A stretch of DNA of 64,000 nucleotides from a virus. The DNA lies in the IMG/VR virus record IMGVR_UViG_3300025133_000045, positions 1 to 64,000 of that record. The stretch is one strand, 5' to 3'. Positions 1 through 64,000 of this stretch are shown piece after piece. A model generated the notes under the pieces. That model was not told where the DNA came from and did no database searches. It was given only the letters and a program-made list of their open reading frames with translations. Every line of letters starts with the position of its first letter. Position 1 is the first letter of the stretch. Position numbers and translations under genes: made by a program.

Positions 1-1926
1 CGGATTGGCAAAGAACATCAACGCTGCGCCCAAAGCCACAAAAGCCACGCCCAAGCCTATAATACCCACAGCAACGCCCAAAAGTCTATCGGGAGGAATC
101 TCCCCCAAGGCTGTTGCTAAAGAAGCAACCCCCAATGCAGCCACCCCTATGCCAACTCCAACCATAAGAGCAGAAGCAGCCAACGAGAGCAAGCTTGGAC
201 CGGCAGGCTTGGCAGCTTTATCAACTGCTTTGATTCCCGCCGCTGCGGGGAGTCCCCCTGCGGCTGCGGCTGCCAATGTAGTGTTCAAAGCCCCCAGGCT
301 GGCAGCCAAGGCCAGCGGAGGTGCTATCGCTGCCGTTACCGTCATCATTAAGCCCGTAAACGCAATACCCATCAGGCCCACCCCAGCAATCACAGCAACC
401 GTAGCTGCCCCATTCTCGCCAACATTTGTATTAAGCCATTCCGCAAGCCCCTGCAAGCCATCCAACAAAGGTATTATAACATTCTGAATAATGGGGGCAA
501 ACGCAACCGTAAACGCTACCCGCGTTGCTTCAAGTTCTTCAGCGAGTGACTGAGTTACTTTGGTGGCCTTTTTAAGCTCCTCCATATCTTTTGCAGACTT
601 CTTTGATGCCAGCCCCAAAGAATCCAGATCACCGGCCATAAGGGATGCCAATTGTCCTGCGTCCTCAAGGCCAGCCGCTTCTGCAACCGCCCTTCTCATG
701 GCGGGACTCATATCGTCAAAAGACATTCCAGCATCAAGGACGGCATCTCGGACCATCAGCATGGCTTCTGCGGGATCTTCCAGGCTGGCATTGACCATAT
801 CGATGGTATTCAGGAAGGGACCACCCAGCATGGCATTTAATCTTCCAACATGTTCAGCCGCCCCGCTAAAAGTTGTAAATTTCTCTGTGATGCTCAAAAG
901 ACTTTGTAACTCTATGCCTGTCTTCTTTGCCATCTCCCTAAGTTCGATGAATGCATCAACAGCATTCTCGCCAAACGAGGCAAACTGTTTACCAGCCGCT
1001 GCAAACTCCGATGCCATCTCGCCTGGAGCAACGCCCATGGCCTCGGCTGCTGTAAGCAACCTTCTGGAAGTCTCCTCAGCCTGGGTTGCATTCATATTCA
1101 AGCTGGTGGTCATGATGTTTAAGTTTTGAGCGCTCACGCTGGTATCGACACCCAGTTCTCCCATGACTGCTGCGGTCTCTATGAGAGAAGTTTGAGTTGC
1201 TTTCGACATATCAGTAAATTTGGCAGTTTGTGTAAAAAGAGCCTGTGTTGTGTTCGCCAACTCAGCATATGACACGCCAGCCTGAGTTGTTGCCCTGAAC
1301 GACGTGAACATCTGATCGTTAAATGCTCCCTGTGCTCCCGTGGCTTTGTTGAATTCAGCGTTAAGAGATTGAACACTTATGCTGAGTTGTACTGCCGACA
1401 TAATCATGGCAGCCATAAGCTCTTCTGAGGCTGCCATGACATTCGCCGCGAGTTGCTGGGGTTTTAAATTTGCAAAAAGACTCTTCCCCACATCTCCCAA
1501 TCCCCCTGCAAGGCCATCTGCATTCTTGGCTGCCTGGGCTAGTTGCCCACCGAACGAACCCAATATATCTTTATTGCCACCAAAGATGGGGATTAAGCCC
1601 GCTAATTGTTTGCCCAGCCCCTCGGCAGCTTTTCCTAGTTCTCGTTGTCGCTTAGTGGCTTCGGCTAATTCATCCTTAAGAGCTTTTACTTCTGGCCTAA
1701 GCTCTTCAATCTTCTTAATCTGGTCAGCGAGGGCGGCGGCGGTGCCCTTTGTAACAATTATTCTCTCTTTCTGTACTTCTAATAATTCTAAATCTACTTC
1801 TTTTTGGCGTATAGTCCTCTCTACGCTTTCTTCTTTCCCTTTATTAAGCTTCTTTAGCGCGTCTTTTTCGAGCGTGAGAGCCGCAATATGTTCATCAATT
1901 TCAGCCTTAGACCTTTGTTTTGCCAT
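1..1926 (-). CDS. Tape measure protein (partial, runs off the left edge; missing from ORF track)
   Basis: Hand translation from ATG at 1926 (MAKQRSKAEIDEHIAALTLEKDALKK...) is open over the part read, to about 1141. It is Ala/Gly/Leu-rich and helical, has in-register antisense shadow ORFs down to position 5, and lies downstream of tube and chaperone genes. Confidence 0.8.
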   Translation of the reverse strand, partial: MAKQRSKAEIDEHIAALTLEKDALKKLNKGKEESVERTIRQKEVDLELLEVQKERIIVTKGTAAALADQIKKIEELRPEVKALKDELAEATKRQRELGKAAEGLGKQLAGLIPIFGGNKDILGSFGGQLAQAAKNADGLAGGLGDVGKSLFANLKPQQLAANVMAASEELMAAMIMSAVQLSISVQSLNAEFNKATGAQGAFNDQMFTSFRATTQAGVSYAELANTTQALFTQTAKFTDMSKATQTSLIETAAVMGELGVDTSVSAQNLNIMTTSLNMNATQAEETSRRLLTAAEAMGVAPGEMASEFAAAGKQFASFGENAVDAFIELREMAKKTGIELQSLLSITEKFTTFSGAAEHVGRLNAMLGGPFLNTIDMVNASLEDPAEAMLMVRDAVLDAGMSFDDMSPAMRRAVAEAAGLEDAGQLASLMAGDLDSLGLASKKSAKDMEELKKATKVTQSLAEELEATRVAFTVAFAPIIQNVIIPLLDGLQGLAEWLNTNVGENGAATVAVIAGVGLMGIAFTGLMMTVTAAIAPPLALAASLGALNTTLAAAAAGGLPAAAGIKAVDKAAKPAGPSLLSLAASALMVGVGIGVAALGVASLATALGEIPPDRLLGVAVGIIGLGVAFVALGAALMFFANP

Positions 1927-1937
1927 CTATCAAACCC

Positions 1938-2303
1938 TCACTTGAATGGCCATTTGATGCCGGTTTCCCGTTCAAATGAGGCCACCGCCTTCTTCAGATT
2001 GGCTTTGTTGGAAATTGTTCGAGGATCGTCAAGACCATACTTCTTGGCAATATCAATGTATTTCTTTTCATTGCCCAGAGCCCTTGCAAAAGCCCTCACC
2101 TCAGTTGGCGTCCCTCGAACCTTTACGCCACCATACCTGGATCCCACACCAGGATTATCAAACATTCTCTGGGTGATGAGCTTGATCCAGTTACCGAAAG
2201 CACCCAAAAACGACTCATCAAGCTTGTTCTGACGTATCTCCGTAAAATCAATAACAATGGGGTCGAGTTGTTCTTCGTTTATCATATTTACAAATCTCCG
2301 CAA
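1938..2303 (-). CDS. Hypothetical late protein (alternative ATG start at 2285)
   Basis: ORF fills the gap between terminator/promoter and tape measure; late motif directly upstream. Confidence 0.7.
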   Translation of the reverse strand: MRRFVNMINEEQLDPIVIDFTEIRQNKLDESFLGAFGNWIKLITQRMFDNPGVGSRYGGVKVRGTPTEVRAFARALGNEKKYIDIAKKYGLDDPRTISNKANLKKAVASFERETGIKWPFK

Positions 2304-2315
2304 GGACTACTCTTA

Positions 2316-2323
2316 TAAATAGT
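2316..2323 (-). promoter_or_regulatory. Putative late promoter ACTATTTA
   Basis: Recurrent intergenic 8-mer (TAAATAGT on +) just upstream of a minus-strand start. Confidence 0.7.
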
Positions 2324-2328
2324 CTCTT

Positions 2329-2364
2329 AAAAAAGAAAGACCGGAGGCTTTCACCTCCGGTCTT
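2329..2364 (-). terminator. Rho-independent terminator
   Basis: Perfect stem AAGACCGGAGG/CCTCCGGTCTT with 6-nt loop, followed by T-rich tract on minus strand. Confidence 0.85.
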
Positions 2365-2377
2365 ATTTTGGAGGCAC

Positions 2378-2584
2378 TTAGGGGGGACGGCCTCCTGAGC
2401 GGCCCTTTTTCTGAGCCGCCTTTATCTGTTCTTGTTCTGACTTTAACTGTTTTTCTAACCTCTTTAGGAACCACATGCGAACTTGCACTGGGAGATTGTA
2501 GGCTTCATAGAAGCTCCATCCTCCGTGATACTTGAGAAGGAAAAACATCTCATATACGCTCTCAATATATTTATCACTTAGTCC
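2378..2584 (-). CDS. Frameshift extension of tail assembly chaperone (T4 gp51 / lambda gpT-like); not in ORF track
   Basis: Open +1 frame GLSDKYIESVYEMFFLLKYHGGWSFYEAYNLPVQVRMWFLKRLEKQLKSEQEQIKAAQKKGRSGGRPP* begins at the T7 run near the end of the upstream gene. Confidence 0.7.
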   Translation of the reverse strand, partial: GLSDKYIESVYEMFFLLKYHGGWSFYEAYNLPVQVRMWFLKRLEKQLKSEQEQIKAAQKKGRSGGRPP

Positions 2585-3425
2585 AAAAAAATTTGACTGT
2601 CAGGGGCACCTCCATTTCGGTCTCAAACCCGCATGAGGAGCAGGAGAAAGCCTGCGTCAAATCAATATTTGGCATAATCTTTCGATAAGCCTGACGAATA
2701 TACCGTGTATCCAGCGCTGGAGCGTTGGAAATGAATGCTTCTCGCATATGGGAATTGGTATCGCCGTTGACAGAGAGAATCAGTCTCTTCAACTGGTCTG
2801 TAAGGGCCGTTTCGGAAAGATTCTTGCGCCTTCGGTTGGCTGTAAGTTGTGCGAGATACCTTTCATCAATACCGTACATCGGTCGTATTTCTACATCGAC
2901 CCCTAATCTGGGGGTTTTGATAATAAATGTCCCATCAGTGGTCTTGGTAACATCAAAGTCCCCATGATCCTCCCCGTGGTTAATCGTGCCCTTCTCCAAG
3001 TCAAAGGAATAGTTCACATTAGCAGCGCAACTGGGACAGTTTACGCCAACTTCATAATCCTTGCCATATCCACTGATACGTGCTGCAACGATTACGGCGT
3101 TCTTGTCTCCCACCACCAACTCATCAACCTTGATCTTGGGATCAAGAATGATGCTCTGAAGCATCCTATCAATTGCAATTCCTTTCTTCAGAAGGGACTG
3201 AGAGGTTAGGATATCCTCTTCTTTCGCCGTCATAAAACGAATTTCAAGTTGCTCACACCCATGCAAAGGGTGATTCTCTGGATACAGAGTCCCCTTGGAT
3301 GGCAATTCCACAAACATGGTTGGTGTTGCAAACGCCAACATGGGATTGGGAGGAGCCTCACTGATAGGAGGGCTCGCTGCCTGCGCGGTTGGAGCCCCCA
3401 AGCGGTCTCCACTATTTCTAGCCAT
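2574..3425 (-). CDS. Tail assembly chaperone / T4 gp26-like baseplate hub assembly protein
   Basis: VELPSKG..YP and IRFMTAKEEDIL motifs, two CxxC pairs (CPSC, CSSC), C-terminal FFW; lies directly after tail tube. Confidence 0.8.
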   Translation of the reverse strand: MARNSGDRLGAPTAQAASPPISEAPPNPMLAFATPTMFVELPSKGTLYPENHPLHGCEQLEIRFMTAKEEDILTSQSLLKKGIAIDRMLQSIILDPKIKVDELVVGDKNAVIVAARISGYGKDYEVGVNCPSCAANVNYSFDLEKGTINHGEDHGDFDVTKTTDGTFIIKTPRLGVDVEIRPMYGIDERYLAQLTANRRRKNLSETALTDQLKRLILSVNGDTNSHMREAFISNAPALDTRYIRQAYRKIMPNIDLTQAFSCSSCGFETEMEVPLTVKFFWTK

Positions 3426-3474
3426 TCACACCTCTAATTAAAAAAATCTTTATCTCTCAAGCCCTGAATCGCTT

Positions 3475-4089
3475 TCAGGGGGATTCCTCATCGCCCGGCT
3501 TAAAGTAAGTATTGTTATCCATGGTCGCATTTTCTCCAACAATTTCATTGGAGATAGGACCGACCATACTCGAAACCACAGTGTTAAGATAAGCCCAATC
3601 GTAACGGAGTGTCAACTCAACTGTTGACATATCATCGCTATCATAAGACAGTTCAGAAAACTTAGCGCCTGTAATGAAAGCATTCCAAAGGGTCCAAGTC
3701 TCAATCGGGTCACTCAAAGAATCAATCTGTTCAATAATACAGCCACCCAATGCAGAAACTGCTGCTGCCTTTGACGTGGTGGTCCCATAATCTGCCGAGG
3801 TCAGTTTAGATGGATCATAGCCAGATGCAGCAATAATCGCCAAAGTCTGGTTGGCTGCGTCTGGAGAAACAGGATCGACCAAAGTTAGAGTTACCTCGTC
3901 CCACTCTGTACCAGTGGGATAATGGAAGGTGTGATTTAAAAACTTGTGCTCAGTTGTACCGATGGTAAAACTTGGCTTTGTAACGCTCTTAGCATACCAT
4001 TGTGCTCCATTCTCCATCGTTCCGATGGTGACCAAAAACCTATATGCTCTCTTTGGGTCTTGCATGGTTGCATCTGTCCAAAATCCCAT
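3475..4089 (-). CDS. Tail tube protein (T4 gp19-like)
   Basis: PKRAYRF, W..VTLTLVDP, WTLWNAF, LSYDSD..VELTLRYDWA motifs; follows sheath. Confidence 0.88.
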   Translation of the reverse strand: MGFWTDATMQDPKRAYRFLVTIGTMENGAQWYAKSVTKPSFTIGTTEHKFLNHTFHYPTGTEWDEVTLTLVDPVSPDAANQTLAIIAASGYDPSKLTSADYGTTTSKAAAVSALGGCIIEQIDSLSDPIETWTLWNAFITGAKFSELSYDSDDMSTVELTLRYDWAYLNTVVSSMVGPISNEIVGENATMDNNTYFKPGDEESP

Positions 4090-4113
4090 CTGTTTAATTC
4101 TCCCTTCTGTTTA

Positions 4114-4121
4114 TAAGTAGT
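4114..4121 (-). promoter_or_regulatory. Putative late promoter ACTACTTA
   Basis: Motif about 25 nt upstream of tube ATG. Confidence 0.65.
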
Positions 4122-4145
4122 AGAAGCGAAATAAATCGCCTCTTT

Positions 4146-7100
4146 TTAATCTTCGAATGAAGCCCCAGTCCTCGTAATATTAAAGTCAATTGCAATGAAC
4201 TCAATCGCCCTTGCAGGCTTAAGGAAAATCTTAGCATACAAGATGTTGCGATCAATTAAGTCTGGGGTCGTAGTTGTTTCGTCAAGAACAACCTTAAACT
4301 CCGTAAGACCCATTCGAGCTTTAACACTCGCCAACAGCGGATTAACCTGTCCCGTAAAACGCTGCCATGTAGCCCGAACATTCTGGTCAAACAAGATACC
4401 AGCAGAAATCCTTGAAATCTTCTTCTTAATGAAAATCATCAAGCGCCGCACATTAATCCGATCCAAAGCAGAAGGCGTAACTTGAAGAGTCTTCTGGCCG
4501 AAGACCACAATGCCTTCGCTCGGGAAAGAAGCAATGGGGTTGATGTTCGCCTCATAGAGGGTGTCACGATCCGAAGAAGAGAGCTTTTGCGTAACAGCCG
4601 TAACTGGAATACCAGCCGCCCTTCCCTTGCTTAAGCCGCCCCTGTTGAAGCCAGCAGGAGCAAACCATACTTCAGACTTCCTCTCAGAACTCGCCAGTGT
4701 CCCCATGACAGCAACCGAAGGGGGTGCCCATAAGAATTGGCCAGTCATCGTATCCTGAATCTGAACCCACGGGTAGTGAGCACAAGCATAGCTCGAATTG
4801 ATGCTTCGATCTCGGAGAGCAGTCACAACGCCAGCAAGCGACGTAGCGTCAACCCTGGTCTGGAAGCTGTCAGCATTCTCAGTGAACGGTTGGTAGATAC
4901 CACGTAGATCAATGACTGCCAAAGCATCTGCCCTGTCTTCACAAGTATTAATGATGGCTTGTGTGAGGTTCTGGTTAACGATACCCGGAGCACTCAACAT
5001 GTTCATTTCAACAAACTCTGGATTCTTAACGGTATCGATAGCCTTCTTAACAGTGTTAAAAGCGTAGTTGTTTCTTATTGTCGCAGCAGAAGTTACAAAT
5101 CCATCTCGGAAAGGATCCTTCTCCGTGATGTCGAAACCATCAAAACCGCCATACAGAGGACTAGTGAAGCGGTTAAAGCCAGAATCAAGCACTGCGGTAT
5201 AAGAAGCCGAAGTGACTGAATCGCCCGCCGAAACCGTATTGATATTGCTTATGCCATTTCTCGAACCCGACATCCAATATGTCTTCACAGCAACGCCACC
5301 TGGTACAACAATATCATCCAAGGTGAAAATCCAAGAATACTCGTTGTTCGCGGGAGGTCCGCTTATAGTGTCGAACCCCGAAGTGCCAAGCGGCAAGCCA
5401 CGCAGATAGTCCCGATAACCCGGATCGAATTTTGTGGATTGCCTGTTCGCAGACCACTCGTTCGTTTGAAGGCCCCAATAAGCATCTTTCGGACTTGCCA
5501 TACCGTGGTCGGTACCCGAAAGTCGCGTAAGAGTCGATGGGAAGAAATACGATCCCGTAAATCGATAGTCTGCACTATCCTGAATAGAAGTTTGAACTGC
5601 CATTCCCGTCAGCCACGGCGCTTCACCCGGAGCCTTCGGAGCCATTCCAAGCCAGGAGCCCGCACAAGAACTCGTACCCTCAACATAAGAATAATTAGCA
5701 GTTGAATCGTAGTCCGCTGAAGCAGAACAGATCACAGACACACCGGCATCGCCAAGAAGGGGCAGGATGTTACGATAACCGGCTGTTTGAGGCCCAGATC
5801 CAGAAATAAGATTGAAACCAGGTGGGCGGGGAGGCCCGAACACACCGAACGGAAGCAGTCGAGTGTCCGCTGCATTGAGATTTGGATTCACTTCGATGCG
5901 GACAATTTCAGATTTATTGGCAAATTCGCCATACTCCCTCATCCGTGCATCCTCATAATCCCACACCAAGTACCTATCACCAATCTTTCTGGCAACATAA
6001 TTCGGCGATTGTGGATCAAGGTTACATTCTGAATACCTTTCAATGATTACAGGCTTTGCATCCGAATCCCAAGCTGCTCGAATAACAACCGTAAAGGATC
6101 CATAATTATTAAAATCATTGGTGGAAGCCTTGATATCCTGAATAGAAACCTTGTATTGTTCTTGGGCAGACTCTCCTTGATCCCTGGCATGTAAACAAAA
6201 TAGCTTAGTCATATTGGTTGCGTCGTAAGATGCAGTGTCGGTTGTCAAGTCTTGAGAGAAGAACCATCCAGTTCTTGGATTAATGTACTTCGTCTGTCGA
6301 TCTGCCCATTGATTGGAACCAGCGCTCGTGGAGGAGAGACTACCAGAGTTAACAGCCGCAATGAATCCATAAACTGTTCCGCTATTGCTGCCGAGCTTTT
6401 CAAAAAGGTGAGATTCATAAGTCTCTCCGAGCCAGTAGAGGTTTTGCGCCTCAGAAAGATTACTCTGATCGGTAATGACACTGTTTGTAAATGTTGGGTT
6501 TGTATTAAATGCCGTTCGAATGTACTGCCCACTATTACGATTAAAGTTAAATGTGGTTCTACGAGCTTTAGCCCCTAAGCTATCAAGCACTATGGCAGTA
6601 AAGCCGAGCGATGAATCTGACTCAACCACAAGACAAGAGCCCGAAGCCGGTAAGGGCGTATTGCCACCAGCGCTGTTACCAGAACTCCGTGCATTGCCAG
6701 AAAGAATCATAGATGATCCACTATTACAATACCAAATGGCTGCCAACGAGCCAGTTCCCATTGCAGCACCCGTAGATGCAGAGGGACAAATAAAGAGGCC
6801 GTAAGCGCCGCCTTTTTGAAACTTAAGAGCTTGGCCGCCTTGTGTAAATTCCACCTCTGTATTCCAGCCACCCATACCAGCCGTAGTGGCATCATTATTA
6901 GGGTGTGCATCACCGAGCATGCGGACATATGTTACAGGTCCAACCTGAGCATCCAGATAGGCTTGAGCCGCATAAGCGCCATAGGTGGGAGCAGAAATGT
7001 TGCCATCACGGAAGTAATCTCCACCACCACCGCCAGCAAGAGGGGCTCCAAAAACATCCACAAACTCGCTGAAAGATTGTACTGTATGGGGGCGCATTGC

Positions 7101-7229
7101 CGGTCCCTGTCGCGCCTTACCGATAACAACAGGTCCAACTTCGGGGGCTACAGCAGGAAGCTGTGAGTTGTCTACTTCGCGCAAAAAGATACCTGGCGAA
7201 ACGAACTTAAATTTTCTTACGTCTGACAT
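4146..7229 (-). CDS. Contractile tail sheath protein (gp18-like, enlarged, 1027 aa)
   Basis: N-terminal FVSPGIFLREVD; C-terminal WFAPAGFNRG, LYEANINPI, GQKTLQ..SALDRINVRRL, KPARAIEFI. Confidence 0.95.
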   Translation of the reverse strand: MSDVRKFKFVSPGIFLREVDNSQLPAVAPEVGPVVIGKARQGPAMRPHTVQSFSEFVDVFGAPLAGGGGGDYFRDGNISAPTYGAYAAQAYLDAQVGPVTYVRMLGDAHPNNDATTAGMGGWNTEVEFTQGGQALKFQKGGAYGLFICPSASTGAAMGTGSLAAIWYCNSGSSMILSGNARSSGNSAGGNTPLPASGSCLVVESDSSLGFTAIVLDSLGAKARRTTFNFNRNSGQYIRTAFNTNPTFTNSVITDQSNLSEAQNLYWLGETYESHLFEKLGSNSGTVYGFIAAVNSGSLSSTSAGSNQWADRQTKYINPRTGWFFSQDLTTDTASYDATNMTKLFCLHARDQGESAQEQYKVSIQDIKASTNDFNNYGSFTVVIRAAWDSDAKPVIIERYSECNLDPQSPNYVARKIGDRYLVWDYEDARMREYGEFANKSEIVRIEVNPNLNAADTRLLPFGVFGPPRPPGFNLISGSGPQTAGYRNILPLLGDAGVSVICSASADYDSTANYSYVEGTSSCAGSWLGMAPKAPGEAPWLTGMAVQTSIQDSADYRFTGSYFFPSTLTRLSGTDHGMASPKDAYWGLQTNEWSANRQSTKFDPGYRDYLRGLPLGTSGFDTISGPPANNEYSWIFTLDDIVVPGGVAVKTYWMSGSRNGISNINTVSAGDSVTSASYTAVLDSGFNRFTSPLYGGFDGFDITEKDPFRDGFVTSAATIRNNYAFNTVKKAIDTVKNPEFVEMNMLSAPGIVNQNLTQAIINTCEDRADALAVIDLRGIYQPFTENADSFQTRVDATSLAGVVTALRDRSINSSYACAHYPWVQIQDTMTGQFLWAPPSVAVMGTLASSERKSEVWFAPAGFNRGGLSKGRAAGIPVTAVTQKLSSSDRDTLYEANINPIASFPSEGIVVFGQKTLQVTPSALDRINVRRLMIFIKKKISRISAGILFDQNVRATWQRFTGQVNPLLASVKARMGLTEFKVVLDETTTTPDLIDRNILYAKIFLKPARAIEFIAIDFNITRTGASFED

Positions 7230-7278
7230 ACTTGTTAGTCTCCTGTAAATCGTTTTGAAGATTTATATTTTACGATAA

Positions 7279-7286
7279 TAAATAGT
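7279..7286 (-). promoter_or_regulatory. Putative late promoter ACTATTTA
   Basis: Motif in sheath upstream intergenic region. Confidence 0.7.
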
Positions 7287-7307
7287 GTATTGAAAAGCGA
7301 AACTCTC

Positions 7308-8174
7308 TTAGTCTCTATAAAAACCCTTCTTTAAATACTCGTTGATGTCACCAAAGATCACACGTTCACGAGGAATTCTGACCTCAACAGCATTTTCTCT
7401 AATTGTAACTCTAGGCTTCTCGTCATTCTTACCTCCACCGATGAGATAACCAAGAACCTTGATATCAAAAGTGTTGAGATAGTATCTACTGTCATCGCCC
7501 ATATTAACAGCGTTGCTGTTGTCAGATAAATCATTCTGAATGAACCCCTCAAATCGGTGTCCATCTCGCAGCATAAAGAAGTTGTTAATTTGGCCTGTGC
7601 GTGTCAAGAACGGTTGCACAATTTCATTCATCTGTTGCACGTATTCGGTTCGTATTGAAATGGTGTAATTGGCGACCACATATACCGGTATCGAAAAAGT
7701 CTTGGTCTGATAGACCACCCGTTTATTGTCGAAAGGAAAGGTTTGTTGCTTATAGAGTCGGCTTGCTGTGGCATTCGCAAATTTGGCTGTCTTCACAGGC
7801 TCAATTCTTCGGGAGACGGTCAACGTTCTTGCACCACCTTTAGCATCACTGTCTGAAGGGATGTGAGCCCAGGCAACCCCCTTCATTGACGGGTCTTTCT
7901 GCATCCCTGTCCTGTGCATTGTAATCATGGGCAGAATAATCCGACTGCTATTGTCTCTGATATCTCTGTCGGCCTTTACCTGCCAGCTTCTCTCGCCACT
8001 AACCCACCGAATATCCACTTTTTCCCAACCGCCATTGGTGGTTGCAAACGGATTCACTTCTTCGTTAAGCCAGTCATGGAGCGAATGATCAATTGTCTCA
8101 ATGGTTGAGGGCATCATCGTCATTTCACGAACAGCGGAGTTCTTTTCTCCAACCTTGGTACTATCACCTGGCAT
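7308..8174 (-). CDS. Tail terminator / sheath stabilizer (gp15-like)
   Basis: Position between neck and sheath; LPMITMHRTG and PVYV..NYTISI.TEY..QMNEIVQPF pattern. Confidence 0.6.
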   Translation of the reverse strand: MPGDSTKVGEKNSAVREMTMMPSTIETIDHSLHDWLNEEVNPFATTNGGWEKVDIRWVSGERSWQVKADRDIRDNSSRIILPMITMHRTGMQKDPSMKGVAWAHIPSDSDAKGGARTLTVSRRIEPVKTAKFANATASRLYKQQTFPFDNKRVVYQTKTFSIPVYVVANYTISIRTEYVQQMNEIVQPFLTRTGQINNFFMLRDGHRFEGFIQNDLSDNSNAVNMGDDSRYYLNTFDIKVLGYLIGGGKNDEKPRVTIRENAVEVRIPRERVIFGDINEYLKKGFYRD

Positions 8175-8655
8175 TGAATGTTCCCTCCCTCACTGCTGTG
8201 CAACGAGCCGCTATCTCCATCCGATGTTCTATTTGACCAAAGAGCCGAGATTCAGATAAATTGGCGATCTCATAGTAAATATCGCCATAAAGCACAAAGT
8301 CCCCTTGACGGACAAATAAATCTTGATCTTCTGTTAAACGTCTACGATGGAAGTGAATCGTAATATTTGCATCGAAATCAACGCCAACGTTGTCGGTATA
8401 GATGGTCTCATAGTCCACCATTTCCACAAGAGCCATCACCCTGATAGGGGGGAGAAACGTCTTTACGATGGCCTCACCATAAAGAGGGTGAAAGTTTGTT
8501 CTGCCCACATCGATGGGATAATAAATTATACTTTGCCCTATTACCCTCTCGATTAATTCATCGTTAACCTGCTTAACAAGGTCTCTTTCCTTCTTGCCTG
8601 TAAAGAGGGGAGGAGGAGGCTGCGCTGGTTGTTGCCATTTGTTGTCGGTAGACAT
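8164..8655 (-). CDS. Neck / head-closure protein (gp14-like)
   Basis: ELIE.VIGQ.IIYYP, HPLYGEA, GDFVLYGD.YYEI motifs; synteny. Confidence 0.7.
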   Translation of the reverse strand: MSTDNKWQQPAQPPPPLFTGKKERDLVKQVNDELIERVIGQSIIYYPIDVGRTNFHPLYGEAIVKTFLPPIRVMALVEMVDYETIYTDNVGVDFDANITIHFHRRRLTEDQDLFVRQGDFVLYGDIYYEIANLSESRLFGQIEHRMEIAARCTAVREGTFNAR

Positions 8656-8661
8656 TTTTCA

Positions 8662-9939
8662 TTACCCCTGATAAATTAGTAATGGCACAAATTTCTGAGC
8701 CGTGTTGACATTACTCATTACTCCTGCATCCTGTTCTGCCAACTTGGAGTAAGTCAATTCATCAAGCACCGTTTTGAGTTCTTCTCTCAGCTTTTCTTGC
8801 TCATCCTTGGCTTGTGTGATCAGGTCTGCTCCATTTAAGTTTACCGTTTCACCTGGGATGGGGATGCTCCCAAATTTACTGCGTACTTGTCCCAGCGTCT
8901 CCTTGGTCAGGGCCAGTGCAAATCGCCGGATCCACTGCTTGCCTATGGAGTTAATGGAACTATAAGGAATATTTGTAAAAGGCAGTGTATTCATATTATT
9001 GATACCCTTTGAACCGATATCCTTATCACTATATTCTTCCCAATTGTTCAATTCGTTTTCAATCGTGAATGTAACCCAAAGATTTTTCACGATTTGGGCA
9101 TCAGGCTCAGGAAACAACCTGAGTTTGTTGTTGTGGATTTCATAGGAATAGTGTGAGAGCCGCGTATACAAGTGGTCTTCATAAGCCATAGCTTGCATCT
9201 TGTTCTGCCACACCGGAACAATCTCAAAAGTGGAGTCATCAGTATATTGGCCATACCCATAAATGGAACCATTACCAACGACGTTCAGGCCACCGTAATA
9301 TCCAAAGAATCTCCACATTGATTGAGGAGTCTTATAAAAGACCCTGGTGATATTTAATTTTTTATTGCCCACCTCAAGCTGGTAGGAATAGCCGGAATCT
9401 GATATGGCAGAGGAGCCTGAAATAATGCTTTGAAGGTCATAATCCTGAACGCCTGCGGTGAGTGCCACGGAAGCAGAATATTGGTTTTGATTGCCTCCAA
9501 ATCCAGCTTCCAGTGACGCCCCGTCACCAACCCGATGTCCATATCGAAGCTCAAAACGAGGATATTTCAACTCAACCTGGCTACCACTTAAAGTTTCGCC
9601 CCCAGTCATGATGCCGTTATGGTCGAAGCTGGCTGTAGCCTGTCCAAGGACGCTTCCAAGCATGTTTTTGGCCTGGTGTGTGTTTAAAATATATGAGTAT
9701 TCCAGACAAGCCTCTTCATAATTGGCATAAACCGAGCCAGAGGTTACTTCAAGGTCTAAGACATCCCCACCGAATTTCTGATAGGTGTAAGATACTTGAT
9801 CAGAAGCTCCTGACAAAAAGTCATTGGAGCCTGTATAAATACCCAAAGGGCATGCAGAGGGCACATCGAGGGTGGAACCCGTCGATGGCAGAACAATTGC
9901 GCTAGTCTGACTAGCTGGGCTTAACTTTGGAATAGCCAT
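8662..9939 (-). CDS. Neck / adaptor protein (gp13-like)
   Basis: LG-like GGDVLDLEV, QWIRRFALALTKETLGQVRSKF..IPIPG..VNLNG motif. Confidence 0.8.
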   Translation of the reverse strand: MAIPKLSPASQTSAIVLPSTGSTLDVPSACPLGIYTGSNDFLSGASDQVSYTYQKFGGDVLDLEVTSGSVYANYEEACLEYSYILNTHQAKNMLGSVLGQATASFDHNGIMTGGETLSGSQVELKYPRFELRYGHRVGDGASLEAGFGGNQNQYSASVALTAGVQDYDLQSIISGSSAISDSGYSYQLEVGNKKLNITRVFYKTPQSMWRFFGYYGGLNVVGNGSIYGYGQYTDDSTFEIVPVWQNKMQAMAYEDHLYTRLSHYSYEIHNNKLRLFPEPDAQIVKNLWVTFTIENELNNWEEYSDKDIGSKGINNMNTLPFTNIPYSSINSIGKQWIRRFALALTKETLGQVRSKFGSIPIPGETVNLNGADLITQAKDEQEKLREELKTVLDELTYSKLAEQDAGVMSNVNTAQKFVPLLIYQG

Positions 9940-9960
9940 ACATGGGATCTCCTATCAATG

Positions 9961-9968
9961 TAATTAGT
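9961..9968 (-). promoter_or_regulatory. Putative late promoter ACTAATTA
   Basis: Motif about 22 nt upstream of neck ATG. Confidence 0.65.
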
Positions 9969-9989
9969 CTCCCATGAGACAAAAGTGCT

Positions 9990-10262
9990 TCACTTCTTAG
10001 AAGTTGTCTTTCGTGGCTTCGATACCTTTTTGGCTGGTGCCTTTTTGGCTGTAGCCTTTTTGGCTGTAGCCTTTTTCTTTGCGGCTTTGGGCTTCTCAAT
10101 AGCCTCCTCGGCCAACTTTAAGACAGGTGTTTCAACAACTGGATCGACCTTTGGTTGTACAGCAGGCGTCTCTTCCTCAGAGGCACCACTCAGTGCCGGA
10201 TGCTTGGCATATTTTGCCCCATACTTTTGGGGACGTGCTATCATTCTTCGCTTCTTTCCCAT
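9990..10262 (-). CDS. Small basic protein with histone H1-like AKK repeats
   Basis: KPKAAKKKATAKKATAKKAPAKKVSKPRKTTSKK tail; SD AAGGAG; late motif upstream. Confidence 0.7.
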   Translation of the reverse strand: MGKKRRMIARPQKYGAKYAKHPALSGASEEETPAVQPKVDPVVETPVLKLAEEAIEKPKAAKKKATAKKATAKKAPAKKVSKPRKTTSKK

Positions 10263-10280
10263 TTAGAAACTCCTTTACAG

Positions 10281-10288
10281 TAAATAGT
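10281..10288 (-). promoter_or_regulatory. Putative late promoter ACTATTTA
   Basis: Motif just downstream of the capsid terminator and about 19 nt before ATG. Confidence 0.7.
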
Positions 10289-10299
10289 TCTCTTAAAGC

Positions 10300-10331
10300 A
10301 AAAAGCCCCGCCTTCTGAAGAAGGCGGGGGC
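10300..10331 (-). terminator. Rho-independent terminator after major capsid gene
   Basis: GC-rich inverted repeat CCCCGCCTTCT/AGAAGGCGGGG followed by TTTTT on minus strand. Confidence 0.85.
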
Positions 10332-10364
10332 GTATTTGTCATTGCTTAAGAATGAATGCTATTA

Positions 10365-12179
10365 TCAGCCTCCAGACTCACCCAACAGACCGCGAACGAC
10401 AACCAGTCCATACATATCAGGACGGACCATCTTCTTGGCATATCGAGTCATGACTCCCTTCCGGGGCACGAAGTCTTCGACGCCAAAGATGGTCGGCGTG
10501 ACCTGTAGCGGGACGTAAGGAGCATAAACGTATCCGCTCTCAAGGAAGCTAGAACCCTTACGACCGATGAGAATAAGATTCCGCATGAAGTAAGGATCGA
10601 CGAATACGTCGAACTTCTTGGAGAGAGAACCAACGTTCACAGCCCCGATGGTACCCTTGTCTTGATCGCCCGTAACGCTTGCACGGAATCCAGCGGTAAA
10701 CTCAAGGATGTTTGCAACTTCGGGTCCGCAGACGACGAAGTTGGCCCCACCACGCAGAGTCTTGCGATGAATCTGAGCGCTTACGTCGTTGATGGTCTCA
10801 ATAAGAGTCTCATACCATTCGCTGACCGTACCGGTGAAGTCGGGGGCAGATGCCGAAGCACCAATTTCCGAACCAGTAGTACGATTTACGAACAGACCAG
10901 GGGAGCGTGACCAGTATTGCGTACCAGCCGTTGCACCCTTGACAAGATCCTCAAGAATCTCACGATCAATTTCGAGAGCGATCTGCTCACTCAAGATACT
11001 CGTAAGCTCAACTTCAGCATCCAAGTTGTGATAGGCATTCAAATCCTGTCCCAACTCAGGCGTCCACTTAGCCTTAAGCTTCTTGGTGATAGCGGTCACG
11101 CTAACGGAGTCAACCTTGATGTCGATCTCTGGGATCGCGGCGGTATCCTCAAGGCCCCAGTTCGTGGTTGCACGAACGGCACCAATAGCTTCACCGGAAC
11201 CAGCAGATGGGGTACCACCGAAGTTGTCGGAGATAGCGAATCCAATTCCATAATCCGAGCCCGTAACAAGGCTCAAAAGGCCAACGCCGCCTACTGCGCC
11301 ACCGTCGTCCAAAACCTGCGAACCAGTAGTTTCGAATACCATGGTAATCTTATAGCTGGCATTGCTTGGATCCGCACCAACAGAACCAGAAGAGATCTTG
11401 GTGAGATGACGAGTAAGACGACCAACCTTGGTTGCCGAGGGTGCTGTCAGCGACATAGCAACAAAATCACGAGTATTAAGTTGCGCAAGGCCCGAACTAC
11501 CAGTGTATTCAGCCACAACAACAGTCGATCCCGAAAGATCAGGGTCATAATTAATAAGCTTATTGAGTGCATCTCCAGCCGCTACCGTAATAGGCCAATC
11601 TGTTATGGTGGAGGAGCCTTGACGGCTCAAGCCAATAGTACCAGAGGCAACGACAACTGGGCCGCCAGCCGCTCCACCAACGGTTACAGAACCGGTTGGG
11701 GATGCAAACCCGTTATTCAAGTTATACGGACCCTTGTCGATGCTATCACCAACAAGAGAGACGCCACCGGTCAATTCCTGACCCACAACGCCTCCACCAT
11801 ACAACGATTCCCCGATATCGGCACCAAGCTTGGTATCACCAAACGTGAAATCGAGGAAAAAGATAAGACCAGATGGCAAGCTCATAGGCTGCACACTGAC
11901 CAAATCATTAGCAATTAGGCCACCAAAGACCCGGCGAACGATTGGGAACGCCACGGCAGCGAAACCCTCAACGTCGCCCTGGGCCATTGAAGACCCCGCA
12001 GCTTCGCGAAGAAGTTCCCTTGCCTGGTTTTCCAGCAAGCGCGCCATCGTTTCTTTTTTTCGGTCATTGCGGAGACCTTCCAGAAGTCCTGTTCTTTCCC
12101 ACTTGGAGAGAAGAGCAGCACCTTCTTTACGGAGATCTCGATTAACAATACCTTCTGTTAATTTTTCTAAAATAGACAT
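10365..12179 (-). CDS. Major capsid protein (T4 gp23-like), 604 aa, true start MSILEK
   Basis: LLENQ, FPIVRRVF, VSVQPM..PSGLIF, KLKAKWTPELGQDL.AYH..DAE.EL, YAPYVPL, GVMTRY; AGGAGG SD before 12179. Confidence 0.97.
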   Translation of the reverse strand: MSILEKLTEGIVNRDLRKEGAALLSKWERTGLLEGLRNDRKKETMARLLENQARELLREAAGSSMAQGDVEGFAAVAFPIVRRVFGGLIANDLVSVQPMSLPSGLIFFLDFTFGDTKLGADIGESLYGGGVVGQELTGGVSLVGDSIDKGPYNLNNGFASPTGSVTVGGAAGGPVVVASGTIGLSRQGSSTITDWPITVAAGDALNKLINYDPDLSGSTVVVAEYTGSSGLAQLNTRDFVAMSLTAPSATKVGRLTRHLTKISSGSVGADPSNASYKITMVFETTGSQVLDDGGAVGGVGLLSLVTGSDYGIGFAISDNFGGTPSAGSGEAIGAVRATTNWGLEDTAAIPEIDIKVDSVSVTAITKKLKAKWTPELGQDLNAYHNLDAEVELTSILSEQIALEIDREILEDLVKGATAGTQYWSRSPGLFVNRTTGSEIGASASAPDFTGTVSEWYETLIETINDVSAQIHRKTLRGGANFVVCGPEVANILEFTAGFRASVTGDQDKGTIGAVNVGSLSKKFDVFVDPYFMRNLILIGRKGSSFLESGYVYAPYVPLQVTPTIFGVEDFVPRKGVMTRYAKKMVRPDMYGLVVVRGLLGESGG

Positions 12180-12180
12180 T

Positions 12181-13356
12181 TTAATAGTCCTCCTTTGTGT
12201 GTTTATTAGAAATGCCTGCAAGTCTTTGCATACGCTTGACCGCAGACGTATCAGCACTGCTTGACGACTCTCTGCGAGCCATCATGGGCGAGGTTCGATT
12301 TACGGCTTCACTCAGTGATTTTGGCCCACTCTTGCGAGAAGAGCCCACTGCGTTTTGAAGTGTCTCATAAATGACCTTCGCCTCATTTACAGAACGAGAA
12401 TCCGAAATAGCTTCAGCAATTTTTGACTTCTGCCGCTCATTCAGGGAGCTACTATTCAGTACACGGTTCGTGTAAAATAATCTAGCATTGGAAAGGTTTA
12501 CTTCTTCAAGTTTGCTTTTCATGCTAGAAAGTGTTGCAACAAGCTTCTTGTTCTTGGATTTTGCTGCTTTGAGATTCTCACTCATCTGAGCATAGTCCTT
12601 CTTGATATTGCCAAGAGCTTGTTTCATAATTTTAATTTCTTCCTGAGCCTCAGTTGACGCCATCTGCGCCAGCTTTAACTCAGTATAGTGATTCGAGATG
12701 GTCTCGGGCGTTCCAGCCCAGCCACTCTTTTGAGGGCGAATATCCACAATCAACTCTTCAAGGATTGCATCGAGACTCTCTTCCGTTAACTCGATTTGTT
12801 CGCCAGCCGACATCCCCTCGTCGTCATCTTCTTCAAAAGCATTTTCAAGTCGTTTTCCGCTCGGCTCCTTAACTCGTGCCTTTCCGGGGGCGCGGTCCAC
12901 TGCTGGGCGAGATACAGATTCCAATTCAATTTCTTCATCGGACTCAAGGGCTTCCAAAATAGCTTGGGTAATATTGAAGTCCTCTTGGAGTGCAAATATA
13001 TCCTCTTCCTCTTCTTCGCCCTCGGCACCAAATTCAGCAGCCAGCATCTCATCCGATTCTGGCTCGCCCTCAGTCAATTCGTCGGCCATTTTTTGAAGCT
13101 GGTCGAAGTCTATCTCGATCTCCTCACCCTCTTCTGGGCACGGACACAACGGAGCCTCTTCAGCCGCTGCCAATGAAATATTATTTACTATAGCTGGCCC
13201 GTCCCCCAAGAATCCTTCATCCTGCTCAAGCAACGAAGCTACTGCCTCCTTGATCTCCGGGGCGTACTTATCGAGTATGGCGCTTTCTGCATTCTTAAGA
13301 GCCGCTTCTTTAAGTGCGGAGGCATCTACAATAGCCTGTTCTAACAAAGCTGACAT
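12181..13356 (-). CDS. Prohead core / scaffold protein (gp22-like)
   Basis: Acidic coiled-coil protein immediately upstream of MCP, many LxE sites, C-terminal RMQRLAGI. Confidence 0.8.
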   Translation of the reverse strand: MSALLEQAIVDASALKEAALKNAESAILDKYAPEIKEAVASLLEQDEGFLGDGPAIVNNISLAAAEEAPLCPCPEEGEEIEIDFDQLQKMADELTEGEPESDEMLAAEFGAEGEEEEEDIFALQEDFNITQAILEALESDEEIELESVSRPAVDRAPGKARVKEPSGKRLENAFEEDDDEGMSAGEQIELTEESLDAILEELIVDIRPQKSGWAGTPETISNHYTELKLAQMASTEAQEEIKIMKQALGNIKKDYAQMSENLKAAKSKNKKLVATLSSMKSKLEEVNLSNARLFYTNRVLNSSSLNERQKSKIAEAISDSRSVNEAKVIYETLQNAVGSSRKSGPKSLSEAVNRTSPMMARRESSSSADTSAVKRMQRLAGISNKHTKEDY

Positions 13357-13390
13357 TCTAATGGTTCTCCAATTGAAGATTTTTCACAAA

Positions 13391-13398
13391 TAAGTAGT
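13391..13398 (-). promoter_or_regulatory. Putative late promoter ACTACTTA
   Basis: Motif upstream of scaffold-MCP operon. Confidence 0.7.
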
Positions 13399-13449
13399 AT
13401 GTAAAAATCATAAATTACCCTATTAAGATGCCGTTTTTGAAAAACACCG

Positions 13450-13680
13450 TCACTTATTCTCATTTTGCTCTAACTTCTTCAAAGTTCTTTCTCTTTTCAG
13501 TCGTTTTTTGCGTCTTTTTACGGAAGGTTTTTCAAAAAACCTCCCTTCTCGGGCCTGTTCGACGATCCGCTGTTTCTTAACTTTCCGAAGAAACCTTCTT
13601 ATTAGTCGGTCTGGAGACTCGTTTTTTCGTGTAACGACCGAAACACGAGCGGGTCGCTTGCCCGTAGCTCTTCTAAACAT
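13450..13680 (-). CDS. rpsU: Phage-encoded ribosomal protein bS21
   Basis: V...NES.DRLIRRF.RKVKK..I......RFFEKPSVKRRKK is the bS21 signature; SD GAGGTG before ATG 13680. Confidence 0.88.
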   Translation of the reverse strand: MFRRATGKRPARVSVVTRKNESPDRLIRRFLRKVKKQRIVEQAREGRFFEKPSVKRRKKRLKRERTLKKLEQNENK

Positions 13681-13714
13681 TAGCACCTCTTGTTAAACAA
13701 AGACAGCTTATACA

Positions 13715-14161
13715 TTAATCCACCGGACCAACACCAGCGGTATGTTCCCAACTGTTGACAAAAAGGCTGGCTGTGATGTTCGTGAGGCCAGCAATTACAG
13801 TAGCTTTACCAATTCGACCCGGATAAGCTGTCGTATCATTATCACCCATCAAATATAGTCTTGTAACTCGGAAGTCAGCAGAAAAAGAACTTGACGCTGG
13901 GAGCACAACATAATTATATGTTTCACCAAGTCCACCGGATGCAAAAGCAAAGCGCATAGCACACGGCTCTGCAACAGCGGGATTCCCATCGTTCTTAATC
14001 ACGACAAACTTTGTAACTTGTGGAAACTTAACCTCGAAAGCCAGAGCCATATTGGTGCCAGATGCAGGATAATCGCACCCACCCGTAAGAAAGGGTCTAG
14101 CGCTCGCCTGATAGGAGCCAACATTGTTAAAGCCAACCGAATAACGTTCAAATACTGCCAT
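13715..14161 (-). CDS. Hypothetical virion protein (possible head decoration)
   Basis: Beta-rich, N-terminal VGSYQ.S motif, own late motif and SD, head gene cluster. Confidence 0.55.
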   Translation of the reverse strand: MAVFERYSVGFNNVGSYQASARPFLTGGCDYPASGTNMALAFEVKFPQVTKFVVIKNDGNPAVAEPCAMRFAFASGGLGETYNYVVLPASSSFSADFRVTRLYLMGDNDTTAYPGRIGKATVIAGLTNITASLFVNSWEHTAGVGPVD

Positions 14162-14180
14162 TTTCTTCCTCTTCTCCTAT

Positions 14181-14188
14181 TAAATAGT
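14181..14188 (-). promoter_or_regulatory. Putative late promoter ACTATTTA
   Basis: Motif about 20 nt upstream of ATG 14161. Confidence 0.7.
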
Positions 14189-14190
14189 CT

Positions 14191-14619
14191 CTAACTTAGT
14201 AAAGCTTTCCATTTATTTCCCCCAAGAGCCATGATACCTGAAATATCTACACCAGCATCACCGGGATCCATATCCCCAAGGGGACTGGAAGCGGCTGCCT
14301 CTGGCGACCTCTGCGGAGATGTTGGCTTGATGCCTTCAAAAACATTAACTCCACCATATGAGTCCTTTCCGATGGCACTCATCAACTTTTTTCTTTGCTC
14401 TTTGAGAATTTCCCTGTTGTTGCGAACAGGATCTGTTAAAATAGATGATTGAACTGGTTTAGGCTTAGGCGGCTTTACGTTTTCATGAATTACGTTGCCG
14501 TTTAAGCCCTTCACCACTTCCGAAACAACACCAGATAGCAAGCCTTCTTCATAAAGGCATTCTTTGATGCATTCCTTAACCATTGGCTTCAAAAGCCTTT
14601 TTAAATCTGACTTTTTCAT
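14191..14619 (-). CDS. Hypothetical head-associated protein
   Basis: N-terminal MKKSDLKRLLKPMVKECIKECLYEE helix; directly downstream of prohead protease. Confidence 0.65.
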   Translation of the reverse strand: MKKSDLKRLLKPMVKECIKECLYEEGLLSGVVSEVVKGLNGNVIHENVKPPKPKPVQSSILTDPVRNNREILKEQRKKLMSAIGKDSYGGVNVFEGIKPTSPQRSPEAAASSPLGDMDPGDAGVDISGIMALGGNKWKALLS

Positions 14620-14666
14620 TTCAGCCCCTTTCTTTTAGCTTCTTCAATGATCTCGGCCCCGATTCA

Positions 14667-15281
14667 TTATTCGAAGTCTCCGACAATGCTATTCAAAATT
14701 CTATTGATCTTGTCGGCCTTTGTGAAAATATTGGGCTCTCTCTTTGATTCTTGCAAAGCCATAAAAGCCCCATTTGTAGAGGGCTCTGAAACGAAATCAA
14801 AACAGATCAATTGAAAATCGTCCTCGACAATTGTCCGTCCCTTTGACTCAGCTACAGACCCAAGACCACGAGAAGAAATGCCCAACTTAACGCCACCATT
14901 GACAAGTTCTTGAAGAATTTTGCCAGACGGAGTGTTTAAGACTTTAACCTTACCCATGACTGACGGGCCGTCCCACCACACCTTTGTCATCTTATGGCAA
15001 GCGTTAGCAAGATTTACCACTTCGCCATCTGGATGGTCTAGTTCGCCGATGGCGCGGCCCTCTTGTACAAGTTTCTGATAGTTTTTAATTTCCCTCTCAA
15101 GAATAGCTTGTGGATATACTCGACCATTACCATTTTTAGCATCGCACTCTTGCAGTTTGCCAGACAAGATCATGCCGCCATTTGCAACATACTTCTTCTC
15201 GTCTTCAGTGAGAAGGTCTTGGCAAACGCCGCCCTCACACAAAGCATAATATTCTCTCAACAATACTTTAGACATTTTCAT
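14667..15281 (-). CDS. Prohead protease (T4 gp21-like)
   Basis: KNGNGRVYP, AIGELDHP, GISSRGLGS, FDFVSEPST motifs. Confidence 0.95.
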   Translation of the reverse strand: MKMSKVLLREYYALCEGGVCQDLLTEDEKKYVANGGMILSGKLQECDAKNGNGRVYPQAILEREIKNYQKLVQEGRAIGELDHPDGEVVNLANACHKMTKVWWDGPSVMGKVKVLNTPSGKILQELVNGGVKLGISSRGLGSVAESKGRTIVEDDFQLICFDFVSEPSTNGAFMALQESKREPNIFTKADKINRILNSIVGDFE

Positions 15282-15385
15282 CCTTCCTTAAGAGCGGGCG
15301 CAACCCGCCCGAATCTTGCTCCCTTGCAACAACGAGCAACCGGACGAAGATACCAACTCTTTGCAGCAATTCTAGTGTGTGTCAT
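15278..15385 (-). CDS. 35-aa basic Cys-Cys micro-protein (not in ORF track)
   Basis: MTHTRIAAKSWYLRPVARCCKGARFGRVAPALKEG*; ATGA overlaps with both neighbours and exactly fills the gap. Confidence 0.6.
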   Translation of the reverse strand: MTHTRIAAKSWYLRPVARCCKGARFGRVAPALKEG

Positions 15386-15702
15386 TTTTCCATCTCCAGT
15401 TTTTGAATTTTAATCCCACAGTCACCAACAATCACGCTTAACACGTATGAGGTGCCCGAACTTAAGCATCCCAAAATAAAATAATTTACAGCAGTATGCT
15501 CAAAAGTAAATAGTTCTGTGAAACCGTTTATCCCGCATAAAAAGACACCAACCCAAAACCCCATACACATGGGACAATGAAATAAATCACCAAATCCTCT
15601 CAACCACTCTTTGGATGGCCGGATCTTGTTGAAAATCGATGCATACACCAGAAGCTGTGTCATTCCGAATGCCACCAATATGAAATAAAGCAGTTCCATC
15701 AA
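15382..15702 (-). CDS. Small membrane protein with CxxC (DUF1360-like)
   Basis: Three hydrophobic segments and LFHCPMCMGFWVG motif. Confidence 0.65.
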   Translation of the reverse strand: MMELLYFILVAFGMTQLLVYASIFNKIRPSKEWLRGFGDLFHCPMCMGFWVGVFLCGINGFTELFTFEHTAVNYFILGCLSSGTSYVLSVIVGDCGIKIQKLEMEK

Positions 15703-16265
15703 AGAATGTAGCTCAAGAAATAAGGACTAACTCGACCATATCCAGGCCGGATACCACCCTTCTGGGCAGCTTGTGGGACTTCGCCAAGTTCTGTCGAATC
15801 AGCAGCATCGGGATCCAACATCTCATCTTCTTCCATCTGCTTATACTTCTCAATGTACTCGAAATAGGGTCTTTCTTCCTCGATAAACTTAGAAATGTTC
15901 ATGACCACCAAGGGCAAAAAGTTTTCTTGATCCTCGACTCCAATAAATACCCCTTCCATTGACCCATATACGTTGCCTGCACGGATTGTTTCGGGGTTTA
16001 TGATGCCTTTCCTTCTCATGAATCGAAAGAATCGGTCCTGTATATCATATACGATGTCGTTTATAACTTCCTTGGGGAACACAACGATCTTTTTATCCCT
16101 CATCGACAAAACTATATCAACATCAGGGTGATCATAAATCATGATGTTGTTGTCCATGCTTCGACGCATGTTCATTTTAAAAGTAATCGGAACTGAAGGC
16201 GCTTCCTGAACTTCAGGCGCTTCCTCTTCCTCTGCTGCTGCGCCGATTTTGACTGTGATGGCCAT
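15699..16265 (-). CDS. Hypothetical protein (head cluster)
   Basis: 188-aa ORF overlapping neighbours at stop/start. Confidence 0.7.
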   Translation of the reverse strand: MAITVKIGAAAEEEEAPEVQEAPSVPITFKMNMRRSMDNNIMIYDHPDVDIVLSMRDKKIVVFPKEVINDIVYDIQDRFFRFMRRKGIINPETIRAGNVYGSMEGVFIGVEDQENFLPLVVMNISKFIEEERPYFEYIEKYKQMEEDEMLDPDAADSTELGEVPQAAQKGGIRPGYGRVSPYFLSYIL

Positions 16266-17101
16266 TAGCTATCAAGCTCCTGCACCAGGTGTTGAATTTT
16301 GAGAACACTCTTTATCATGCTCTCGTTGATCTCTTCTTTGCCATAGCTTTCAAGCTTCTCCAAAACCATATCAGCGTTCTTCAGCATGGAATCATCGGCA
16401 TCAAACATCTTCTGTGCTTCCTTGGCTTCGGTTATTTTATTTTTAAGTCTTCCGATCTCTTCGTTCAAGAACATCTTTAACTCCAAGCCATTATCAGCAA
16501 ACGATGAAATATATTTGCTCAAGAGGCTCTTTTGGCTCTCCGTCAATGTTTCACTGTACTTGGAGTTAAACTTCTCAACAAAGGTTTTGTAAACGAGATT
16601 GTCCACAGGAACCATTTTATTTTCTTTCTTCTCTTCGGACTTTGTTAAAGCTTCTGCGACCTTGGATTCCAATAGGACACGATCCTTAACCGAGATACCC
16701 ATATTAAAAAGCTGAGAGATGGAGGCGATATTCTTATAGTTCGGGACAAAATTCATAAACACGCTCTTCGTGTATTCCTTATTCATATCGCCTATCAACT
16801 CTGACTGCTCTTCAAAAACATCAGAATCCATAATGCATCGACGAGATGCACGAACCTCAAATATCAATTTCTCAGCCACATACCTATCCAAGCCACGAGT
16901 TTCAAGAAGAGCCCTATAAAGCTGCAACTCCTTATAGAGGCTGCTTTCTTTTTGAAAGTGTTTTGACAGTAGACGCAAAGTCTTCTCTTTCTTGCTTTCA
17001 TTCTTGTAAACGATTGATTTCGTCAACTCGCCCACCAAGACCTCAAATAAAAAAGCTGTATTTCTTTTCTTATTGTGTTTCATTTTCGTTTTCACTTTCA
17101 T
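16265..17101 (-). CDS. Hypothetical helical protein downstream of portal
   Basis: MKHNKKRNT..LFE.L start motif, 278 aa, synteny with portal. Confidence 0.7.
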   Translation of the reverse strand: MKVKTKMKHNKKRNTAFLFEVLVGELTKSIVYKNESKKEKTLRLLSKHFQKESSLYKELQLYRALLETRGLDRYVAEKLIFEVRASRRCIMDSDVFEEQSELIGDMNKEYTKSVFMNFVPNYKNIASISQLFNMGISVKDRVLLESKVAEALTKSEEKKENKMVPVDNLVYKTFVEKFNSKYSETLTESQKSLLSKYISSFADNGLELKMFLNEEIGRLKNKITEAKEAQKMFDADDSMLKNADMVLEKLESYGKEEINESMIKSVLKIQHLVQELDS

Positions 17102-19043
17102 TTATTTTTGACTCCAAGCCCTTAAGCAATTTCTGGATCTCATAATTTGTTTCAAAAAGCTGCTCTTCTTGAAGTAGCTGTTTCCTCTCATAAGTAGACT
17201 CCTTATTCTCCAACATCCCGGCAGCCACCCGGTCAAGTCCACCAGGGCCACTTTTACCGGGGAAATAAGTTCGAGGGCTACTCTCTAGCCCCACTAAGCT
17301 TCTATAATTTTTTCCTCTGCCTGCGGAACTACGCCTATCTCGTTTGGCTGGCTTATAGCGCTTTCCATTAGAGCCAGGGGTAATGTATGATCCGTCTTTC
17401 CGAACGTCTCGTTTGGCTGGCGGCTCTGCCAACAAGATTCCTTCTTCCTCTTCTCCACCAATTTCTTCTCCACCAATTTCTTCTCCACCTTCTTCGCCTT
17501 CTTCACCAAAATCTTCGCCAAACTCTTCACCAAAATCTTCGCCTTCCAATCCACCGCCCAGAGCACCACCCAGAGCAGCCTCAGCCTCGCCCGCAGCTTC
17601 AGCGGCTGCATTGAGTTGGGCGTCATATTTGCGATCATAGAACATCTCACGTTGATTACGAAGGAATTCCTCCTCCGACAGACTGAATAGGTGTTCAGCA
17701 ACCCAGCGACGGCTGAAGAAGCCATCAGTTGCCGAGGATGCAATATCAAACTTCAGCTTCCAGTGCTCTAGTTCTTGAAGTTCTGCTATCTTGGACGGAT
17801 TGTTTAAGGACAGCGAGAAATTCAAAAGGTCATCGCCCCTGAAGCCGAGAGTATAAAGGTGAATGATGCCCACCTTCTCCAATTCAGAGATCACTGCACG
17901 TTGCAAGCGCTGGATGGTCCTTGCGAAACGGACATCCTTTTGTGCGAGAGTTGTCTTATCTTCCGATCCATCTTCGCCCTGCGTTAGATAGGAGGCGGGA
18001 ACCTTTAATGCGGAGAACAGTTTATCTCGGAGATACTTTACATCATCGATATCCTTTGTGTTCTGCCCACCAGCCAGGTTTTCAACCTTCGATGAAGTAT
18101 CGCCACGCACAGGGATAAAATAATCTTCTTCCACACTCATCGGGTTATAGCGGAGGTCCACACGACCAGATTCAGCGTTAACCAGTCGGTTACGCTTCAT
18201 AGAAGTCATGACCTTCTGCATATACTGCTCGACATCAGATGGTGGAATGTTGCCCACGTCCACATAAAAGACCCTTCTCTCGGGAGCGCGGACAATACGA
18301 TATGCCATCATGGCATCTTCCATCAAAACCAACTGACGCCAGATACGTCTTGCTGCCTCCAGCACAGAGGTTCCATATGGAGCGTATTTATCATTGCCCA
18401 AAATACGAAAATGAGCAACCTGCCAGTTTTCAAATGTTAGAGCGGCTGAATTCCACTGAAACTGAACATAGCTGGGGTTTGTTTTGTCTTCGCCTTCTAG
18501 TCGCTCAACTTCACCCGGAGGCATCCCGATTATGGTCTTGATCCCCAAGTGTTCATCGATGTCGAGATACAAAAAGAAGTCACCATATTTGCACATGGTG
18601 CGACACCAGCCAAAAAGGTTGTATTCAACGTTTAAAGTGTTCTGGTATAGCGTTCCAAGAACCGCCTTAATCTCTTCATTCGGACACTTAATCGTAAGCA
18701 TCGATCGCAATGAAGAGTGAGTGGTCATTTCGTCAGCGTAAATGTCCAGAGCAGAAGCAATCTCAGGTGTATACTCCATTTGATCAAAATCAGTGTAGCG
18801 TTCCGAACGACGCTGATTTGCCATTGCGGAGGTATTAATCTGAGCAAAGGGATTATAAGCGCTGCGTTTAAACTGTTGTCCACTCGCACTCTTGAACCTA
18901 GTTGCAAAATAATCCAACTGTGTTCGTTTATAATTCCTCGTCATCTGAGAGCGGTAGCTCGTGATCGGTCCAGAAAATAGACGGGTTAAGCGCCTAAATA
19001 AAGTCGATTCGGGATTACGAGGGTTTTTATCTTGTTCTGCCAT
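17070..19043 (-). CDS. Portal protein (T4 gp20-like) with acidic then basic C-terminal extension
   Basis: PEIASALDIYADE, LMEDAMMAYRIVRAPERRVFYVDVGN, EDYFIPVRG, ALKVP..YL motifs. Confidence 0.96.
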   Translation of the reverse strand: MAEQDKNPRNPESTLFRRLTRLFSGPITSYRSQMTRNYKRTQLDYFATRFKSASGQQFKRSAYNPFAQINTSAMANQRRSERYTDFDQMEYTPEIASALDIYADEMTTHSSLRSMLTIKCPNEEIKAVLGTLYQNTLNVEYNLFGWCRTMCKYGDFFLYLDIDEHLGIKTIIGMPPGEVERLEGEDKTNPSYVQFQWNSAALTFENWQVAHFRILGNDKYAPYGTSVLEAARRIWRQLVLMEDAMMAYRIVRAPERRVFYVDVGNIPPSDVEQYMQKVMTSMKRNRLVNAESGRVDLRYNPMSVEEDYFIPVRGDTSSKVENLAGGQNTKDIDDVKYLRDKLFSALKVPASYLTQGEDGSEDKTTLAQKDVRFARTIQRLQRAVISELEKVGIIHLYTLGFRGDDLLNFSLSLNNPSKIAELQELEHWKLKFDIASSATDGFFSRRWVAEHLFSLSEEEFLRNQREMFYDRKYDAQLNAAAEAAGEAEAALGGALGGGLEGEDFGEEFGEDFGEEGEEGGEEIGGEEIGGEEEEGILLAEPPAKRDVRKDGSYITPGSNGKRYKPAKRDRRSSAGRGKNYRSLVGLESSPRTYFPGKSGPGGLDRVAAGMLENKESTYERKQLLQEEQLFETNYEIQKLLKGLESKINESENENETQ

Positions 19044-19049
19044 CTCTGC

Positions 19050-20633
19050 CTATCCTTTTAAAAGCCATGAATATTCTTCGTATTCTTTTTTCTGTTCGCT
19101 CGCCTTCTGAACATAATCTTTATCGTAGCCGAGTTGCCCCGGTATTTGGGTGCTTATTTTCGAAGTTGTAAATATCATTGAATCCAAACAAGCCTTTTGA
19201 TACTGCGCATTACGATGATTAACCGTTAAAGCTGTGTCTCTCACCCAACACCCGATAGCCAAAGACATTACTAAATCATCATGATAACTGCGCATAGCTT
19301 GTGGTTTCCCATTGTTCCAGACAAAAGTTTTGAACTCATTAAATAGCCTGCCGGAATATAAAGTAATTAGTTTGTTTCTGATGAATTCTTCCAGCTTAGC
19401 CACAATTAGTGGCCTGGTCTTAGAGGACGTTGTAAAGCCAGCAACGGAATTTCGCGAAGATTCGGCCAGGGTAGCATTTACAAATTCATGTGTCCCCTTG
19501 ATCGAGTAATAAATATTTGGATATTCAAGCTCAATCAACTTTTCCAAAACTGAGATGCCGATTCCAACGTTTTCAACGACAAGCAGCGCACCGCCATACT
19601 CTCCACCTATCTGATTAAGGATATTAGCATACATATCAAGGCTTGGCTTCCCCTGATACTCTGCTATAGCCTCCATTGTTTCCAGCTTGATGATATGGAA
19701 AACAGAATAATCTGCACCGTCTCCACGAGCCACGTCTGCCACGACCAAATAGGTGAATTCGGGTTTGTATTCTTCCCAGATCCAATAGTTTCGATCAAAG
19801 CCAGTTCGATATTTTGGCTCTCTAGTCGCTAGTTGAAGGCGCTCTAGGTCATCAGGGTGTATAACTGTTTCGCCTGACGTGTTGAAATTGCATTCTAGTT
19901 CTTGGGCGATTTGGCGTTGGGACATATTCTTGGTTTCTTTTTCAAACCACGCCTGATCCCTTTCCGGGTGAGCGTCCCACCTGAGAGCTACGGGTTTAAA
20001 ATCATTTTCTTCCAACTCTGCTTCGGTGTATGTTTTGTGAAACCAATTTCCCACTCCGTTAGGTGTCGACAAGGCGATACAACGGCCACCCGTGGACAAC
20101 GTGGGATACAGGCCGGTCCAAAGCTCACTTAAGCCCTCGACGTGGGCAGCTTCGTCAATAACCAACAGAGACAAAGCCTCTGAACGTCCAGCGTCTCCAG
20201 AAGTCGAGATTGCTTTAATCTCGGAACCATTCGACAGCACAAAGCTAGTGCGATTGTCGACAACAATATCTGAAATGCGAATCCAAGGAGGCAAATTTCG
20301 CATAACATTCTTGACCTTCTTGACTAAGTTGGCAGCCGTGCTGAACTTGGTCGCCATCACAAGAATGTTTTTGTCTCGATGAAACAACATAAGCCAAACA
20401 ACATAGGCAGCAACAATCGTTGAGATGCCTAGCTGTCGAGCCTTTAGAATGACTGTAAAACGATAGTCATTAAACTCTTTTAGAAGATCGTCTTGATAAC
20501 CATACGTCTTAAACGGAATCAAACCCCTCATAGGGTGAGAGATCCGACAATAACTGTTTATGAAATAGGCCGGGTCTTTACCCGATTTAACTATCTCTTT
20601 AACAATTTCCTTCTTGGATAGCTCATAAGCCAT
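19050..20633 (-). CDS. Terminase large subunit (gp17-like), no intein
   Basis: LKARQLGIST Walker A, LVIDEAA Walker B, STPNG, ADVARG.G.DYS, HDDLVMSLAI nuclease motifs. Confidence 0.97.
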   Translation of the reverse strand: MAYELSKKEIVKEIVKSGKDPAYFINSYCRISHPMRGLIPFKTYGYQDDLLKEFNDYRFTVILKARQLGISTIVAAYVVWLMLFHRDKNILVMATKFSTAANLVKKVKNVMRNLPPWIRISDIVVDNRTSFVLSNGSEIKAISTSGDAGRSEALSLLVIDEAAHVEGLSELWTGLYPTLSTGGRCIALSTPNGVGNWFHKTYTEAELEENDFKPVALRWDAHPERDQAWFEKETKNMSQRQIAQELECNFNTSGETVIHPDDLERLQLATREPKYRTGFDRNYWIWEEYKPEFTYLVVADVARGDGADYSVFHIIKLETMEAIAEYQGKPSLDMYANILNQIGGEYGGALLVVENVGIGISVLEKLIELEYPNIYYSIKGTHEFVNATLAESSRNSVAGFTTSSKTRPLIVAKLEEFIRNKLITLYSGRLFNEFKTFVWNNGKPQAMRSYHDDLVMSLAIGCWVRDTALTVNHRNAQYQKACLDSMIFTTSKISTQIPGQLGYDKDYVQKASEQKKEYEEYSWLLKG

Positions 20634-21175
20634 TATACATTTTTTCTGGTGTCGTTGTCGGGTCGCTTATCGCCATCCCAACCTCCTTGATCCAAAAACT
20701 TCTGAAAACCATCTTGTAGTGTATCGGTGCTAGGCTGTTTGATCTCATCGACACCACTTAGGTTACCGATATTATACGTTCGATGTGCTTGGACCCAGGT
20801 TCTTACTCGGCTCGTATTCTGAACGATTGCGAATAGTTCTCCATCGGATTTTAGAGAAACGCTCTCGCCAGTAATCTTCTTGTATTCTTTCTTGAGGTAT
20901 GAAGCAATGTCTTCAATGCGTTGTTCGACTTCGCTCTCAAACCCGCCTTTATAAACTTCTTTAAGCTGAATGTCAGCTTGATAATTGATAATCATCTGAG
21001 GCCCACGAAACTTAACTTTGAAGCCATCAAGTGTACGAGAATCATATATTGGATGACCTTCCTCTCTTTTCAGGCCAATTTCAAGGAGGTTACCGTCCTT
21101 GTCATAGGCTCCATCATATGCATTCGCGGCTGCTTGTGCAAGTCCTTGATAAATTTTTAGTGTTTCTGCTGACAT
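20633..21175 (-). CDS. Hypothetical protein
   Basis: 180-aa ORF with SD, TAATG-coupled to terminase. Confidence 0.7.
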   Translation of the reverse strand: MSAETLKIYQGLAQAAANAYDGAYDKDGNLLEIGLKREEGHPIYDSRTLDGFKVKFRGPQMIINYQADIQLKEVYKGGFESEVEQRIEDIASYLKKEYKKITGESVSLKSDGELFAIVQNTSRVRTWVQAHRTYNIGNLSGVDEIKQPSTDTLQDGFQKFLDQGGWDGDKRPDNDTRKNV

Positions 21176-21562
21176 TTATTTGTTCTCCTTACTGGGTCGC
21201 CACCCAGTTTCCCACCGTTCTTCTCTCCCATCAACCCAACGAATATAGCAATTTTTACAACAATTATATTTGGTCATGTATACACTATCGTGCAGATTAA
21301 AGGAAAAGATATCACAAACGGGACATATTCTGTCATGTTCTTTATTAAGTAGTTTTTTGGTTACAAAAACGCCATTGACTTCTATCTTCTCTGTCTTTTC
21401 CCTGAAACGATCCTCCTTGTCGTTGAGCTTTTTTATTTGTTCTTTGTATTCTTCTTCCTTTTCATCCGTCCAATACTTGCGCGGATTCTGAATTGCTTCC
21501 TCGCCATACTTCTTTGCAATCGCTTTCTCGATACTGGCGATCTTGTTCAAATTCTTTTTCAT
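21176..21562 (-). CDS. Hypothetical Zn-finger protein
   Basis: CPVC...CCKNC motif, C-terminal GREERWETGWRP. Confidence 0.65.
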   Translation of the reverse strand: MKKNLNKIASIEKAIAKKYGEEAIQNPRKYWTDEKEEEYKEQIKKLNDKEDRFREKTEKIEVNGVFVTKKLLNKEHDRICPVCDIFSFNLHDSVYMTKYNCCKNCYIRWVDGREERWETGWRPSKENK

Positions 21563-22000
21563 TTACTTCTCTAAAGCATAGGCAGTTCCAAAACCAATAG
21601 CGATTCCAGCTACCACCGAGCCACCTATGACGAATGGCAAGTTTATTTTCTTTTTCGTCTTGATGATGTCTCTCAAAGATTCTATTTCTTCATCTCTGAG
21701 TGTTAAGCCCTCTTCGCACCTGAAGTTCGCTTCCTCCATCTCTATTTTTAAATTGTCGATCTCGTATCTAAATAGCTCCGTTTGATATTCAAGTGCAAAA
21801 TCAAACTCCTCTCTCACCTCTTGTTCCAAAAACTCTTTCCAAGTCAAGAGGTGGGCTGTGGCAACAGTATCAAAACACGTTGCCTCAAACGGCACAGTAG
21901 CCCCTTTGGGCAACAAAGTAAATTTGCCAACATCTTGAGCATATGCGGACTGGCACAAACCTAAACTCAGAGTTAATGTTTGTGCAACCTTACTCCACAT
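21563..22000 (-). CDS. Secreted, C-terminally anchored coiled-coil protein (spanin-like)
   Basis: Signal peptide ending AYA, coiled coil, C-terminal TM LPFVIGGSVVAGIAIGFGTAYAL. Confidence 0.5.
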   Translation of the reverse strand: MWSKVAQTLTLSLGLCQSAYAQDVGKFTLLPKGATVPFEATCFDTVATAHLLTWKEFLEQEVREEFDFALEYQTELFRYEIDNLKIEMEEANFRCEEGLTLRDEEIESLRDIIKTKKKINLPFVIGGSVVAGIAIGFGTAYALEK

Positions 22001-22367
22001 ATTCAAACCCAAAGGCTTTTTCTATCTGTTCTGCAAGTGCAGAAGGGTCTTCGGACCTTAAGGCGGTTACTTCTTTTACTCTGTCCGACTTCAGAGACTC
22101 TATTCTCTCTTTGGTCTCTTCATAATTTCTTTGAAGAACTTGAAGGGCCTTCTCGTGCTCCTCGATTAAATCCTTCTTCTTTTGCAGTTCGCGAGCATGA
22201 CTCTCTTTGAGAACGACCATTTCCTGCTCGTAACGAGTAGAAGCAGCATCAAATGCCTTTACCAGCGAAGAGTGATCATTGTACCAAAAAGTTCCAACTA
22301 CCAGAATCAAGAACCCAATAAGGATCCCTTTCCAATACTTGGCGACGAAAGACAATATAAACTGCAC
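21990..22367 (-). CDS. i-spanin-like protein
   Basis: N-terminal TM (WKGILIGFLILVVGTFW) plus long coiled coil; follows holin-like gene. Confidence 0.55.
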   Translation of the reverse strand: MQFILSFVAKYWKGILIGFLILVVGTFWYNDHSSLVKAFDAASTRYEQEMVVLKESHARELQKKKDLIEEHEKALQVLQRNYEETKERIESLKSDRVKEVTALRSEDPSALAEQIEKAFGFEYVE

Positions 22368-22558
22368 TAAGCACTCTTCAGTTTCACGATAGCATCAATA
22401 ACACTCTGACCGCCCAAATATAGAGCAGAAATCATCACCCAATCGCCGCTAGTCAGAAAGCCATATGCTGCAAGACCGGTGGCCGTCACCCATACCAAAA
22501 GCTTACGAGAAACCGCTTTCTCTAACGCTCTATCTACAACACCTTTAACCATAACCAT
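22367..22558 (-). CDS. Holin-like small membrane protein
   Basis: 63 aa, SRKLLVW..., two TM segments, basic C-terminus; AGGAGG SD before 22558. Confidence 0.6.
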   Translation of the reverse strand: MVMVKGVVDRALEKAVSRKLLVWVTATGLAAYGFLTSGDWVMISALYLGGQSVIDAIVKLKSA

Positions 22559-22574
22559 GTTACCTCCTACACTA

Positions 22575-22582
22575 TAAATAGT
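22575..22582 (-). promoter_or_regulatory. Putative late promoter ACTATTTA
   Basis: Motif at the head of the lysis-terminase-portal operon. Confidence 0.7.
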
Positions 22583-25500
22583 CACTGATTCACGAAAGCG
22601 TATCCATTTATCTTTGCGATGTCTATGGTCGTATCCACCGCATCCTTAAGTGAATCAAGGTGGGTAATGAGCAAGACAGTCCTAAAATAAGACTTGACGA
22701 CATCCAGAATCCTAATGAAGCCTTCCATGTTTTCTGCATCGAGAGCCGTTCCTGGCTCATCAAGGATAAAGATATCCCCCTTCGGCAGGCTAGACACCGA
22801 CAACAGAGAAAGACGAATAGCCATGGCTGCTATGGTCTTCTCGGCACCCGAACCCATCACCAAAGGTCTTTCTTCGTGACTGGGGTGCTTAATAAAAATG
22901 TTTAATCTCTTGCCATCGTCTTCAAAGAAGACCTCAAAATCAACTATATTGGCAAGAACTTTAGCGATTTCTTCATTGATCGCTGGAAGCCTTTTCTTGA
23001 TAACATCATAGGCAATTCCATTGCTATGCATACACCGCATAAATAAATCATAAGCTGAATACTCCTGCCTTAGCTCGTCTAGCTCTTCTTGTAAACTAAC
23101 AAGATTGTTTAACTTCTCTTCGTAAGAACCATGAACCTTATAGAGGTTTAAAATAGATTCCTGACATTTGTCGAGGCGACCTTGATTCAACTTAAGGTCA
23201 ATCTCCTTCTTGCTCTTCTCGGCAAGAAAGTTTTCTAAATTCTCTATAGCTTCTTTGTTCTCTTGATATTGCTCCTTCTGAGCATGCAAGTCTTGCAATT
23301 CTCTTTTGAGATTTTCAATTGCGTTCTTGTTACGTTCAATAAATAGGTTCAACTTGACTATTCGTTCCGATAAAGTGCTTCTCCTTTCACAAAGTTGACT
23401 GTATTTTTCAATGTAATCTTCCACATCGTCCGGTCTCAGCGATGTCAATTCTTGGCTCGTTCCGTTCAAAAAATCGACTTTATCCCCTTTTTCCAAAAGT
23501 GCCTTATTGGCATCGCAAACAAACTTACAATTTGGAAAACTGTTTCCACACGGTATCCCTTCAAGAAGCTTCTCCTTCTTTTCAATCCGAAGAAGCTCTT
23601 GCTCTAAGGTCTTAATCTCATCCCTTAGACCTGTGATGATTTCTTTTTTACCCATTGCGTCTTCGATATCAAACTCACTCAGAAACTTATTAATCTTATC
23701 ATGGACCTCGATCTTTTTCCTAAGCTCCGTTTCATTTTTGTGCAAGTCGGTCGTCATGTATACCTGCTCTTTGGTCTTTTGATCTATCTGTCCAAGAACA
23801 TGGGCAATATCAACTATAGCGACGGGCATCGATTCTATCTTCTGTGTTACTTCACCCACCTCTTCAACGATCTTGGCGATGAGGGTTTTGAGATTATCAC
23901 AAGTCTCTTGTTGTTCTTCAAGTTGTCTTTCACTATCATCAACTGCTTCTCTTGCTTCTCTCACCTCTTCAACAAAATCCCGACCATCAAGCCGCTTAAT
24001 CGCCCCTCGCAAGTCCGCTGCATCATCCTTTGAAAATCTAAACTTCTTTTCAAATATCTCAAGATCCAAGAACTTGGCGAGTATCTCCTTACGCTTTGTT
24101 GACCCTTCCCTCAAGAAAGACAGGGCATCAAGCTGAGAGGACATCGAGGAGGTCAAGAAGTCGTCCAGGGAGCCGAACACCTTGCGGATATTCTTGTCTG
24201 TCTCGTTTCGAGTCAAGCCATTTAAGTTCGTTGTCTCTTCAGTAACCCGATCAAAACAGGAAAAATCAATCCCTGTCTTGGCCTCAAGACTCTCATTCCC
24301 CTGGTACTTTTTAATATACTTCTCTGAGTTGCGAGCAATCGTATACACCTTGTCTCCGATAGAAATCTTGACAGTGCCGGAACCACACTCCTTGTTCTGG
24401 TTAATGATGTTGAGGTTCTTTCTCTCGTTCTTCGAAGTAGAGTTAAAGACGGTGTATAAGATGCTGTCGATCACAGACGATTTTCCAGAATAGTTCTTTC
24501 CAAATATTCCTACGGTTCCATTAAGCTTGGAGAAATCGATAGAGTTGTTCTCGCCATAATTGAAGAGATTGTCCCACTTTGCACTCTGTAGGCTCCAATT
24601 AATGTTGCGTGAAACTTCTTCCTTGTCCTCGGCTATCTTATTGTACTTGAGGTTCAGTTCATAGATTTTGTCTAAAACCTTCTCGGGAACCTCATAGTCC
24701 TTGAGATACTGCGCTATCAGCCTTTCTTGTACAGCTATGTCTCGGAGGTTTTCTTTTTTTAAGCTCTCGGCAAGACTGCTAACATCGCCCCTCTTTCCAG
24801 CAGCACGGTTCAAGAATGTGATTGCTTCTGGCTTGAAGAGGTGTTTGGCCACCTCAATGGCTCGCCTCATCTTCACCAACGACAAGCTGTTGTTGGAAAT
24901 AATTCGAAGTCGAGCACCCGATGGGACCACAGCATTCTTTGGAATCTTGCCAGCCTTTGTCAGTTCGACGGTTACAAATGGCTTGGGGTTTAAGAGCTTG
25001 TGATGCTTACAGGTAAAGTTTTCTTTATCTGTGATGTCCCAAATCAAGAATCCTTTATCATTGGTATCGCCATGATTCTGTTGGACTGTGGAACCAGGAT
25101 ACCTTACGCGCCCTTCCATATCAACGATTTGATTGGTCTTATGGATGTCGCCAAGAAACGCAAAATCATGATTCCTGAAGATTTCGGGTGCATGGTCTCC
25201 ATATTCCATGATCCATCCAGTGTCTGTCTCAACGCCAGCAATGGATCCATGATACAAAGCAATGTTCACATTCTCTTCGCTTGAGGGATCAACCCAATTG
25301 TCCTCGTCAAACACTGAAAGCACGTTCAGGCTGAAGCCATTCTCCAAATCAACTTCGCCTGACTTCTTCAGCAAGTGCAAGTTGGGAAGGTTCAAAGCTT
25401 CAACGATAGGGGTCAAGGCGTCTTGGCGGCTAGTGTTCTTTAAATTGCCGTCGTGATTCCCCAAAATGATATATGTCGGCGCGATGGCTTCCAAGTTTCG

Positions 25501-25698
25501 AAAGAAGTCAGAGCAAAGCTCGACGAACTCTGGTGAGATCTGTGTCTTTGTGTGAGCAATATCCCCACAATGTACGATGCATTCTACCTCCTCTTTCTTG
25601 AGAATTTCATACAACTTTTCAAAAACGACACGATATTCTTTCTGATGCTTCAGATTGCGAATATGAGTATCCGCTATATGTGCGAACTTCAAATGCAC
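22582..25698 (-). CDS. Mre11/SbcD nuclease - Rad50/SbcC ATPase fusion (gp47+gp46-like)
   Basis: ADTH, GDIAH, GNHD, GDIH phosphoesterase motifs; then GKNYSGKSS Walker A, coiled coil, GSGAEK signature, ILDEP Walker B, ITH. Confidence 0.93.
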   Translation of the reverse strand: MHLKFAHIADTHIRNLKHQKEYRVVFEKLYEILKKEEVECIVHCGDIAHTKTQISPEFVELCSDFFRNLEAIAPTYIILGNHDGNLKNTSRQDALTPIVEALNLPNLHLLKKSGEVDLENGFSLNVLSVFDEDNWVDPSSEENVNIALYHGSIAGVETDTGWIMEYGDHAPEIFRNHDFAFLGDIHKTNQIVDMEGRVRYPGSTVQQNHGDTNDKGFLIWDITDKENFTCKHHKLLNPKPFVTVELTKAGKIPKNAVVPSGARLRIISNNSLSLVKMRRAIEVAKHLFKPEAITFLNRAAGKRGDVSSLAESLKKENLRDIAVQERLIAQYLKDYEVPEKVLDKIYELNLKYNKIAEDKEEVSRNINWSLQSAKWDNLFNYGENNSIDFSKLNGTVGIFGKNYSGKSSVIDSILYTVFNSTSKNERKNLNIINQNKECGSGTVKISIGDKVYTIARNSEKYIKKYQGNESLEAKTGIDFSCFDRVTEETTNLNGLTRNETDKNIRKVFGSLDDFLTSSMSSQLDALSFLREGSTKRKEILAKFLDLEIFEKKFRFSKDDAADLRGAIKRLDGRDFVEEVREAREAVDDSERQLEEQQETCDNLKTLIAKIVEEVGEVTQKIESMPVAIVDIAHVLGQIDQKTKEQVYMTTDLHKNETELRKKIEVHDKINKFLSEFDIEDAMGKKEIITGLRDEIKTLEQELLRIEKKEKLLEGIPCGNSFPNCKFVCDANKALLEKGDKVDFLNGTSQELTSLRPDDVEDYIEKYSQLCERRSTLSERIVKLNLFIERNKNAIENLKRELQDLHAQKEQYQENKEAIENLENFLAEKSKKEIDLKLNQGRLDKCQESILNLYKVHGSYEEKLNNLVSLQEELDELRQEYSAYDLFMRCMHSNGIAYDVIKKRLPAINEEIAKVLANIVDFEVFFEDDGKRLNIFIKHPSHEERPLVMGSGAEKTIAAMAIRLSLLSVSSLPKGDIFILDEPGTALDAENMEGFIRILDVVKSYFRTVLLITHLDSLKDAVDTTIDIAKINGYAFVNQ

Positions 25699-25715
25699 CT
25701 CTTGGTTTCTAAACT

Positions 25716-25788
25716 AATGTAACCCCCTCGGGTGCAAAAGTCAAGTTTTTATCAATTTCATACCCTCTCGGGCGTAAAAGTCAAGTTT
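25716..25788 (-). promoter_or_regulatory. Tandem duplicated sigma70-type promoters (40-bp period)
   Basis: TTGACT-17-TACATT and TTGACT-18-TGAAAT within an imperfect direct repeat. Confidence 0.65.
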
Positions 25789-25798
25789 TGTTCTTCGA

Positions 25799-26731
25799 TC
25801 AAACAGCAGCCAATCTCTCCCTCAGATGGCTGTCAGGGGTCATAAAGACAGCATTCTTTTTCCTCTCCTCAAACACCTCTGGCGACATCTCTGCAATGTC
25901 ATCATAGCCAGACGTATCAATCTTGGACACCTCAACACCATAAGATATAAGACTGTGGATTATTTTATTCGTTTTGGCCTCGGCATCTTCATCAAGGGCC
26001 AAGAAGACTTTGACCCCGCTTTTGACGAGAGCCTTAAAGAGCTTGCTTCCCTCACGGAGCGTTGATCCAAGAATGGGAATTCCATTGCAGGCTCTTATTG
26101 CATCGAAGATACCCTCCACCACGACCACATCTTCATCCCAATCAACATAGAGTTCGTTGAAAATGATGTCCTTACTCACCGGAGGGTTCTTATATTTCTT
26201 TTGATAGTCGACGATGGATCGAGCCACGAAATAATTTACAAATCCATCCTTGTTGAATGACGGAATGATAATCCGATTTGCATACTCGCCCTCGAAACAG
26301 AATCCAATTTTCCATTTGAAAACGTCTTTCTTCGTCAACTGACGCTTCGCCAAATAGCTGAGAAATGGCATCGCTGCTCTAGGCAAGCCTTTGTTGGCGA
26401 GGGATATATACTCTTCAGGCAGCTTCAGGATCATCTCCTGCTCTTCCTCTTTTGTGTTGCCGAACAAATTGTCAAACTCTCCGAGATCGACCTTCCCAAC
26501 AAGCTCTTGCCACTCACGAAAGCTTGTGAGTGTCCCAAACCTGCGAATTGGGTGTCCGATATTCCTGCCACGCTTGTCACAGATCCAACACTTGTAATAG
26601 TCCTTTTCAACGTTGACTGAAAACTTGTGCTTATAATGACGGCAATATGGGCACTTGAAGAGCAACTCAGGGCCACGCTCATGGCACGAGCCAAACACCG
26701 TCTTTAGGATTCTAACTTTTTCACTTCGCAT
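25799..26731 (-). CDS. DNA primase (Zn finger + TOPRIM)
   Basis: CPYC...CWIC, RIIIP, VEGIFDA, LDEDA motifs. Confidence 0.85.
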   Translation of the reverse strand: MRSEKVRILKTVFGSCHERGPELLFKCPYCRHYKHKFSVNVEKDYYKCWICDKRGRNIGHPIRRFGTLTSFREWQELVGKVDLGEFDNLFGNTKEEEQEMILKLPEEYISLANKGLPRAAMPFLSYLAKRQLTKKDVFKWKIGFCFEGEYANRIIIPSFNKDGFVNYFVARSIVDYQKKYKNPPVSKDIIFNELYVDWDEDVVVVEGIFDAIRACNGIPILGSTLREGSKLFKALVKSGVKVFLALDEDAEAKTNKIIHSLISYGVEVSKIDTSGYDDIAEMSPEVFEERKKNAVFMTPDSHLRERLAAV

Positions 26732-27237
26732 ATAGCCCCCGCTTTTGCGATTATTAAAGAGTCGGCCCTGTCATAGGACTCAGGCTTTGGATTTCCAAAG
26801 CGCGTATAACCTATCACGAAACCTGGTTCGTTGTCAAGCAGATGCCTTAAAACAACTTGTTTTGCCTTTTCTCCTCTAGGAATTTTAATGCCGCATAGTT
26901 TGCGAGCGCTTGTTGCCGCGAGATATTCTGGCTTAATCTGAAATAAATCGTAAATAAGCCAAGACACAATCCCATTAAAGCGAGACAAGCTTGAAAGAGT
27001 CTTTGCAGATGAAAAACCTGAACGGAATGACTGTAGTGACTGTTCAATATAAACGTGTTCAATCTGCTTACCATATCGTTTGCGTATCTCTGTAACACCT
27101 TTTCTCACCACCTCCGCTTTGTCAAAGAAATCTTTATACTTCCTTGTATCCCAGACATCATTCTCGATTATGTTCCCCTGAAGATCGAGGAGAGTATAGC
27201 CAGTTATGCTCGAACTCACATCCAGGCCGAGAATCAT
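26704..27237 (-). CDS. RuvC-like Holliday junction resolvase
   Basis: MILGLDVSSSITG, VYIEQ, DRADS catalytic acidic residues. Confidence 0.8.
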   Translation of the reverse strand: MILGLDVSSSITGYTLLDLQGNIIENDVWDTRKYKDFFDKAEVVRKGVTEIRKRYGKQIEHVYIEQSLQSFRSGFSSAKTLSSLSRFNGIVSWLIYDLFQIKPEYLAATSARKLCGIKIPRGEKAKQVVLRHLLDNEPGFVIGYTRFGNPKPESYDRADSLIIAKAGAICEVKKLES

Positions 27238-27965
27238 TTGCTTCTCCCTCCATATGTCTCTGTTTCTCTATGACACGGAACACATAAGGTTCTTCCGTTC
27301 TCTATGTCCCACAACTCGTCGCAGTTTTTTGCTTCTTCTCTGCTTTGTATGTTGTTTTCTCTCATAATGAAGCTGAAAGGTTTTATGTGATCCACGTTCA
27401 TTGAGCCTTTCGCACCACAGGAACAGCAGGCCCAGTTGTCTTGCATAAATACTTTGTTTCGCCACTCTATGTATTCGGGCATTTTTCGCACACTTTGATT
27501 TATTGTAGTTATGCCGCCTCTCCAATTGTGGTGCCTTTCACCTCGTGGTGTGTTTTCCAGTTGTTTTCTTCTGGCCTCGGGGGTGTGTTTTCTGCCTCTA
27601 TTCTTTTGTCCGATCTTTTCTTTCACTTCTTGCGACCAGGACATACCGTAGTTCCAGGGCTTTGTACCCTTTTTGCTTTCGCTGATCTTCTTTTTTGTCG
27701 CATCGTCCCAGGGGGTGCCAGTGTTCCAGGCTTTGAAGCCATTTTCATATCTTTCTTTTGCGGCTTTTGAGATCTTTTCGCTGTGTCTTTTTGACCTCGG
27801 CTTTCCTTTCCTTGTAAGACCTAACTTTTTCCACAAAGTTCTAACTCGCATTTCCGTAAGTTCAAACATTTCGGCCATATCTTTGCGCGAATAATCTTCT
27901 TCAAAAGCCAAAATAAACTTCTCTATGTCTATGTTGTACTTGTCTATTTCCTTGCGAGGCGGCAT
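27234..27965 (-). mobile_element. Free-standing HNH homing endonuclease with NUMOD3-type repeats
   Basis: N-terminal HTH, repeats KKKISES/PWNYG/KHTPEARRK, NWRGG, CSC..VDHIKP..NGRTLCVPCH. Confidence 0.85.
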
Positions 27966-27990
27966 AGGGCATCACCCCTTCAATACATAG

Positions 27991-27998
27991 TAAATAGT
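27991..27998 (-). promoter_or_regulatory. Putative late promoter ACTATTTA
   Basis: Motif about 26 nt upstream of HNH start. Confidence 0.65.
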
Positions 27999-28067
27999 AT
28001 CGAGGAACCCAAATAGCCAGTAATAGAGGTAGAAAATGAACTTTCTCTCTAGATGTCTAGACGAAGT

Positions 28068-29297
28068 TTAAAAGTCAACTTTTAGTTTGAATGTGAATTC
28101 GCGTCCCTCTGTTTTTTTGACTGGTGTTGCGAGGCTGGCAATGCCAATCATGTTCCTGTTTTCATCATAAATGGCGACCTTCGTTATGTATGTCTCCTTC
28201 TGAAAGCTTGCTGTCGGAAAAGCGAAGGAAGAACTCGCCATATTTCGAATCGTAAGCTGATTCTCTTCGAACAAGTGCGTTCCCGTTATAGCAGAAGTAA
28301 TCGATTGACTCTGTTCATATTCGATATAAGTGGGATTCGGAGAATAGTTCAACTGTCCCTTCTTTGCGTGAGCCAGCATTGTAAGTGTCGGCACTTCTTG
28401 AATGCCCTCAAAGCTCAAAGAATAGCTTGAAGAGGGTATAATAGAAGACGGATTACCATCGTTCGCCCCCACCCCGTAGTACAGCCATGAGCCAGTCTGA
28501 GGGTTGGTGACATCGTTGATATAGTCGTCAGCAAATTCAGTCATGCCCCAACTGCCAGTCAGAAGCAAGAAGCCCTCTTTGTAAAGGACCACACCAGCCA
28601 CTGACCCACTTCCATTTGCCTGCGAAAAAGCCGACCCACTAACTTGGATCAAATCACCGTTTTGTCTTTTGTCCTGTAACTCGCCAACAAGAGTACCTGA
28701 GACATAGAACTTTAGCTTGACTGTGCCCTTCTTGATCTCGGACCCATAAAAGATCGAGGGTATAGAAATGAGATTCAGAGGCTGCGTACTCTTGTCCCAT
28801 GCTTCTCCAGTTATGGTGGAAACATAAGAATAATTTTGGCTTATTGGCTTGTACTCATTAAGAGTGTTTCTAAGTGCCACTATACGAGGGCGTGTGGCAT
28901 TTTCTATGTAGAAGTTCCTCGTAATGCTCGCAGACAACGGATAGCTGCCAGAGAGAACATCGCCATACGAAAAATCAGAATTAAACTGAGTTGTGGAGAT
29001 GGTCTTAAAAGACGTAAGACTTCCCTGTTTTGTGACAAAGGGGTAGATTATAGCCTTGTCAGCAACATTATCGGATCCAATCAGTCTCCCTGTTGCCTCT
29101 TCAAGCCTGTCAACATTAAGCTCATAGAGGTTTAGGTTGCCAACAGGAACATTTGGAACACTGCTGGCAAACGCTCCCGACTGCTCAGATTTGTTATTGA
29201 GATAGATTTGACCATCATAAATTACAAATTCTGTCTTTGGGGAGGTCTTTAGAACATTGAAAAACTTGTCAGATTCCTCAAACTTATAAAGAGGCAT
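28068..29297 (-). CDS. Baseplate/tail-fibre attachment structural protein
   Basis: C-terminal YITKVAIYDEN..MIGIA.LATPVKK..FTFKLKVDF; paralog of next gene. Confidence 0.6.
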   Translation of the reverse strand: MPLYKFEESDKFFNVLKTSPKTEFVIYDGQIYLNNKSEQSGAFASSVPNVPVGNLNLYELNVDRLEEATGRLIGSDNVADKAIIYPFVTKQGSLTSFKTISTTQFNSDFSYGDVLSGSYPLSASITRNFYIENATRPRIVALRNTLNEYKPISQNYSYVSTITGEAWDKSTQPLNLISIPSIFYGSEIKKGTVKLKFYVSGTLVGELQDKRQNGDLIQVSGSAFSQANGSGSVAGVVLYKEGFLLLTGSWGMTEFADDYINDVTNPQTGSWLYYGVGANDGNPSSIIPSSSYSLSFEGIQEVPTLTMLAHAKKGQLNYSPNPTYIEYEQSQSITSAITGTHLFEENQLTIRNMASSSFAFPTASFQKETYITKVAIYDENRNMIGIASLATPVKKTEGREFTFKLKVDF

Positions 29298-29309
29298 CTC
29301 AAACCCCCC

Positions 29310-30434
29310 TTAGTAATCAAGACGAACACGCAACGTCAACTCGTTTGTCGGAGTCTTCTTCAAGGGTTCAGAAATTTTAGCAACCGCCAACAGTTCATTA
29401 TCGGCTGAATATAGACCGACTGCCGTAATATAAGAAACTGGCATGTCTGTGCTCTTGTTCTTTGTAACGATCTTGCTCGCACTCAAATAAGTGGGGTTAG
29501 AAGAATAGTTGAAGTCGGTATGATTCGCCCGACAGAAGTAAATCGTAGAATTCAATTCAGTCGTGTTGTTGAAAGATAAGGTCTGGAGACAATTCCTGAA
29601 TCCATCTGCGGCTCCAGAAATAGAGGCACCTGTTAAATAAGATTGAACCGAAGCGCTGTGTGCTGCAAAATCATAAGATCCTGAACCTGGAGGTCCGAAT
29701 CCTCCATTACCGTAAGTTAGAGTTTGGCCTGGCAATTCACTGCCCGTGGCAAAGACCGAGGCTGTCAGAACCACAATGCCAGCCTGGTAATAGATCAGGC
29801 CAACCTTGGCACCCCCATCGGGAGATGAATCAGCCGCATACAAAAATCCATACTCGCCAGCGGGAGAATTTACTCTATAATCTGTGAGCGACCCACTATC
29901 ATTAATGACCGTAGGAACGGTTGTTGCTTCACGCATCGGAGGCCCATGCCCACCAGTTAACAGTGTCATCGAGAAAGAACCTTTCTTAATTTCGTCTTTC
30001 CCAAGAAGGCGTGCAAAGTTGATGAAAAAGGCAGCGGTATTAAGGCCCGAAGCTACAGTACCACCACTAAAATCACCGTCTTGATCGAAGTTTCGAATGC
30101 TTCCTGCCGCATCATATCCAACGAGCGTTTGAGCCATTTGATTGTAAACGTTAATCTTCTTGGCTTGCTGTGAATGGACTGCTGGAGCGGACTTTGAAAG
30201 GTCAGTATTGTCGGCTGAAAACCCACAGGTGATGTCGAGAATATGATTTGCCGAAGAACTCAAATAGGGGTAGTCATAAACGCTCTGGAACATGCCGTGA
30301 GCATAATTTTTAATATTACCCTCGTTAACATACGTCCCTGAAACGATTGTTCCAGTTACTGGGACTGCTTCATGAAGAAGAGTGCGCGTTGTCGCAACAT
30401 CATTATTCAAAAAGTTCTTAAATATTGTAGCCAT
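29310..30434 (-). CDS. Baseplate/tail-fibre attachment structural protein
   Basis: C-terminal YITAVGLYSADNELLAVAKISEPLKK..LTLRVRLDY. Confidence 0.6.
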   Translation of the reverse strand: MATIFKNFLNNDVATTRTLLHEAVPVTGTIVSGTYVNEGNIKNYAHGMFQSVYDYPYLSSSANHILDITCGFSADNTDLSKSAPAVHSQQAKKINVYNQMAQTLVGYDAAGSIRNFDQDGDFSGGTVASGLNTAAFFINFARLLGKDEIKKGSFSMTLLTGGHGPPMREATTVPTVINDSGSLTDYRVNSPAGEYGFLYAADSSPDGGAKVGLIYYQAGIVVLTASVFATGSELPGQTLTYGNGGFGPPGSGSYDFAAHSASVQSYLTGASISGAADGFRNCLQTLSFNNTTELNSTIYFCRANHTDFNYSSNPTYLSASKIVTKNKSTDMPVSYITAVGLYSADNELLAVAKISEPLKKTPTNELTLRVRLDY

Positions 30435-30454
30435 TTTTTATCCTTTCCTCAAGA

Positions 30455-31387
30455 TTAGCTCAACCATTTGACATAACGAATAGGGATATCAATTCGATAT
30501 CCAGTAGTCGCCCCCGTCACACGGATAGTAGTATCAATATAGTAGTAGGTGCTGGTAACCGGTGTAAACGTCGACCCCAACTCTGTAAATAGGAAGGTGC
30601 TCGAATTTAAGTCAATGGAAGCCTGTACCTGAAATCGTAACATGGTCCCCCTTGGTCCAGCAATAGACTGATTGGTAGCGCCCGCGCCAGCATCATTCTG
30701 TGTGACAAACTGTGAATCTGTCCCTAAAGATAAATAATAACTTGCTATACTATCATCGTCGATAAAAGAAACCGATGCTGCTGTTTCGCCGCCTTTCGAT
30801 ACCAAACTTCCAAACCTGTTGTCCATTTCCACAATGTATTGTGTTTCCAACAAATCAGCATCAAGCAAGTTGTCCGCAGAAATCTCTGTCGTGTCTAGCC
30901 CCTGATCGACTCGTATATAAGTGCCACCAGAAGTAGGGTTAGCTCCATCAATGAAGCCAGACAAGCCTTCAGCGCCCGCCGCTGAGACGAGATCTCCACC
31001 ACTGCCAACATATTGTTCAGTTCTTTTGTCAACGGCGACCCCAAAATACCCACCCGAATATCTTTTATGAGCAGTGCCAGTTGCCTCATTTAGCTCCAGA
31101 ACCGGGAGGTAGAGCAGATTCGTTCTCGAAATGGACAGCAACTTTGTTTTCATCGAAGAGGTGTTGTTGGTAAAAGCTTCCAAGATTGGCGTTTGAAGGA
31201 TTTCTAAATCGTAGTAAGCAGAGCCACTAGCATGATTCTTGTTGTAATTATCATAGTCGATCTCGTCATCGGCAAAAGCAAACTTTGCAATCTTGAAGCT
31301 TCCGTCACCTCGGGCAAGCCTCATCCTTCCTGTGTCTGTCAGGACCGCATCTAAAATAATGTCTCCGCTATTATCTAAAAAAGCCAT
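30455..31387 (-). CDS. Baseplate structural protein
   Basis: N-terminal FLDNSGDIILDAVLTDTGR..LA.G..FKI.KFAF.DDEIDY. Confidence 0.6.
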   Translation of the reverse strand: MAFLDNSGDIILDAVLTDTGRMRLARGDGSFKIAKFAFADDEIDYDNYNKNHASGSAYYDLEILQTPILEAFTNNTSSMKTKLLSISRTNLLYLPVLELNEATGTAHKRYSGGYFGVAVDKRTEQYVGSGGDLVSAAGAEGLSGFIDGANPTSGGTYIRVDQGLDTTEISADNLLDADLLETQYIVEMDNRFGSLVSKGGETAASVSFIDDDSIASYYLSLGTDSQFVTQNDAGAGATNQSIAGPRGTMLRFQVQASIDLNSSTFLFTELGSTFTPVTSTYYYIDTTIRVTGATTGYRIDIPIRYVKWLS

Positions 31388-31406
31388 TGTTATTCCTCTA
31401 CTCCTA

Positions 31407-31430
31407 TAAATAGTGTTTAATGTAATTAGT
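31407..31430 (-). promoter_or_regulatory. Two tandem late promoter motifs (ACTAATTA, ACTATTTA)
   Basis: Copies at 31423-31430 and 31407-31414. Confidence 0.7.
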
Positions 31431-31471
31431 TTCCAAAATTCAAATAATACTTAGTTTATGCTTGTCTCTTT

Positions 31472-34400
31472 TTATATAATGCCCCTCAGAGCAGAGCCTC
31501 TACCCACACCTGGCTCATCCACTCCTTCAGGTATCGTGCCTACTCCTGTTACAATAAGGGTAGCACCAGTGGTATCATCAGGGTCTCCATCGGATGCCGA
31601 TCCCATAACGGTACCGCCCGTCATAGTCGCCAATGCCCCAGTAGAAAGTGCCGCCCCTATAGTAACGGGAGTGGTAACCGTTGTTGGGCCTAACTTTCTA
31701 AGCTCTATTTCTTCTGGCGATACAACGTGCTCCTTGCTATAAGTAACATTTAGATCTATTTTTCTACCAGTTGACTTAGAAATAAACCGAATTTTATACT
31801 TTTTCCCCCAAATACTTTCATCTTCCACGCCCAGAGCATATTGTGTACCCTTCGTCAACGCCGATGGTGCCGCGCCCAGCCCAGACCTCTCTTTATTAAA
31901 GATCCCCTGAGTTATTCTCGGAACAATATTAATATAACGCTTTGCTACCTTGGTTGTGTCGAATGGTGGCGGCTTCTCCTCTAGAGGAATAATATTCGTC
32001 ACCATAAATATCGCGCCATCATTGTCAACCAACTCAACTTCATAAACCTCTGTTGGATTGGACTTGTGGTTGTGTATATCAACTGCCCTGAACATATAAT
32101 AATATTTTGTATTAGGAGTCACTGTATCAACGTAGGATGCGGAAGAGGATCTTTGTAAAGAATCATCCTTAATCAGTGTCGACAAAAAAGCTCGACGGCT
32201 ATTTGCAAAATCTTGATATATTTCTGGCTTTTCTGTGAGCCTAAAAATCTCAAACGCGCTTGCAATATCATCCGACCTATAGCGGATAGGCTCAGAATTG
32301 CTCAAATAATTTGTCCTTCTTATCTTGTTGATTTCTGTTTTCTCGCTCTGGCTTAGAGGAATGGGATATGCCTCATAATCACCCACACTGGAGTTGAGCC
32401 AAATTAAGATTTTCCCATTGTCTCCGCGATAAGGGGTGATGACTGTGTTTGGCGGTACGGGAGGACTATCCACCACAAAACCAGAATGGGAGAAGAATGG
32501 AACCTCGACCACATTAACAAGCGGATAGGTCATAACATTTACTTTCGCTGTCGGCCCCTGTGGCATAGATCGCTGTTGCTCAACCGGAGGAACTGATATA
32601 GAGTCGATCTCTCCTGTTCCATAATTTACAATAGCTACTGCGAGGGCGTCCAAGAAATTAGTGCTTTCAAAGCCATAATCCGATGAAACCTCATTGGCAA
32701 GGGCTGCCACATACTCTGACCACGCTAAAGCATCTAAGCTTCCTGAAAATACATAAATGGTAACGATATCCTGCGCAAGAGCATTAATGTTTGCTGTATC
32801 GGTTCCGAGCAACTTAAAAGTAGGCACCACTTTTAAATAATCAGCCTTGACACAAGTTAAATCAATATCGCCCCGTCTATTACACTTCATGCCCGAAAGT
32901 CTTGGGAACGTAATTTCGGGACACACTTCTACCGTTCGTGTGCGCTGCTGTAAGGGCTGGAAGCTTACTGGCCCATAATGGTATTCAGTGCCTACAACTA
33001 GCTGATATGCGTACACGATGTACGTGTATCGCTTATTGTATTTAACCTGTGTGTCTACAAAATTAATGATCTCGATATTATTTGAGTTTGGAAACCAGTA
33101 ATTCTGTATGGGCTCACTATTCTCGGGAGATCCAGAATATTTTGCGATCCGATATAAAACCGTTTCCGTGTGACACGGAACCCCTTCCATCACCTCTTCG
33201 AAAGAACGAAGATTATCTTTAACTATGTCACGTAGCTTGCCAGAGAAAACCAACAAGTTCAATGCTTGAGCAAGATTGTTGTTTTGTACCCCTGAACTGA
33301 TATAAGCTGAATATGTGTCTGGTCCGACAAAAGTCTGATTTTTGTAAACCGTGGGGACCAAACCTTTTAAATATTGTTTCCACCATGTTAAAAGATCAAG
33401 CGTCTTATAGCTTCCTCGGCCAGCAATAATCCGTCCCACCCCACCTGGTGACTGAGAAGAATTTTGTTTTACGGCATAGAGATTCTCCATAGAACCACCG
33501 ATTTGTTTCAAGAGGGTTAAATTGGTGCCGCCACAAGCAGCAGCTACCTGCCTCTGAAAAGAAGTGGATAGGCTCGCATCCTCTAAAATCTGAGCTATTT
33601 CAGTTGCACTGTCGGTTGAGAAATCAACTTCCACATACATCGGGAATGACTCTTTCTTCGTTACATCACTCAACAAACTAAGATTCTCAAAAGGGAAAAT
33701 AAAGTTTTGATATCTCACAGAGAAATTATTCATAAATTCTCTTTTTGCTTTTTTGTAAGCAGCCGATACCAAATTAAAATAAACTAGCTCCCCATAGTTC
33801 ACTGGAAGTGCCATGGTTGGCGATGCACTCTCAACAGCCCTTTGGGCTTCAGAAGCCGATGTTCTCCGTATCGATGCCTTCTGATCAGCTATCATGCCCT
33901 TCATGGTGCGCAGGTAATACATGTTCCTTGAAATATCTTCTGAGAGGAAGGCATAGAGATTGGGCAAAAGCTCTTCACGAACACTTCTAATCGTCTTCTC
34001 AAAACCAGAGACATAGAAATTATAGTTGAAATCAACGTTAGCATATCCAATATTCGATACATCCCCAAACTTTTTCCGCTCCCTTTGATCCAGCGGAGTA
34101 TCAATTCTAAAAGAGTAATCCTTAAATCTTTTTGTCTTGGTGAGGGTTCCAAGATTCGTCTGCATAGAAAGGTTTTGCGGGACCAGCGTATTTATCAGCT
34201 TTTTCCAATCCCTAAGAGGCTCCTCTTTCTTCTGAGGGTGCCAAAACGACTCGTGACCATAAAAATAAACTTCCTGCTCTTTTGAGCAAAATGGTGGGTT
34301 CTTTAACAAACGAGTTATCACCTGGCCATAAGAAAGGTCCAGATGGTAAGTGTTGCTAAACTTGTTTGCCTTTTGCTCATTGCCATATTTTAAGCTTGAT

Positions 34401-34513
34401 TTTCCAACAACCCAATATTTCCCCATTGCATCCCGAAGAGTATCAGGAAGAGAGGTTTTCCGAACCTTGGCATTGTCTTTAAAAATATATGTATTTTTTT
34501 TGCCTATCTGCAT
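31472..34513 (-). CDS. Large virion protein with FN3/Ig-like modules
   Basis: FVDTQVKYNKRYTYIVYAY and YVDTVTPNTKYYYMFRAVD FN3-like motifs; Thr/Gly-rich tail. Confidence 0.6.
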   Translation of the reverse strand: MQIGKKNTYIFKDNAKVRKTSLPDTLRDAMGKYWVVGKSSLKYGNEQKANKFSNTYHLDLSYGQVITRLLKNPPFCSKEQEVYFYGHESFWHPQKKEEPLRDWKKLINTLVPQNLSMQTNLGTLTKTKRFKDYSFRIDTPLDQRERKKFGDVSNIGYANVDFNYNFYVSGFEKTIRSVREELLPNLYAFLSEDISRNMYYLRTMKGMIADQKASIRRTSASEAQRAVESASPTMALPVNYGELVYFNLVSAAYKKAKREFMNNFSVRYQNFIFPFENLSLLSDVTKKESFPMYVEVDFSTDSATEIAQILEDASLSTSFQRQVAAACGGTNLTLLKQIGGSMENLYAVKQNSSQSPGGVGRIIAGRGSYKTLDLLTWWKQYLKGLVPTVYKNQTFVGPDTYSAYISSGVQNNNLAQALNLLVFSGKLRDIVKDNLRSFEEVMEGVPCHTETVLYRIAKYSGSPENSEPIQNYWFPNSNNIEIINFVDTQVKYNKRYTYIVYAYQLVVGTEYHYGPVSFQPLQQRTRTVEVCPEITFPRLSGMKCNRRGDIDLTCVKADYLKVVPTFKLLGTDTANINALAQDIVTIYVFSGSLDALAWSEYVAALANEVSSDYGFESTNFLDALAVAIVNYGTGEIDSISVPPVEQQRSMPQGPTAKVNVMTYPLVNVVEVPFFSHSGFVVDSPPVPPNTVITPYRGDNGKILIWLNSSVGDYEAYPIPLSQSEKTEINKIRRTNYLSNSEPIRYRSDDIASAFEIFRLTEKPEIYQDFANSRRAFLSTLIKDDSLQRSSSASYVDTVTPNTKYYYMFRAVDIHNHKSNPTEVYEVELVDNDGAIFMVTNIIPLEEKPPPFDTTKVAKRYINIVPRITQGIFNKERSGLGAAPSALTKGTQYALGVEDESIWGKKYKIRFISKSTGRKIDLNVTYSKEHVVSPEEIELRKLGPTTVTTPVTIGAALSTGALATMTGGTVMGSASDGDPDDTTGATLIVTGVGTIPEGVDEPGVGRGSALRGII

Positions 34514-34514
34514 C

Positions 34515-37500
34515 TCAATAACCCCTCATAGTGGAGGAGCCCCTCATAGTGGAGGAACCCCCAAAGGCACTTGGAGCCGCTGTATCTGGCTCGTCCATGG
34601 CCCCTCCTCCCAGCACAGAATCTGTTTTACCAGTGATGCCATCCAACATTGCAGGCTGTGCCAGATCGAGCGTTAAACTGTCCCACTGCGAGGCCAAATC
34701 TGACAATAGTTCCATATCTGTCGGTGTCGCCTGTGTCTGCGGTGTCGCCTGTGTCGGTGATGCCTGTGTCGGTGATGTCCCAGCAACGGCCTGCATATAT
34801 GAGTCCACGTAATCAAAAGTTTGTATCGGCTCCTTCCCGCTAGTCTCAAGAGGTGCTCCAATAAAATCCAGATTATAAGAAAACGTATCATCTTCTACCG
34901 CATTCGAAGCTGCCACCTCTTGTGTCGGGCCTGCTACATGTGGACGTGTCTCTGGAATCAAGATCTTTCCTACACAGAGACAACTTACCTCGTCCATCAA
35001 AGTGGAAACAATGTTATCCAAACTACCATTATCCTTATATGGATCGTGATAAGACTGTGGGTTCTTTGCCTTCTCTTGTCTGATCACCGTTCTCATATTT
35101 GTCGAAGAACCAGACTTCGACAGTTCATTGCTCAATCTAGAACCAAGGCCCGACAAGGTTGAAGCCAAAGACCTAGACGATCTCGCCCTTGGCTTTGGCG
35201 ATGCCGCTGCTTTGTTGTCCGAGGCCAAAAGAAAATAAGAATTGTAATAAGGCATCTGTGCAAATTGGGACATTCCAATTTTGTAAACCGGATCGCTATA
35301 CATAACCAGCCTACACAAGATAACACTAGACTCTCTGGCCAAGGTATTTAAAATATTAAACTTAAGAGGAGCCCAAACCGGTGCTGATACTTGTATCCCT
35401 TCGGTTGATGTGTGCTTATAAGAAACCAGATATTCAACTTGTGCTATATTTTGATAGTTCCACATAAACATGGCGGCAGTACGAGTATCGTTGGCTACAT
35501 CATAATCCTTTGCAAACCAACTTTCTTTAACCATATCATCGGTACTCATTATCACAGATTTAATTTGATTGGGGATGGCGCGCATAGCTTCTGTATCATA
35601 GGTGCCTGGGCTATCTGGAACCGAATAGTTCTCTAAAATGGCACCGTTATTTGCCAAATTGAGATCACCAATTTTAATCTGCTCAACCTTAGTACCTCCT
35701 TTGAATGAAGCGTCGGGAGAAAATCTCTGATTCCTCATAAAGTTCAGATTTGAAGAGAACATGTTTGCAATTTGTTTCATATCTATGTCAGGAACTGGAG
35801 GGGCGAATGCGCTATTCATCAGCAACGCATCACTTACAAACTTATCACCAACTCCCAACATGCCCACAGAACTTACAGTAGCATCAATAGACGCTGCCGA
35901 AGTGGCTGCTGAAGTCGACAAATCTTTGGATTCGAAAGGGCTTTGAACCGTCACCCCAAGCTGGCCAAGAAAGTTAGCTCTTTCATTATTATTCTCCGTA
36001 GATGCAGGGGCTGGCTCCACATTGTTCCCATGCTTCTGTATCTCTCTGGTCAACACTGAAACGCTAAAATCGGAAAACCCTTCCGTATTTGCCAGCATAT
36101 CTCCCGACTTCCCAGACATAGATAAGGTTAAAGATCCATTTCTGGCGGCTTCTGGAGTTAAGTAAGTCGCTCCATAAGTCTCTAAATCTTTCAATCCAGA
36201 GAAGGGATCTGAATCAGCTACTGGCAGAGCAACACCGAGCACCTGTTGAGAAAGCTTGGCTCCTTTGGGAACAAAATATTTACTGTTCTCTTCTACAAGC
36301 CTGTTCTTATAATCTCGGATAGTAAACGTATGCGGACCCGAATATGAATTCCTGTTTCTCAAATTCATAAACTCCAGACCATATTGGTCAGGCACTTCGC
36401 TGTCGAACAAATGCGAGAACAACTGGGCGTCTTTTAAAATAAACTTTTCAAAGGATTGCGACGTGCCCGTTTTCGCAACCCTGTTAACGTTGACGGATTT
36501 CTTATCTCCCAAGCGCTCGACCAGAATGGCCTCCAGCTTTTGAATTAAGCCAAGAATACCATATATGCCTGCTGGAGTTCCTGACCTGGGGTTGCACAGC
36601 GTGAATAACCGCTTGTACAACCTCGTATTTTCTGCTGTACCCATATCGGTTAAGACGCTTAAGGCTTGACAAAACTGAGCTATCGCATCAACCCACGGCT
36701 TTACTGGGGGGCGCTTGTTATCATAGTAGTCCATAAACTCGGGCTTAAACTGACCTGTGCTTTCGTCATAAAAACTAGGAGACGTACTCAGGTTGTAATA
36801 CAAAGAAAAACCACCGAGGGACTTTGATAGCTTGCTCAGAATGTCATTCATATATGTGATGGTCCCATCCTCTACTTCTACTTCCACGCTATACTGATAA
36901 AGCCCATCTGTTTCCTTGTCTATGGTATAATCACTCACAGCATAAGTTCTTATATCCCCAGTGTTGCGCAAATAAATTTCTCTAATTGACCCCTCTGTTT
37001 CCTTTTTCTCTTTCTTCAGGCTACCATTTATATCACCAGATTCCACAACCAAAACCGGAGCTTTGCCAAATGCGTTGTAAGGGTGTATCCTCAAGTTGCC
37101 TCCCTTTACGGGAGACCCCACTTTATTAAACGTGATCTGCGGATTGGCTCTGTGTCTAAAAATCTTGAGGGTTATGACCCTGGAAAGCTTGAGCATTCTT
37201 TTCTTTGCTTCGGCGTTACGTGAAAAAGTGAAAAGACTTCCAAATTGACTTTGTTGCTTTATAAGTTCCATAAAATCGAATGAAAAAACAAAATTAGAAA
37301 TGGTCCCGCCCGCTTCTAAGCCCCTCGTTACAAAGGCATCAGAAAAATAAGCTGATCGATCTTCGACCGTCACTTTGCTGGCTGCGTAGTTCTCGCCAAC
37401 CCTATCCAAATACGACTCTATTGGCTTTAAATTAATCTCCTTTGCTAGTGGCGCATCGATGTCTCTAAAATCTTGCACTGTCGTATTAATAACCTTCTCA

Positions 37501-38309
37501 AGCGTTAAGATAGAATGAGAATGGGAGCCATGTTTAGCACCCGCCATATAAACGCCGCCCTGCTGATGAACAGCGCCATTCCATATTTCGCCTTCGGGCG
37601 TGTAGAATACATACGATTCAGAAACAACAGAACCATTGTCTATGACGATCTCTGAAGTTATCTGTTCCGATATAACTCCCTGATTCATATTATAGCCATA
37701 CATGTTCAAATTATAGTCTTGAGACATTTGAGTTATGTCGAAATAGCAGAACACAAAATAAGCCAGATGATTTGGCTGTGAGTCGTTTAGGCTAAAGGTG
37801 GCCTTATATGGTATATCAGCGCCAAGGTCTCTTCCAGTTTCATCCGTCGAATAGAAGCTCTTGGTGTCCTCTCCCTCTTTCGAGAGTGATATAATTTTTT
37901 CTTTATATGTTCCCCTATTGGCCTCGTCTAAAGCAATAACTTCTCCATTTATAAGCCTGTCTGTTAACGACTTGTCCACACTTTGGATTACTTTGATTTT
38001 CATATATTTCAAGAGTTCTGCATCATAAAACCAAGAGCTTAACTCAGAACTCTCGATGACATCTTTAACAATCAGATCAACCGTGATTAGCAAAGCTTTG
38101 GGAGAGGTTGTTGGTGGTTGAGATTTTGAATAAGCGACATTCCCATTTTTATCAAGCTTAACAGCATACTCTTGAATGTGGGGATTTTCCACCTCAATAA
38201 AAGCCGAGTTATTTTCCAACGTTATCTTGTTCACGAACACAGTTGGCATCAGTCTTTTTTCATAAGTGTCGTTACCAAAAACTCCAGCGTTATCAACTCT
38301 AGTCACCAT
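34515..38309 (-). CDS. Large virion structural protein (1264 aa)
   Basis: Long ORF in baseplate block; low-complexity C-terminus. Confidence 0.65.
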   Translation of the reverse strand: MVTRVDNAGVFGNDTYEKRLMPTVFVNKITLENNSAFIEVENPHIQEYAVKLDKNGNVAYSKSQPPTTSPKALLITVDLIVKDVIESSELSSWFYDAELLKYMKIKVIQSVDKSLTDRLINGEVIALDEANRGTYKEKIISLSKEGEDTKSFYSTDETGRDLGADIPYKATFSLNDSQPNHLAYFVFCYFDITQMSQDYNLNMYGYNMNQGVISEQITSEIVIDNGSVVSESYVFYTPEGEIWNGAVHQQGGVYMAGAKHGSHSHSILTLEKVINTTVQDFRDIDAPLAKEINLKPIESYLDRVGENYAASKVTVEDRSAYFSDAFVTRGLEAGGTISNFVFSFDFMELIKQQSQFGSLFTFSRNAEAKKRMLKLSRVITLKIFRHRANPQITFNKVGSPVKGGNLRIHPYNAFGKAPVLVVESGDINGSLKKEKKETEGSIREIYLRNTGDIRTYAVSDYTIDKETDGLYQYSVEVEVEDGTITYMNDILSKLSKSLGGFSLYYNLSTSPSFYDESTGQFKPEFMDYYDNKRPPVKPWVDAIAQFCQALSVLTDMGTAENTRLYKRLFTLCNPRSGTPAGIYGILGLIQKLEAILVERLGDKKSVNVNRVAKTGTSQSFEKFILKDAQLFSHLFDSEVPDQYGLEFMNLRNRNSYSGPHTFTIRDYKNRLVEENSKYFVPKGAKLSQQVLGVALPVADSDPFSGLKDLETYGATYLTPEAARNGSLTLSMSGKSGDMLANTEGFSDFSVSVLTREIQKHGNNVEPAPASTENNNERANFLGQLGVTVQSPFESKDLSTSAATSAASIDATVSSVGMLGVGDKFVSDALLMNSAFAPPVPDIDMKQIANMFSSNLNFMRNQRFSPDASFKGGTKVEQIKIGDLNLANNGAILENYSVPDSPGTYDTEAMRAIPNQIKSVIMSTDDMVKESWFAKDYDVANDTRTAAMFMWNYQNIAQVEYLVSYKHTSTEGIQVSAPVWAPLKFNILNTLARESSVILCRLVMYSDPVYKIGMSQFAQMPYYNSYFLLASDNKAAASPKPRARSSRSLASTLSGLGSRLSNELSKSGSSTNMRTVIRQEKAKNPQSYHDPYKDNGSLDNIVSTLMDEVSCLCVGKILIPETRPHVAGPTQEVAASNAVEDDTFSYNLDFIGAPLETSGKEPIQTFDYVDSYMQAVAGTSPTQASPTQATPQTQATPTDMELLSDLASQWDSLTLDLAQPAMLDGITGKTDSVLGGGAMDEPDTAAPSAFGGSSTMRGSSTMRGY
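34522..34556. repeat. 2 x 17-bp direct repeat, 18-bp period (encodes GSSTMR x2)
   Basis: CCCCTCATAGTGGAGGA twice. Confidence 0.9.
34719..34778. repeat. Imperfect 15-21 bp tandem repeat (encodes SPTQA/TPQTQA)
   Basis: Repeated TGTCGGTG..GCCTGTG units. Confidence 0.85.
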
Positions 38310-39373
38310 TAAGCCACTCCACTGTCTATCTCACACTTTTCACTTTCAATGTCTTCATCGGGATATATGTTCCCGGCAGTCAAAGAGGTGGCAAGATCAG
38401 GACATTTGAATTCTGTTTCGATATAGACACCTTGTGCTTTCAAATTCGATAAGGAGCTACAAATGGTGGCTTCATCAATTTCACTATCAACGAACACATC
38501 AAAAAAATACTCTGTAAAACTGGAGTCCAACTCCACATTAACATCATCAGTTTCAACTAAAATGTTGTTTACAATCTCTTGCTTTTTCTTTCTGAAGTTC
38601 ATCGGAATGAGATTTTCTCTGGAACCTCCATTAGAGAGCGTTTCGGTTTTAATCTCGTAGATTTCAATATCAAAATTCTCTCTCTCATAACGAGAATTTA
38701 TTTCCTCTAAGTCTAGCAGAATGTGGTCTGCTTGAACCGATACAAAAGTCCCGTCTGGAAAAATGCCCTCTTGCAGCGCCGGGTCAGACTCAACCGGCTG
38801 GTATGGGTCAGCCACTACAGGAGTTTCCTCACTACCTTCAGGCGACTCTGGCTTCATGTTGATGCTTTTAATGCGTGTTTTATATTTTATCGTTGCCTCT
38901 ACTTGAGGGATTTTTTGAAGGGAGTGGCTCCCCGTATAGACCATCGTAGAGCCCCTTATCTCGTTGTTGTAGAACCTCATCTTCCATGCAGGGGCCTTAT
39001 CAGCCGAGATATCAGAGTGCCCCAGAGGAGCATTTAAAGCCGTAAAGTGTTTATCCACCGTGGATGGAAACCTAATCTTTTGATCTTCCCTCAATCTAGG
39101 GTTGTCTGCCACAATCAAATTGTAAGATAAGACCTGTTCGCCTCGACCTTCAAATGAGTGCTGAGTCTTTGAAGAAGGCGTTTCGCTCTGAATCCGAGTT
39201 TCATAATCATTTTGAGAGCCCGAATATCCGGCATAACGTGGATCGTACAACACATTGTTGTCAAAAAACGAATAGTAGACCGGCTTAAACTTCCCCAGCG
39301 AAAGCAAATATTCCCCATATTTGGTAAGCTCTATATCGATTACATCTTGTTTCTGGTTAAAAAATGTCGTCAT
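38309..39373 (-). CDS. Baseplate structural protein, N-terminus paralogous to 30455..31387
   Basis: FFNQKQDVIDIELTKYGEYLLSLGKFKPVYYSFFDNNVLYD. Confidence 0.6.
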   Translation of the reverse strand: MTTFFNQKQDVIDIELTKYGEYLLSLGKFKPVYYSFFDNNVLYDPRYAGYSGSQNDYETRIQSETPSSKTQHSFEGRGEQVLSYNLIVADNPRLREDQKIRFPSTVDKHFTALNAPLGHSDISADKAPAWKMRFYNNEIRGSTMVYTGSHSLQKIPQVEATIKYKTRIKSINMKPESPEGSEETPVVADPYQPVESDPALQEGIFPDGTFVSVQADHILLDLEEINSRYERENFDIEIYEIKTETLSNGGSRENLIPMNFRKKKQEIVNNILVETDDVNVELDSSFTEYFFDVFVDSEIDEATICSSLSNLKAQGVYIETEFKCPDLATSLTAGNIYPDEDIESEKCEIDSGVA

Positions 39374-39378
39374 TGTAT

Positions 39379-39386
39379 TAATTAGC
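39379..39386 (-). promoter_or_regulatory. Degenerate late promoter GCTAATTA
   Basis: One mismatch to consensus; only 5 nt before ATG 39373. Confidence 0.45.
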
Positions 39387-39421
39387 TCTCATATCGAAAT
39401 ATTAATGAGTTTAATCAGGCA

Positions 39422-42400
39422 TCACTCTTCTGGCAAAAAGTCTGAATTCAAGACGGGGGGCGTATCTTCGATGTCGACTTGAGCTTCGATATTGGCAAAT
39501 TCAACCAAAGAGAAGAAGTCATACGGCCAGTTATATGAATATTTAACATTCGATACCTCTGTATCAGCGCCGCCCATCTTAAAGTTGAAAGAGAAATCTG
39601 TATCACCGCCAACACGCGACAACACTTTGCTATAGTAATTCCAATTCGCCCTCTGCTTAACCTTAAAGACCATCCATTTCACTTCACTCTGAAGGGCTCT
39701 TCCGGTGGCTCTTCCGGTGGCCCCCATAAGCTCGTTCGTAAGAAGGGGATGACTTATCGTACTTTCTGAGATTTCTATTTTGGAAGCGGCCTTGGGCGGC
39801 AGATTCTGCCACATATAGGTCAAATCATCCCGATCAAAGGTATGCTTAAACTCAAATATGTACATGGCTATCGGATCTACGCTGTCAAATTCCATAAAAT
39901 TAAACTTCGGAGGAATAACATATTTTTTCATGAGATCCAATTGATTTTTGATTGACTCTCCGACAACAAGTGCCGGGTCTGTGGTTACAGGCAACTCTAT
40001 CATTGAGGCACGATCAGGATCTTTTTCATTTAATCGATAAGCCTCTACGGTCACTTTTGGAATCTCAAAAAATGTTCGAACCCCACCATCCTCAATAAAC
40101 GGAATAGCAACAATAGCTTCGCTCACCTCAAATGATTCTGCTATTTGTCCTAACTTGATCCCGGTTTTATTAAACTTCATCTGGTCGGCCAAGCTGAGGT
40201 ACGATTTCCCCTGAGTAAGAAGCTCTGTCTGATAGTAATCAGTTGCCAGGCCGCCTGCAAAGGTTGGAACTTTATTTCTGACCCAATCGCTCCCAATGTC
40301 TGAGATTTCCATAAAAATTCCCTTATCATCAACATCGGGAGGCAACCCAAATTGATGCCACATGCCACGAGGAACAGTTGTCTTGCCATTGGCAGGCATC
40401 GTTAAGTTCCCCTGTGCCTCGGTTATCGGCCTTAAAGATCCAGACGTAGAGGTAAAATTCAACATTGGTGTTTCAAATTTTGGCTGAATGACCCATACGT
40501 TTTGTGTCGAGGCTGGATCATCCACCACCATAACCGGGGAACCATCAGGTCTATATTGTACAGAATTGACCTTGGCTTTGCCACTAACATTAATGGAAGC
40601 TGTTATTTGCATAGCATATTGATCCACATTGCTGCTATTGTAGGGCTTCGTGGCGTCTTGAACGCCATTACCTGCTTTTGTCCACTCAGAACCATCTACC
40701 CGCATACTGAGGATCTTTGCATCGCTCAAGATTTCATCCAAAGTGTGTCTGGGGTATGATGCTTTGAAAAGAATGTCACACCAGGCTTCTCCATCATAAT
40801 AGGGAGGAGTATAAGCCGGATTATACCCTTGCAAGGAATCCATCTTTGGTACAGCAGTTAAAACGGTTGCGAAGTCTCTTCCGGCAAGAGGAGGCCCAAA
40901 AGCTGTGGGACGGCTATACATTGTAAAAGTTTCTCTCAAACCATTTGCTTTTTCTTCCGGCGTAACTTGCGGAATAGGATAAGTTGTTTTTCCTGAAGAA
41001 GCCTCATAAGTTCTTTCTTGATTATAGCTCTTACGGAGCCTGATCCTCATAGCATAAACCTTGTTTGGCTGGAAGTTTTTAAAATCATTCTCCTTGGCTG
41101 AAATTATTGTTGACATTTGTCCATTGGGCAAAAACATATTGACACTCTCGGCCAAGAAGTTGTTGATCATCATTTCATAAAGCGGATCGCCTGACCCATC
41201 CCAGGAAGCGGTCATATTCATAGAGGCACTAGGATGAGGTTCCATATCCACAAAAGTCATATTTGAAATATAATCTGCTGGGCTAACCAGCGCCTCAAAA
41301 GGAACTCGATTATCAAAACCACTGGCGACTCCACCAGGGCCTCTGCCCCCACCATCAATGGAAGTTGGACGACCAATCATAAATATTTCAGCAGCACCAC
41401 CACTACCACTATTATTTACAACCTCATATGAGCCGCTGTACATTCCATAATCCACAGCTATGCCGGATTTAATTGTGTTATACATGATTCCTGGCGAATA
41501 GAACGGCTGTAAGAATGGCCTCAAAGCCGCTTTCGGGTAAGTGACACCATCGGTTACTGGACTGGCAAAATCTATACCACCCTTCACATTTACAAAGCGC
41601 GCATAAGACTGAGAGAACTGCGATGCCAAGTCCAAAGTCCTCTGTGCCGGATAGAATCCGTCATACGGAAGGAATTTTTTAATTGCCTTGCATCGCAAAG
41701 TAATCTTGGCTGGGCTCTTGAACCCTACGTGATCCGTGTATATCGTCTCAAAGCGCCTCATAAAATCTGAATTGCTGAAGATCTTGTAGAAATCGCTTCC
41801 ACTACTGTTTTGTGGTAACGTACCGGAAGCCCCAAAAATCTCAAACATTCTGGGATTGTCGGCAAGCCAATCGCCCACACCATTCTTAAGATATTTGTCG
41901 ATGTGCTCACTGATTCTAAATTCCGGTATGATAGAATACTCTTGGCTTTTCAGAATAGCATCTTTCATGTTGCTTTCATAATCAGGATCAATAGGCTCCC
42001 TTACACCAGAGACAAAAGAAGTAACGGCTGTCGTAATCGTGTTGCCTGCTTCGTCCACTGAATTCTCAATAGTTGTTTTAATTGTGCCCGCTAACCTGTT
42101 GGCTTCCCAGAGTGCATCGCCACTATAAATCTGAACATCCCCTTGGCGACGACTTGGATCAACTGTATTCGTAACACTGCCCGTTTGTGGGTTATCCAGC
42201 GTTATGCAAGTCGTAGACATCGTTGCAAAAAGCATATGCTTTCGCGCATATAAGGCTGAAGCGGTGATAAACTGTTTTGCCCCATTATGGACCATCAGAT
42301 AATCATTTTGCAATTCTCCTCCTGCACTTGAAGAAGCATTAGAGGCTGTACAGATGACCCCATCTGAGAAAATCTGAGAAGCATCGAGAGCCCAAGCACT

Positions 42401-45400
42401 TTGCGTTAACTGGTTGAACCGCCCATTGTATGGAGCCCCCATGCTGCTGCTCTTTTCAAAACCAAGAGTTGTTCTTTTAGCTCTCGTAGTGTCCCAAAAC
42501 TTAACTTTAAAATTCTGCCTCTCTCGGATCATTTCCATGCCAGCGTTATAAGACGCAGGATAAACTACTTGCCCGTACCTTAGAGATACAAATTCCTTTA
42601 CAGGCGTAGTTGGGTCGTTAAGAGCCCCGTTAAGATAAGCCTCTTTGATCCTATCATAAGCTGTATAAATGGTGTTCGGATTGACAGATACCAACTCTTC
42701 TAAAGCTCTATTCGAAAACCTTACAGTTTCGTTTCCATAAGAGGCATCAACAACAACTTGTTTTACCTCCATTCTCGGAGTGCCATCAGTTTCTATACCC
42801 ACTTGAGACTGGATGCCCAGCACAAATTGCAATGGCTTTGATGATTTATCAACAGGTGGCTCGGTAAATGTCTGTAGAGGCCCAAACCGATCCACCACGG
42901 GGGGTATCAGTAAACTGCCGAAGGTCATTAAAGTCCCAGGCACGCTCGCTGCTGTAGGCGCACCCGTGTAATATCGCATTATCCCAGGCGTATGGTTGAT
43001 CGTGATCGTATTATTTTTCCGATAATATCTTACAAGCTGGTGCTCTGCTGTTCTTGTCTGCTTCCAAGATGGATAGCCATAATAGCCATCACGATGGATA
43101 AGAACATCATGAAGAACGGAAGCAGTAACTGGTTGCACACCAACATTGACCTGTTGGATAAAAGAATCAGTGATCGTAGTGGTATCGGGAGCCGTATCGA
43201 TGTCGCCATAGTTCACATAGTAGCCGACTGGAGTAGTGCTTCCCGCAGAAGAAGTTACAATTTGATGCCCCAAGATAGCCTCTGAAGCGGTCATGGGTTC
43301 CACAATATTTGTATTCAAGTGCCTTGTCTGGGGAACTGATGAATCTGCTGCTGCTGCCAGATTGATGTAATCTCCACCATAATCTCGGACTCCAGAATCG
43401 TTATAACTCACAAAATCCGATGAGGAAACAAAGTTGATAGAACTTACAATTCCAGCAGAAGTTGACAGTAGGCCGTCTGGGGAACCATGACCATAGCTCA
43501 AAGACCCAGTATACGAAGCAGTGATCCAAGCGTAGCTTAGCTCCATCTGTGGGATTTCGTGTGTCACATATCCATTGTCGTAAACGCTGGCTGTAAGAGT
43601 TACCGCATCACCGGACGGCAATCCAGCCAATGGTCCCCAGGTCGTCGTTCCACTAAGCTCTGGTCGCTTAAGGGTATTTCTGTTTACTTTCTGGTAACTT
43701 CCGGTCCCACTATAATTGGCCGCATTTACAGTCGAAGCTCCAGAGCCTCCCCTATCCTGTACATTGCTGAAGAAACCAAACTGGTTAGCATGGTTGACCA
43801 ACAAGATCCTTTCAAGAGGAGTTCTAACTGTCAGATTCCGGTACGGCAATGCATTGTAAGGCGAATATTGACCAGATTCAAGATCAAGGCAATAGCCTCC
43901 ATTTGCATCGCCTGCGGTTTCAGGACCACCTGGTGCCGAGAACCTCTCCACGAAAACCCAATCATGCTTGCCTCTATCGGGCCTAGCATAGTCCACAATG
44001 CCTGTCACATAAGTTGAAGGGATGGCTGTCGATGACACGCCCTCGTTGTCAACAAAATAAACATTGTTAATGTCTCGACCAGAAGTTTGCACAATGTCAT
44101 AGAAATGTTCAAAGTTGCCGATATTAGAGCGTAACGACCCAGAAATAAATTCTGTCTGTGCTGGTCCGATGTCAGTGGAAGTTCCAGCGGGCAATGTTGT
44201 TTTATAAGCCCCCACGTCACTAGCAGTCATCTGAATATTGCGAATATTTACAGGGCGTTTGGCCACTTCATCACGGAGCAAAGAAGCTTCAGGGCGTCGT
44301 GAATTCGCATATGTCGTTGTCATTCTACGCGACTGAAGTGTTAAAACGCCGCCTGCTGTGATTCCTAAATTCCAAGCTTCTGGCCTTGTTGCAGAGCTTG
44401 TCAAGGTCGGGTCAGCAACCAAGCCAATGTGGCGATACTGATTTCCTCCGACATACTTTTCAGTGAACGGGCCTTGCATCGGGACTTCCATGTCCCCGCC
44501 ATAGACATCGTGATGATAGTTGTCCAGGCCCACACTGCCAATGTGCTGCATGGTTCCGGCACCATCTGGAACATCAGCCTGATATCCTGTTGTCACCGAC
44601 GAACTATAGAGGCTAAACGGAGCATAAATTTCCCCTATTCCCTCGGCTGTATAATCGTCGCCCCGCAGCCCAGCATCTCCAGATTGGAAAAGATATTTTG
44701 AACTGACCTCTTTCTTATCTATTTCAGGGGGGACTAGCGCATCATTACAGCTTTTTTCAGACTCAATCGACCCAATCATTGCGAGCGAGTCACTCGCAAA
44801 CGGAGACAAAGCTCCCCGCGTAAAACCAAAACGTTTACGTTGAGTAAAACTAGGTCCGCTCTTTACACTCTTCTCCTCGTCTACATTAAAATTATAAATT
44901 TCATCAAACCTTCTCAACGCAAAGGCTGAGCCTTGATAAGTCGTAGTTGGAAGAGTCCTTGTGGACTTGGCCAATGTAGGGCCAGGCGAACCTGTTCTGT
45001 AAGTCTCTATGACTTCTCGGTATTTCTCCCTATCTGAGTCTATCGCAGAGCCTGCGAAGTCATCAAATTTAATATTTGTTCTCTCGGCCCTGTCTTGCCA
45101 CCAAAGACAATTCGTATTCTCGTTGTCGTTAATGGGCGCATGACCATATTTCCAATCGTATTTAAGCTCCGTGATGCCGCGAACAGCGGCTTCTGGATCT
45201 GTAACCTTCATTTCGAGTGTCGGGAACTTATTCCAATATTTGTTTCTTTCGAGAGCGTGGCTCTCAACCATTGTTCGAATACCGTCCGAGAAATCAGCAG
45301 TAGCAGGAACCAGTTGCTGAAGCATCACTGACAGGGAGTTGTCGATCCATTTGTAATATTCGATATATTTGTCAAGATCGGGAGTGTTTCCAACACGCTC

Positions 45401-48400
45401 AAAGAAAAGCTCTCGGAGTTTCTCCAACTCTTTGTAATCTTGTCTGTAACGATTCTTGGGATCCCCGATGAGATTGTTGAACTCTACCACCGTCCCAAAG
45501 AAATTCATAATTTCTTGAGTGATGGTCCCATACATGCTCTTCTCAAAGGAGAAATAATAATTTATTGGCCTGGTGTCTCTCGTAAATTCTATGTCATCCT
45601 GTCGACTAAGAATGCTAATTGTATCCTGGCTGCTAAGTGTTTCCGGTGCGTTCTGGCGAAGACTATCGATATATGCCCGATCTACAGCACCAGTGCTTGA
45701 AGTCCGCATATTGTATGCTTGACCAGGATATTGATATCCGATTGTCCGAGCGAACTGAGGATTATTTTCATTATCGTGATAGCGATCGAATCTACCTGTC
45801 GAGCCGGAAGAGAAATCGTCAACTAAAAACTCTCCGCTTGAGTCAGAGCCCGTAACATTATCAAAGTCCCAATGGAGAGCCAGAGTCTCCATTTCTGGCA
45901 CCCAAGTGCCTGTTAGGGCTGTCTGCAACAAGAATGTACTTCGATAAGGACGGAGCGAACCAAAATTCCTTGGATCTTTCGCATGGGCTCTAATTGCTTC
46001 ATTCTCCAAGTAGCTTTCCCAATGTCGGAGCGAGGAAGCTCTAACATCAGACTGTTCAACAACAGAGCCTGTCCAGTTTGTTCTTGCAGCGCCCACGTAA
46101 TATCGATGATCTGCCGTCAAATAAGCACTTGCGGTCAGAGCCGAAGAGGTGAGGAGAAACTCATTCTTCAGGAGGCCAGACTCATAATTCACACCATATA
46201 ATTCAAGTTTAAGATAAGTGTCGTCAATGTCATAGTCTGTGGCGCTGCCAGCAGTTGAACCGGAAGCTCCATCAGCTACAGGATATTTTACATTCCTTGT
46301 TCGAACAGCGAAATTCCACCTTTGATTATCGTAGAGATTTGGATAGGCACTGGTTGTCAGATAAAATTCGGGAGTGGCTCCCTGATTCGATTTAAAGACC
46401 AAATAAGCATCTGAGGATTCTAAATCTGGCCGAACTGCGTAGAGGCTCCAACTATAGTCATCAGCCGTTGCAGCCTGCACATAACAAGTTTCATCGCCTG
46501 CCGTCTTGAGTCTGTGCGTTCCGAAAATAGAGGAAGACAGAAACGACGTTGAAAACCAGGATAGACTGCCTCGATCTCCCACCTTCTTGGGGAAAATTAC
46601 ATCTATCTCGGCGGTGGTCGGAATATAGGGTCCAACCGTTCCAGAAACAAAGGTAACATTGCTTGCGTGCGGATTCGAACTACGAGACTGTTGCGTTACA
46701 ACGCCCGAAAAACTGTCGGGGTGATTGAAGTTGGCATAGTTTTTACGAGAAACCACAGGATCATAATTGTCTCTGACTTTATAAGTTGCGTTGTTGCCGT
46801 ATAGATTGAGTCTAACAACCTCATCCCCAACACCAAAGCAACGAATAAGGTTCCTGAAAGACTTTAACGTTCCCTTGGACTTGTAGATGTAGATCAGATT
46901 GTTGTAAATATTTTTATAGATCCTGTTTTTAACCTCGCCTAAGTCGAGATTAAAATTCCTCTTCTCATCTCGACTCATAAACTCGGCTAATATACTGGCG
47001 TCGGCAAAAATTTCAGGAGCTTGCATTCCATAGTTTGCAACAAGGCGATTAGCAATCGGGATGGTCTTGTTTGAGCTACTTGCATAAGTGGCGTCCTTCA
47101 GGCGAGGAAACTCTTCCAACTGAAGGTGTAGGGAATCCGCATAGCTGCCCACAATTTGCAACATTTGCTTAAGAGTCCCTGGATCTTCATCAACAATCCA
47201 AGCCGGTATCCTGTTATAGAGTGTCGAGTTGTTCGTATAATCAAATACACTTCCTGATTGTATGAAGTCACTTCTCCTCGTTTTGAGCGTTGGATATTCT
47301 GGTCGAATAATGGGATCTTCAAACTCAGCGGCCAAGGCCGAAGCGGACACCATAGCAGAGCCCGTATTTCTCGCCAAAGAGCCTGGATAATTGACCCAGT
47401 TACCGTTTGATATCCTTCCACTGTAATCGAGCACAATGGAATCTAACGAATCCGTACCCGTAGCCCCTTCATTAAATTTATAATATACGCCCAGACCAGC
47501 ATTGGATACATCGGAATTAGAGCCTCCACGAACTTGCCTGAAGAAGTTTAAACCGATGTCCTCTGCGGTTCGATAATCCTTCCAATATCTGAATTCATCG
47601 AGTGAAGCAGAAAGCCTTGCGGAGCCCTCCATGCTTAAGCTATCATAAGCGTTACCAGAAGGAGTCGTCCTCAAGCCACCAATAAAGCTCTGTAAAGACC
47701 CCGTTACTTCCCCAAAAGTCATATCTGAAGAGGCTGTACTCTCTATGTATGCCCCACTATGGAAGAATTTCGCCTTAAGCTCTGCGTCGGCTGAACTGGA
47801 TTGAAACGAGAATCCAACATGATTCCAATTACCATCCAAAGAAGAAGTGGTGATGCTCTCGCCAAACTGCATATCCCAGACGCTAGAGCCAGAAGCCATA
47901 TGAACCCTGAAAGGATATTTACCCTCATCACCATGGCCACTCGCTGTAAGGTAGACGAGCAGTCTACCATAGCCTGCACTAGAAGATGCTTCACCATTCC
48001 AGAGATCAAAAACTGTTTCCTTCTCCGTGAGTGATGTGTCCCACCCGTTCTTCTTTATCCAGAACTCTACCGAAACGCCAGTCTCTAAATGGAAACGAAG
48101 ATTGGATGCCCTAGTTCCGTATCTTAGACCTTGGTATTCCCTGTCTGTATTATAAATATCCGTATCATAGTAGTTGGCACCCGCAAACTGAGTGCCGAGC
48201 GAACCAGCCGCCATTCCACCAGAAGCTGTATGTGGGCCTCCCTTAGTTACGATATATTCTGCACTGCTGGGTGTTCCCCACCCGTTAACTACACTGGCCT
48301 GAGTATAGGTGCCGTGACCTAAAGTGACATACCCGGTTGTACGAGGATATTGTTTCTCAAAGATATACAGATCAAAATATGAAGAACTATTGAAATATTC

Positions 48401-48661
48401 GGTTATTTCCGCTTCAGAACCATCATACGGAAAAGTGTCTGTAATTCGATCAAAAGCGTCTTCATAATATTTCTCGGCAGACCCAAAACGAACAAAATTG
48501 TTGGGATCACTATAGTCTATACGAGGTATAAACCTCTCTCTTTCTTCGACTTTGGCCCTTACATTTCTGCCAGACTCAACCTTCTCCGTAACTTTTTGAA
48601 GATCAGAGCTTTTTAAGATTTTATAGGGTGTTCCTTTATCGAATAAGTCTCTAGTTCCCAT
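39422..48661 (-). CDS. Giant baseplate wedge/fibre protein (3079 aa) with LamG-like domains
   Basis: VEFWIK..WNHVGFS..LDEFRYW LamG pattern; YIYKSKGTLKS..LIRCFG wedge (gp7/gpI-like) motif; follows the gp6-like gene and its neighbour. Confidence 0.7.
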   Translation of the reverse strand: MGTRDLFDKGTPYKILKSSDLQKVTEKVESGRNVRAKVEERERFIPRIDYSDPNNFVRFGSAEKYYEDAFDRITDTFPYDGSEAEITEYFNSSSYFDLYIFEKQYPRTTGYVTLGHGTYTQASVVNGWGTPSSAEYIVTKGGPHTASGGMAAGSLGTQFAGANYYDTDIYNTDREYQGLRYGTRASNLRFHLETGVSVEFWIKKNGWDTSLTEKETVFDLWNGEASSSAGYGRLLVYLTASGHGDEGKYPFRVHMASGSSVWDMQFGESITTSSLDGNWNHVGFSFQSSSADAELKAKFFHSGAYIESTASSDMTFGEVTGSLQSFIGGLRTTPSGNAYDSLSMEGSARLSASLDEFRYWKDYRTAEDIGLNFFRQVRGGSNSDVSNAGLGVYYKFNEGATGTDSLDSIVLDYSGRISNGNWVNYPGSLARNTGSAMVSASALAAEFEDPIIRPEYPTLKTRRSDFIQSGSVFDYTNNSTLYNRIPAWIVDEDPGTLKQMLQIVGSYADSLHLQLEEFPRLKDATYASSSNKTIPIANRLVANYGMQAPEIFADASILAEFMSRDEKRNFNLDLGEVKNRIYKNIYNNLIYIYKSKGTLKSFRNLIRCFGVGDEVVRLNLYGNNATYKVRDNYDPVVSRKNYANFNHPDSFSGVVTQQSRSSNPHASNVTFVSGTVGPYIPTTAEIDVIFPKKVGDRGSLSWFSTSFLSSSIFGTHRLKTAGDETCYVQAATADDYSWSLYAVRPDLESSDAYLVFKSNQGATPEFYLTTSAYPNLYDNQRWNFAVRTRNVKYPVADGASGSTAGSATDYDIDDTYLKLELYGVNYESGLLKNEFLLTSSALTASAYLTADHRYYVGAARTNWTGSVVEQSDVRASSLRHWESYLENEAIRAHAKDPRNFGSLRPYRSTFLLQTALTGTWVPEMETLALHWDFDNVTGSDSSGEFLVDDFSSGSTGRFDRYHDNENNPQFARTIGYQYPGQAYNMRTSSTGAVDRAYIDSLRQNAPETLSSQDTISILSRQDDIEFTRDTRPINYYFSFEKSMYGTITQEIMNFFGTVVEFNNLIGDPKNRYRQDYKELEKLRELFFERVGNTPDLDKYIEYYKWIDNSLSVMLQQLVPATADFSDGIRTMVESHALERNKYWNKFPTLEMKVTDPEAAVRGITELKYDWKYGHAPINDNENTNCLWWQDRAERTNIKFDDFAGSAIDSDREKYREVIETYRTGSPGPTLAKSTRTLPTTTYQGSAFALRRFDEIYNFNVDEEKSVKSGPSFTQRKRFGFTRGALSPFASDSLAMIGSIESEKSCNDALVPPEIDKKEVSSKYLFQSGDAGLRGDDYTAEGIGEIYAPFSLYSSSVTTGYQADVPDGAGTMQHIGSVGLDNYHHDVYGGDMEVPMQGPFTEKYVGGNQYRHIGLVADPTLTSSATRPEAWNLGITAGGVLTLQSRRMTTTYANSRRPEASLLRDEVAKRPVNIRNIQMTASDVGAYKTTLPAGTSTDIGPAQTEFISGSLRSNIGNFEHFYDIVQTSGRDINNVYFVDNEGVSSTAIPSTYVTGIVDYARPDRGKHDWVFVERFSAPGGPETAGDANGGYCLDLESGQYSPYNALPYRNLTVRTPLERILLVNHANQFGFFSNVQDRGGSGASTVNAANYSGTGSYQKVNRNTLKRPELSGTTTWGPLAGLPSGDAVTLTASVYDNGYVTHEIPQMELSYAWITASYTGSLSYGHGSPDGLLSTSAGIVSSINFVSSSDFVSYNDSGVRDYGGDYINLAAAADSSVPQTRHLNTNIVEPMTASEAILGHQIVTSSAGSTTPVGYYVNYGDIDTAPDTTTITDSFIQQVNVGVQPVTASVLHDVLIHRDGYYGYPSWKQTRTAEHQLVRYYRKNNTITINHTPGIMRYYTGAPTAASVPGTLMTFGSLLIPPVVDRFGPLQTFTEPPVDKSSKPLQFVLGIQSQVGIETDGTPRMEVKQVVVDASYGNETVRFSNRALEELVSVNPNTIYTAYDRIKEAYLNGALNDPTTPVKEFVSLRYGQVVYPASYNAGMEMIRERQNFKVKFWDTTRAKRTTLGFEKSSSMGAPYNGRFNQLTQSAWALDASQIFSDGVICTASNASSSAGGELQNDYLMVHNGAKQFITASALYARKHMLFATMSTTCITLDNPQTGSVTNTVDPSRRQGDVQIYSGDALWEANRLAGTIKTTIENSVDEAGNTITTAVTSFVSGVREPIDPDYESNMKDAILKSQEYSIIPEFRISEHIDKYLKNGVGDWLADNPRMFEIFGASGTLPQNSSGSDFYKIFSNSDFMRRFETIYTDHVGFKSPAKITLRCKAIKKFLPYDGFYPAQRTLDLASQFSQSYARFVNVKGGIDFASPVTDGVTYPKAALRPFLQPFYSPGIMYNTIKSGIAVDYGMYSGSYEVVNNSGSGGAAEIFMIGRPTSIDGGGRGPGGVASGFDNRVPFEALVSPADYISNMTFVDMEPHPSASMNMTASWDGSGDPLYEMMINNFLAESVNMFLPNGQMSTIISAKENDFKNFQPNKVYAMRIRLRKSYNQERTYEASSGKTTYPIPQVTPEEKANGLRETFTMYSRPTAFGPPLAGRDFATVLTAVPKMDSLQGYNPAYTPPYYDGEAWCDILFKASYPRHTLDEILSDAKILSMRVDGSEWTKAGNGVQDATKPYNSSNVDQYAMQITASINVSGKAKVNSVQYRPDGSPVMVVDDPASTQNVWVIQPKFETPMLNFTSTSGSLRPITEAQGNLTMPANGKTTVPRGMWHQFGLPPDVDDKGIFMEISDIGSDWVRNKVPTFAGGLATDYYQTELLTQGKSYLSLADQMKFNKTGIKLGQIAESFEVSEAIVAIPFIEDGGVRTFFEIPKVTVEAYRLNEKDPDRASMIELPVTTDPALVVGESIKNQLDLMKKYVIPPKFNFMEFDSVDPIAMYIFEFKHTFDRDDLTYMWQNLPPKAASKIEISESTISHPLLTNELMGATGRATGRALQSEVKWMVFKVKQRANWNYYSKVLSRVGGDTDFSFNFKMGGADTEVSNVKYSYNWPYDFFSLVEFANIEAQVDIEDTPPVLNSDFLPEE

Positions 48662-48672
48662 TATTAATAATC

Positions 48673-50268
48673 CTAAATTTGCTGTTCTTCAACTCTAAAC
48701 TTGAACATATCTGGCTGTTCGACCCAAGTCCCAATGGCTCCGTTGTAAAAAGCAAATTTAACCCCATAAGCATAATCACCGTCCAGCATCCCCATATCTA
48801 AGTCAAAGTAGCTTCCGCTCACATCAAAGGAAAGCTGTGTATGTAAGTTGCTTCCTGTCCCATAGGGCACTACCTCCAAATCATCAGCTATTCTATAAAC
48901 CATGTAAGACGCACTTTGAATAATCGTACCTTCGATAGCTGTTGTAGCCTTGGTGTAAATAGTTGGATTCCAATCTTTTTTACGAACATACAATCTAAAG
49001 CGAGCTTTCTCTTTTCTGCTATAGATGGGTTTCAAGTTAGTAATCGCTAGAGCATAATTTGTTGATGGATTGATATTAGACGAGTCCTGCATTTTTGGTT
49101 TAATCGAGCCGGTGTGAAACCTCGTCTTCATGTGATCGCCGTCTACAATCGAACCCGTTGACCACACATCATAAAGGGTAGAAATAGGGGTTGCTGCGGA
49201 AGTTATGGCGACAGAACACGTATAAACGCCCGTTGAATACCATCCACCTGTCGCAAATGTTTCGGCTGCAATCGTAACACCGCCACCAATACTTAACTCC
49301 AACGCCGATGCTGAGGGGGTTGTGTCAGCCGCTGACCCCGAATAAAGACTGACCATAACGGAGCCGGTCTCGCCTACCTCTGGAATATTTTTAAGTTGCC
49401 CTCGGACGTAATTGTATAAAAATAGGGTATTTAAATTGTCAACTCCAGGTGCCAACGAACTACTGTAAGCGAAATCGCCTCGATTGTCCTTCTTGCTGGA
49501 ATCCCACCTGGCTTCTATGATTGGCCTCCGAAAGAAGAATTCAGAACTCCTGCTAAAGAATTTCTTGGTGTAATATGATTTCACTGCTCCTGAAAGATTG
49601 GGAACGGCATATGTGGCGTAGCTCTCATTGTACGCCTCTTGTGTCCCTGTAAGCTTAAGGATCAAGCCATAGTTCAACAAATCTCCATTAACATTACCGT
49701 GATCATTGGCCCACATTTCAACTAATGGCGTAATGTCCTTTTCAAGGTCTTCCGTACCATTGGGAAAATAGATTTTAAAAACCTTGTTTGGGCTGCTATC
49801 ATCGTTGACAAAATCTCCACCTTTATGTTGCCAAGAGCCTGTTAAGCCTCCTCCGTCCCACGTTGCTCCTTGCTTGCCATATGTAAGATCTGTATACTGC
49901 TCCATATCCAGACCAGTCCCTTCCCCCCAACTGCGCGTAACGGCCTGCGCCATCAGATACATATCTCTCGGCACAGTTTGGCTATGCGGAGCGCTAAACA
50001 TTCTCAGATAAAAGCTAACACTGCCACTTCGTGGAATCACGCTCGAACTACGATCCGTCTGAATCTCACTGACTGGGAACTTGATAAGTGCTCGTGTCAA
50101 TTCAGACGACAAGCCTGCCACGGATCCGCTTGCCTCGCCATAGATGGAAAATATTTCCAATACGTCAGCGCCGCCCATGTTTGCGCCCGTTCCACGAGTG
50201 CTTAGATCAGCCTTAAAGGCATTGGTAATCGTAGTATCGGCATTTGCATAATATCTTTTAATGCCCAT
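48673..50268 (-). CDS. Virion structural protein (baseplate-associated)
   Basis: ADTTI..RALIKF..W.EG.G..P.IEARWD pattern; very SGS/TGS-rich. Confidence 0.6.
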   Translation of the reverse strand: MGIKRYYANADTTITNAFKADLSTRGTGANMGGADVLEIFSIYGEASGSVAGLSSELTRALIKFPVSEIQTDRSSSVIPRSGSVSFYLRMFSAPHSQTVPRDMYLMAQAVTRSWGEGTGLDMEQYTDLTYGKQGATWDGGGLTGSWQHKGGDFVNDDSSPNKVFKIYFPNGTEDLEKDITPLVEMWANDHGNVNGDLLNYGLILKLTGTQEAYNESYATYAVPNLSGAVKSYYTKKFFSRSSEFFFRRPIIEARWDSSKKDNRGDFAYSSSLAPGVDNLNTLFLYNYVRGQLKNIPEVGETGSVMVSLYSGSAADTTPSASALELSIGGGVTIAAETFATGGWYSTGVYTCSVAITSAATPISTLYDVWSTGSIVDGDHMKTRFHTGSIKPKMQDSSNINPSTNYALAITNLKPIYSRKEKARFRLYVRKKDWNPTIYTKATTAIEGTIIQSASYMVYRIADDLEVVPYGTGSNLHTQLSFDVSGSYFDLDMGMLDGDYAYGVKFAFYNGAIGTWVEQPDMFKFRVEEQQI

Positions 50269-52067
50269 TATTTAACCGCCCCTTGAATATCAGTTGCTGG
50301 AAATTTAAGCTCCATGCATACGTTATCTGGAACCGTCAAGTACCTACCGTCAGACGACATATTGCTCTTGAATGAATAAGTGGTAGTCGAATAGCTCCCG
50401 CCCTCTTTCTGAATAAACTCTGCGTCATATGTATCGACGACGCCGCGAATCTTATTCAAAATCGAGTAAATATCGGTAATATAGAGCGGCTCACCAAAAT
50501 AACGTGGCTCGTGATAATAACTCGCCAAGGCTCTAGTACACGCTTCCAAAACTTGATATTTATTGAATTCTGGATCTGCGATGACCGCAAACTTAATTCC
50601 AAAATTAACAAAGAGGCCATCAATAATATCAATTGTATCGTGAATCATCTTCACGTTGCCAAGCCATGTTTTTAAATTATCTTTAAGAGGGGCCGTAGCA
50701 TCTGTCAGTGTCCCATTTCTGTTCTCGGAAAGCACGTACATGTTCAAGTTTCTTTTAAAAGAGTCGTTGTCTCTTGCAATCTTGCACCTCTTTATCGCTC
50801 CAAACTGAGCGGGCATCGCATAAGCCATTGATTCATAATCTTGCTTGGTGACCGCCCTGTTCTGTGTGGCGAAATGATCGATTGCTCGCCTTCTTATATC
50901 TTCCAAGGTCGGCCTCGCAATCCCTCCAACAATAGGAGCCTCATTGCTGCACTCGATGGAACCAATCACCGAGGCCCCTGACTGAGAATTCACCTTCGTA
51001 GCGTCTGGAAATTCTACAATCGGCCTGTTAACACTCGTAACTGTCCGTGCTGCCGCGTTTGAATTGGACGACGTATTGACGCGGTATGCAATAACAAGAT
51101 TTGTATTCGAGGGTCCAACACCAAACTTGTCGGTATCGAGTAACTTAGAAGGGTCGAAGGAAGTATCTTGAATAAATGCTCTTCCAGACCTTTCTAGAAC
51201 CAAATTTGATGGCTCAGCAACCGAACTCGTCGATATTTCAGAATCTGAACCATATCCAAACTGAATGTACGCTCTTCCATTTTCTTGTGTGAGCACAAAC
51301 CGACGAGGAACAACAACTGGCTTCATGACGGAGGTTACCTGGTCATTGGCTGTGGCCCCTCGATTGGCCATTTCTCGATAAACCACGTTCTGAGACAAAT
51401 AATCCACCTGAACATACTCGTGACCTTGATCGTCGAAGACTGACAGAACCTCAGCAACTCGGGAATTCGCAAGCTGAATGCGCTTAAATCTCTCAAACCC
51501 GCCTACATTCTTTCTTTCGACGACTATTTTGCCAGAAACAACTTTCCCAACTGTTCTGACGGCATAGCTGGTGGGTACGCCCGTATCGCTGTTCACCCTA
51601 GCTGCCACAACTGGGTTCGTCGTATTGCCAAAGTTAACGTCTTCCATAAGGATGAAGCCTGCTCCACCTGTCGATGATAGCTCTGACCCTCTCTTTAAAA
51701 TCGGCAAATAATCAGTATTTGGACCCAAACCAGTAGAATTGGCCGGAACGATAATATAGAAGTCACAAAACCCAATCGAAGAAGGGCTTCCCACATATTT
51801 ATAGCCCATCTGGCGGGCCTGTCGAATTACATTCGCTCTTTCTGTCGCCGTATCAAAGAAAGATTCGTTTGCCTGGTAGTCCAAGTAAAAAGATAGGCTA
51901 TCTCCCACATAGGAAACCATATCGAGCATTAGAGCGCCAAAGGACGCCTCATTAAAATCTCGGAAAGTTTCGGGATAATATCTTTTGGCGTATTGAGTTA
52001 GCTCATTTTTAATCGAATCAAAGTCGCGAGCAGTGTAGTTGATAGGCGTAATTCTTTTCATGCGCAA
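50268..52067 (-). CDS. Baseplate wedge subunit (T4 gp6 / P2 gpJ-like); likely ATG start 52061
   Basis: YTARDFDSIK..L, LLDM.SYVGD.LSFY.DYQANE, TQNRAVTKQDY. Confidence 0.9.
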   Translation of the reverse strand: MRMKRITPINYTARDFDSIKNELTQYAKRYYPETFRDFNEASFGALMLDMVSYVGDSLSFYLDYQANESFFDTATERANVIRQARQMGYKYVGSPSSIGFCDFYIIVPANSTGLGPNTDYLPILKRGSELSSTGGAGFILMEDVNFGNTTNPVVAARVNSDTGVPTSYAVRTVGKVVSGKIVVERKNVGGFERFKRIQLANSRVAEVLSVFDDQGHEYVQVDYLSQNVVYREMANRGATANDQVTSVMKPVVVPRRFVLTQENGRAYIQFGYGSDSEISTSSVAEPSNLVLERSGRAFIQDTSFDPSKLLDTDKFGVGPSNTNLVIAYRVNTSSNSNAAARTVTSVNRPIVEFPDATKVNSQSGASVIGSIECSNEAPIVGGIARPTLEDIRRRAIDHFATQNRAVTKQDYESMAYAMPAQFGAIKRCKIARDNDSFKRNLNMYVLSENRNGTLTDATAPLKDNLKTWLGNVKMIHDTIDIIDGLFVNFGIKFAVIADPEFNKYQVLEACTRALASYYHEPRYFGEPLYITDIYSILNKIRGVVDTYDAEFIQKEGGSYSTTTYSFKSNMSSDGRYLTVPDNVCMELKFPATDIQGAVK

Positions 52068-52080
52068 GCACCTCTGGGAG

Positions 52081-52088
52081 TAATTAGT
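52081..52088 (-). promoter_or_regulatory. Putative late promoter ACTAATTA
   Basis: Motif between gp25-like and gp6-like genes. Confidence 0.65.
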
Positions 52089-52091
52089 ATC

Positions 52092-52493
52092 TTAAAGAGA
52101 AATAGGTATTGTAAGAACCGCACCAATTTCCAGAGGGACAATACTGTATTCGATACGAATTGACAAAAGGCTGTCAGAAAGAATACCTCCAGCAACAACA
52201 TCCTGCCCATTATTAAAAACAATATTGTTTATCTTGATATAAGGTAGATACTTGATCGTTTGCGCCCTTATTCTGCTTTCTATATTTGAGAGGGTCGCGG
52301 GCACGTATTGCCAGAATAAATAATTTCTAATCCCTACACCAAATTTCCCATCCATAATGCGTTCGCCAGGAGAAGTCAAAACAAGCATTTTAAGATTTTG
52401 TGCTCCCACTCCTTCAAGTGTTTTCAAGAGGGCATAAGGCCCATCTTCATTTGTCACATGTAGCGGTAATTCTGGTGCGTATCCTACAGCCAT
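52092..52493 (-). CDS. Baseplate wedge gp25-like / sheath initiator
   Basis: QNLKMLVLTSPGERIM..FGVGI..YLF..I..Q..KYLPYI motif. Confidence 0.9.
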   Translation of the reverse strand: MAVGYAPELPLHVTNEDGPYALLKTLEGVGAQNLKMLVLTSPGERIMDGKFGVGIRNYLFWQYVPATLSNIESRIRAQTIKYLPYIKINNIVFNNGQDVVAGGILSDSLLSIRIEYSIVPLEIGAVLTIPISL

Positions 52494-52514
52494 TTTGTTT
52501 CTCCTTCGGACATT

Positions 52515-55500
52515 TTAGGGGCAAAGAACCTCATTCTTATCTGTGGGTTTTGGATATTTTCGACGCCACGCGAACCAACGTAGAAAATTGTTTCTTTGTG
52601 ATTTTGGCCTCTCTCCCTTCGTGAGTTTCTTTTTATCAGCTTTTTGCTCATCACTCTCATAAGTAGGATCATTCGAATTATAAAACTGCATGAAAACTCT
52701 TTTTGCTGCTTTTTTCGATTTCTCAAACGTTTTCTGATCCCACGTCCTAAACCCTTTGGCGAAGCTGTACCACTTGCCTCCATTTACAGTCCACCCATCT
52801 TCAACCCAGCCAATAGAGGGCAAAAAGTTATTTATACTGTAAACGGCAAGCCAGGATACCATTTTTTCAAGCGGAACACATATTCCAAAGAGCAGTTTAT
52901 AGGCGTCTGTATTTGCCAACTCATCCAAGATACAGCTTCTGTTGGTCTCATCAAACCCCTCTATGTCGTCTAAAAATTGCTGCAAGGTCTGGTCACTGTT
53001 GGGGTCAACATCCATTTCGTGGGAGGCCAACGGAACCATGTATAAAGTACCTCCATCGCATGGGACCACGAACGACTTTTCTTCGATGATTGGCATTCCC
53101 GTAACCGCGAGTGCGAGGTTACCAGGCAATCTTGTAGCTGGGTATGAGCCCCACTCCTCATCATCGGTATCCAAAGCCGTCGTAAAAACAAGTCGGTAAC
53201 CCAAAGACACATTTTCGAATAACTCAGAGAGCAACATATCTGCTTTATCTGGCTGATTATTTGCCCAATCTATAAAGCTGTCCAGATTTTCCACATCTTT
53301 TGGCCTAGCAGGGAACATGGGGCTGGGCGTGAGCGTATTCGATAATGGTGTAACCCGCAAATACCTTTCTAATCTAAACGGAACAATTTCACCCTCATCG
53401 GTTTCCGCGTAGCCCTTTGCCAAAGGTTCTGTTTTTTCAGGATCAGCAACAGGATCAACCCCATTCCAGACATCCAAAACGCCCGCTTCCAATGACCCTT
53501 GGATAAAAGATGCTGACCCCAAGAAAAGTGACTGAAGATTTGGCACCGGCATTCCCTCGGGATGCAGATTTTCTTCAAACTGTTTGCTCATGCTCTCCAA
53601 CTCGATGAGAACAATTCTACTCAAAAGAGTCAAAATACCGGGCTCATATGTGGCCTTTTCGTGATCCAGGGCTATTTGAACCATCTCGTCTCTTTCTTTA
53701 TTGTATTTTGATTTGTTGAATAAGCCCTTTGGAGGAACAAAGGTTAGCTGCAATTCATTCAGATAATCCATCGCCTCTTGTTCGGAAGGTGTAGGCTCAA
53801 TCATTCCAAGATCTACCTGGCGTCCATACATTTGAACAATCTGCTCCATGAAGCGATAATAGTATTTCTTGCTGGGGCCAAAAACTCCCATCTGTTGGAC
53901 ATCCTCGTCAATGGACTTTACAACATAGTTCGATATTATTTCCCCGAAACACTTTGATCCAAAGACCGCACACACCGGACCACCCCTCAGAAGAACCTCG
54001 ATGGCATAAATTCGAGCAATCGCCATTATACTCGTATCGATACCTGCTTGGGCACCCCTTGTAAGCGCAATATTAAATGGAATATCCTGAGCGCAATCAG
54101 ATCCTGGCTTCGCAAACAATCTCTTGTCGTCTTGATATTTGTTCATGAGTTCCATATAAACATCTTTTAGATCTTCAAACTTACAAATTGGTTCACGAGG
54201 AGCAGTGCCATCAATGGGGTCGCACGCATCCACTTCAGGAACAAATTTATCCATCATCCCAAGCCAACCCCATCGATCTGGATCTCTCAAATAAAAAGGA
54301 GGGTTGTCCGCATTCCCATTAAATCGATTGTATATTTGTTGGTCAAAGCTTTCATCCGGCTCAGGAGGGAGCTTTCGCCCATTCGCCTTAGCAAATTCTT
54401 TATCAACATTTGGACCAGCCATATACGCCTGTATTTGTGTTTGGCTCTCGTCATAACCAAACTGGAAAGGGTCCGGTGGAGGCTGGTCGTCTCCAGCAGC
54501 ATACCCTTCTCCATTCGAAGCCAGCAAAAGAGCAAACTTTCTCATATATACGTCTTGCAAAAAGGGCAATGCATTCCTTAAATTTGTTTTAACCTCGGCC
54601 ACCGCAGCAGCATCATAGCCGGGATAACTTTCTATTACGCTGGTAATGTAGGAGCTAAACGCTTCTTCATCCAACGGATTGTTAACAAGATCTAAATTTA
54701 AAGTTTCCAGTAAAGCCTCGACATCATCAGGGGTGTCGTGTGTAATCCTAAATCTTTGAACCTGTGTCCAGTCTGCGGATAGTTCTCCCTCGGCTTCACC
54801 ATCAACAGATCCGTCTAGATTAAAGGCTGGCATCCCCGTCTTCTCCCAAAGAATGGTCTCTGTTTTATCAACATCGTTCCACACACCCCCTTCCTTTAAG
54901 GCCGTTGCGGCGGTTAGTTTAAAATGATATTGATCCATCGGCTTTTCCGAATAATCTTGATATTCTAAATCGAACCCTTTATACTCAACTGTTTCAGTTA
55001 TTGGCATCAAATTTGTAAAATCAAATCCAGTAACGAGAGTGTAACTTCCATCCGATTCCCATTTTGAACCCTTACATGGAGCAACTGGTGGGACTGGCCT
55101 CATGGGTCGCGGTTCAAAACCTTCAGCAATTTTCAAACTATCTTCAAACCCTATTACTGTCTCATTATATTGCGTAAAATACTTCTGCAAAAGAATAGCA
55201 ACCGTCATTGGATAGCCGCCCTCAGCAAAGCCACTCTTGTAAGCAACCAACTCTATATCTGTATTTTCTCCCGTGCCCACCGCATCTTCGCGACCAGATA
55301 TCTCTCCCCATTCATCCTTCGGAATAGCTGTGTCCCATCCCTGATCGTCGGCCCAATTATCAGTATAGGAACCGCCCATGCCTAGTTCGCTTGCAAGCTG
55401 TGAGCCTCGTCGTCGAACTTTTCGTTCATGCACCTTTATACCAAGACCATTGGAGTCGCTCAGCACCATATCAAAGAACCCTCTCCTGCCAACCAGGTCT

Positions 55501-58500
55501 CTGATGTGGGCCTTATCAATGCTCTCAAAAGTGTTTTTGGCTGCTTGTTTTGCAATCTCGTTCATGGCTTCCGGTATTTCTGGAAGGATGGAGCCACCTG
55601 GTGCAAAGGGGTCGCCACTATCGGGACAGATTGGGTCACTTCCAAGGATTGGCGGGAACTCTTGGAATGGCCCACCTTGAAGGACGTTAGCAAGGTCTGC
55701 TAGATCTTTCTTGGCCCTGTCCGTCATTGCTTCAATCTGCTCTTCACACTCTTCGGGCGTCAGACCCTTGGATTGCATCATTGAACATCGAATATCATTG
55801 AACATCGCCAACTGTGAAGGCGAGGCACAAATTGAATTACAAACAGGTGTATCCAAGCTGTCTATTTTTTGAGCCTGATCGAGAAGATCTGGATTAACGA
55901 TGGTGCCCAGTGCCTTAAACAGGTTTTCGATATCAGAGGGCTGCATACACGCCAAACTCGGTATCTGATCTGCTGTAACATCAGAAATCATTTGTTTAAC
56001 CTGGCTTGTGGCCTCGCCATTCAAAAGATCGATAACTTCACCATTAGTTAAAACGGCAGCCAGAACTTCTGAAAATGCAGCCGCATCTTCGGGAGTTGGC
56101 ACCTGACCTGGCGTCGTACAACTTCCCACCCCCGTGGCCTCCATCATGGTACGGAGAGCCTCATCGATTTGATCGTCTGTTGCATCGGGACACAATGCAT
56201 CCCCCAACGCATTACGAAAGTCATTGCCACCTGTAATCAGATTGAGCAACGCACCGCCGATTACGCCCAAAAGAGCGCAGAGAGCATCAAAAATGATCTC
56301 AAGCAGCTTCTTGAGGATTAAAATAATCAGCTTAATAACGATATATTCGATAAGCTCTTTTGCTATATTAATAATAATCCTAAAGATGTCCATACTGAAA
56401 AAGTCTTCATTAAGAACCGGCAAGGAAATGGCAAAGTGGCCTCGGCAGAAATCCAACTCCAATGTCTTAAAAAAGTCACCAATAGGAGGAGTAAACAAGG
56501 GAAAAGGTGGGCAATCCATTTGTTGAAGAATACGTGCAACAATCGGAGCACCTGGCAATTCGTTTAGCTGCGCCATCAACATATCAAGATCGATCACATT
56601 ATTGTCAATCATGTTTATAAGAGCTTGCTTGTAGGCTGTCGATACACTATCCATAATACTATCAGCGGCTGTACCAATAGAGCCAGGGTTTCCATATGCT
56701 CTATTGATTGCATGTTCATCAATTGCCACACCAGTTGTTGACCCCTCAAACGTTGGAACCCCAGGCCCCACAACTTCATCGGATGATTGCCACTCCTGAG
56801 CCGTTTCTGGTAGATTTTCCTTATCCACCGACATGGTACGCCCTTGGCCACTGTAGCTTCCGGCTCTATAGCCCGCATCCCACGGAGGAGGAATATTGCT
56901 GACATCCTTTTCAAGATTGTCAAAGACCTCACGCTGTACATCTGGCGGCAAACCGATAAATATTCTTTGGAAATTGGCCTCATCCATGGCATTAAAGGCA
57001 GCCTTGACCATTTCCTTCATGGCATCATCGAAACTAAGACCAGCAAACAAACAAGCAAATGCCGATTCCATTAACGCCAAAAGGCCACAAACGCCAAGCT
57101 TGTCCAAGATCTTGGTCCACAACTCATCTGGATCTGTTGCTATTTCCTTTAAAAGCTCAGGAAGTTGCTCTAAATTTCTATCTCCAGCAAAAAATTCCTT
57201 CAAAGCAGTATCTCGGGCTCTCTCTGCCAATTCGCCCAGATTATCAAGCTTGACATCGTTCTTTCTTTTGCCCTCCAAAGTTGCACACAAATCATTTGCG
57301 AACTTGTCAGCAAACGCATCCTGAAGAGACACAATCTCATCCATGATGTCTTTACCAAGCTCGGCAAATTCATCTCCAAGGTTACCCATAAATGTAGGGT
57401 CATCTTCTACAGAAAGATCTTGTCGACAAAAAAGTGCATCTTCTCCATAAACATCCACCAATATCTCAACCGGAGGGAAAGCCACATACTTTGTCAAAAA
57501 ATCACCAAACTCAAGGGGCTCGGTCGCAGTTACGTCATTCCAAATTTCCGGCAATTTCGAAACAAAATACATTGTCCTTTGAATGGTCTGCGGATCTGAA
57601 TTTTTGAACGCACCCATGGTTTTGGTCATCTTCTCGGGCTTATCACAGCCTATTTCAGTAGCCGTGATGTAGTCCACCCTCATATCAGAATCGAAGCCAA
57701 TTTCTATTTCATCAATTCGCTTCTTTCCTCCAAACGACCTTTTAAACTTAAAATCATTTTCACGCAATAAAGCTCGAAAATCTTTTCGGAAAACTCTTAT
57801 TCTTTCAGCCTCGTCTTTTAAATTTAAGGTGGGCTCACTTATCCTGCCGCCCTCATTAAAAAACCATATAGCTTGCCTGACTGCCAAAATCTCCATGGAC
57901 CTAGCCACTTGCTTGGTCATCAACAGAAAATCGGCTCCTCTTATCTTAACATATGCCGGGTAATCCTCTTTATCCGGCATCTCTTCAGGAGGGCCTAGCT
58001 CCTCTATTGAATTAAAAGTTGTCCATGGCACAACAATCAGAGCCTTCATTTTTACAAATGATCTTGTCGATACACAAGTCTCTTTAATGGTGCCAGCATC
58101 CACACACAGTTGAACAGGATCTACTTCGGCTCCCTCTGAACCGTCTTCAAGAGTCTGGCTGTAGGGCTCTGTCTTCTTGCCATAAAATTCAAGCAGCTTT
58201 ATAACGCCCTCGGTCAAATAATCTGGGTCGTTATAGAGGTTTTCTATCGAGGTTGCTTCGTATTTCGTATTCAGAGTTATAGAATATTCGCATGTCTTGG
58301 CATTTAAAAATGGCTCATTCTCTGTTAGCTTGGTCCAGTTGGGTGTAATGGCATTCGGATCGCCAACACAAGGAGGAGGACACGGTGGTTCTTCTTCAAT
58401 GACTTCGGGCTCGTCACAGGTGACCAGATTGGCAGAAGCCACAGAAGCAGCCGTTCCACCAGGCGCAGAGGCTGCTTCTGCCTCAGCAAAAACCTGCCAA

Positions 58501-59327
58501 TCAACCCCAGCCAAAAGCTGACCAGCACTTAACCCTGTATAGTCTTCAATGGCTGAAAGGACAGCTTTTTGCTCATCGCTTGCAAGAGTGAACCCTTTCG
58601 AAGGTTGTGTCTCCCAAGCCTCAAAGTAATCAAACGGGTCTTGTTCTGCAACATAAACTGTAGCGCCATATAAATATGTAAGATCTGTACTTTCCTCAAT
58701 TGGATATCCAAATTCATCAGAGTAGTCTCCATAAAAAAGACTATACGTGCTGGCAAACCAAGGCAAAGTGAGCGGATTGGGGTGTTCAAAATCAGTTAGG
58801 TCATCCCAAGGATTTCTATCTTTGTAGAAAGTATTTCCTGCAAGATTTACTTTTATAAAAGCAAGAACAGCATCTTGAATAGTTTTAAACTTAGCATCAC
58901 CCGGTGTGGCAGTGCTAGAGTGTATGCACAAAAGCTCAAGGTGAGTCTGCCCTGTATAGTCTTCTACTGTATCCAGAACCGCCTGCCTCGCATCTCGGCA
59001 GTCCTGAACTGCTGGACCTTCAACAAGTTCCCTAGCCTGTAGATAATTTGCGGCTCCATACAAATATGTGAAATCAGTGTCTTCGTCTATGGGATAACCA
59101 TCTCCAGGGATTCCCTCATAAGTGCCATCATCATAGTATAGTGTAAACCATGTATCATGTAGCGTGCCACGACAATCAGTAAAATCACCAAGATTTGAAG
59201 AGCCATCATATAGTTCATTTTCTTTGATTATTTTAATAAAATCAGATATAGCATCCTGAACTGCTTCAAGTTGCGCTTCCTTGTGACGCTGGATTTCGCC
59301 AGCTTGTCCTTCACCTTCCAGAGCCAT
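52515..59327 (-). CDS. Giant acidic, Cys-rich protein (2270 aa), unknown function
   Basis: Long ORF between spike and gp25; N-terminal duplication, central hydrophobic helices. Confidence 0.7.
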   Translation of the reverse strand: MALEGEGQAGEIQRHKEAQLEAVQDAISDFIKIIKENELYDGSSNLGDFTDCRGTLHDTWFTLYYDDGTYEGIPGDGYPIDEDTDFTYLYGAANYLQARELVEGPAVQDCRDARQAVLDTVEDYTGQTHLELLCIHSSTATPGDAKFKTIQDAVLAFIKVNLAGNTFYKDRNPWDDLTDFEHPNPLTLPWFASTYSLFYGDYSDEFGYPIEESTDLTYLYGATVYVAEQDPFDYFEAWETQPSKGFTLASDEQKAVLSAIEDYTGLSAGQLLAGVDWQVFAEAEAASAPGGTAASVASANLVTCDEPEVIEEEPPCPPPCVGDPNAITPNWTKLTENEPFLNAKTCEYSITLNTKYEATSIENLYNDPDYLTEGVIKLLEFYGKKTEPYSQTLEDGSEGAEVDPVQLCVDAGTIKETCVSTRSFVKMKALIVVPWTTFNSIEELGPPEEMPDKEDYPAYVKIRGADFLLMTKQVARSMEILAVRQAIWFFNEGGRISEPTLNLKDEAERIRVFRKDFRALLRENDFKFKRSFGGKKRIDEIEIGFDSDMRVDYITATEIGCDKPEKMTKTMGAFKNSDPQTIQRTMYFVSKLPEIWNDVTATEPLEFGDFLTKYVAFPPVEILVDVYGEDALFCRQDLSVEDDPTFMGNLGDEFAELGKDIMDEIVSLQDAFADKFANDLCATLEGKRKNDVKLDNLGELAERARDTALKEFFAGDRNLEQLPELLKEIATDPDELWTKILDKLGVCGLLALMESAFACLFAGLSFDDAMKEMVKAAFNAMDEANFQRIFIGLPPDVQREVFDNLEKDVSNIPPPWDAGYRAGSYSGQGRTMSVDKENLPETAQEWQSSDEVVGPGVPTFEGSTTGVAIDEHAINRAYGNPGSIGTAADSIMDSVSTAYKQALINMIDNNVIDLDMLMAQLNELPGAPIVARILQQMDCPPFPLFTPPIGDFFKTLELDFCRGHFAISLPVLNEDFFSMDIFRIIINIAKELIEYIVIKLIILILKKLLEIIFDALCALLGVIGGALLNLITGGNDFRNALGDALCPDATDDQIDEALRTMMEATGVGSCTTPGQVPTPEDAAAFSEVLAAVLTNGEVIDLLNGEATSQVKQMISDVTADQIPSLACMQPSDIENLFKALGTIVNPDLLDQAQKIDSLDTPVCNSICASPSQLAMFNDIRCSMMQSKGLTPEECEEQIEAMTDRAKKDLADLANVLQGGPFQEFPPILGSDPICPDSGDPFAPGGSILPEIPEAMNEIAKQAAKNTFESIDKAHIRDLVGRRGFFDMVLSDSNGLGIKVHERKVRRRGSQLASELGMGGSYTDNWADDQGWDTAIPKDEWGEISGREDAVGTGENTDIELVAYKSGFAEGGYPMTVAILLQKYFTQYNETVIGFEDSLKIAEGFEPRPMRPVPPVAPCKGSKWESDGSYTLVTGFDFTNLMPITETVEYKGFDLEYQDYSEKPMDQYHFKLTAATALKEGGVWNDVDKTETILWEKTGMPAFNLDGSVDGEAEGELSADWTQVQRFRITHDTPDDVEALLETLNLDLVNNPLDEEAFSSYITSVIESYPGYDAAAVAEVKTNLRNALPFLQDVYMRKFALLLASNGEGYAAGDDQPPPDPFQFGYDESQTQIQAYMAGPNVDKEFAKANGRKLPPEPDESFDQQIYNRFNGNADNPPFYLRDPDRWGWLGMMDKFVPEVDACDPIDGTAPREPICKFEDLKDVYMELMNKYQDDKRLFAKPGSDCAQDIPFNIALTRGAQAGIDTSIMAIARIYAIEVLLRGGPVCAVFGSKCFGEIISNYVVKSIDEDVQQMGVFGPSKKYYYRFMEQIVQMYGRQVDLGMIEPTPSEQEAMDYLNELQLTFVPPKGLFNKSKYNKERDEMVQIALDHEKATYEPGILTLLSRIVLIELESMSKQFEENLHPEGMPVPNLQSLFLGSASFIQGSLEAGVLDVWNGVDPVADPEKTEPLAKGYAETDEGEIVPFRLERYLRVTPLSNTLTPSPMFPARPKDVENLDSFIDWANNQPDKADMLLSELFENVSLGYRLVFTTALDTDDEEWGSYPATRLPGNLALAVTGMPIIEEKSFVVPCDGGTLYMVPLASHEMDVDPNSDQTLQQFLDDIEGFDETNRSCILDELANTDAYKLLFGICVPLEKMVSWLAVYSINNFLPSIGWVEDGWTVNGGKWYSFAKGFRTWDQKTFEKSKKAAKRVFMQFYNSNDPTYESDEQKADKKKLTKGERPKSQRNNFLRWFAWRRKYPKPTDKNEVLCP

Positions 59328-59328
59328 A

Positions 59329-60234
59329 TTAATTCACCCTGTTAAATCGGCTATTAATCCAGTTGCCGCCAAATGGAGTATAATTATTTATTTCATCGAG
59401 CATAAGCTTGACCTTGTTCCCATAAGCTGGCATCATACACTGAACGAGCCCTTGCACAGCAAAGTTTGGGGATGGAGTGGTCGGAATACCCAAAAAGGGA
59501 CTTATATGAATATGACTCATCAAAGCAATTACAAGCGTAGTATACAGTCCGTTTAGTTCGTCGATCCTGCCGTTCATATCTTTTAAGGCATCGACCAGGC
59601 GACCACCCTTTGGGATTGGTTCCAAACCCACTGTTTCGTCGTCATTACCAGCTATGAGGTCAATACCATAATTCGTTTTGAGCTTCTCGCCAGCAGAGTT
59701 TCTTTCTTTCGGTGTCGTTCCGGTGACGAGCTTGATCCCTTCGCGTCCAATAATACGAACAGCGTCTGCCTTAATGCCGATACCAGACCTTGCCACCGAA
59801 AGGCCAACATTGCCTTTCGCCAAACCAAAGTTCTTATCAATGTCGGTCCTCTGGCTGATATAAATTCGAGCAGCGTCACCTTTGAAGTTGGGGTCCACAT
59901 AAGTGTTAGGTTTGGGTCCATCTTTGGTGGCTCCCATCTTACCAACAACCAGATCAATCATTCCTGCCTGGGTTGATCCCATACCCCCATAGCCACTATT
60001 TTTCGGGCCAGGCCGGTCTCGACCAAGAATAATCCAAGCATTATTGTTGTTTTTATAGACTATCTCAGACTTTGCCTGATTATGAAAAGGGATGGGCTCA
60101 GGCATGTTTGAGCAGTTTAAGCCCATACCGTTAGTGCCTTCAGCTTGTGCAGGATTATTTTCTATAGCCTTTTTAAAAGCATCCGGCAGGCTGTCGAGGT
60201 CTTTAATTTTCTTTTTCTTTCCGAATAAACCCAT
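59329..60234 (-). CDS. Baseplate central spike (gp5 C-terminal-like)
   Basis: NAWIILGRDR, IDLVVG, AARIYISQ..DID, IKADAVRIIGREGIKLVT beta-repeats; HIH tip motif. Confidence 0.6.
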   Translation of the reverse strand: MGLFGKKKKIKDLDSLPDAFKKAIENNPAQAEGTNGMGLNCSNMPEPIPFHNQAKSEIVYKNNNNAWIILGRDRPGPKNSGYGGMGSTQAGMIDLVVGKMGATKDGPKPNTYVDPNFKGDAARIYISQRTDIDKNFGLAKGNVGLSVARSGIGIKADAVRIIGREGIKLVTGTTPKERNSAGEKLKTNYGIDLIAGNDDETVGLEPIPKGGRLVDALKDMNGRIDELNGLYTTLVIALMSHIHISPFLGIPTTPSPNFAVQGLVQCMMPAYGNKVKLMLDEINNYTPFGGNWINSRFNRVN

Positions 60235-61448
60235 TATACTGTTGCCGCTCCTTCTCCAGTCGTAAAAAAACTATCCCACGTTGAATGATCTCTTGCTACT
60301 ATCATAAACTGGCTTCCTGCCCCCGCCTGATATTCCCAGTGCCAACGTTCTGAACTAACGCCCCTAACAAATCCATATTTATGTGCATTTAACATCAGCC
60401 ATTTATAGGTGGCGGTTATGGAACCTGGATTTGATACCTGAGATTTTGGCATTCCAGTAACAAGATCAAATGCAATTCCACTTTGATGATTAGATCTGCC
60501 AACAGAGGCTGTCGCGGGGTCGCAAACTCCTGAGCCGCAATTCTGGTCCCACAAAGTCTGCTGTCCAGATTTTACCCCACCACCACACTCTTCGGGAATA
60601 ATCGCATCGTCATTCCCACGAAATGCTGAAACAATTTGTAGAGTGACCCCATCCCTTTCGGCTGCATCTCGCATTGTGAGATAAAACCCAGCAATATCCT
60701 TGGATACCGGACAACCATCAATTATAGCGGTCTCTACGGTGCCACCTCCAAATTTTGACCCCCTCTCCATAACTGGCCCTTCACACAAGTCGTCTATTTC
60801 CGTGTAAGGAGGGGTTACAGTGTCATTTCCAGGTGCCATACCCATGAGATTCCCAACGGCACCAGTAGCGCTATCGAAAGAACCAAGAGCACTCCCCGAA
60901 CTAGATGCAGGGAGTAGGCTTACTCTTTCGGCCACGCCTTTATAGATTCCTCCCCTCTTGTTCGCTCTATCAACATAATCTATCCATACTATATCTCCTG
61001 GCATCGGCAGTGTAGACGCCTCGCCAGCCCCATCCAATGTTCCATAAAAAAGTGAGGTCTGTTTCAAACATAAAGTTAGTATCCGATCATAGAAGCTCAA
61101 GTCGGAACCTGTGCCATCTACAGACACATTTGGCTTGCCTATGAGTGAATCGACAAAATCATCGTAAGCAGTCACAGCTATATATTTAATATTTTCGCCC
61201 TTCAAATGTGTAGAGACAGCAGTAGTGCCATAAAAATTTTCTGCTTCTTCATCAAGCTCCCTAATTTCAATCACTTCCGCTTTTCGAGGATAAAATAATT
61301 TTACGACAGGAGCAATAAATTCACTTATTATCGTTTGAATAACAGTATCTGAATTAAGATTATCTAAACTTAGCCTGAAGCTGTTGAAATCAATAGTATC
61401 ATCATTTTGTGTCCCTGGGACAGCATTTATTCGGACATCCTTACCCAT
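60234..61448 (-). CDS. gp5 N-terminal-like hub protein with M15 (VanY-like) peptidoglycan peptidase
   Basis: P.PGDIVWIDY OB-like motif; SAFR, SNHQSGIAFD (SxHxxGxAxD), ERWHWEY (ExWH). Confidence 0.75.
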   Translation of the reverse strand: MGKDVRINAVPGTQNDDTIDFNSFRLSLDNLNSDTVIQTIISEFIAPVVKLFYPRKAEVIEIRELDEEAENFYGTTAVSTHLKGENIKYIAVTAYDDFVDSLIGKPNVSVDGTGSDLSFYDRILTLCLKQTSLFYGTLDGAGEASTLPMPGDIVWIDYVDRANKRGGIYKGVAERVSLLPASSSGSALGSFDSATGAVGNLMGMAPGNDTVTPPYTEIDDLCEGPVMERGSKFGGGTVETAIIDGCPVSKDIAGFYLTMRDAAERDGVTLQIVSAFRGNDDAIIPEECGGGVKSGQQTLWDQNCGSGVCDPATASVGRSNHQSGIAFDLVTGMPKSQVSNPGSITATYKWLMLNAHKYGFVRGVSSERWHWEYQAGAGSQFMIVARDHSTWDSFFTTGEGAATV

Positions 61449-61737
61449 TTACCTTATCCCCCTTCTTGATCATGTCAAAAAGCTCATCTTTATCTTGATC
61501 GGACAACGCAGCGCCACGAGACTCTTTCTTTTGCAGAATGCCAGTTATTTTTACAAGTTGCTCATTGGATCGCTGCAAGGTCTCGACATATTTGGCTGCT
61601 GTAAAACCAACTTCTTTATGACGTTGCTCATCCTTGCTCAAATACCGGATTACATCATCAAGAAGCTCTTTGGTGATTTCCCTATCTTCTTGAATATTGT
61701 CAATTGCCATCTCTAAATAAGAATTGATATCTTTCAT
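61441..61737 (-). CDS. Putative terminase small subunit (gp16-like)
   Basis: Two-helix protein with RHKEV...SNEQLVK pattern recalled as resembling T4 gp16. Confidence 0.4.
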   Translation of the reverse strand: MKDINSYLEMAIDNIQEDREITKELLDDVIRYLSKDEQRHKEVGFTAAKYVETLQRSNEQLVKITGILQKKESRGAALSDQDKDELFDMIKKGDKVNG

Positions 61738-62456
61738 GATTCGTCGCCCTCATCCCATTTAACCTTGAACGCTCGGTACTTTATACGCATTTTGTTCAAA
61801 TTATTCACAATTTGTTTTGTGTTGAGACCTGTTATCTCTCTCATGTATAGATAAATAGCTTTCTTGTTAAAAATTTCTATATTATTGCTCTCGCTTAAAA
61901 GTATACGGATAGCTTCTAAGACTTTCCTTTCATTTGGCTTCAGGTTGGGAATGTCCCAAGAATCAATCTCTTCCCAAAGTAGCTTCCAAAATTCTTCCTT
62001 CTCTCTAATCTCGTCATAGTCGTTGTAAGTGGCCATATATTTCAATTGAACTTCATTGGAGAGCAGGCTGCAATCTACCTCTCGTTTCTTTTGTTTTGAA
62101 GTCTTCTTGACCTGATGAATGAACCAATTTTTGGTGATTACACTGAAATATGAAAAAGCTTTGGATCCCTTACTCTGGTCATACTTGTCCAATATTGTCG
62201 TCAGCCATATCTTGCACTCCTCACGGAGTTCATTAATGTTTGGCAAAGTGGTAAACTTATATGTAAACACAATTTTATCAACCATCTCATCAAAGGCTGG
62301 CTGAATAAAATTCACATATAGTTCGGTTCTTTCTTTGGGATTGTTCGAATTATTAAATCTTACAATCGCGTCTTCATGGGCCTGAGTGAAATACTGTCTT
62401 CCGCTTTTGCCACGTCTACGTCGAATCGGTGTCGTCTTCTTCGTCAAAGTCATCAT
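61734..62456 (-). CDS. Late-transcription sigma factor (T4 gp55-like)
   Basis: Region-2-like LDKYDQSKGSKAFSYFSVITKNWF; N-terminal YFT..EDAI. Confidence 0.75.
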   Translation of the reverse strand: MMTLTKKTTPIRRRRGKSGRQYFTQAHEDAIVRFNNSNNPKERTELYVNFIQPAFDEMVDKIVFTYKFTTLPNINELREECKIWLTTILDKYDQSKGSKAFSYFSVITKNWFIHQVKKTSKQKKREVDCSLLSNEVQLKYMATYNDYDEIREKEEFWKLLWEEIDSWDIPNLKPNERKVLEAIRILLSESNNIEIFNKKAIYLYMREITGLNTKQIVNNLNKMRIKYRAFKVKWDEGDES

Positions 62457-62742
62457 CCTCCAAAGGCTCTTTCAAAGAAAACAATATTTCATATCTATCG
62501 AATTCTTTTGATAAGGCACGAGCATGAGAAAGCAAATTTTCTAAAGTCTGATCGCCATAAAACATTTCCAATTCGTAAACACCTTCAAGGTGTTTCTTAA
62601 ACGCCTCAACATCTACAAAGAGATCCTCTAATGTTCCCGAGACGGAGAACAGTTCACGCAAAACTTTTACACAATACCATACCAGAAATATATTTATAAG
62701 GGCTGACACCACAAAGGCCGCGCTTACAACGTAAGGCCACAT
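62416..62742 (-). CDS. Membrane-anchored protein with acidic tail
   Basis: N-terminal TM, helical body, DDDFDEEDD tail. Confidence 0.65.
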   Translation of the reverse strand: MWPYVVSAAFVVSALINIFLVWYCVKVLRELFSVSGTLEDLFVDVEAFKKHLEGVYELEMFYGDQTLENLLSHARALSKEFDRYEILFSLKEPLEDDDFDEEDDTDST

Positions 62743-62990
62743 TATTGTTTGTCCTTGAGTGCTCTCTTTTGCTGTTTAAGATCTTCTTTTGACTCTTCGA
62801 TAAACTTCTTCACTTCCTCTCCCGTTTTTGTTTTTTGTTCTTTCGCAAACCCAGATAGACTAAACCCCACAGACGGAATTCTCTCACAAACAGAGGAATT
62901 ACATGCTGGGCATCGTGCCTTTTCGCTGAATCCGTGAAATGCATCAAACTGATACATACAACCCACACATCTGTAAGCGTATCTAGGCAT
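62742..62990 (-). CDS. FmdB-family zinc-ribbon protein (true start MPRYAYRC)
   Basis: MP.Y.Y.C..C...F......CP.C signature. Confidence 0.75.
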   Translation of the reverse strand: MPRYAYRCVGCMYQFDAFHGFSEKARCPACNSSVCERIPSVGFSLSGFAKEQKTKTGEEVKKFIEESKEDLKQQKRALKDKQ

Positions 62991-63219
62991 CCATTTCAGG
63001 CCCTTCTTCGTTTGCTGCGCTACTAAGCCATTCACCATCGGCACCAAATTTAACCAACGGAGGATTCTTAACGTATAACTCTTTGTTCTTAAGAATGAAA
63101 TCAAACCCTTCAAGAACGGGGACGATATCACTTTGCTCAAGCAAAGACTTTTGAAGTGCCATCATAAGAGCGCCTAGCGCCTGCTTAGAAAGCCTCATAT
63201 CACTAACAAGATTACTCAT
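62983..63219 (-). CDS. Hypothetical protein (start MSNLVSD)
   Basis: AAGGAG SD before ATG 63219. Confidence 0.6.
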   Translation of the reverse strand: MSNLVSDMRLSKQALGALMMALQKSLLEQSDIVPVLEGFDFILKNKELYVKNPPLVKFGADGEWLSSAANEEGPEMDA

Positions 63220-63229
63220 TCTTTCTCCT

Positions 63230-63436
63230 TTATTTCGATGATGTATCAGTGCCACCAGTATCGGTGCCTGTATCACCTGTTTCTATTCCAGTCTCAACTA
63301 TTTCGGTCTCAACTATTTCCAAGCCCGTATCACCACGGACAGGGTCATCACTACAACCGACAAACATAAGCATTCGCGGTACCGCGAATGCGCCGAAAAA
63401 AAGGACAATAACGTATATGTCGGTCTCGCTAAGCAT
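63230..63436 (-). CDS. Small lipoprotein-like protein with DTG/ETG repeats
   Basis: Hydrophobic segment, FVGC lipobox-like, GDTGTDTGGTDT tail; AAGGAG SD. Confidence 0.5.
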   Translation of the reverse strand: MLSETDIYVIVLFFGAFAVPRMLMFVGCSDDPVRGDTGLEIVETEIVETGIETGDTGTDTGGTDTSSK

Positions 63437-63450
63437 AAACTTTTTCTCCT

Positions 63451-64000
63451 TCACCATCTAAAAATGGTTTTATAATGTTTCACAATTTTATCAATCTCTT
63501 CATCAAATTTCTTGACTGGCTCCCAGCCTAGTCCACGAAGCTTTGTGTCGTCAACTGAATATCGGACATCTTGACCCTCTCTAACGAAAGATAGATCAAG
63601 CCACTCTTCATATCCAATGTATTCCTTATCGTAATTTCCATTGAAATATGAATTGATTATTTTTAATACCGTATCTTTATTTTTTTGTTCGAACCCCCCT
63701 GCAACGTTGAAAATTTCGTTTATTACGCCGGATTCAATAATTTTAACCACTGCCTGGGCAGTGTCTTCAGCATGCAGCCAATTCCTAAAAGGTTCCCCCT
63801 TGTTGTGCAAACGAATTTTTCTTTCTCTTTGCAACAATTTGACAGCAAGCGGGATTAACTTCTCTGGATATTGACCAATACCGTAGTTATTAGTTGGGCG
63901 TAAAATTAAATAGTCTATTCCATACGTTCGTGCCCATGCTTTTATCAACATATCGGCTGCGGCCTTAGATGCGGAGTAGGGATTACTTGGTATAAGAGGG
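63451..64000 (-). CDS. rmlB: dTDP-glucose 4,6-dehydratase (C-terminal part; start lies outside the window)
   Basis: PSNPYSASKAA (YxxxK) read at the right edge, R.TNNYG..QYPEKLIP, RNWLH.ED, R.GQD.RY. Confidence 0.85.
   Translation of the reverse strand, partial: PLIPSNPYSASKAAADMLIKAWARTYGIDYLILRPTNNYGIGQYPEKLIPLAVKLLQRERKIRLHNKGEPFRNWLHAEDTAQAVVKIIESGVINEIFNVAGGFEQKNKDTVLKIINSYFNGNYDKEYIGYEEWLDLSFVREGQDVRYSVDDTKLRGLGWEPVKKFDEEIDKIVKHYKTIFRW

Follow-up and report, generated by a model that had tools for sequence, protein, structure and literature searches.

The stretch of DNA analysed here (64,000 nucleotides; the window) carries tail, neck, capsid, and baseplate genes of a T4-like phage and ends within a gene of a sugar-nucleotide operon (Table 1). 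A first-pass annotation had noticed that the tripeptide [S/T]-G-S recurs in virion proteins encoded in this region and had read it as a candidate site for glycosylation or another modification. All seven counts given there were reproduced exactly (7, 5, 7, 5, 3, 17, and 9). Likewise, terminase, portal, the Mre11-Rad50 fusion, the gp6-type wedge, and the 2270-aa protein contain no [ST]GS, as had been stated, and the last of these does carry many xGS tripeptides without S or T at x (18, expected 8).

Table 1. Genes of the window relevant to the [S/T]-G-S motif, with observed and expected motif numbers
Feature	Position	Strand	Assignment	Motifs observed	Motifs expected
Tail tube (internal)	3475..4089	-	PHROG 4542	0	
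Tail sheath, 1027 aa	4146..7229	-	PHROG 23 (E=1e-68) and Pfam sheath C-terminal domains	7	1.5
gp13-like neck / head-tail adaptor Ad2, 425 aa	8662..9939	-	PHROG 211	5	0.6
gp23-type major capsid protein (MCP), 630 aa	10365..12257	-	Pfam Gp23 (E=1e-70)	7	1.0
409-aa virion-module protein	28068..29297	-	No Pfam or PHROG family matched	5	0.7 (P=0.001)
374-aa paralogue-like neighbour	29310..30434	-		3	0.7 (P=0.03)
354-aa baseplate-module protein	38309..39373	-		2	0.2 (P=0.02; weak)
3079-aa giant baseplate/fibre-module protein	39422..48661	-		17	3.9
531-aa baseplate-module protein adjoining wedge	48673..50268	-		9	0.9
gp6-type baseplate wedge	50268..52067	-	PHROG 219/6	0	
2270-aa protein	52515..59327	-	PHROG search without family match	0	0.9
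RmlB-like NDP-sugar 4,6-dehydratase, 3' part	63451..64000	-	Pfam GDP_Man_Dehyd/Epimerase; last gene of the sugar/GT operon		

In the window as a whole, 61 [ST]GS tripeptides were found, compared to 17.9 expected from per-protein shuffles and 36 under a first-order Markov model, an expectation that the motif itself inflates. SGS (3.4-fold, z = 7.6) and TGS (3.3-fold, z = 6.6) rank first and second among all tripeptides. Permutations of the same letters (GSS, SSG, GST, STG, and similar) reached 1.0- to 1.5-fold, while xGS with any other x was found at about the expected frequency and other [ST]Gx near it. The variants are graded, with [ST]AS at 2.2-fold, [ST]GT at 1.6-fold, and [ST]GN at 0.26-fold; SAS, TAS, SSS, and TGT are individually enriched. 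Asp is depleted at position -1 of the motif (0.25-fold), and hydrophobic residues alternate at -4 and -2. The enrichment thus survives the shuffling that the annotation had proposed as a check and is specific to the motif.

Several simple origins of the excess were considered and rejected. The target proteins are rich in S, T, and G, but composition was ruled out as the cause because permutations of the same residues stay at about 1-fold; together with the remaining Markov excess, this bears out the earlier claim that the motif is not a product of composition. A word at the DNA level was ruled out since the codons at the motif vary. One accessory domain shuffled among the proteins was ruled out at the level of sequence, as cross-hits between motif-bearing segments occur at chance expectation. 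The only paralogy among the motif proteins lies in motif-free C-terminal domains, the sole part that the 409-aa and 374-aa proteins have in common, and a Pfam search of the motif regions returned no domain. The statement that the motif occurs in unrelated folds therefore holds as an absence of sequence homology between these segments, and at the level of folds it goes beyond this result. The idea that non-virion proteins avoid the motif throughout the genome was not supported either: with the rest of the contig included, 18 motifs were observed versus 10.4 expected, because further motif-rich proteins are encoded at contig 89.8-93.0 kb. The motif is thus also present outside the proteins listed in the first-pass annotation. 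Only specific internal parts are depleted, namely tube, wedge, and conserved cores.

Within the individual proteins, the motifs are unevenly placed. In the sheath, all of them lie in an inserted outer region (residues 159-654); 36 sheath orthologues together contain 204 motifs in this insert (45.7 expected), none in the N-terminus (3.9 expected), and one in the conserved C-terminal core (6.2 expected). The neck motifs are located in the N-terminal half, which across 66 orthologues holds 137 motifs versus 28.6 expected, compared to 4 versus 6.2 in the Ad2 core. Six of the seven MCP motifs fall into the insertion domain, as had been claimed, and the 80 MCP orthologues show 236 motifs in the insertion (53.3 expected), none in the N-terminus (6.4 expected), and 20 in the core (14 expected); some MCPs of the clade have no motif at all. 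The giant 3079-aa protein carries motifs along its whole length; its orthologues in relatives contain 12-31 (about 4 expected), and a distant homologue has 12 versus 2.6. Each of 20 distinct orthologues of the 531-aa protein has 3-9 motifs, and its distant homologue has 7 versus 1.1 expected. For the tail tube, 39 orthologues contain no motif (6.9 expected). The wedge is motif-free in every relative examined and in the distant lineage, the 2270-aa orthologues have 0-3 motifs (1.1-1.8 expected), and the scaffold-like protein has almost none. The excess is restricted to accessory outer regions, and cores, tube, and wedge are near zero.

AlphaFold2 models placed the motifs at strand ends and in hairpins. 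In the MCP model, the six insertion-domain motifs are found at strand-loop junctions in a region with pLDDT values of 72-90. As the mean pLDDT values of the models are mediocre (58.7 and 51.1), they were read for secondary structure only, without solvent accessibility. The prediction of exposed loops is accordingly borne out in part: the motifs lie in loops where strands of the outer domains end.

The clade to which this phage belongs consists of very abundant marine T4-like phages, and the pattern recurs throughout it. Target proteins of clade orthologues are enriched 4.3- to 4.7-fold (n=211), whereas neighbouring proteins show about 1-fold (n=456). A lineage with about 30% identity (G006) has the same protein-specific pattern, including 4 motifs versus 0.9 expected in its homologue of the 374-aa protein. 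The positions themselves are not stable. Motifs occupy 66 alignment columns across the 36 sheaths and 51 columns across the 80 MCPs, only one to two of which are conserved, and the motif re-arises at non-homologous positions within hypervariable segments. In the 531-aa orthologues, some columns are conserved (TGS in 16/20, with TAS in 4/20) and others turn over. Motif number is maintained while positions shift heavily, a sign of long-term selection. Where columns are conserved, an S or T in position 1 stays the same residue, and N, A, or T can replace the third residue, a behaviour that looks like ordinary turn conservation.

The RmlB-like gene at the end of the window matches the NCBIfam model for dTDP-glucose 4,6-dehydratase (E=2e-80, under the cut-off of that model). 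Its sugar/glycosyltransferase (GT) operon extends past the window to contig position 77600 (contig 77600-63451) and abuts the baseplate genes. Upstream of the operon, at 77650, lies a late-type promoter motif, which is also found before non-structural genes; the operon itself continues into the virion genes. Glycosyltransferases had been predicted past rmlB, and they do lie just beyond it: counted from the promoter motif, the operon has a tandem pair of GT4 enzymes (GT4-421 and GT4-414), followed by a hypervariable sugar cassette. The two GT4 genes are adjacent in 72/72 clade loci with enough flanking sequence, while the cassette genes are sporadic among relatives (0-25%). In the G006 lineage, the pair stands immediately ahead of the baseplate genes.

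Both GT4 proteins (a retaining family of GT-B fold) score above the gathering cut-off (26.4 bits) of Pfam Glycos_transf_1, with 40.3 bits for GT4-421 and 29.4 bits for GT4-414. The catalytic E-x7-E motif of the C-terminal domain (EGFGL...E) is invariant in 7/7 GT4-421 and in 6/7 GT4-414 homologues, the second RM378 ORF being degenerate, and the distant lineage has it too; the enzymes are apparently active. Homologues of 800-900 aa, at first taken as fusions of two GT4s, carry inteins within the catalytic motif, as found in several lineages. The second GT4 of G006 was suspected to be a pseudogene or TGA-recoded, but its first TGA is a normal stop codon. The family is rare among known phages (7/50,697 phage records, all far-T4 relatives) and frequent in environmental data, with at least 7,362 GT4 clusters at 90% identity, Tara Oceans samples among them; of two divergent GT4 representatives used in IMG/VR scans, one gave no matches. 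By sequence the GT4s are generic, and a putative protein acceptor rests on no feature of the GT4 sequences. The 21 cluster proteins have no credible transmembrane segment (a control Rce1-like protein scores 4), and this lack of membrane proteins favours a cytoplasmic acceptor. The cassette of this phage, which includes a sulfotransferase and a GNAT, predicts dTDP-4-acetamido-4,6-dideoxyhexose, UDP-ManNAc, and a sulfate ester as putative products.

The first-pass annotation had proposed a comparison of motif enrichment and glycosyltransferases across related phages, and the two were found together in five lineages. Protein sets of lineages with the GT4 pair are enriched 3.1-fold (own clade), 2.3-fold (G006), 2.5-fold (immuto), 2.4-fold (Mel-JY01), and 2.7-fold (RM378), compared to 0.4-fold in T4, 1.3-fold in cyanophage WH25-B, and 1.4-fold in LR756508, which has one GT4 only (a homologue of the first) and is not enriched. 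As all carriers belong to one supergroup, this co-occurrence is phylogenetically confounded and may reflect one or two evolutionary events.

Based on these results, [S/T]-G-S, and more weakly [S/T]-[A/S]-S and [S/T]-G-T, is a candidate O-glycosylation acceptor site on virion proteins. We assign this reading a probability of roughly 45%; it is the best of those considered, but unproven. Phage-encoded soluble glycosyltransferases would act on assembled or assembling virion proteins. One GT4 would act as the priming enzyme and add a first sugar to Ser/Thr of exposed turns, which the second, with a GT2 where present, would extend. The variable cassette would provide strain-specific sugars, so that the particle would carry a variable coat of glycans. 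Every computational check of the glycosylation proposal came out in the predicted direction, and it is partly supported. The confounded co-occurrence, the different sites in actinobacteriophages, the homologue of the first GT4 in the non-enriched LR756508, the clade MCPs that lack the motif, the generic GT4 sequences, and the presence of the promoter motif before non-structural genes count against it. DNA as the target of glycosylation is addressed by the homologous system of phage immuto, which has the same GT4 pair: LC-MS of its DNA reported canonical dA, dC, and dT together with formyl-preQ1, and glycosylated nucleosides were not mentioned (bioRxiv 10.1101/2023.04.13.536721). According to these published data, DNA is probably not the target there. 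A broader and more tentative proposal, to which we give somewhat less than even odds, is that glycans attached at [S/T]-G-S cover the virions of the whole abundant and globally distributed marine/freshwater T4-like supergroup (this clade and immuto-, Mel-JY01-, and RM378-like phages), the GT4 pair reading the sequon and the cassette giving a strain 'serotype'. For the present phage, this cassette would include a sulfated amino-deoxyhexose pathway.

The most serious competitor is a structural turn: outer, fast-evolving, beta-rich domains would favour a small-residue turn, [S/T]-G-[S/T/N/A], where strands end, as an aid to folding or stability, and the GT/sugar operon would act elsewhere, on a small molecule or, with host machinery, on a host envelope glycan. 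The position of the motifs at strand-loop junctions and hairpins, the hydrophobic alternation, the fixed first and drifting third position (S, T, N, A), the graded enrichment of SAS, SSS, and TGT, and the confounded co-occurrence all fit this explanation. A type II'-like turn, however, should equally enrich VGS, YGS, [ST]GN, and [ST]GD, which were observed at 0.3- to 1.1-fold, and the homologous virion proteins of T4, the cyanophage, and LR756508 lack the preference. The repeated emergence of the motif at non-homologous sites in hypervariable segments and the lack of the membrane component required for envelope glycans also argue against it, and we consider the turn explanation possible but rather doubtful. 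An artefact of S/G/T-rich low-complexity segments, or of the fact that some tripeptide must top the list, could appeal to the composition of the target proteins, yet it was eliminated by permutation and replication tests: two related tripeptides stand out with high z-scores over their permutations, and the excess survives the Markov model, recurs across hundreds of orthologues as well as in the lineage with about 30% identity, and is absent from T4 and the cyanophage.

A specific, exposed motif that turns over needs a reader, which does not necessarily have to be a glycosyltransferase. Phosphorylation, direct O-sulfation, serine acylation, or docking of a decoration protein could account for it without glycosylation, and the cassette does have a sulfotransferase and a GNAT. 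These two genes were found in 0/80 and 4/80 related loci, respectively, whereas enrichment is clade-wide; no kinase was detected among the scanned proteins (sugar operon and selected virion proteins), and the two GT4s are the only universally linked enzymes. We regard such a reader as improbable.

To our knowledge, actinobacteriophages are the only phages in which glycosylation of virions by phage enzymes has been documented; there, it serves as a shield against antibodies. As far as it is described in PMC12619734, O-glycosylation of the mycobacteriophages Che8, Corndog, and Myrna places glycans on C-terminal tails of capsid and tail-tube subunits (Freeman et al. 2023, Cell Host Microbe, via PMC12619734). 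In that description, the proposal is that GTs encoded by the phage modify its structural proteins while these are in the cytoplasm, so that the particle is coated with glycans as suggested here, and GTs are linked to structural genes in both cases. The precedent invoked by the first-pass annotation differs in the sites: in the present phage, the candidate sites are internal tripeptides scattered over the folded outer domains of seven or more proteins, and the tube is motif-free. In addition, glycosylation is proposed here for T4-like marine myoviruses from sequence alone.

GtfA/GtfB is a cytosolic GT4 pair responsible for O-GlcNAcylation of serine-rich repeat adhesins at Ser/Thr flanked by small residues (S-A-S-type). 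It resembles the present system in its paired, soluble GT4s and in the enriched SAS, TAS, and SSS, but its targets are long repeats rather than folded domains. GtfA/GtfB was absent from the PDB matches of the phage GT4s at E<=1, and no DUF1975 hit was obtained. A catalytic and non-catalytic pair of this type is not supported, as both phage GT4s retain E-x7-E and neither is a non-catalytic partner. In chloroviruses (PBCV-1 Vp54), virus-encoded soluble enzymes glycosylate the virus's own capsid at non-canonical sites, as would be the case here, although those glycans are attached through N-linkages at another sequon. The best solved-structure match of GT4-421 is a chlorovirus protein, the GT4 B736L of NY-2A (PDB 3OY2); the match is weak (E=1e-6), and B736L has a putative function itself. 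O-antigen/ECA-type loci share the sugar-nucleotide enzymology (RmlA/RmlB, WecB, and WecE/WecD-like) and the hypervariable gene content. No Pfam families for Wzx/Wzy/WaaL, a polyprenyl-phosphate initiating transferase, or a transporter were found in the operon, and as it encodes no membrane protein, a glycan for export could not be built by this locus alone. The general O-glycosylation system of Bacteroidota uses the sequon D-(S/T)-(A/I/L/V/M/T) with periplasmic transfer, which differs from the depletion of Asp at -1 and the soluble cluster enzymes found here.

Since Flavobacterium phage immuto, Microcystis phage Mel-JY01, and Rhodothermus phage RM378 are in culture, the hypothesis is directly testable. 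If true, it would add to phage biology a first example of protein O-glycosylation directed by a sequon, and it would offer a minimal soluble tag-and-enzyme pair for glycoengineering. The 'LPS-like' sugar genes, many of which are found in marine phage genomes, would need reinterpretation, and variable glycan coats could change how particles adsorb, aggregate, and decay, how they are grazed, and how host defences recognize them.

The window, the initial 64 kb of a viral contig totalling 99.8 kb, carries the structural module of a myovirus distantly related to T4, with nearly all genes on the minus strand. It encodes a gp23-type major capsid protein (MCP), tail sheath, gp13-like neck protein, tail tube, baseplate hub and gp6-type wedge. 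The nearest sequenced relatives by capsid (40-52% identity) are the uncultured 484-kb phage LR756508, Flavobacterium phage immuto, Microcystis phage Mel-JY01 and Rhodothermus phage RM378. The phage belongs to a very abundant clade, for which IMG/VR contains at least 599 MCP relatives.

The first-pass annotation had proposed the tripeptide Ser/Thr-Gly-Ser ([ST]GS) as a candidate site for virion O-glycosylation or another modification, and its seven per-protein counts were all reproduced exactly. In the window, 61 occurrences were observed against 17.9 expected from per-protein shuffles, mostly in seven to eight proteins, and the excess persisted against a first-order Markov expectation of 36. 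An unbiased ranking of all tripeptides placed SGS first (34 vs. 10.0) and TGS second (27 vs. 8.2), the remaining S/T/G arrangements reaching 0.5- to 1.9-fold. Values were about 1-fold for xGS with other x, 0.3- to 1.6-fold for [ST]Gx with other x, and 2.2-fold for [ST]AS. As the motif codons are mixed, the signal lies at the protein level. The surrounding context was weak, with alternating hydrophobic residues at -4 and -2 and depletion of K, D and P nearby. TQA came third in the enrichment ranking (13 vs. 3.4), and [ST]GN was strongly depleted (3 vs. 11.5).

Across orthologues, the excess was confined to accessory regions, which we take to be the outward-facing parts by the known architecture of T4 gp18 and gp23. 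No homology linking the motif-bearing segments to each other was found in our searches, nor any Pfam domain over them. Pooling gave 4.7-fold TGS and 4.3-fold SGS for 211 target virion proteins, and 0.9- and 1.3-fold for 456 neighbouring proteins. Only one of 66 motif columns was strongly conserved among 36 sheaths, and two of 51 were well conserved among 80 MCPs; therefore, the number of motifs is kept and the sites turn over. A distant lineage (G006), with structural proteins about 30% identical, exhibited a matching protein-by-protein pattern. The enrichment is an old, maintained trait.

Occurrence of [ST]GS in orthologues, by protein and region
Protein	Scope	Observed	Expected
Sheath	orthologues	198	49.9
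Sheath	insert	204	45.7
Sheath	N-terminus	0	3.9
Sheath	conserved C-terminal core	1	6.2
Neck	orthologues	136	30.0
Neck	N-terminal half	137	28.6
Neck	Ad2 core	4	6.2
MCP	orthologues	249	61.2
MCP	insertion	236	53.3
MCP	N-terminus	0	6.4
531-aa protein	each orthologue	3-9	about 1
~3,000-aa protein	each orthologue	12-31	about 4
Tail tube	orthologues	0	6.9
Scaffold-like protein	orthologues	2	8.0
gp6-type wedge	all relatives	0	

The glycosyltransferases (GTs) anticipated beyond rmlB are present, in an operon directly past the window. Its order is a PD-(D/E)XK nuclease, two GT4 enzymes (421 and 414 aa), a GT4N/GT2 fusion, WecB, a GT-D-like protein, a GNAT, a DegT/PseC-like aminotransferase, a WavE-like protein, a beta-phosphoglucomutase-type HAD, an RmlA-like nucleotidyltransferase, a sulfotransferase and an RmlB-like dehydratase. 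Among 80 related loci, the nuclease-GT4-GT4 core was found in 72 of the 72 with enough flank, GT2 in 44/68, and individual sugar genes sporadically (each in 0-25%, n = 80). Both GT4 families retain the E-x7-E catalytic signature. Among 50,697 sequenced phage records, the family of the 421-aa enzyme occurs in only 7, each from a far-T4 relative, and metagenomes yield at least 7,362 clusters of it. Several divergent homologues (P0158, P0122 and P0187; 800-900 aa) carry an intein (Intein_splicing plus LAGLIDADG endonuclease), which in several lineages interrupts the catalytic motif, directly after EGFGL; inteins typically home to conserved sites in genes that a phage cannot lose.

The octamer ACTAHTTA, in gene-strand orientation, has 24 copies on the gene strand and none on the other. 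Most copies lie 9-50 nt upstream of gene starts, among them those of the tube, sheath, neck and baseplate genes and of the GT operon (one copy, at 49 nt), and some non-structural genes are also preceded by it. Given this strand bias and placement, a role as a late or middle promoter element is credible.

Three further features of the contig were recorded. A 225-aa protein, conserved immediately upstream of this core in 73/80 related loci that carry the nuclease and GT4 genes, matched the anthrax lethal factor N/C-terminal domain family (ATLF) at the borderline (27.2 bits, cut-off 27.4). The aminotransferase ORF has 202 aa (family about 370), and the next ORF, of 274 aa, matched no family; a split or rearrangement of the gene is possible. 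The motif-rich proteins beside the lysis genes, one of 478 aa (6 [ST]GS vs. 1.4 expected) and one of 486 aa with weak MAM/CBM96-like matches among them, could likewise belong to the virion or be secreted.

Coordinates of features (L001 and L002, contig stretches beyond the window; L027, immuto; L180, LR756508)
Feature	Position	Stretch position	Strand
Sugar/GT operon, tightly packed	contig 77600 -> 63451		minus
421-aa GT4	contig 75234-76499		
225-aa protein, outside window	contig 77602-78279	L001:14602-15279	
Aminotransferase ORF and following 274-aa ORF, outside window	contig 68818-70247	L001:5818-7247	
Motif-rich proteins, outside window	contig 89826-93021	L002:7826-11021	
ACTAHTTA copies	window 2316-52088, contig to 98487		gene strand
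immuto 373-aa hypothetical protein		L027:28174-29295	
immuto 1053-aa protein	97.6-100.8 kb of genome		
LR756508 single GT4 homologue, then cytidylyltransferase, then GT29 sialyltransferase-like gene		L180:5432-9877	

Motif enrichment and GT genes co-occurred among relatives in the predicted direction, with all carriers in one supergroup and therefore few independent events. The glycan toolkit of LR756508 is a different, sialic-acid-type one, in a phage without [ST]GS enrichment.

GT4 genes and [ST]GS enrichment in compared phages
Phage	GT4 genes	[ST]GS	Individually enriched proteins
This contig	tandem pair	3.1x	7
G006	tandem pair	2.3x	several homologues, no tally
immuto	tandem pair	2.5x	9
Mel-JY01	tandem pair	2.4x	10
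RM378	first, second degenerate	2.7x	5
T4 structural module	none found	0.4x	0
Cyanophage WH25-B	none	1.3x	0
LR756508	first only, then sialyltransferase-like set	1.4x	1 borderline

We tentatively read [ST]GS as a sequon, that is, an acceptor site for virion O-glycosylation (probability roughly 0.45). The main rival, a purely structural turn preference, is a serious though less probable explanation. In its favour, the motifs occur at positions typical of turns, the AF2 models, usable only in part, place motifs at strand ends and hairpin loops, and at conserved columns the identity of position 1 is retained and that of position 3 shifts to N, A or T. However, a type II'-like turn predicts enrichment of VGS, YGS, [ST]GN and [ST]GD, none of which is enriched, and the bias is absent from the homologous proteins of T4, cyanophage and LR756508. 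That the motif serves another modification or a binding partner appears improbable.

Remodelling of the host surface by the GT/sugar cluster is disfavoured because the cluster lacks membrane machinery; no credible membrane segment was found among its 21 proteins. Glycosylation of DNA by the GT4 system is disfavoured for the homologous immuto system, as published LC-MS reports canonical dA, dC and dT in immuto DNA, with formyl-preQ1 in place of dG (bioRxiv 10.1101/2023.04.13.536721).

The closest documented system is virion glycosylation in mycobacteriophages, where glycan sites are reported to lie in C-terminal tails of capsid and tube; both site type and host group differ from those of the present phage. 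An identity of the GT4 pair with GtfA/GtfB was rejected; both enzymes retain E-x7-E. Our literature search found no paper on an [S/T]-G-S O-glycosylation site or on virion glycosylation in this far-T4 group.

In immuto, the 373-aa hypothetical protein has 12 [ST]GS (1.3 expected) and the 1053-aa protein 26 (5.9 expected). As products of a cultured phage, these two proteins are good first targets for glycoproteomics.
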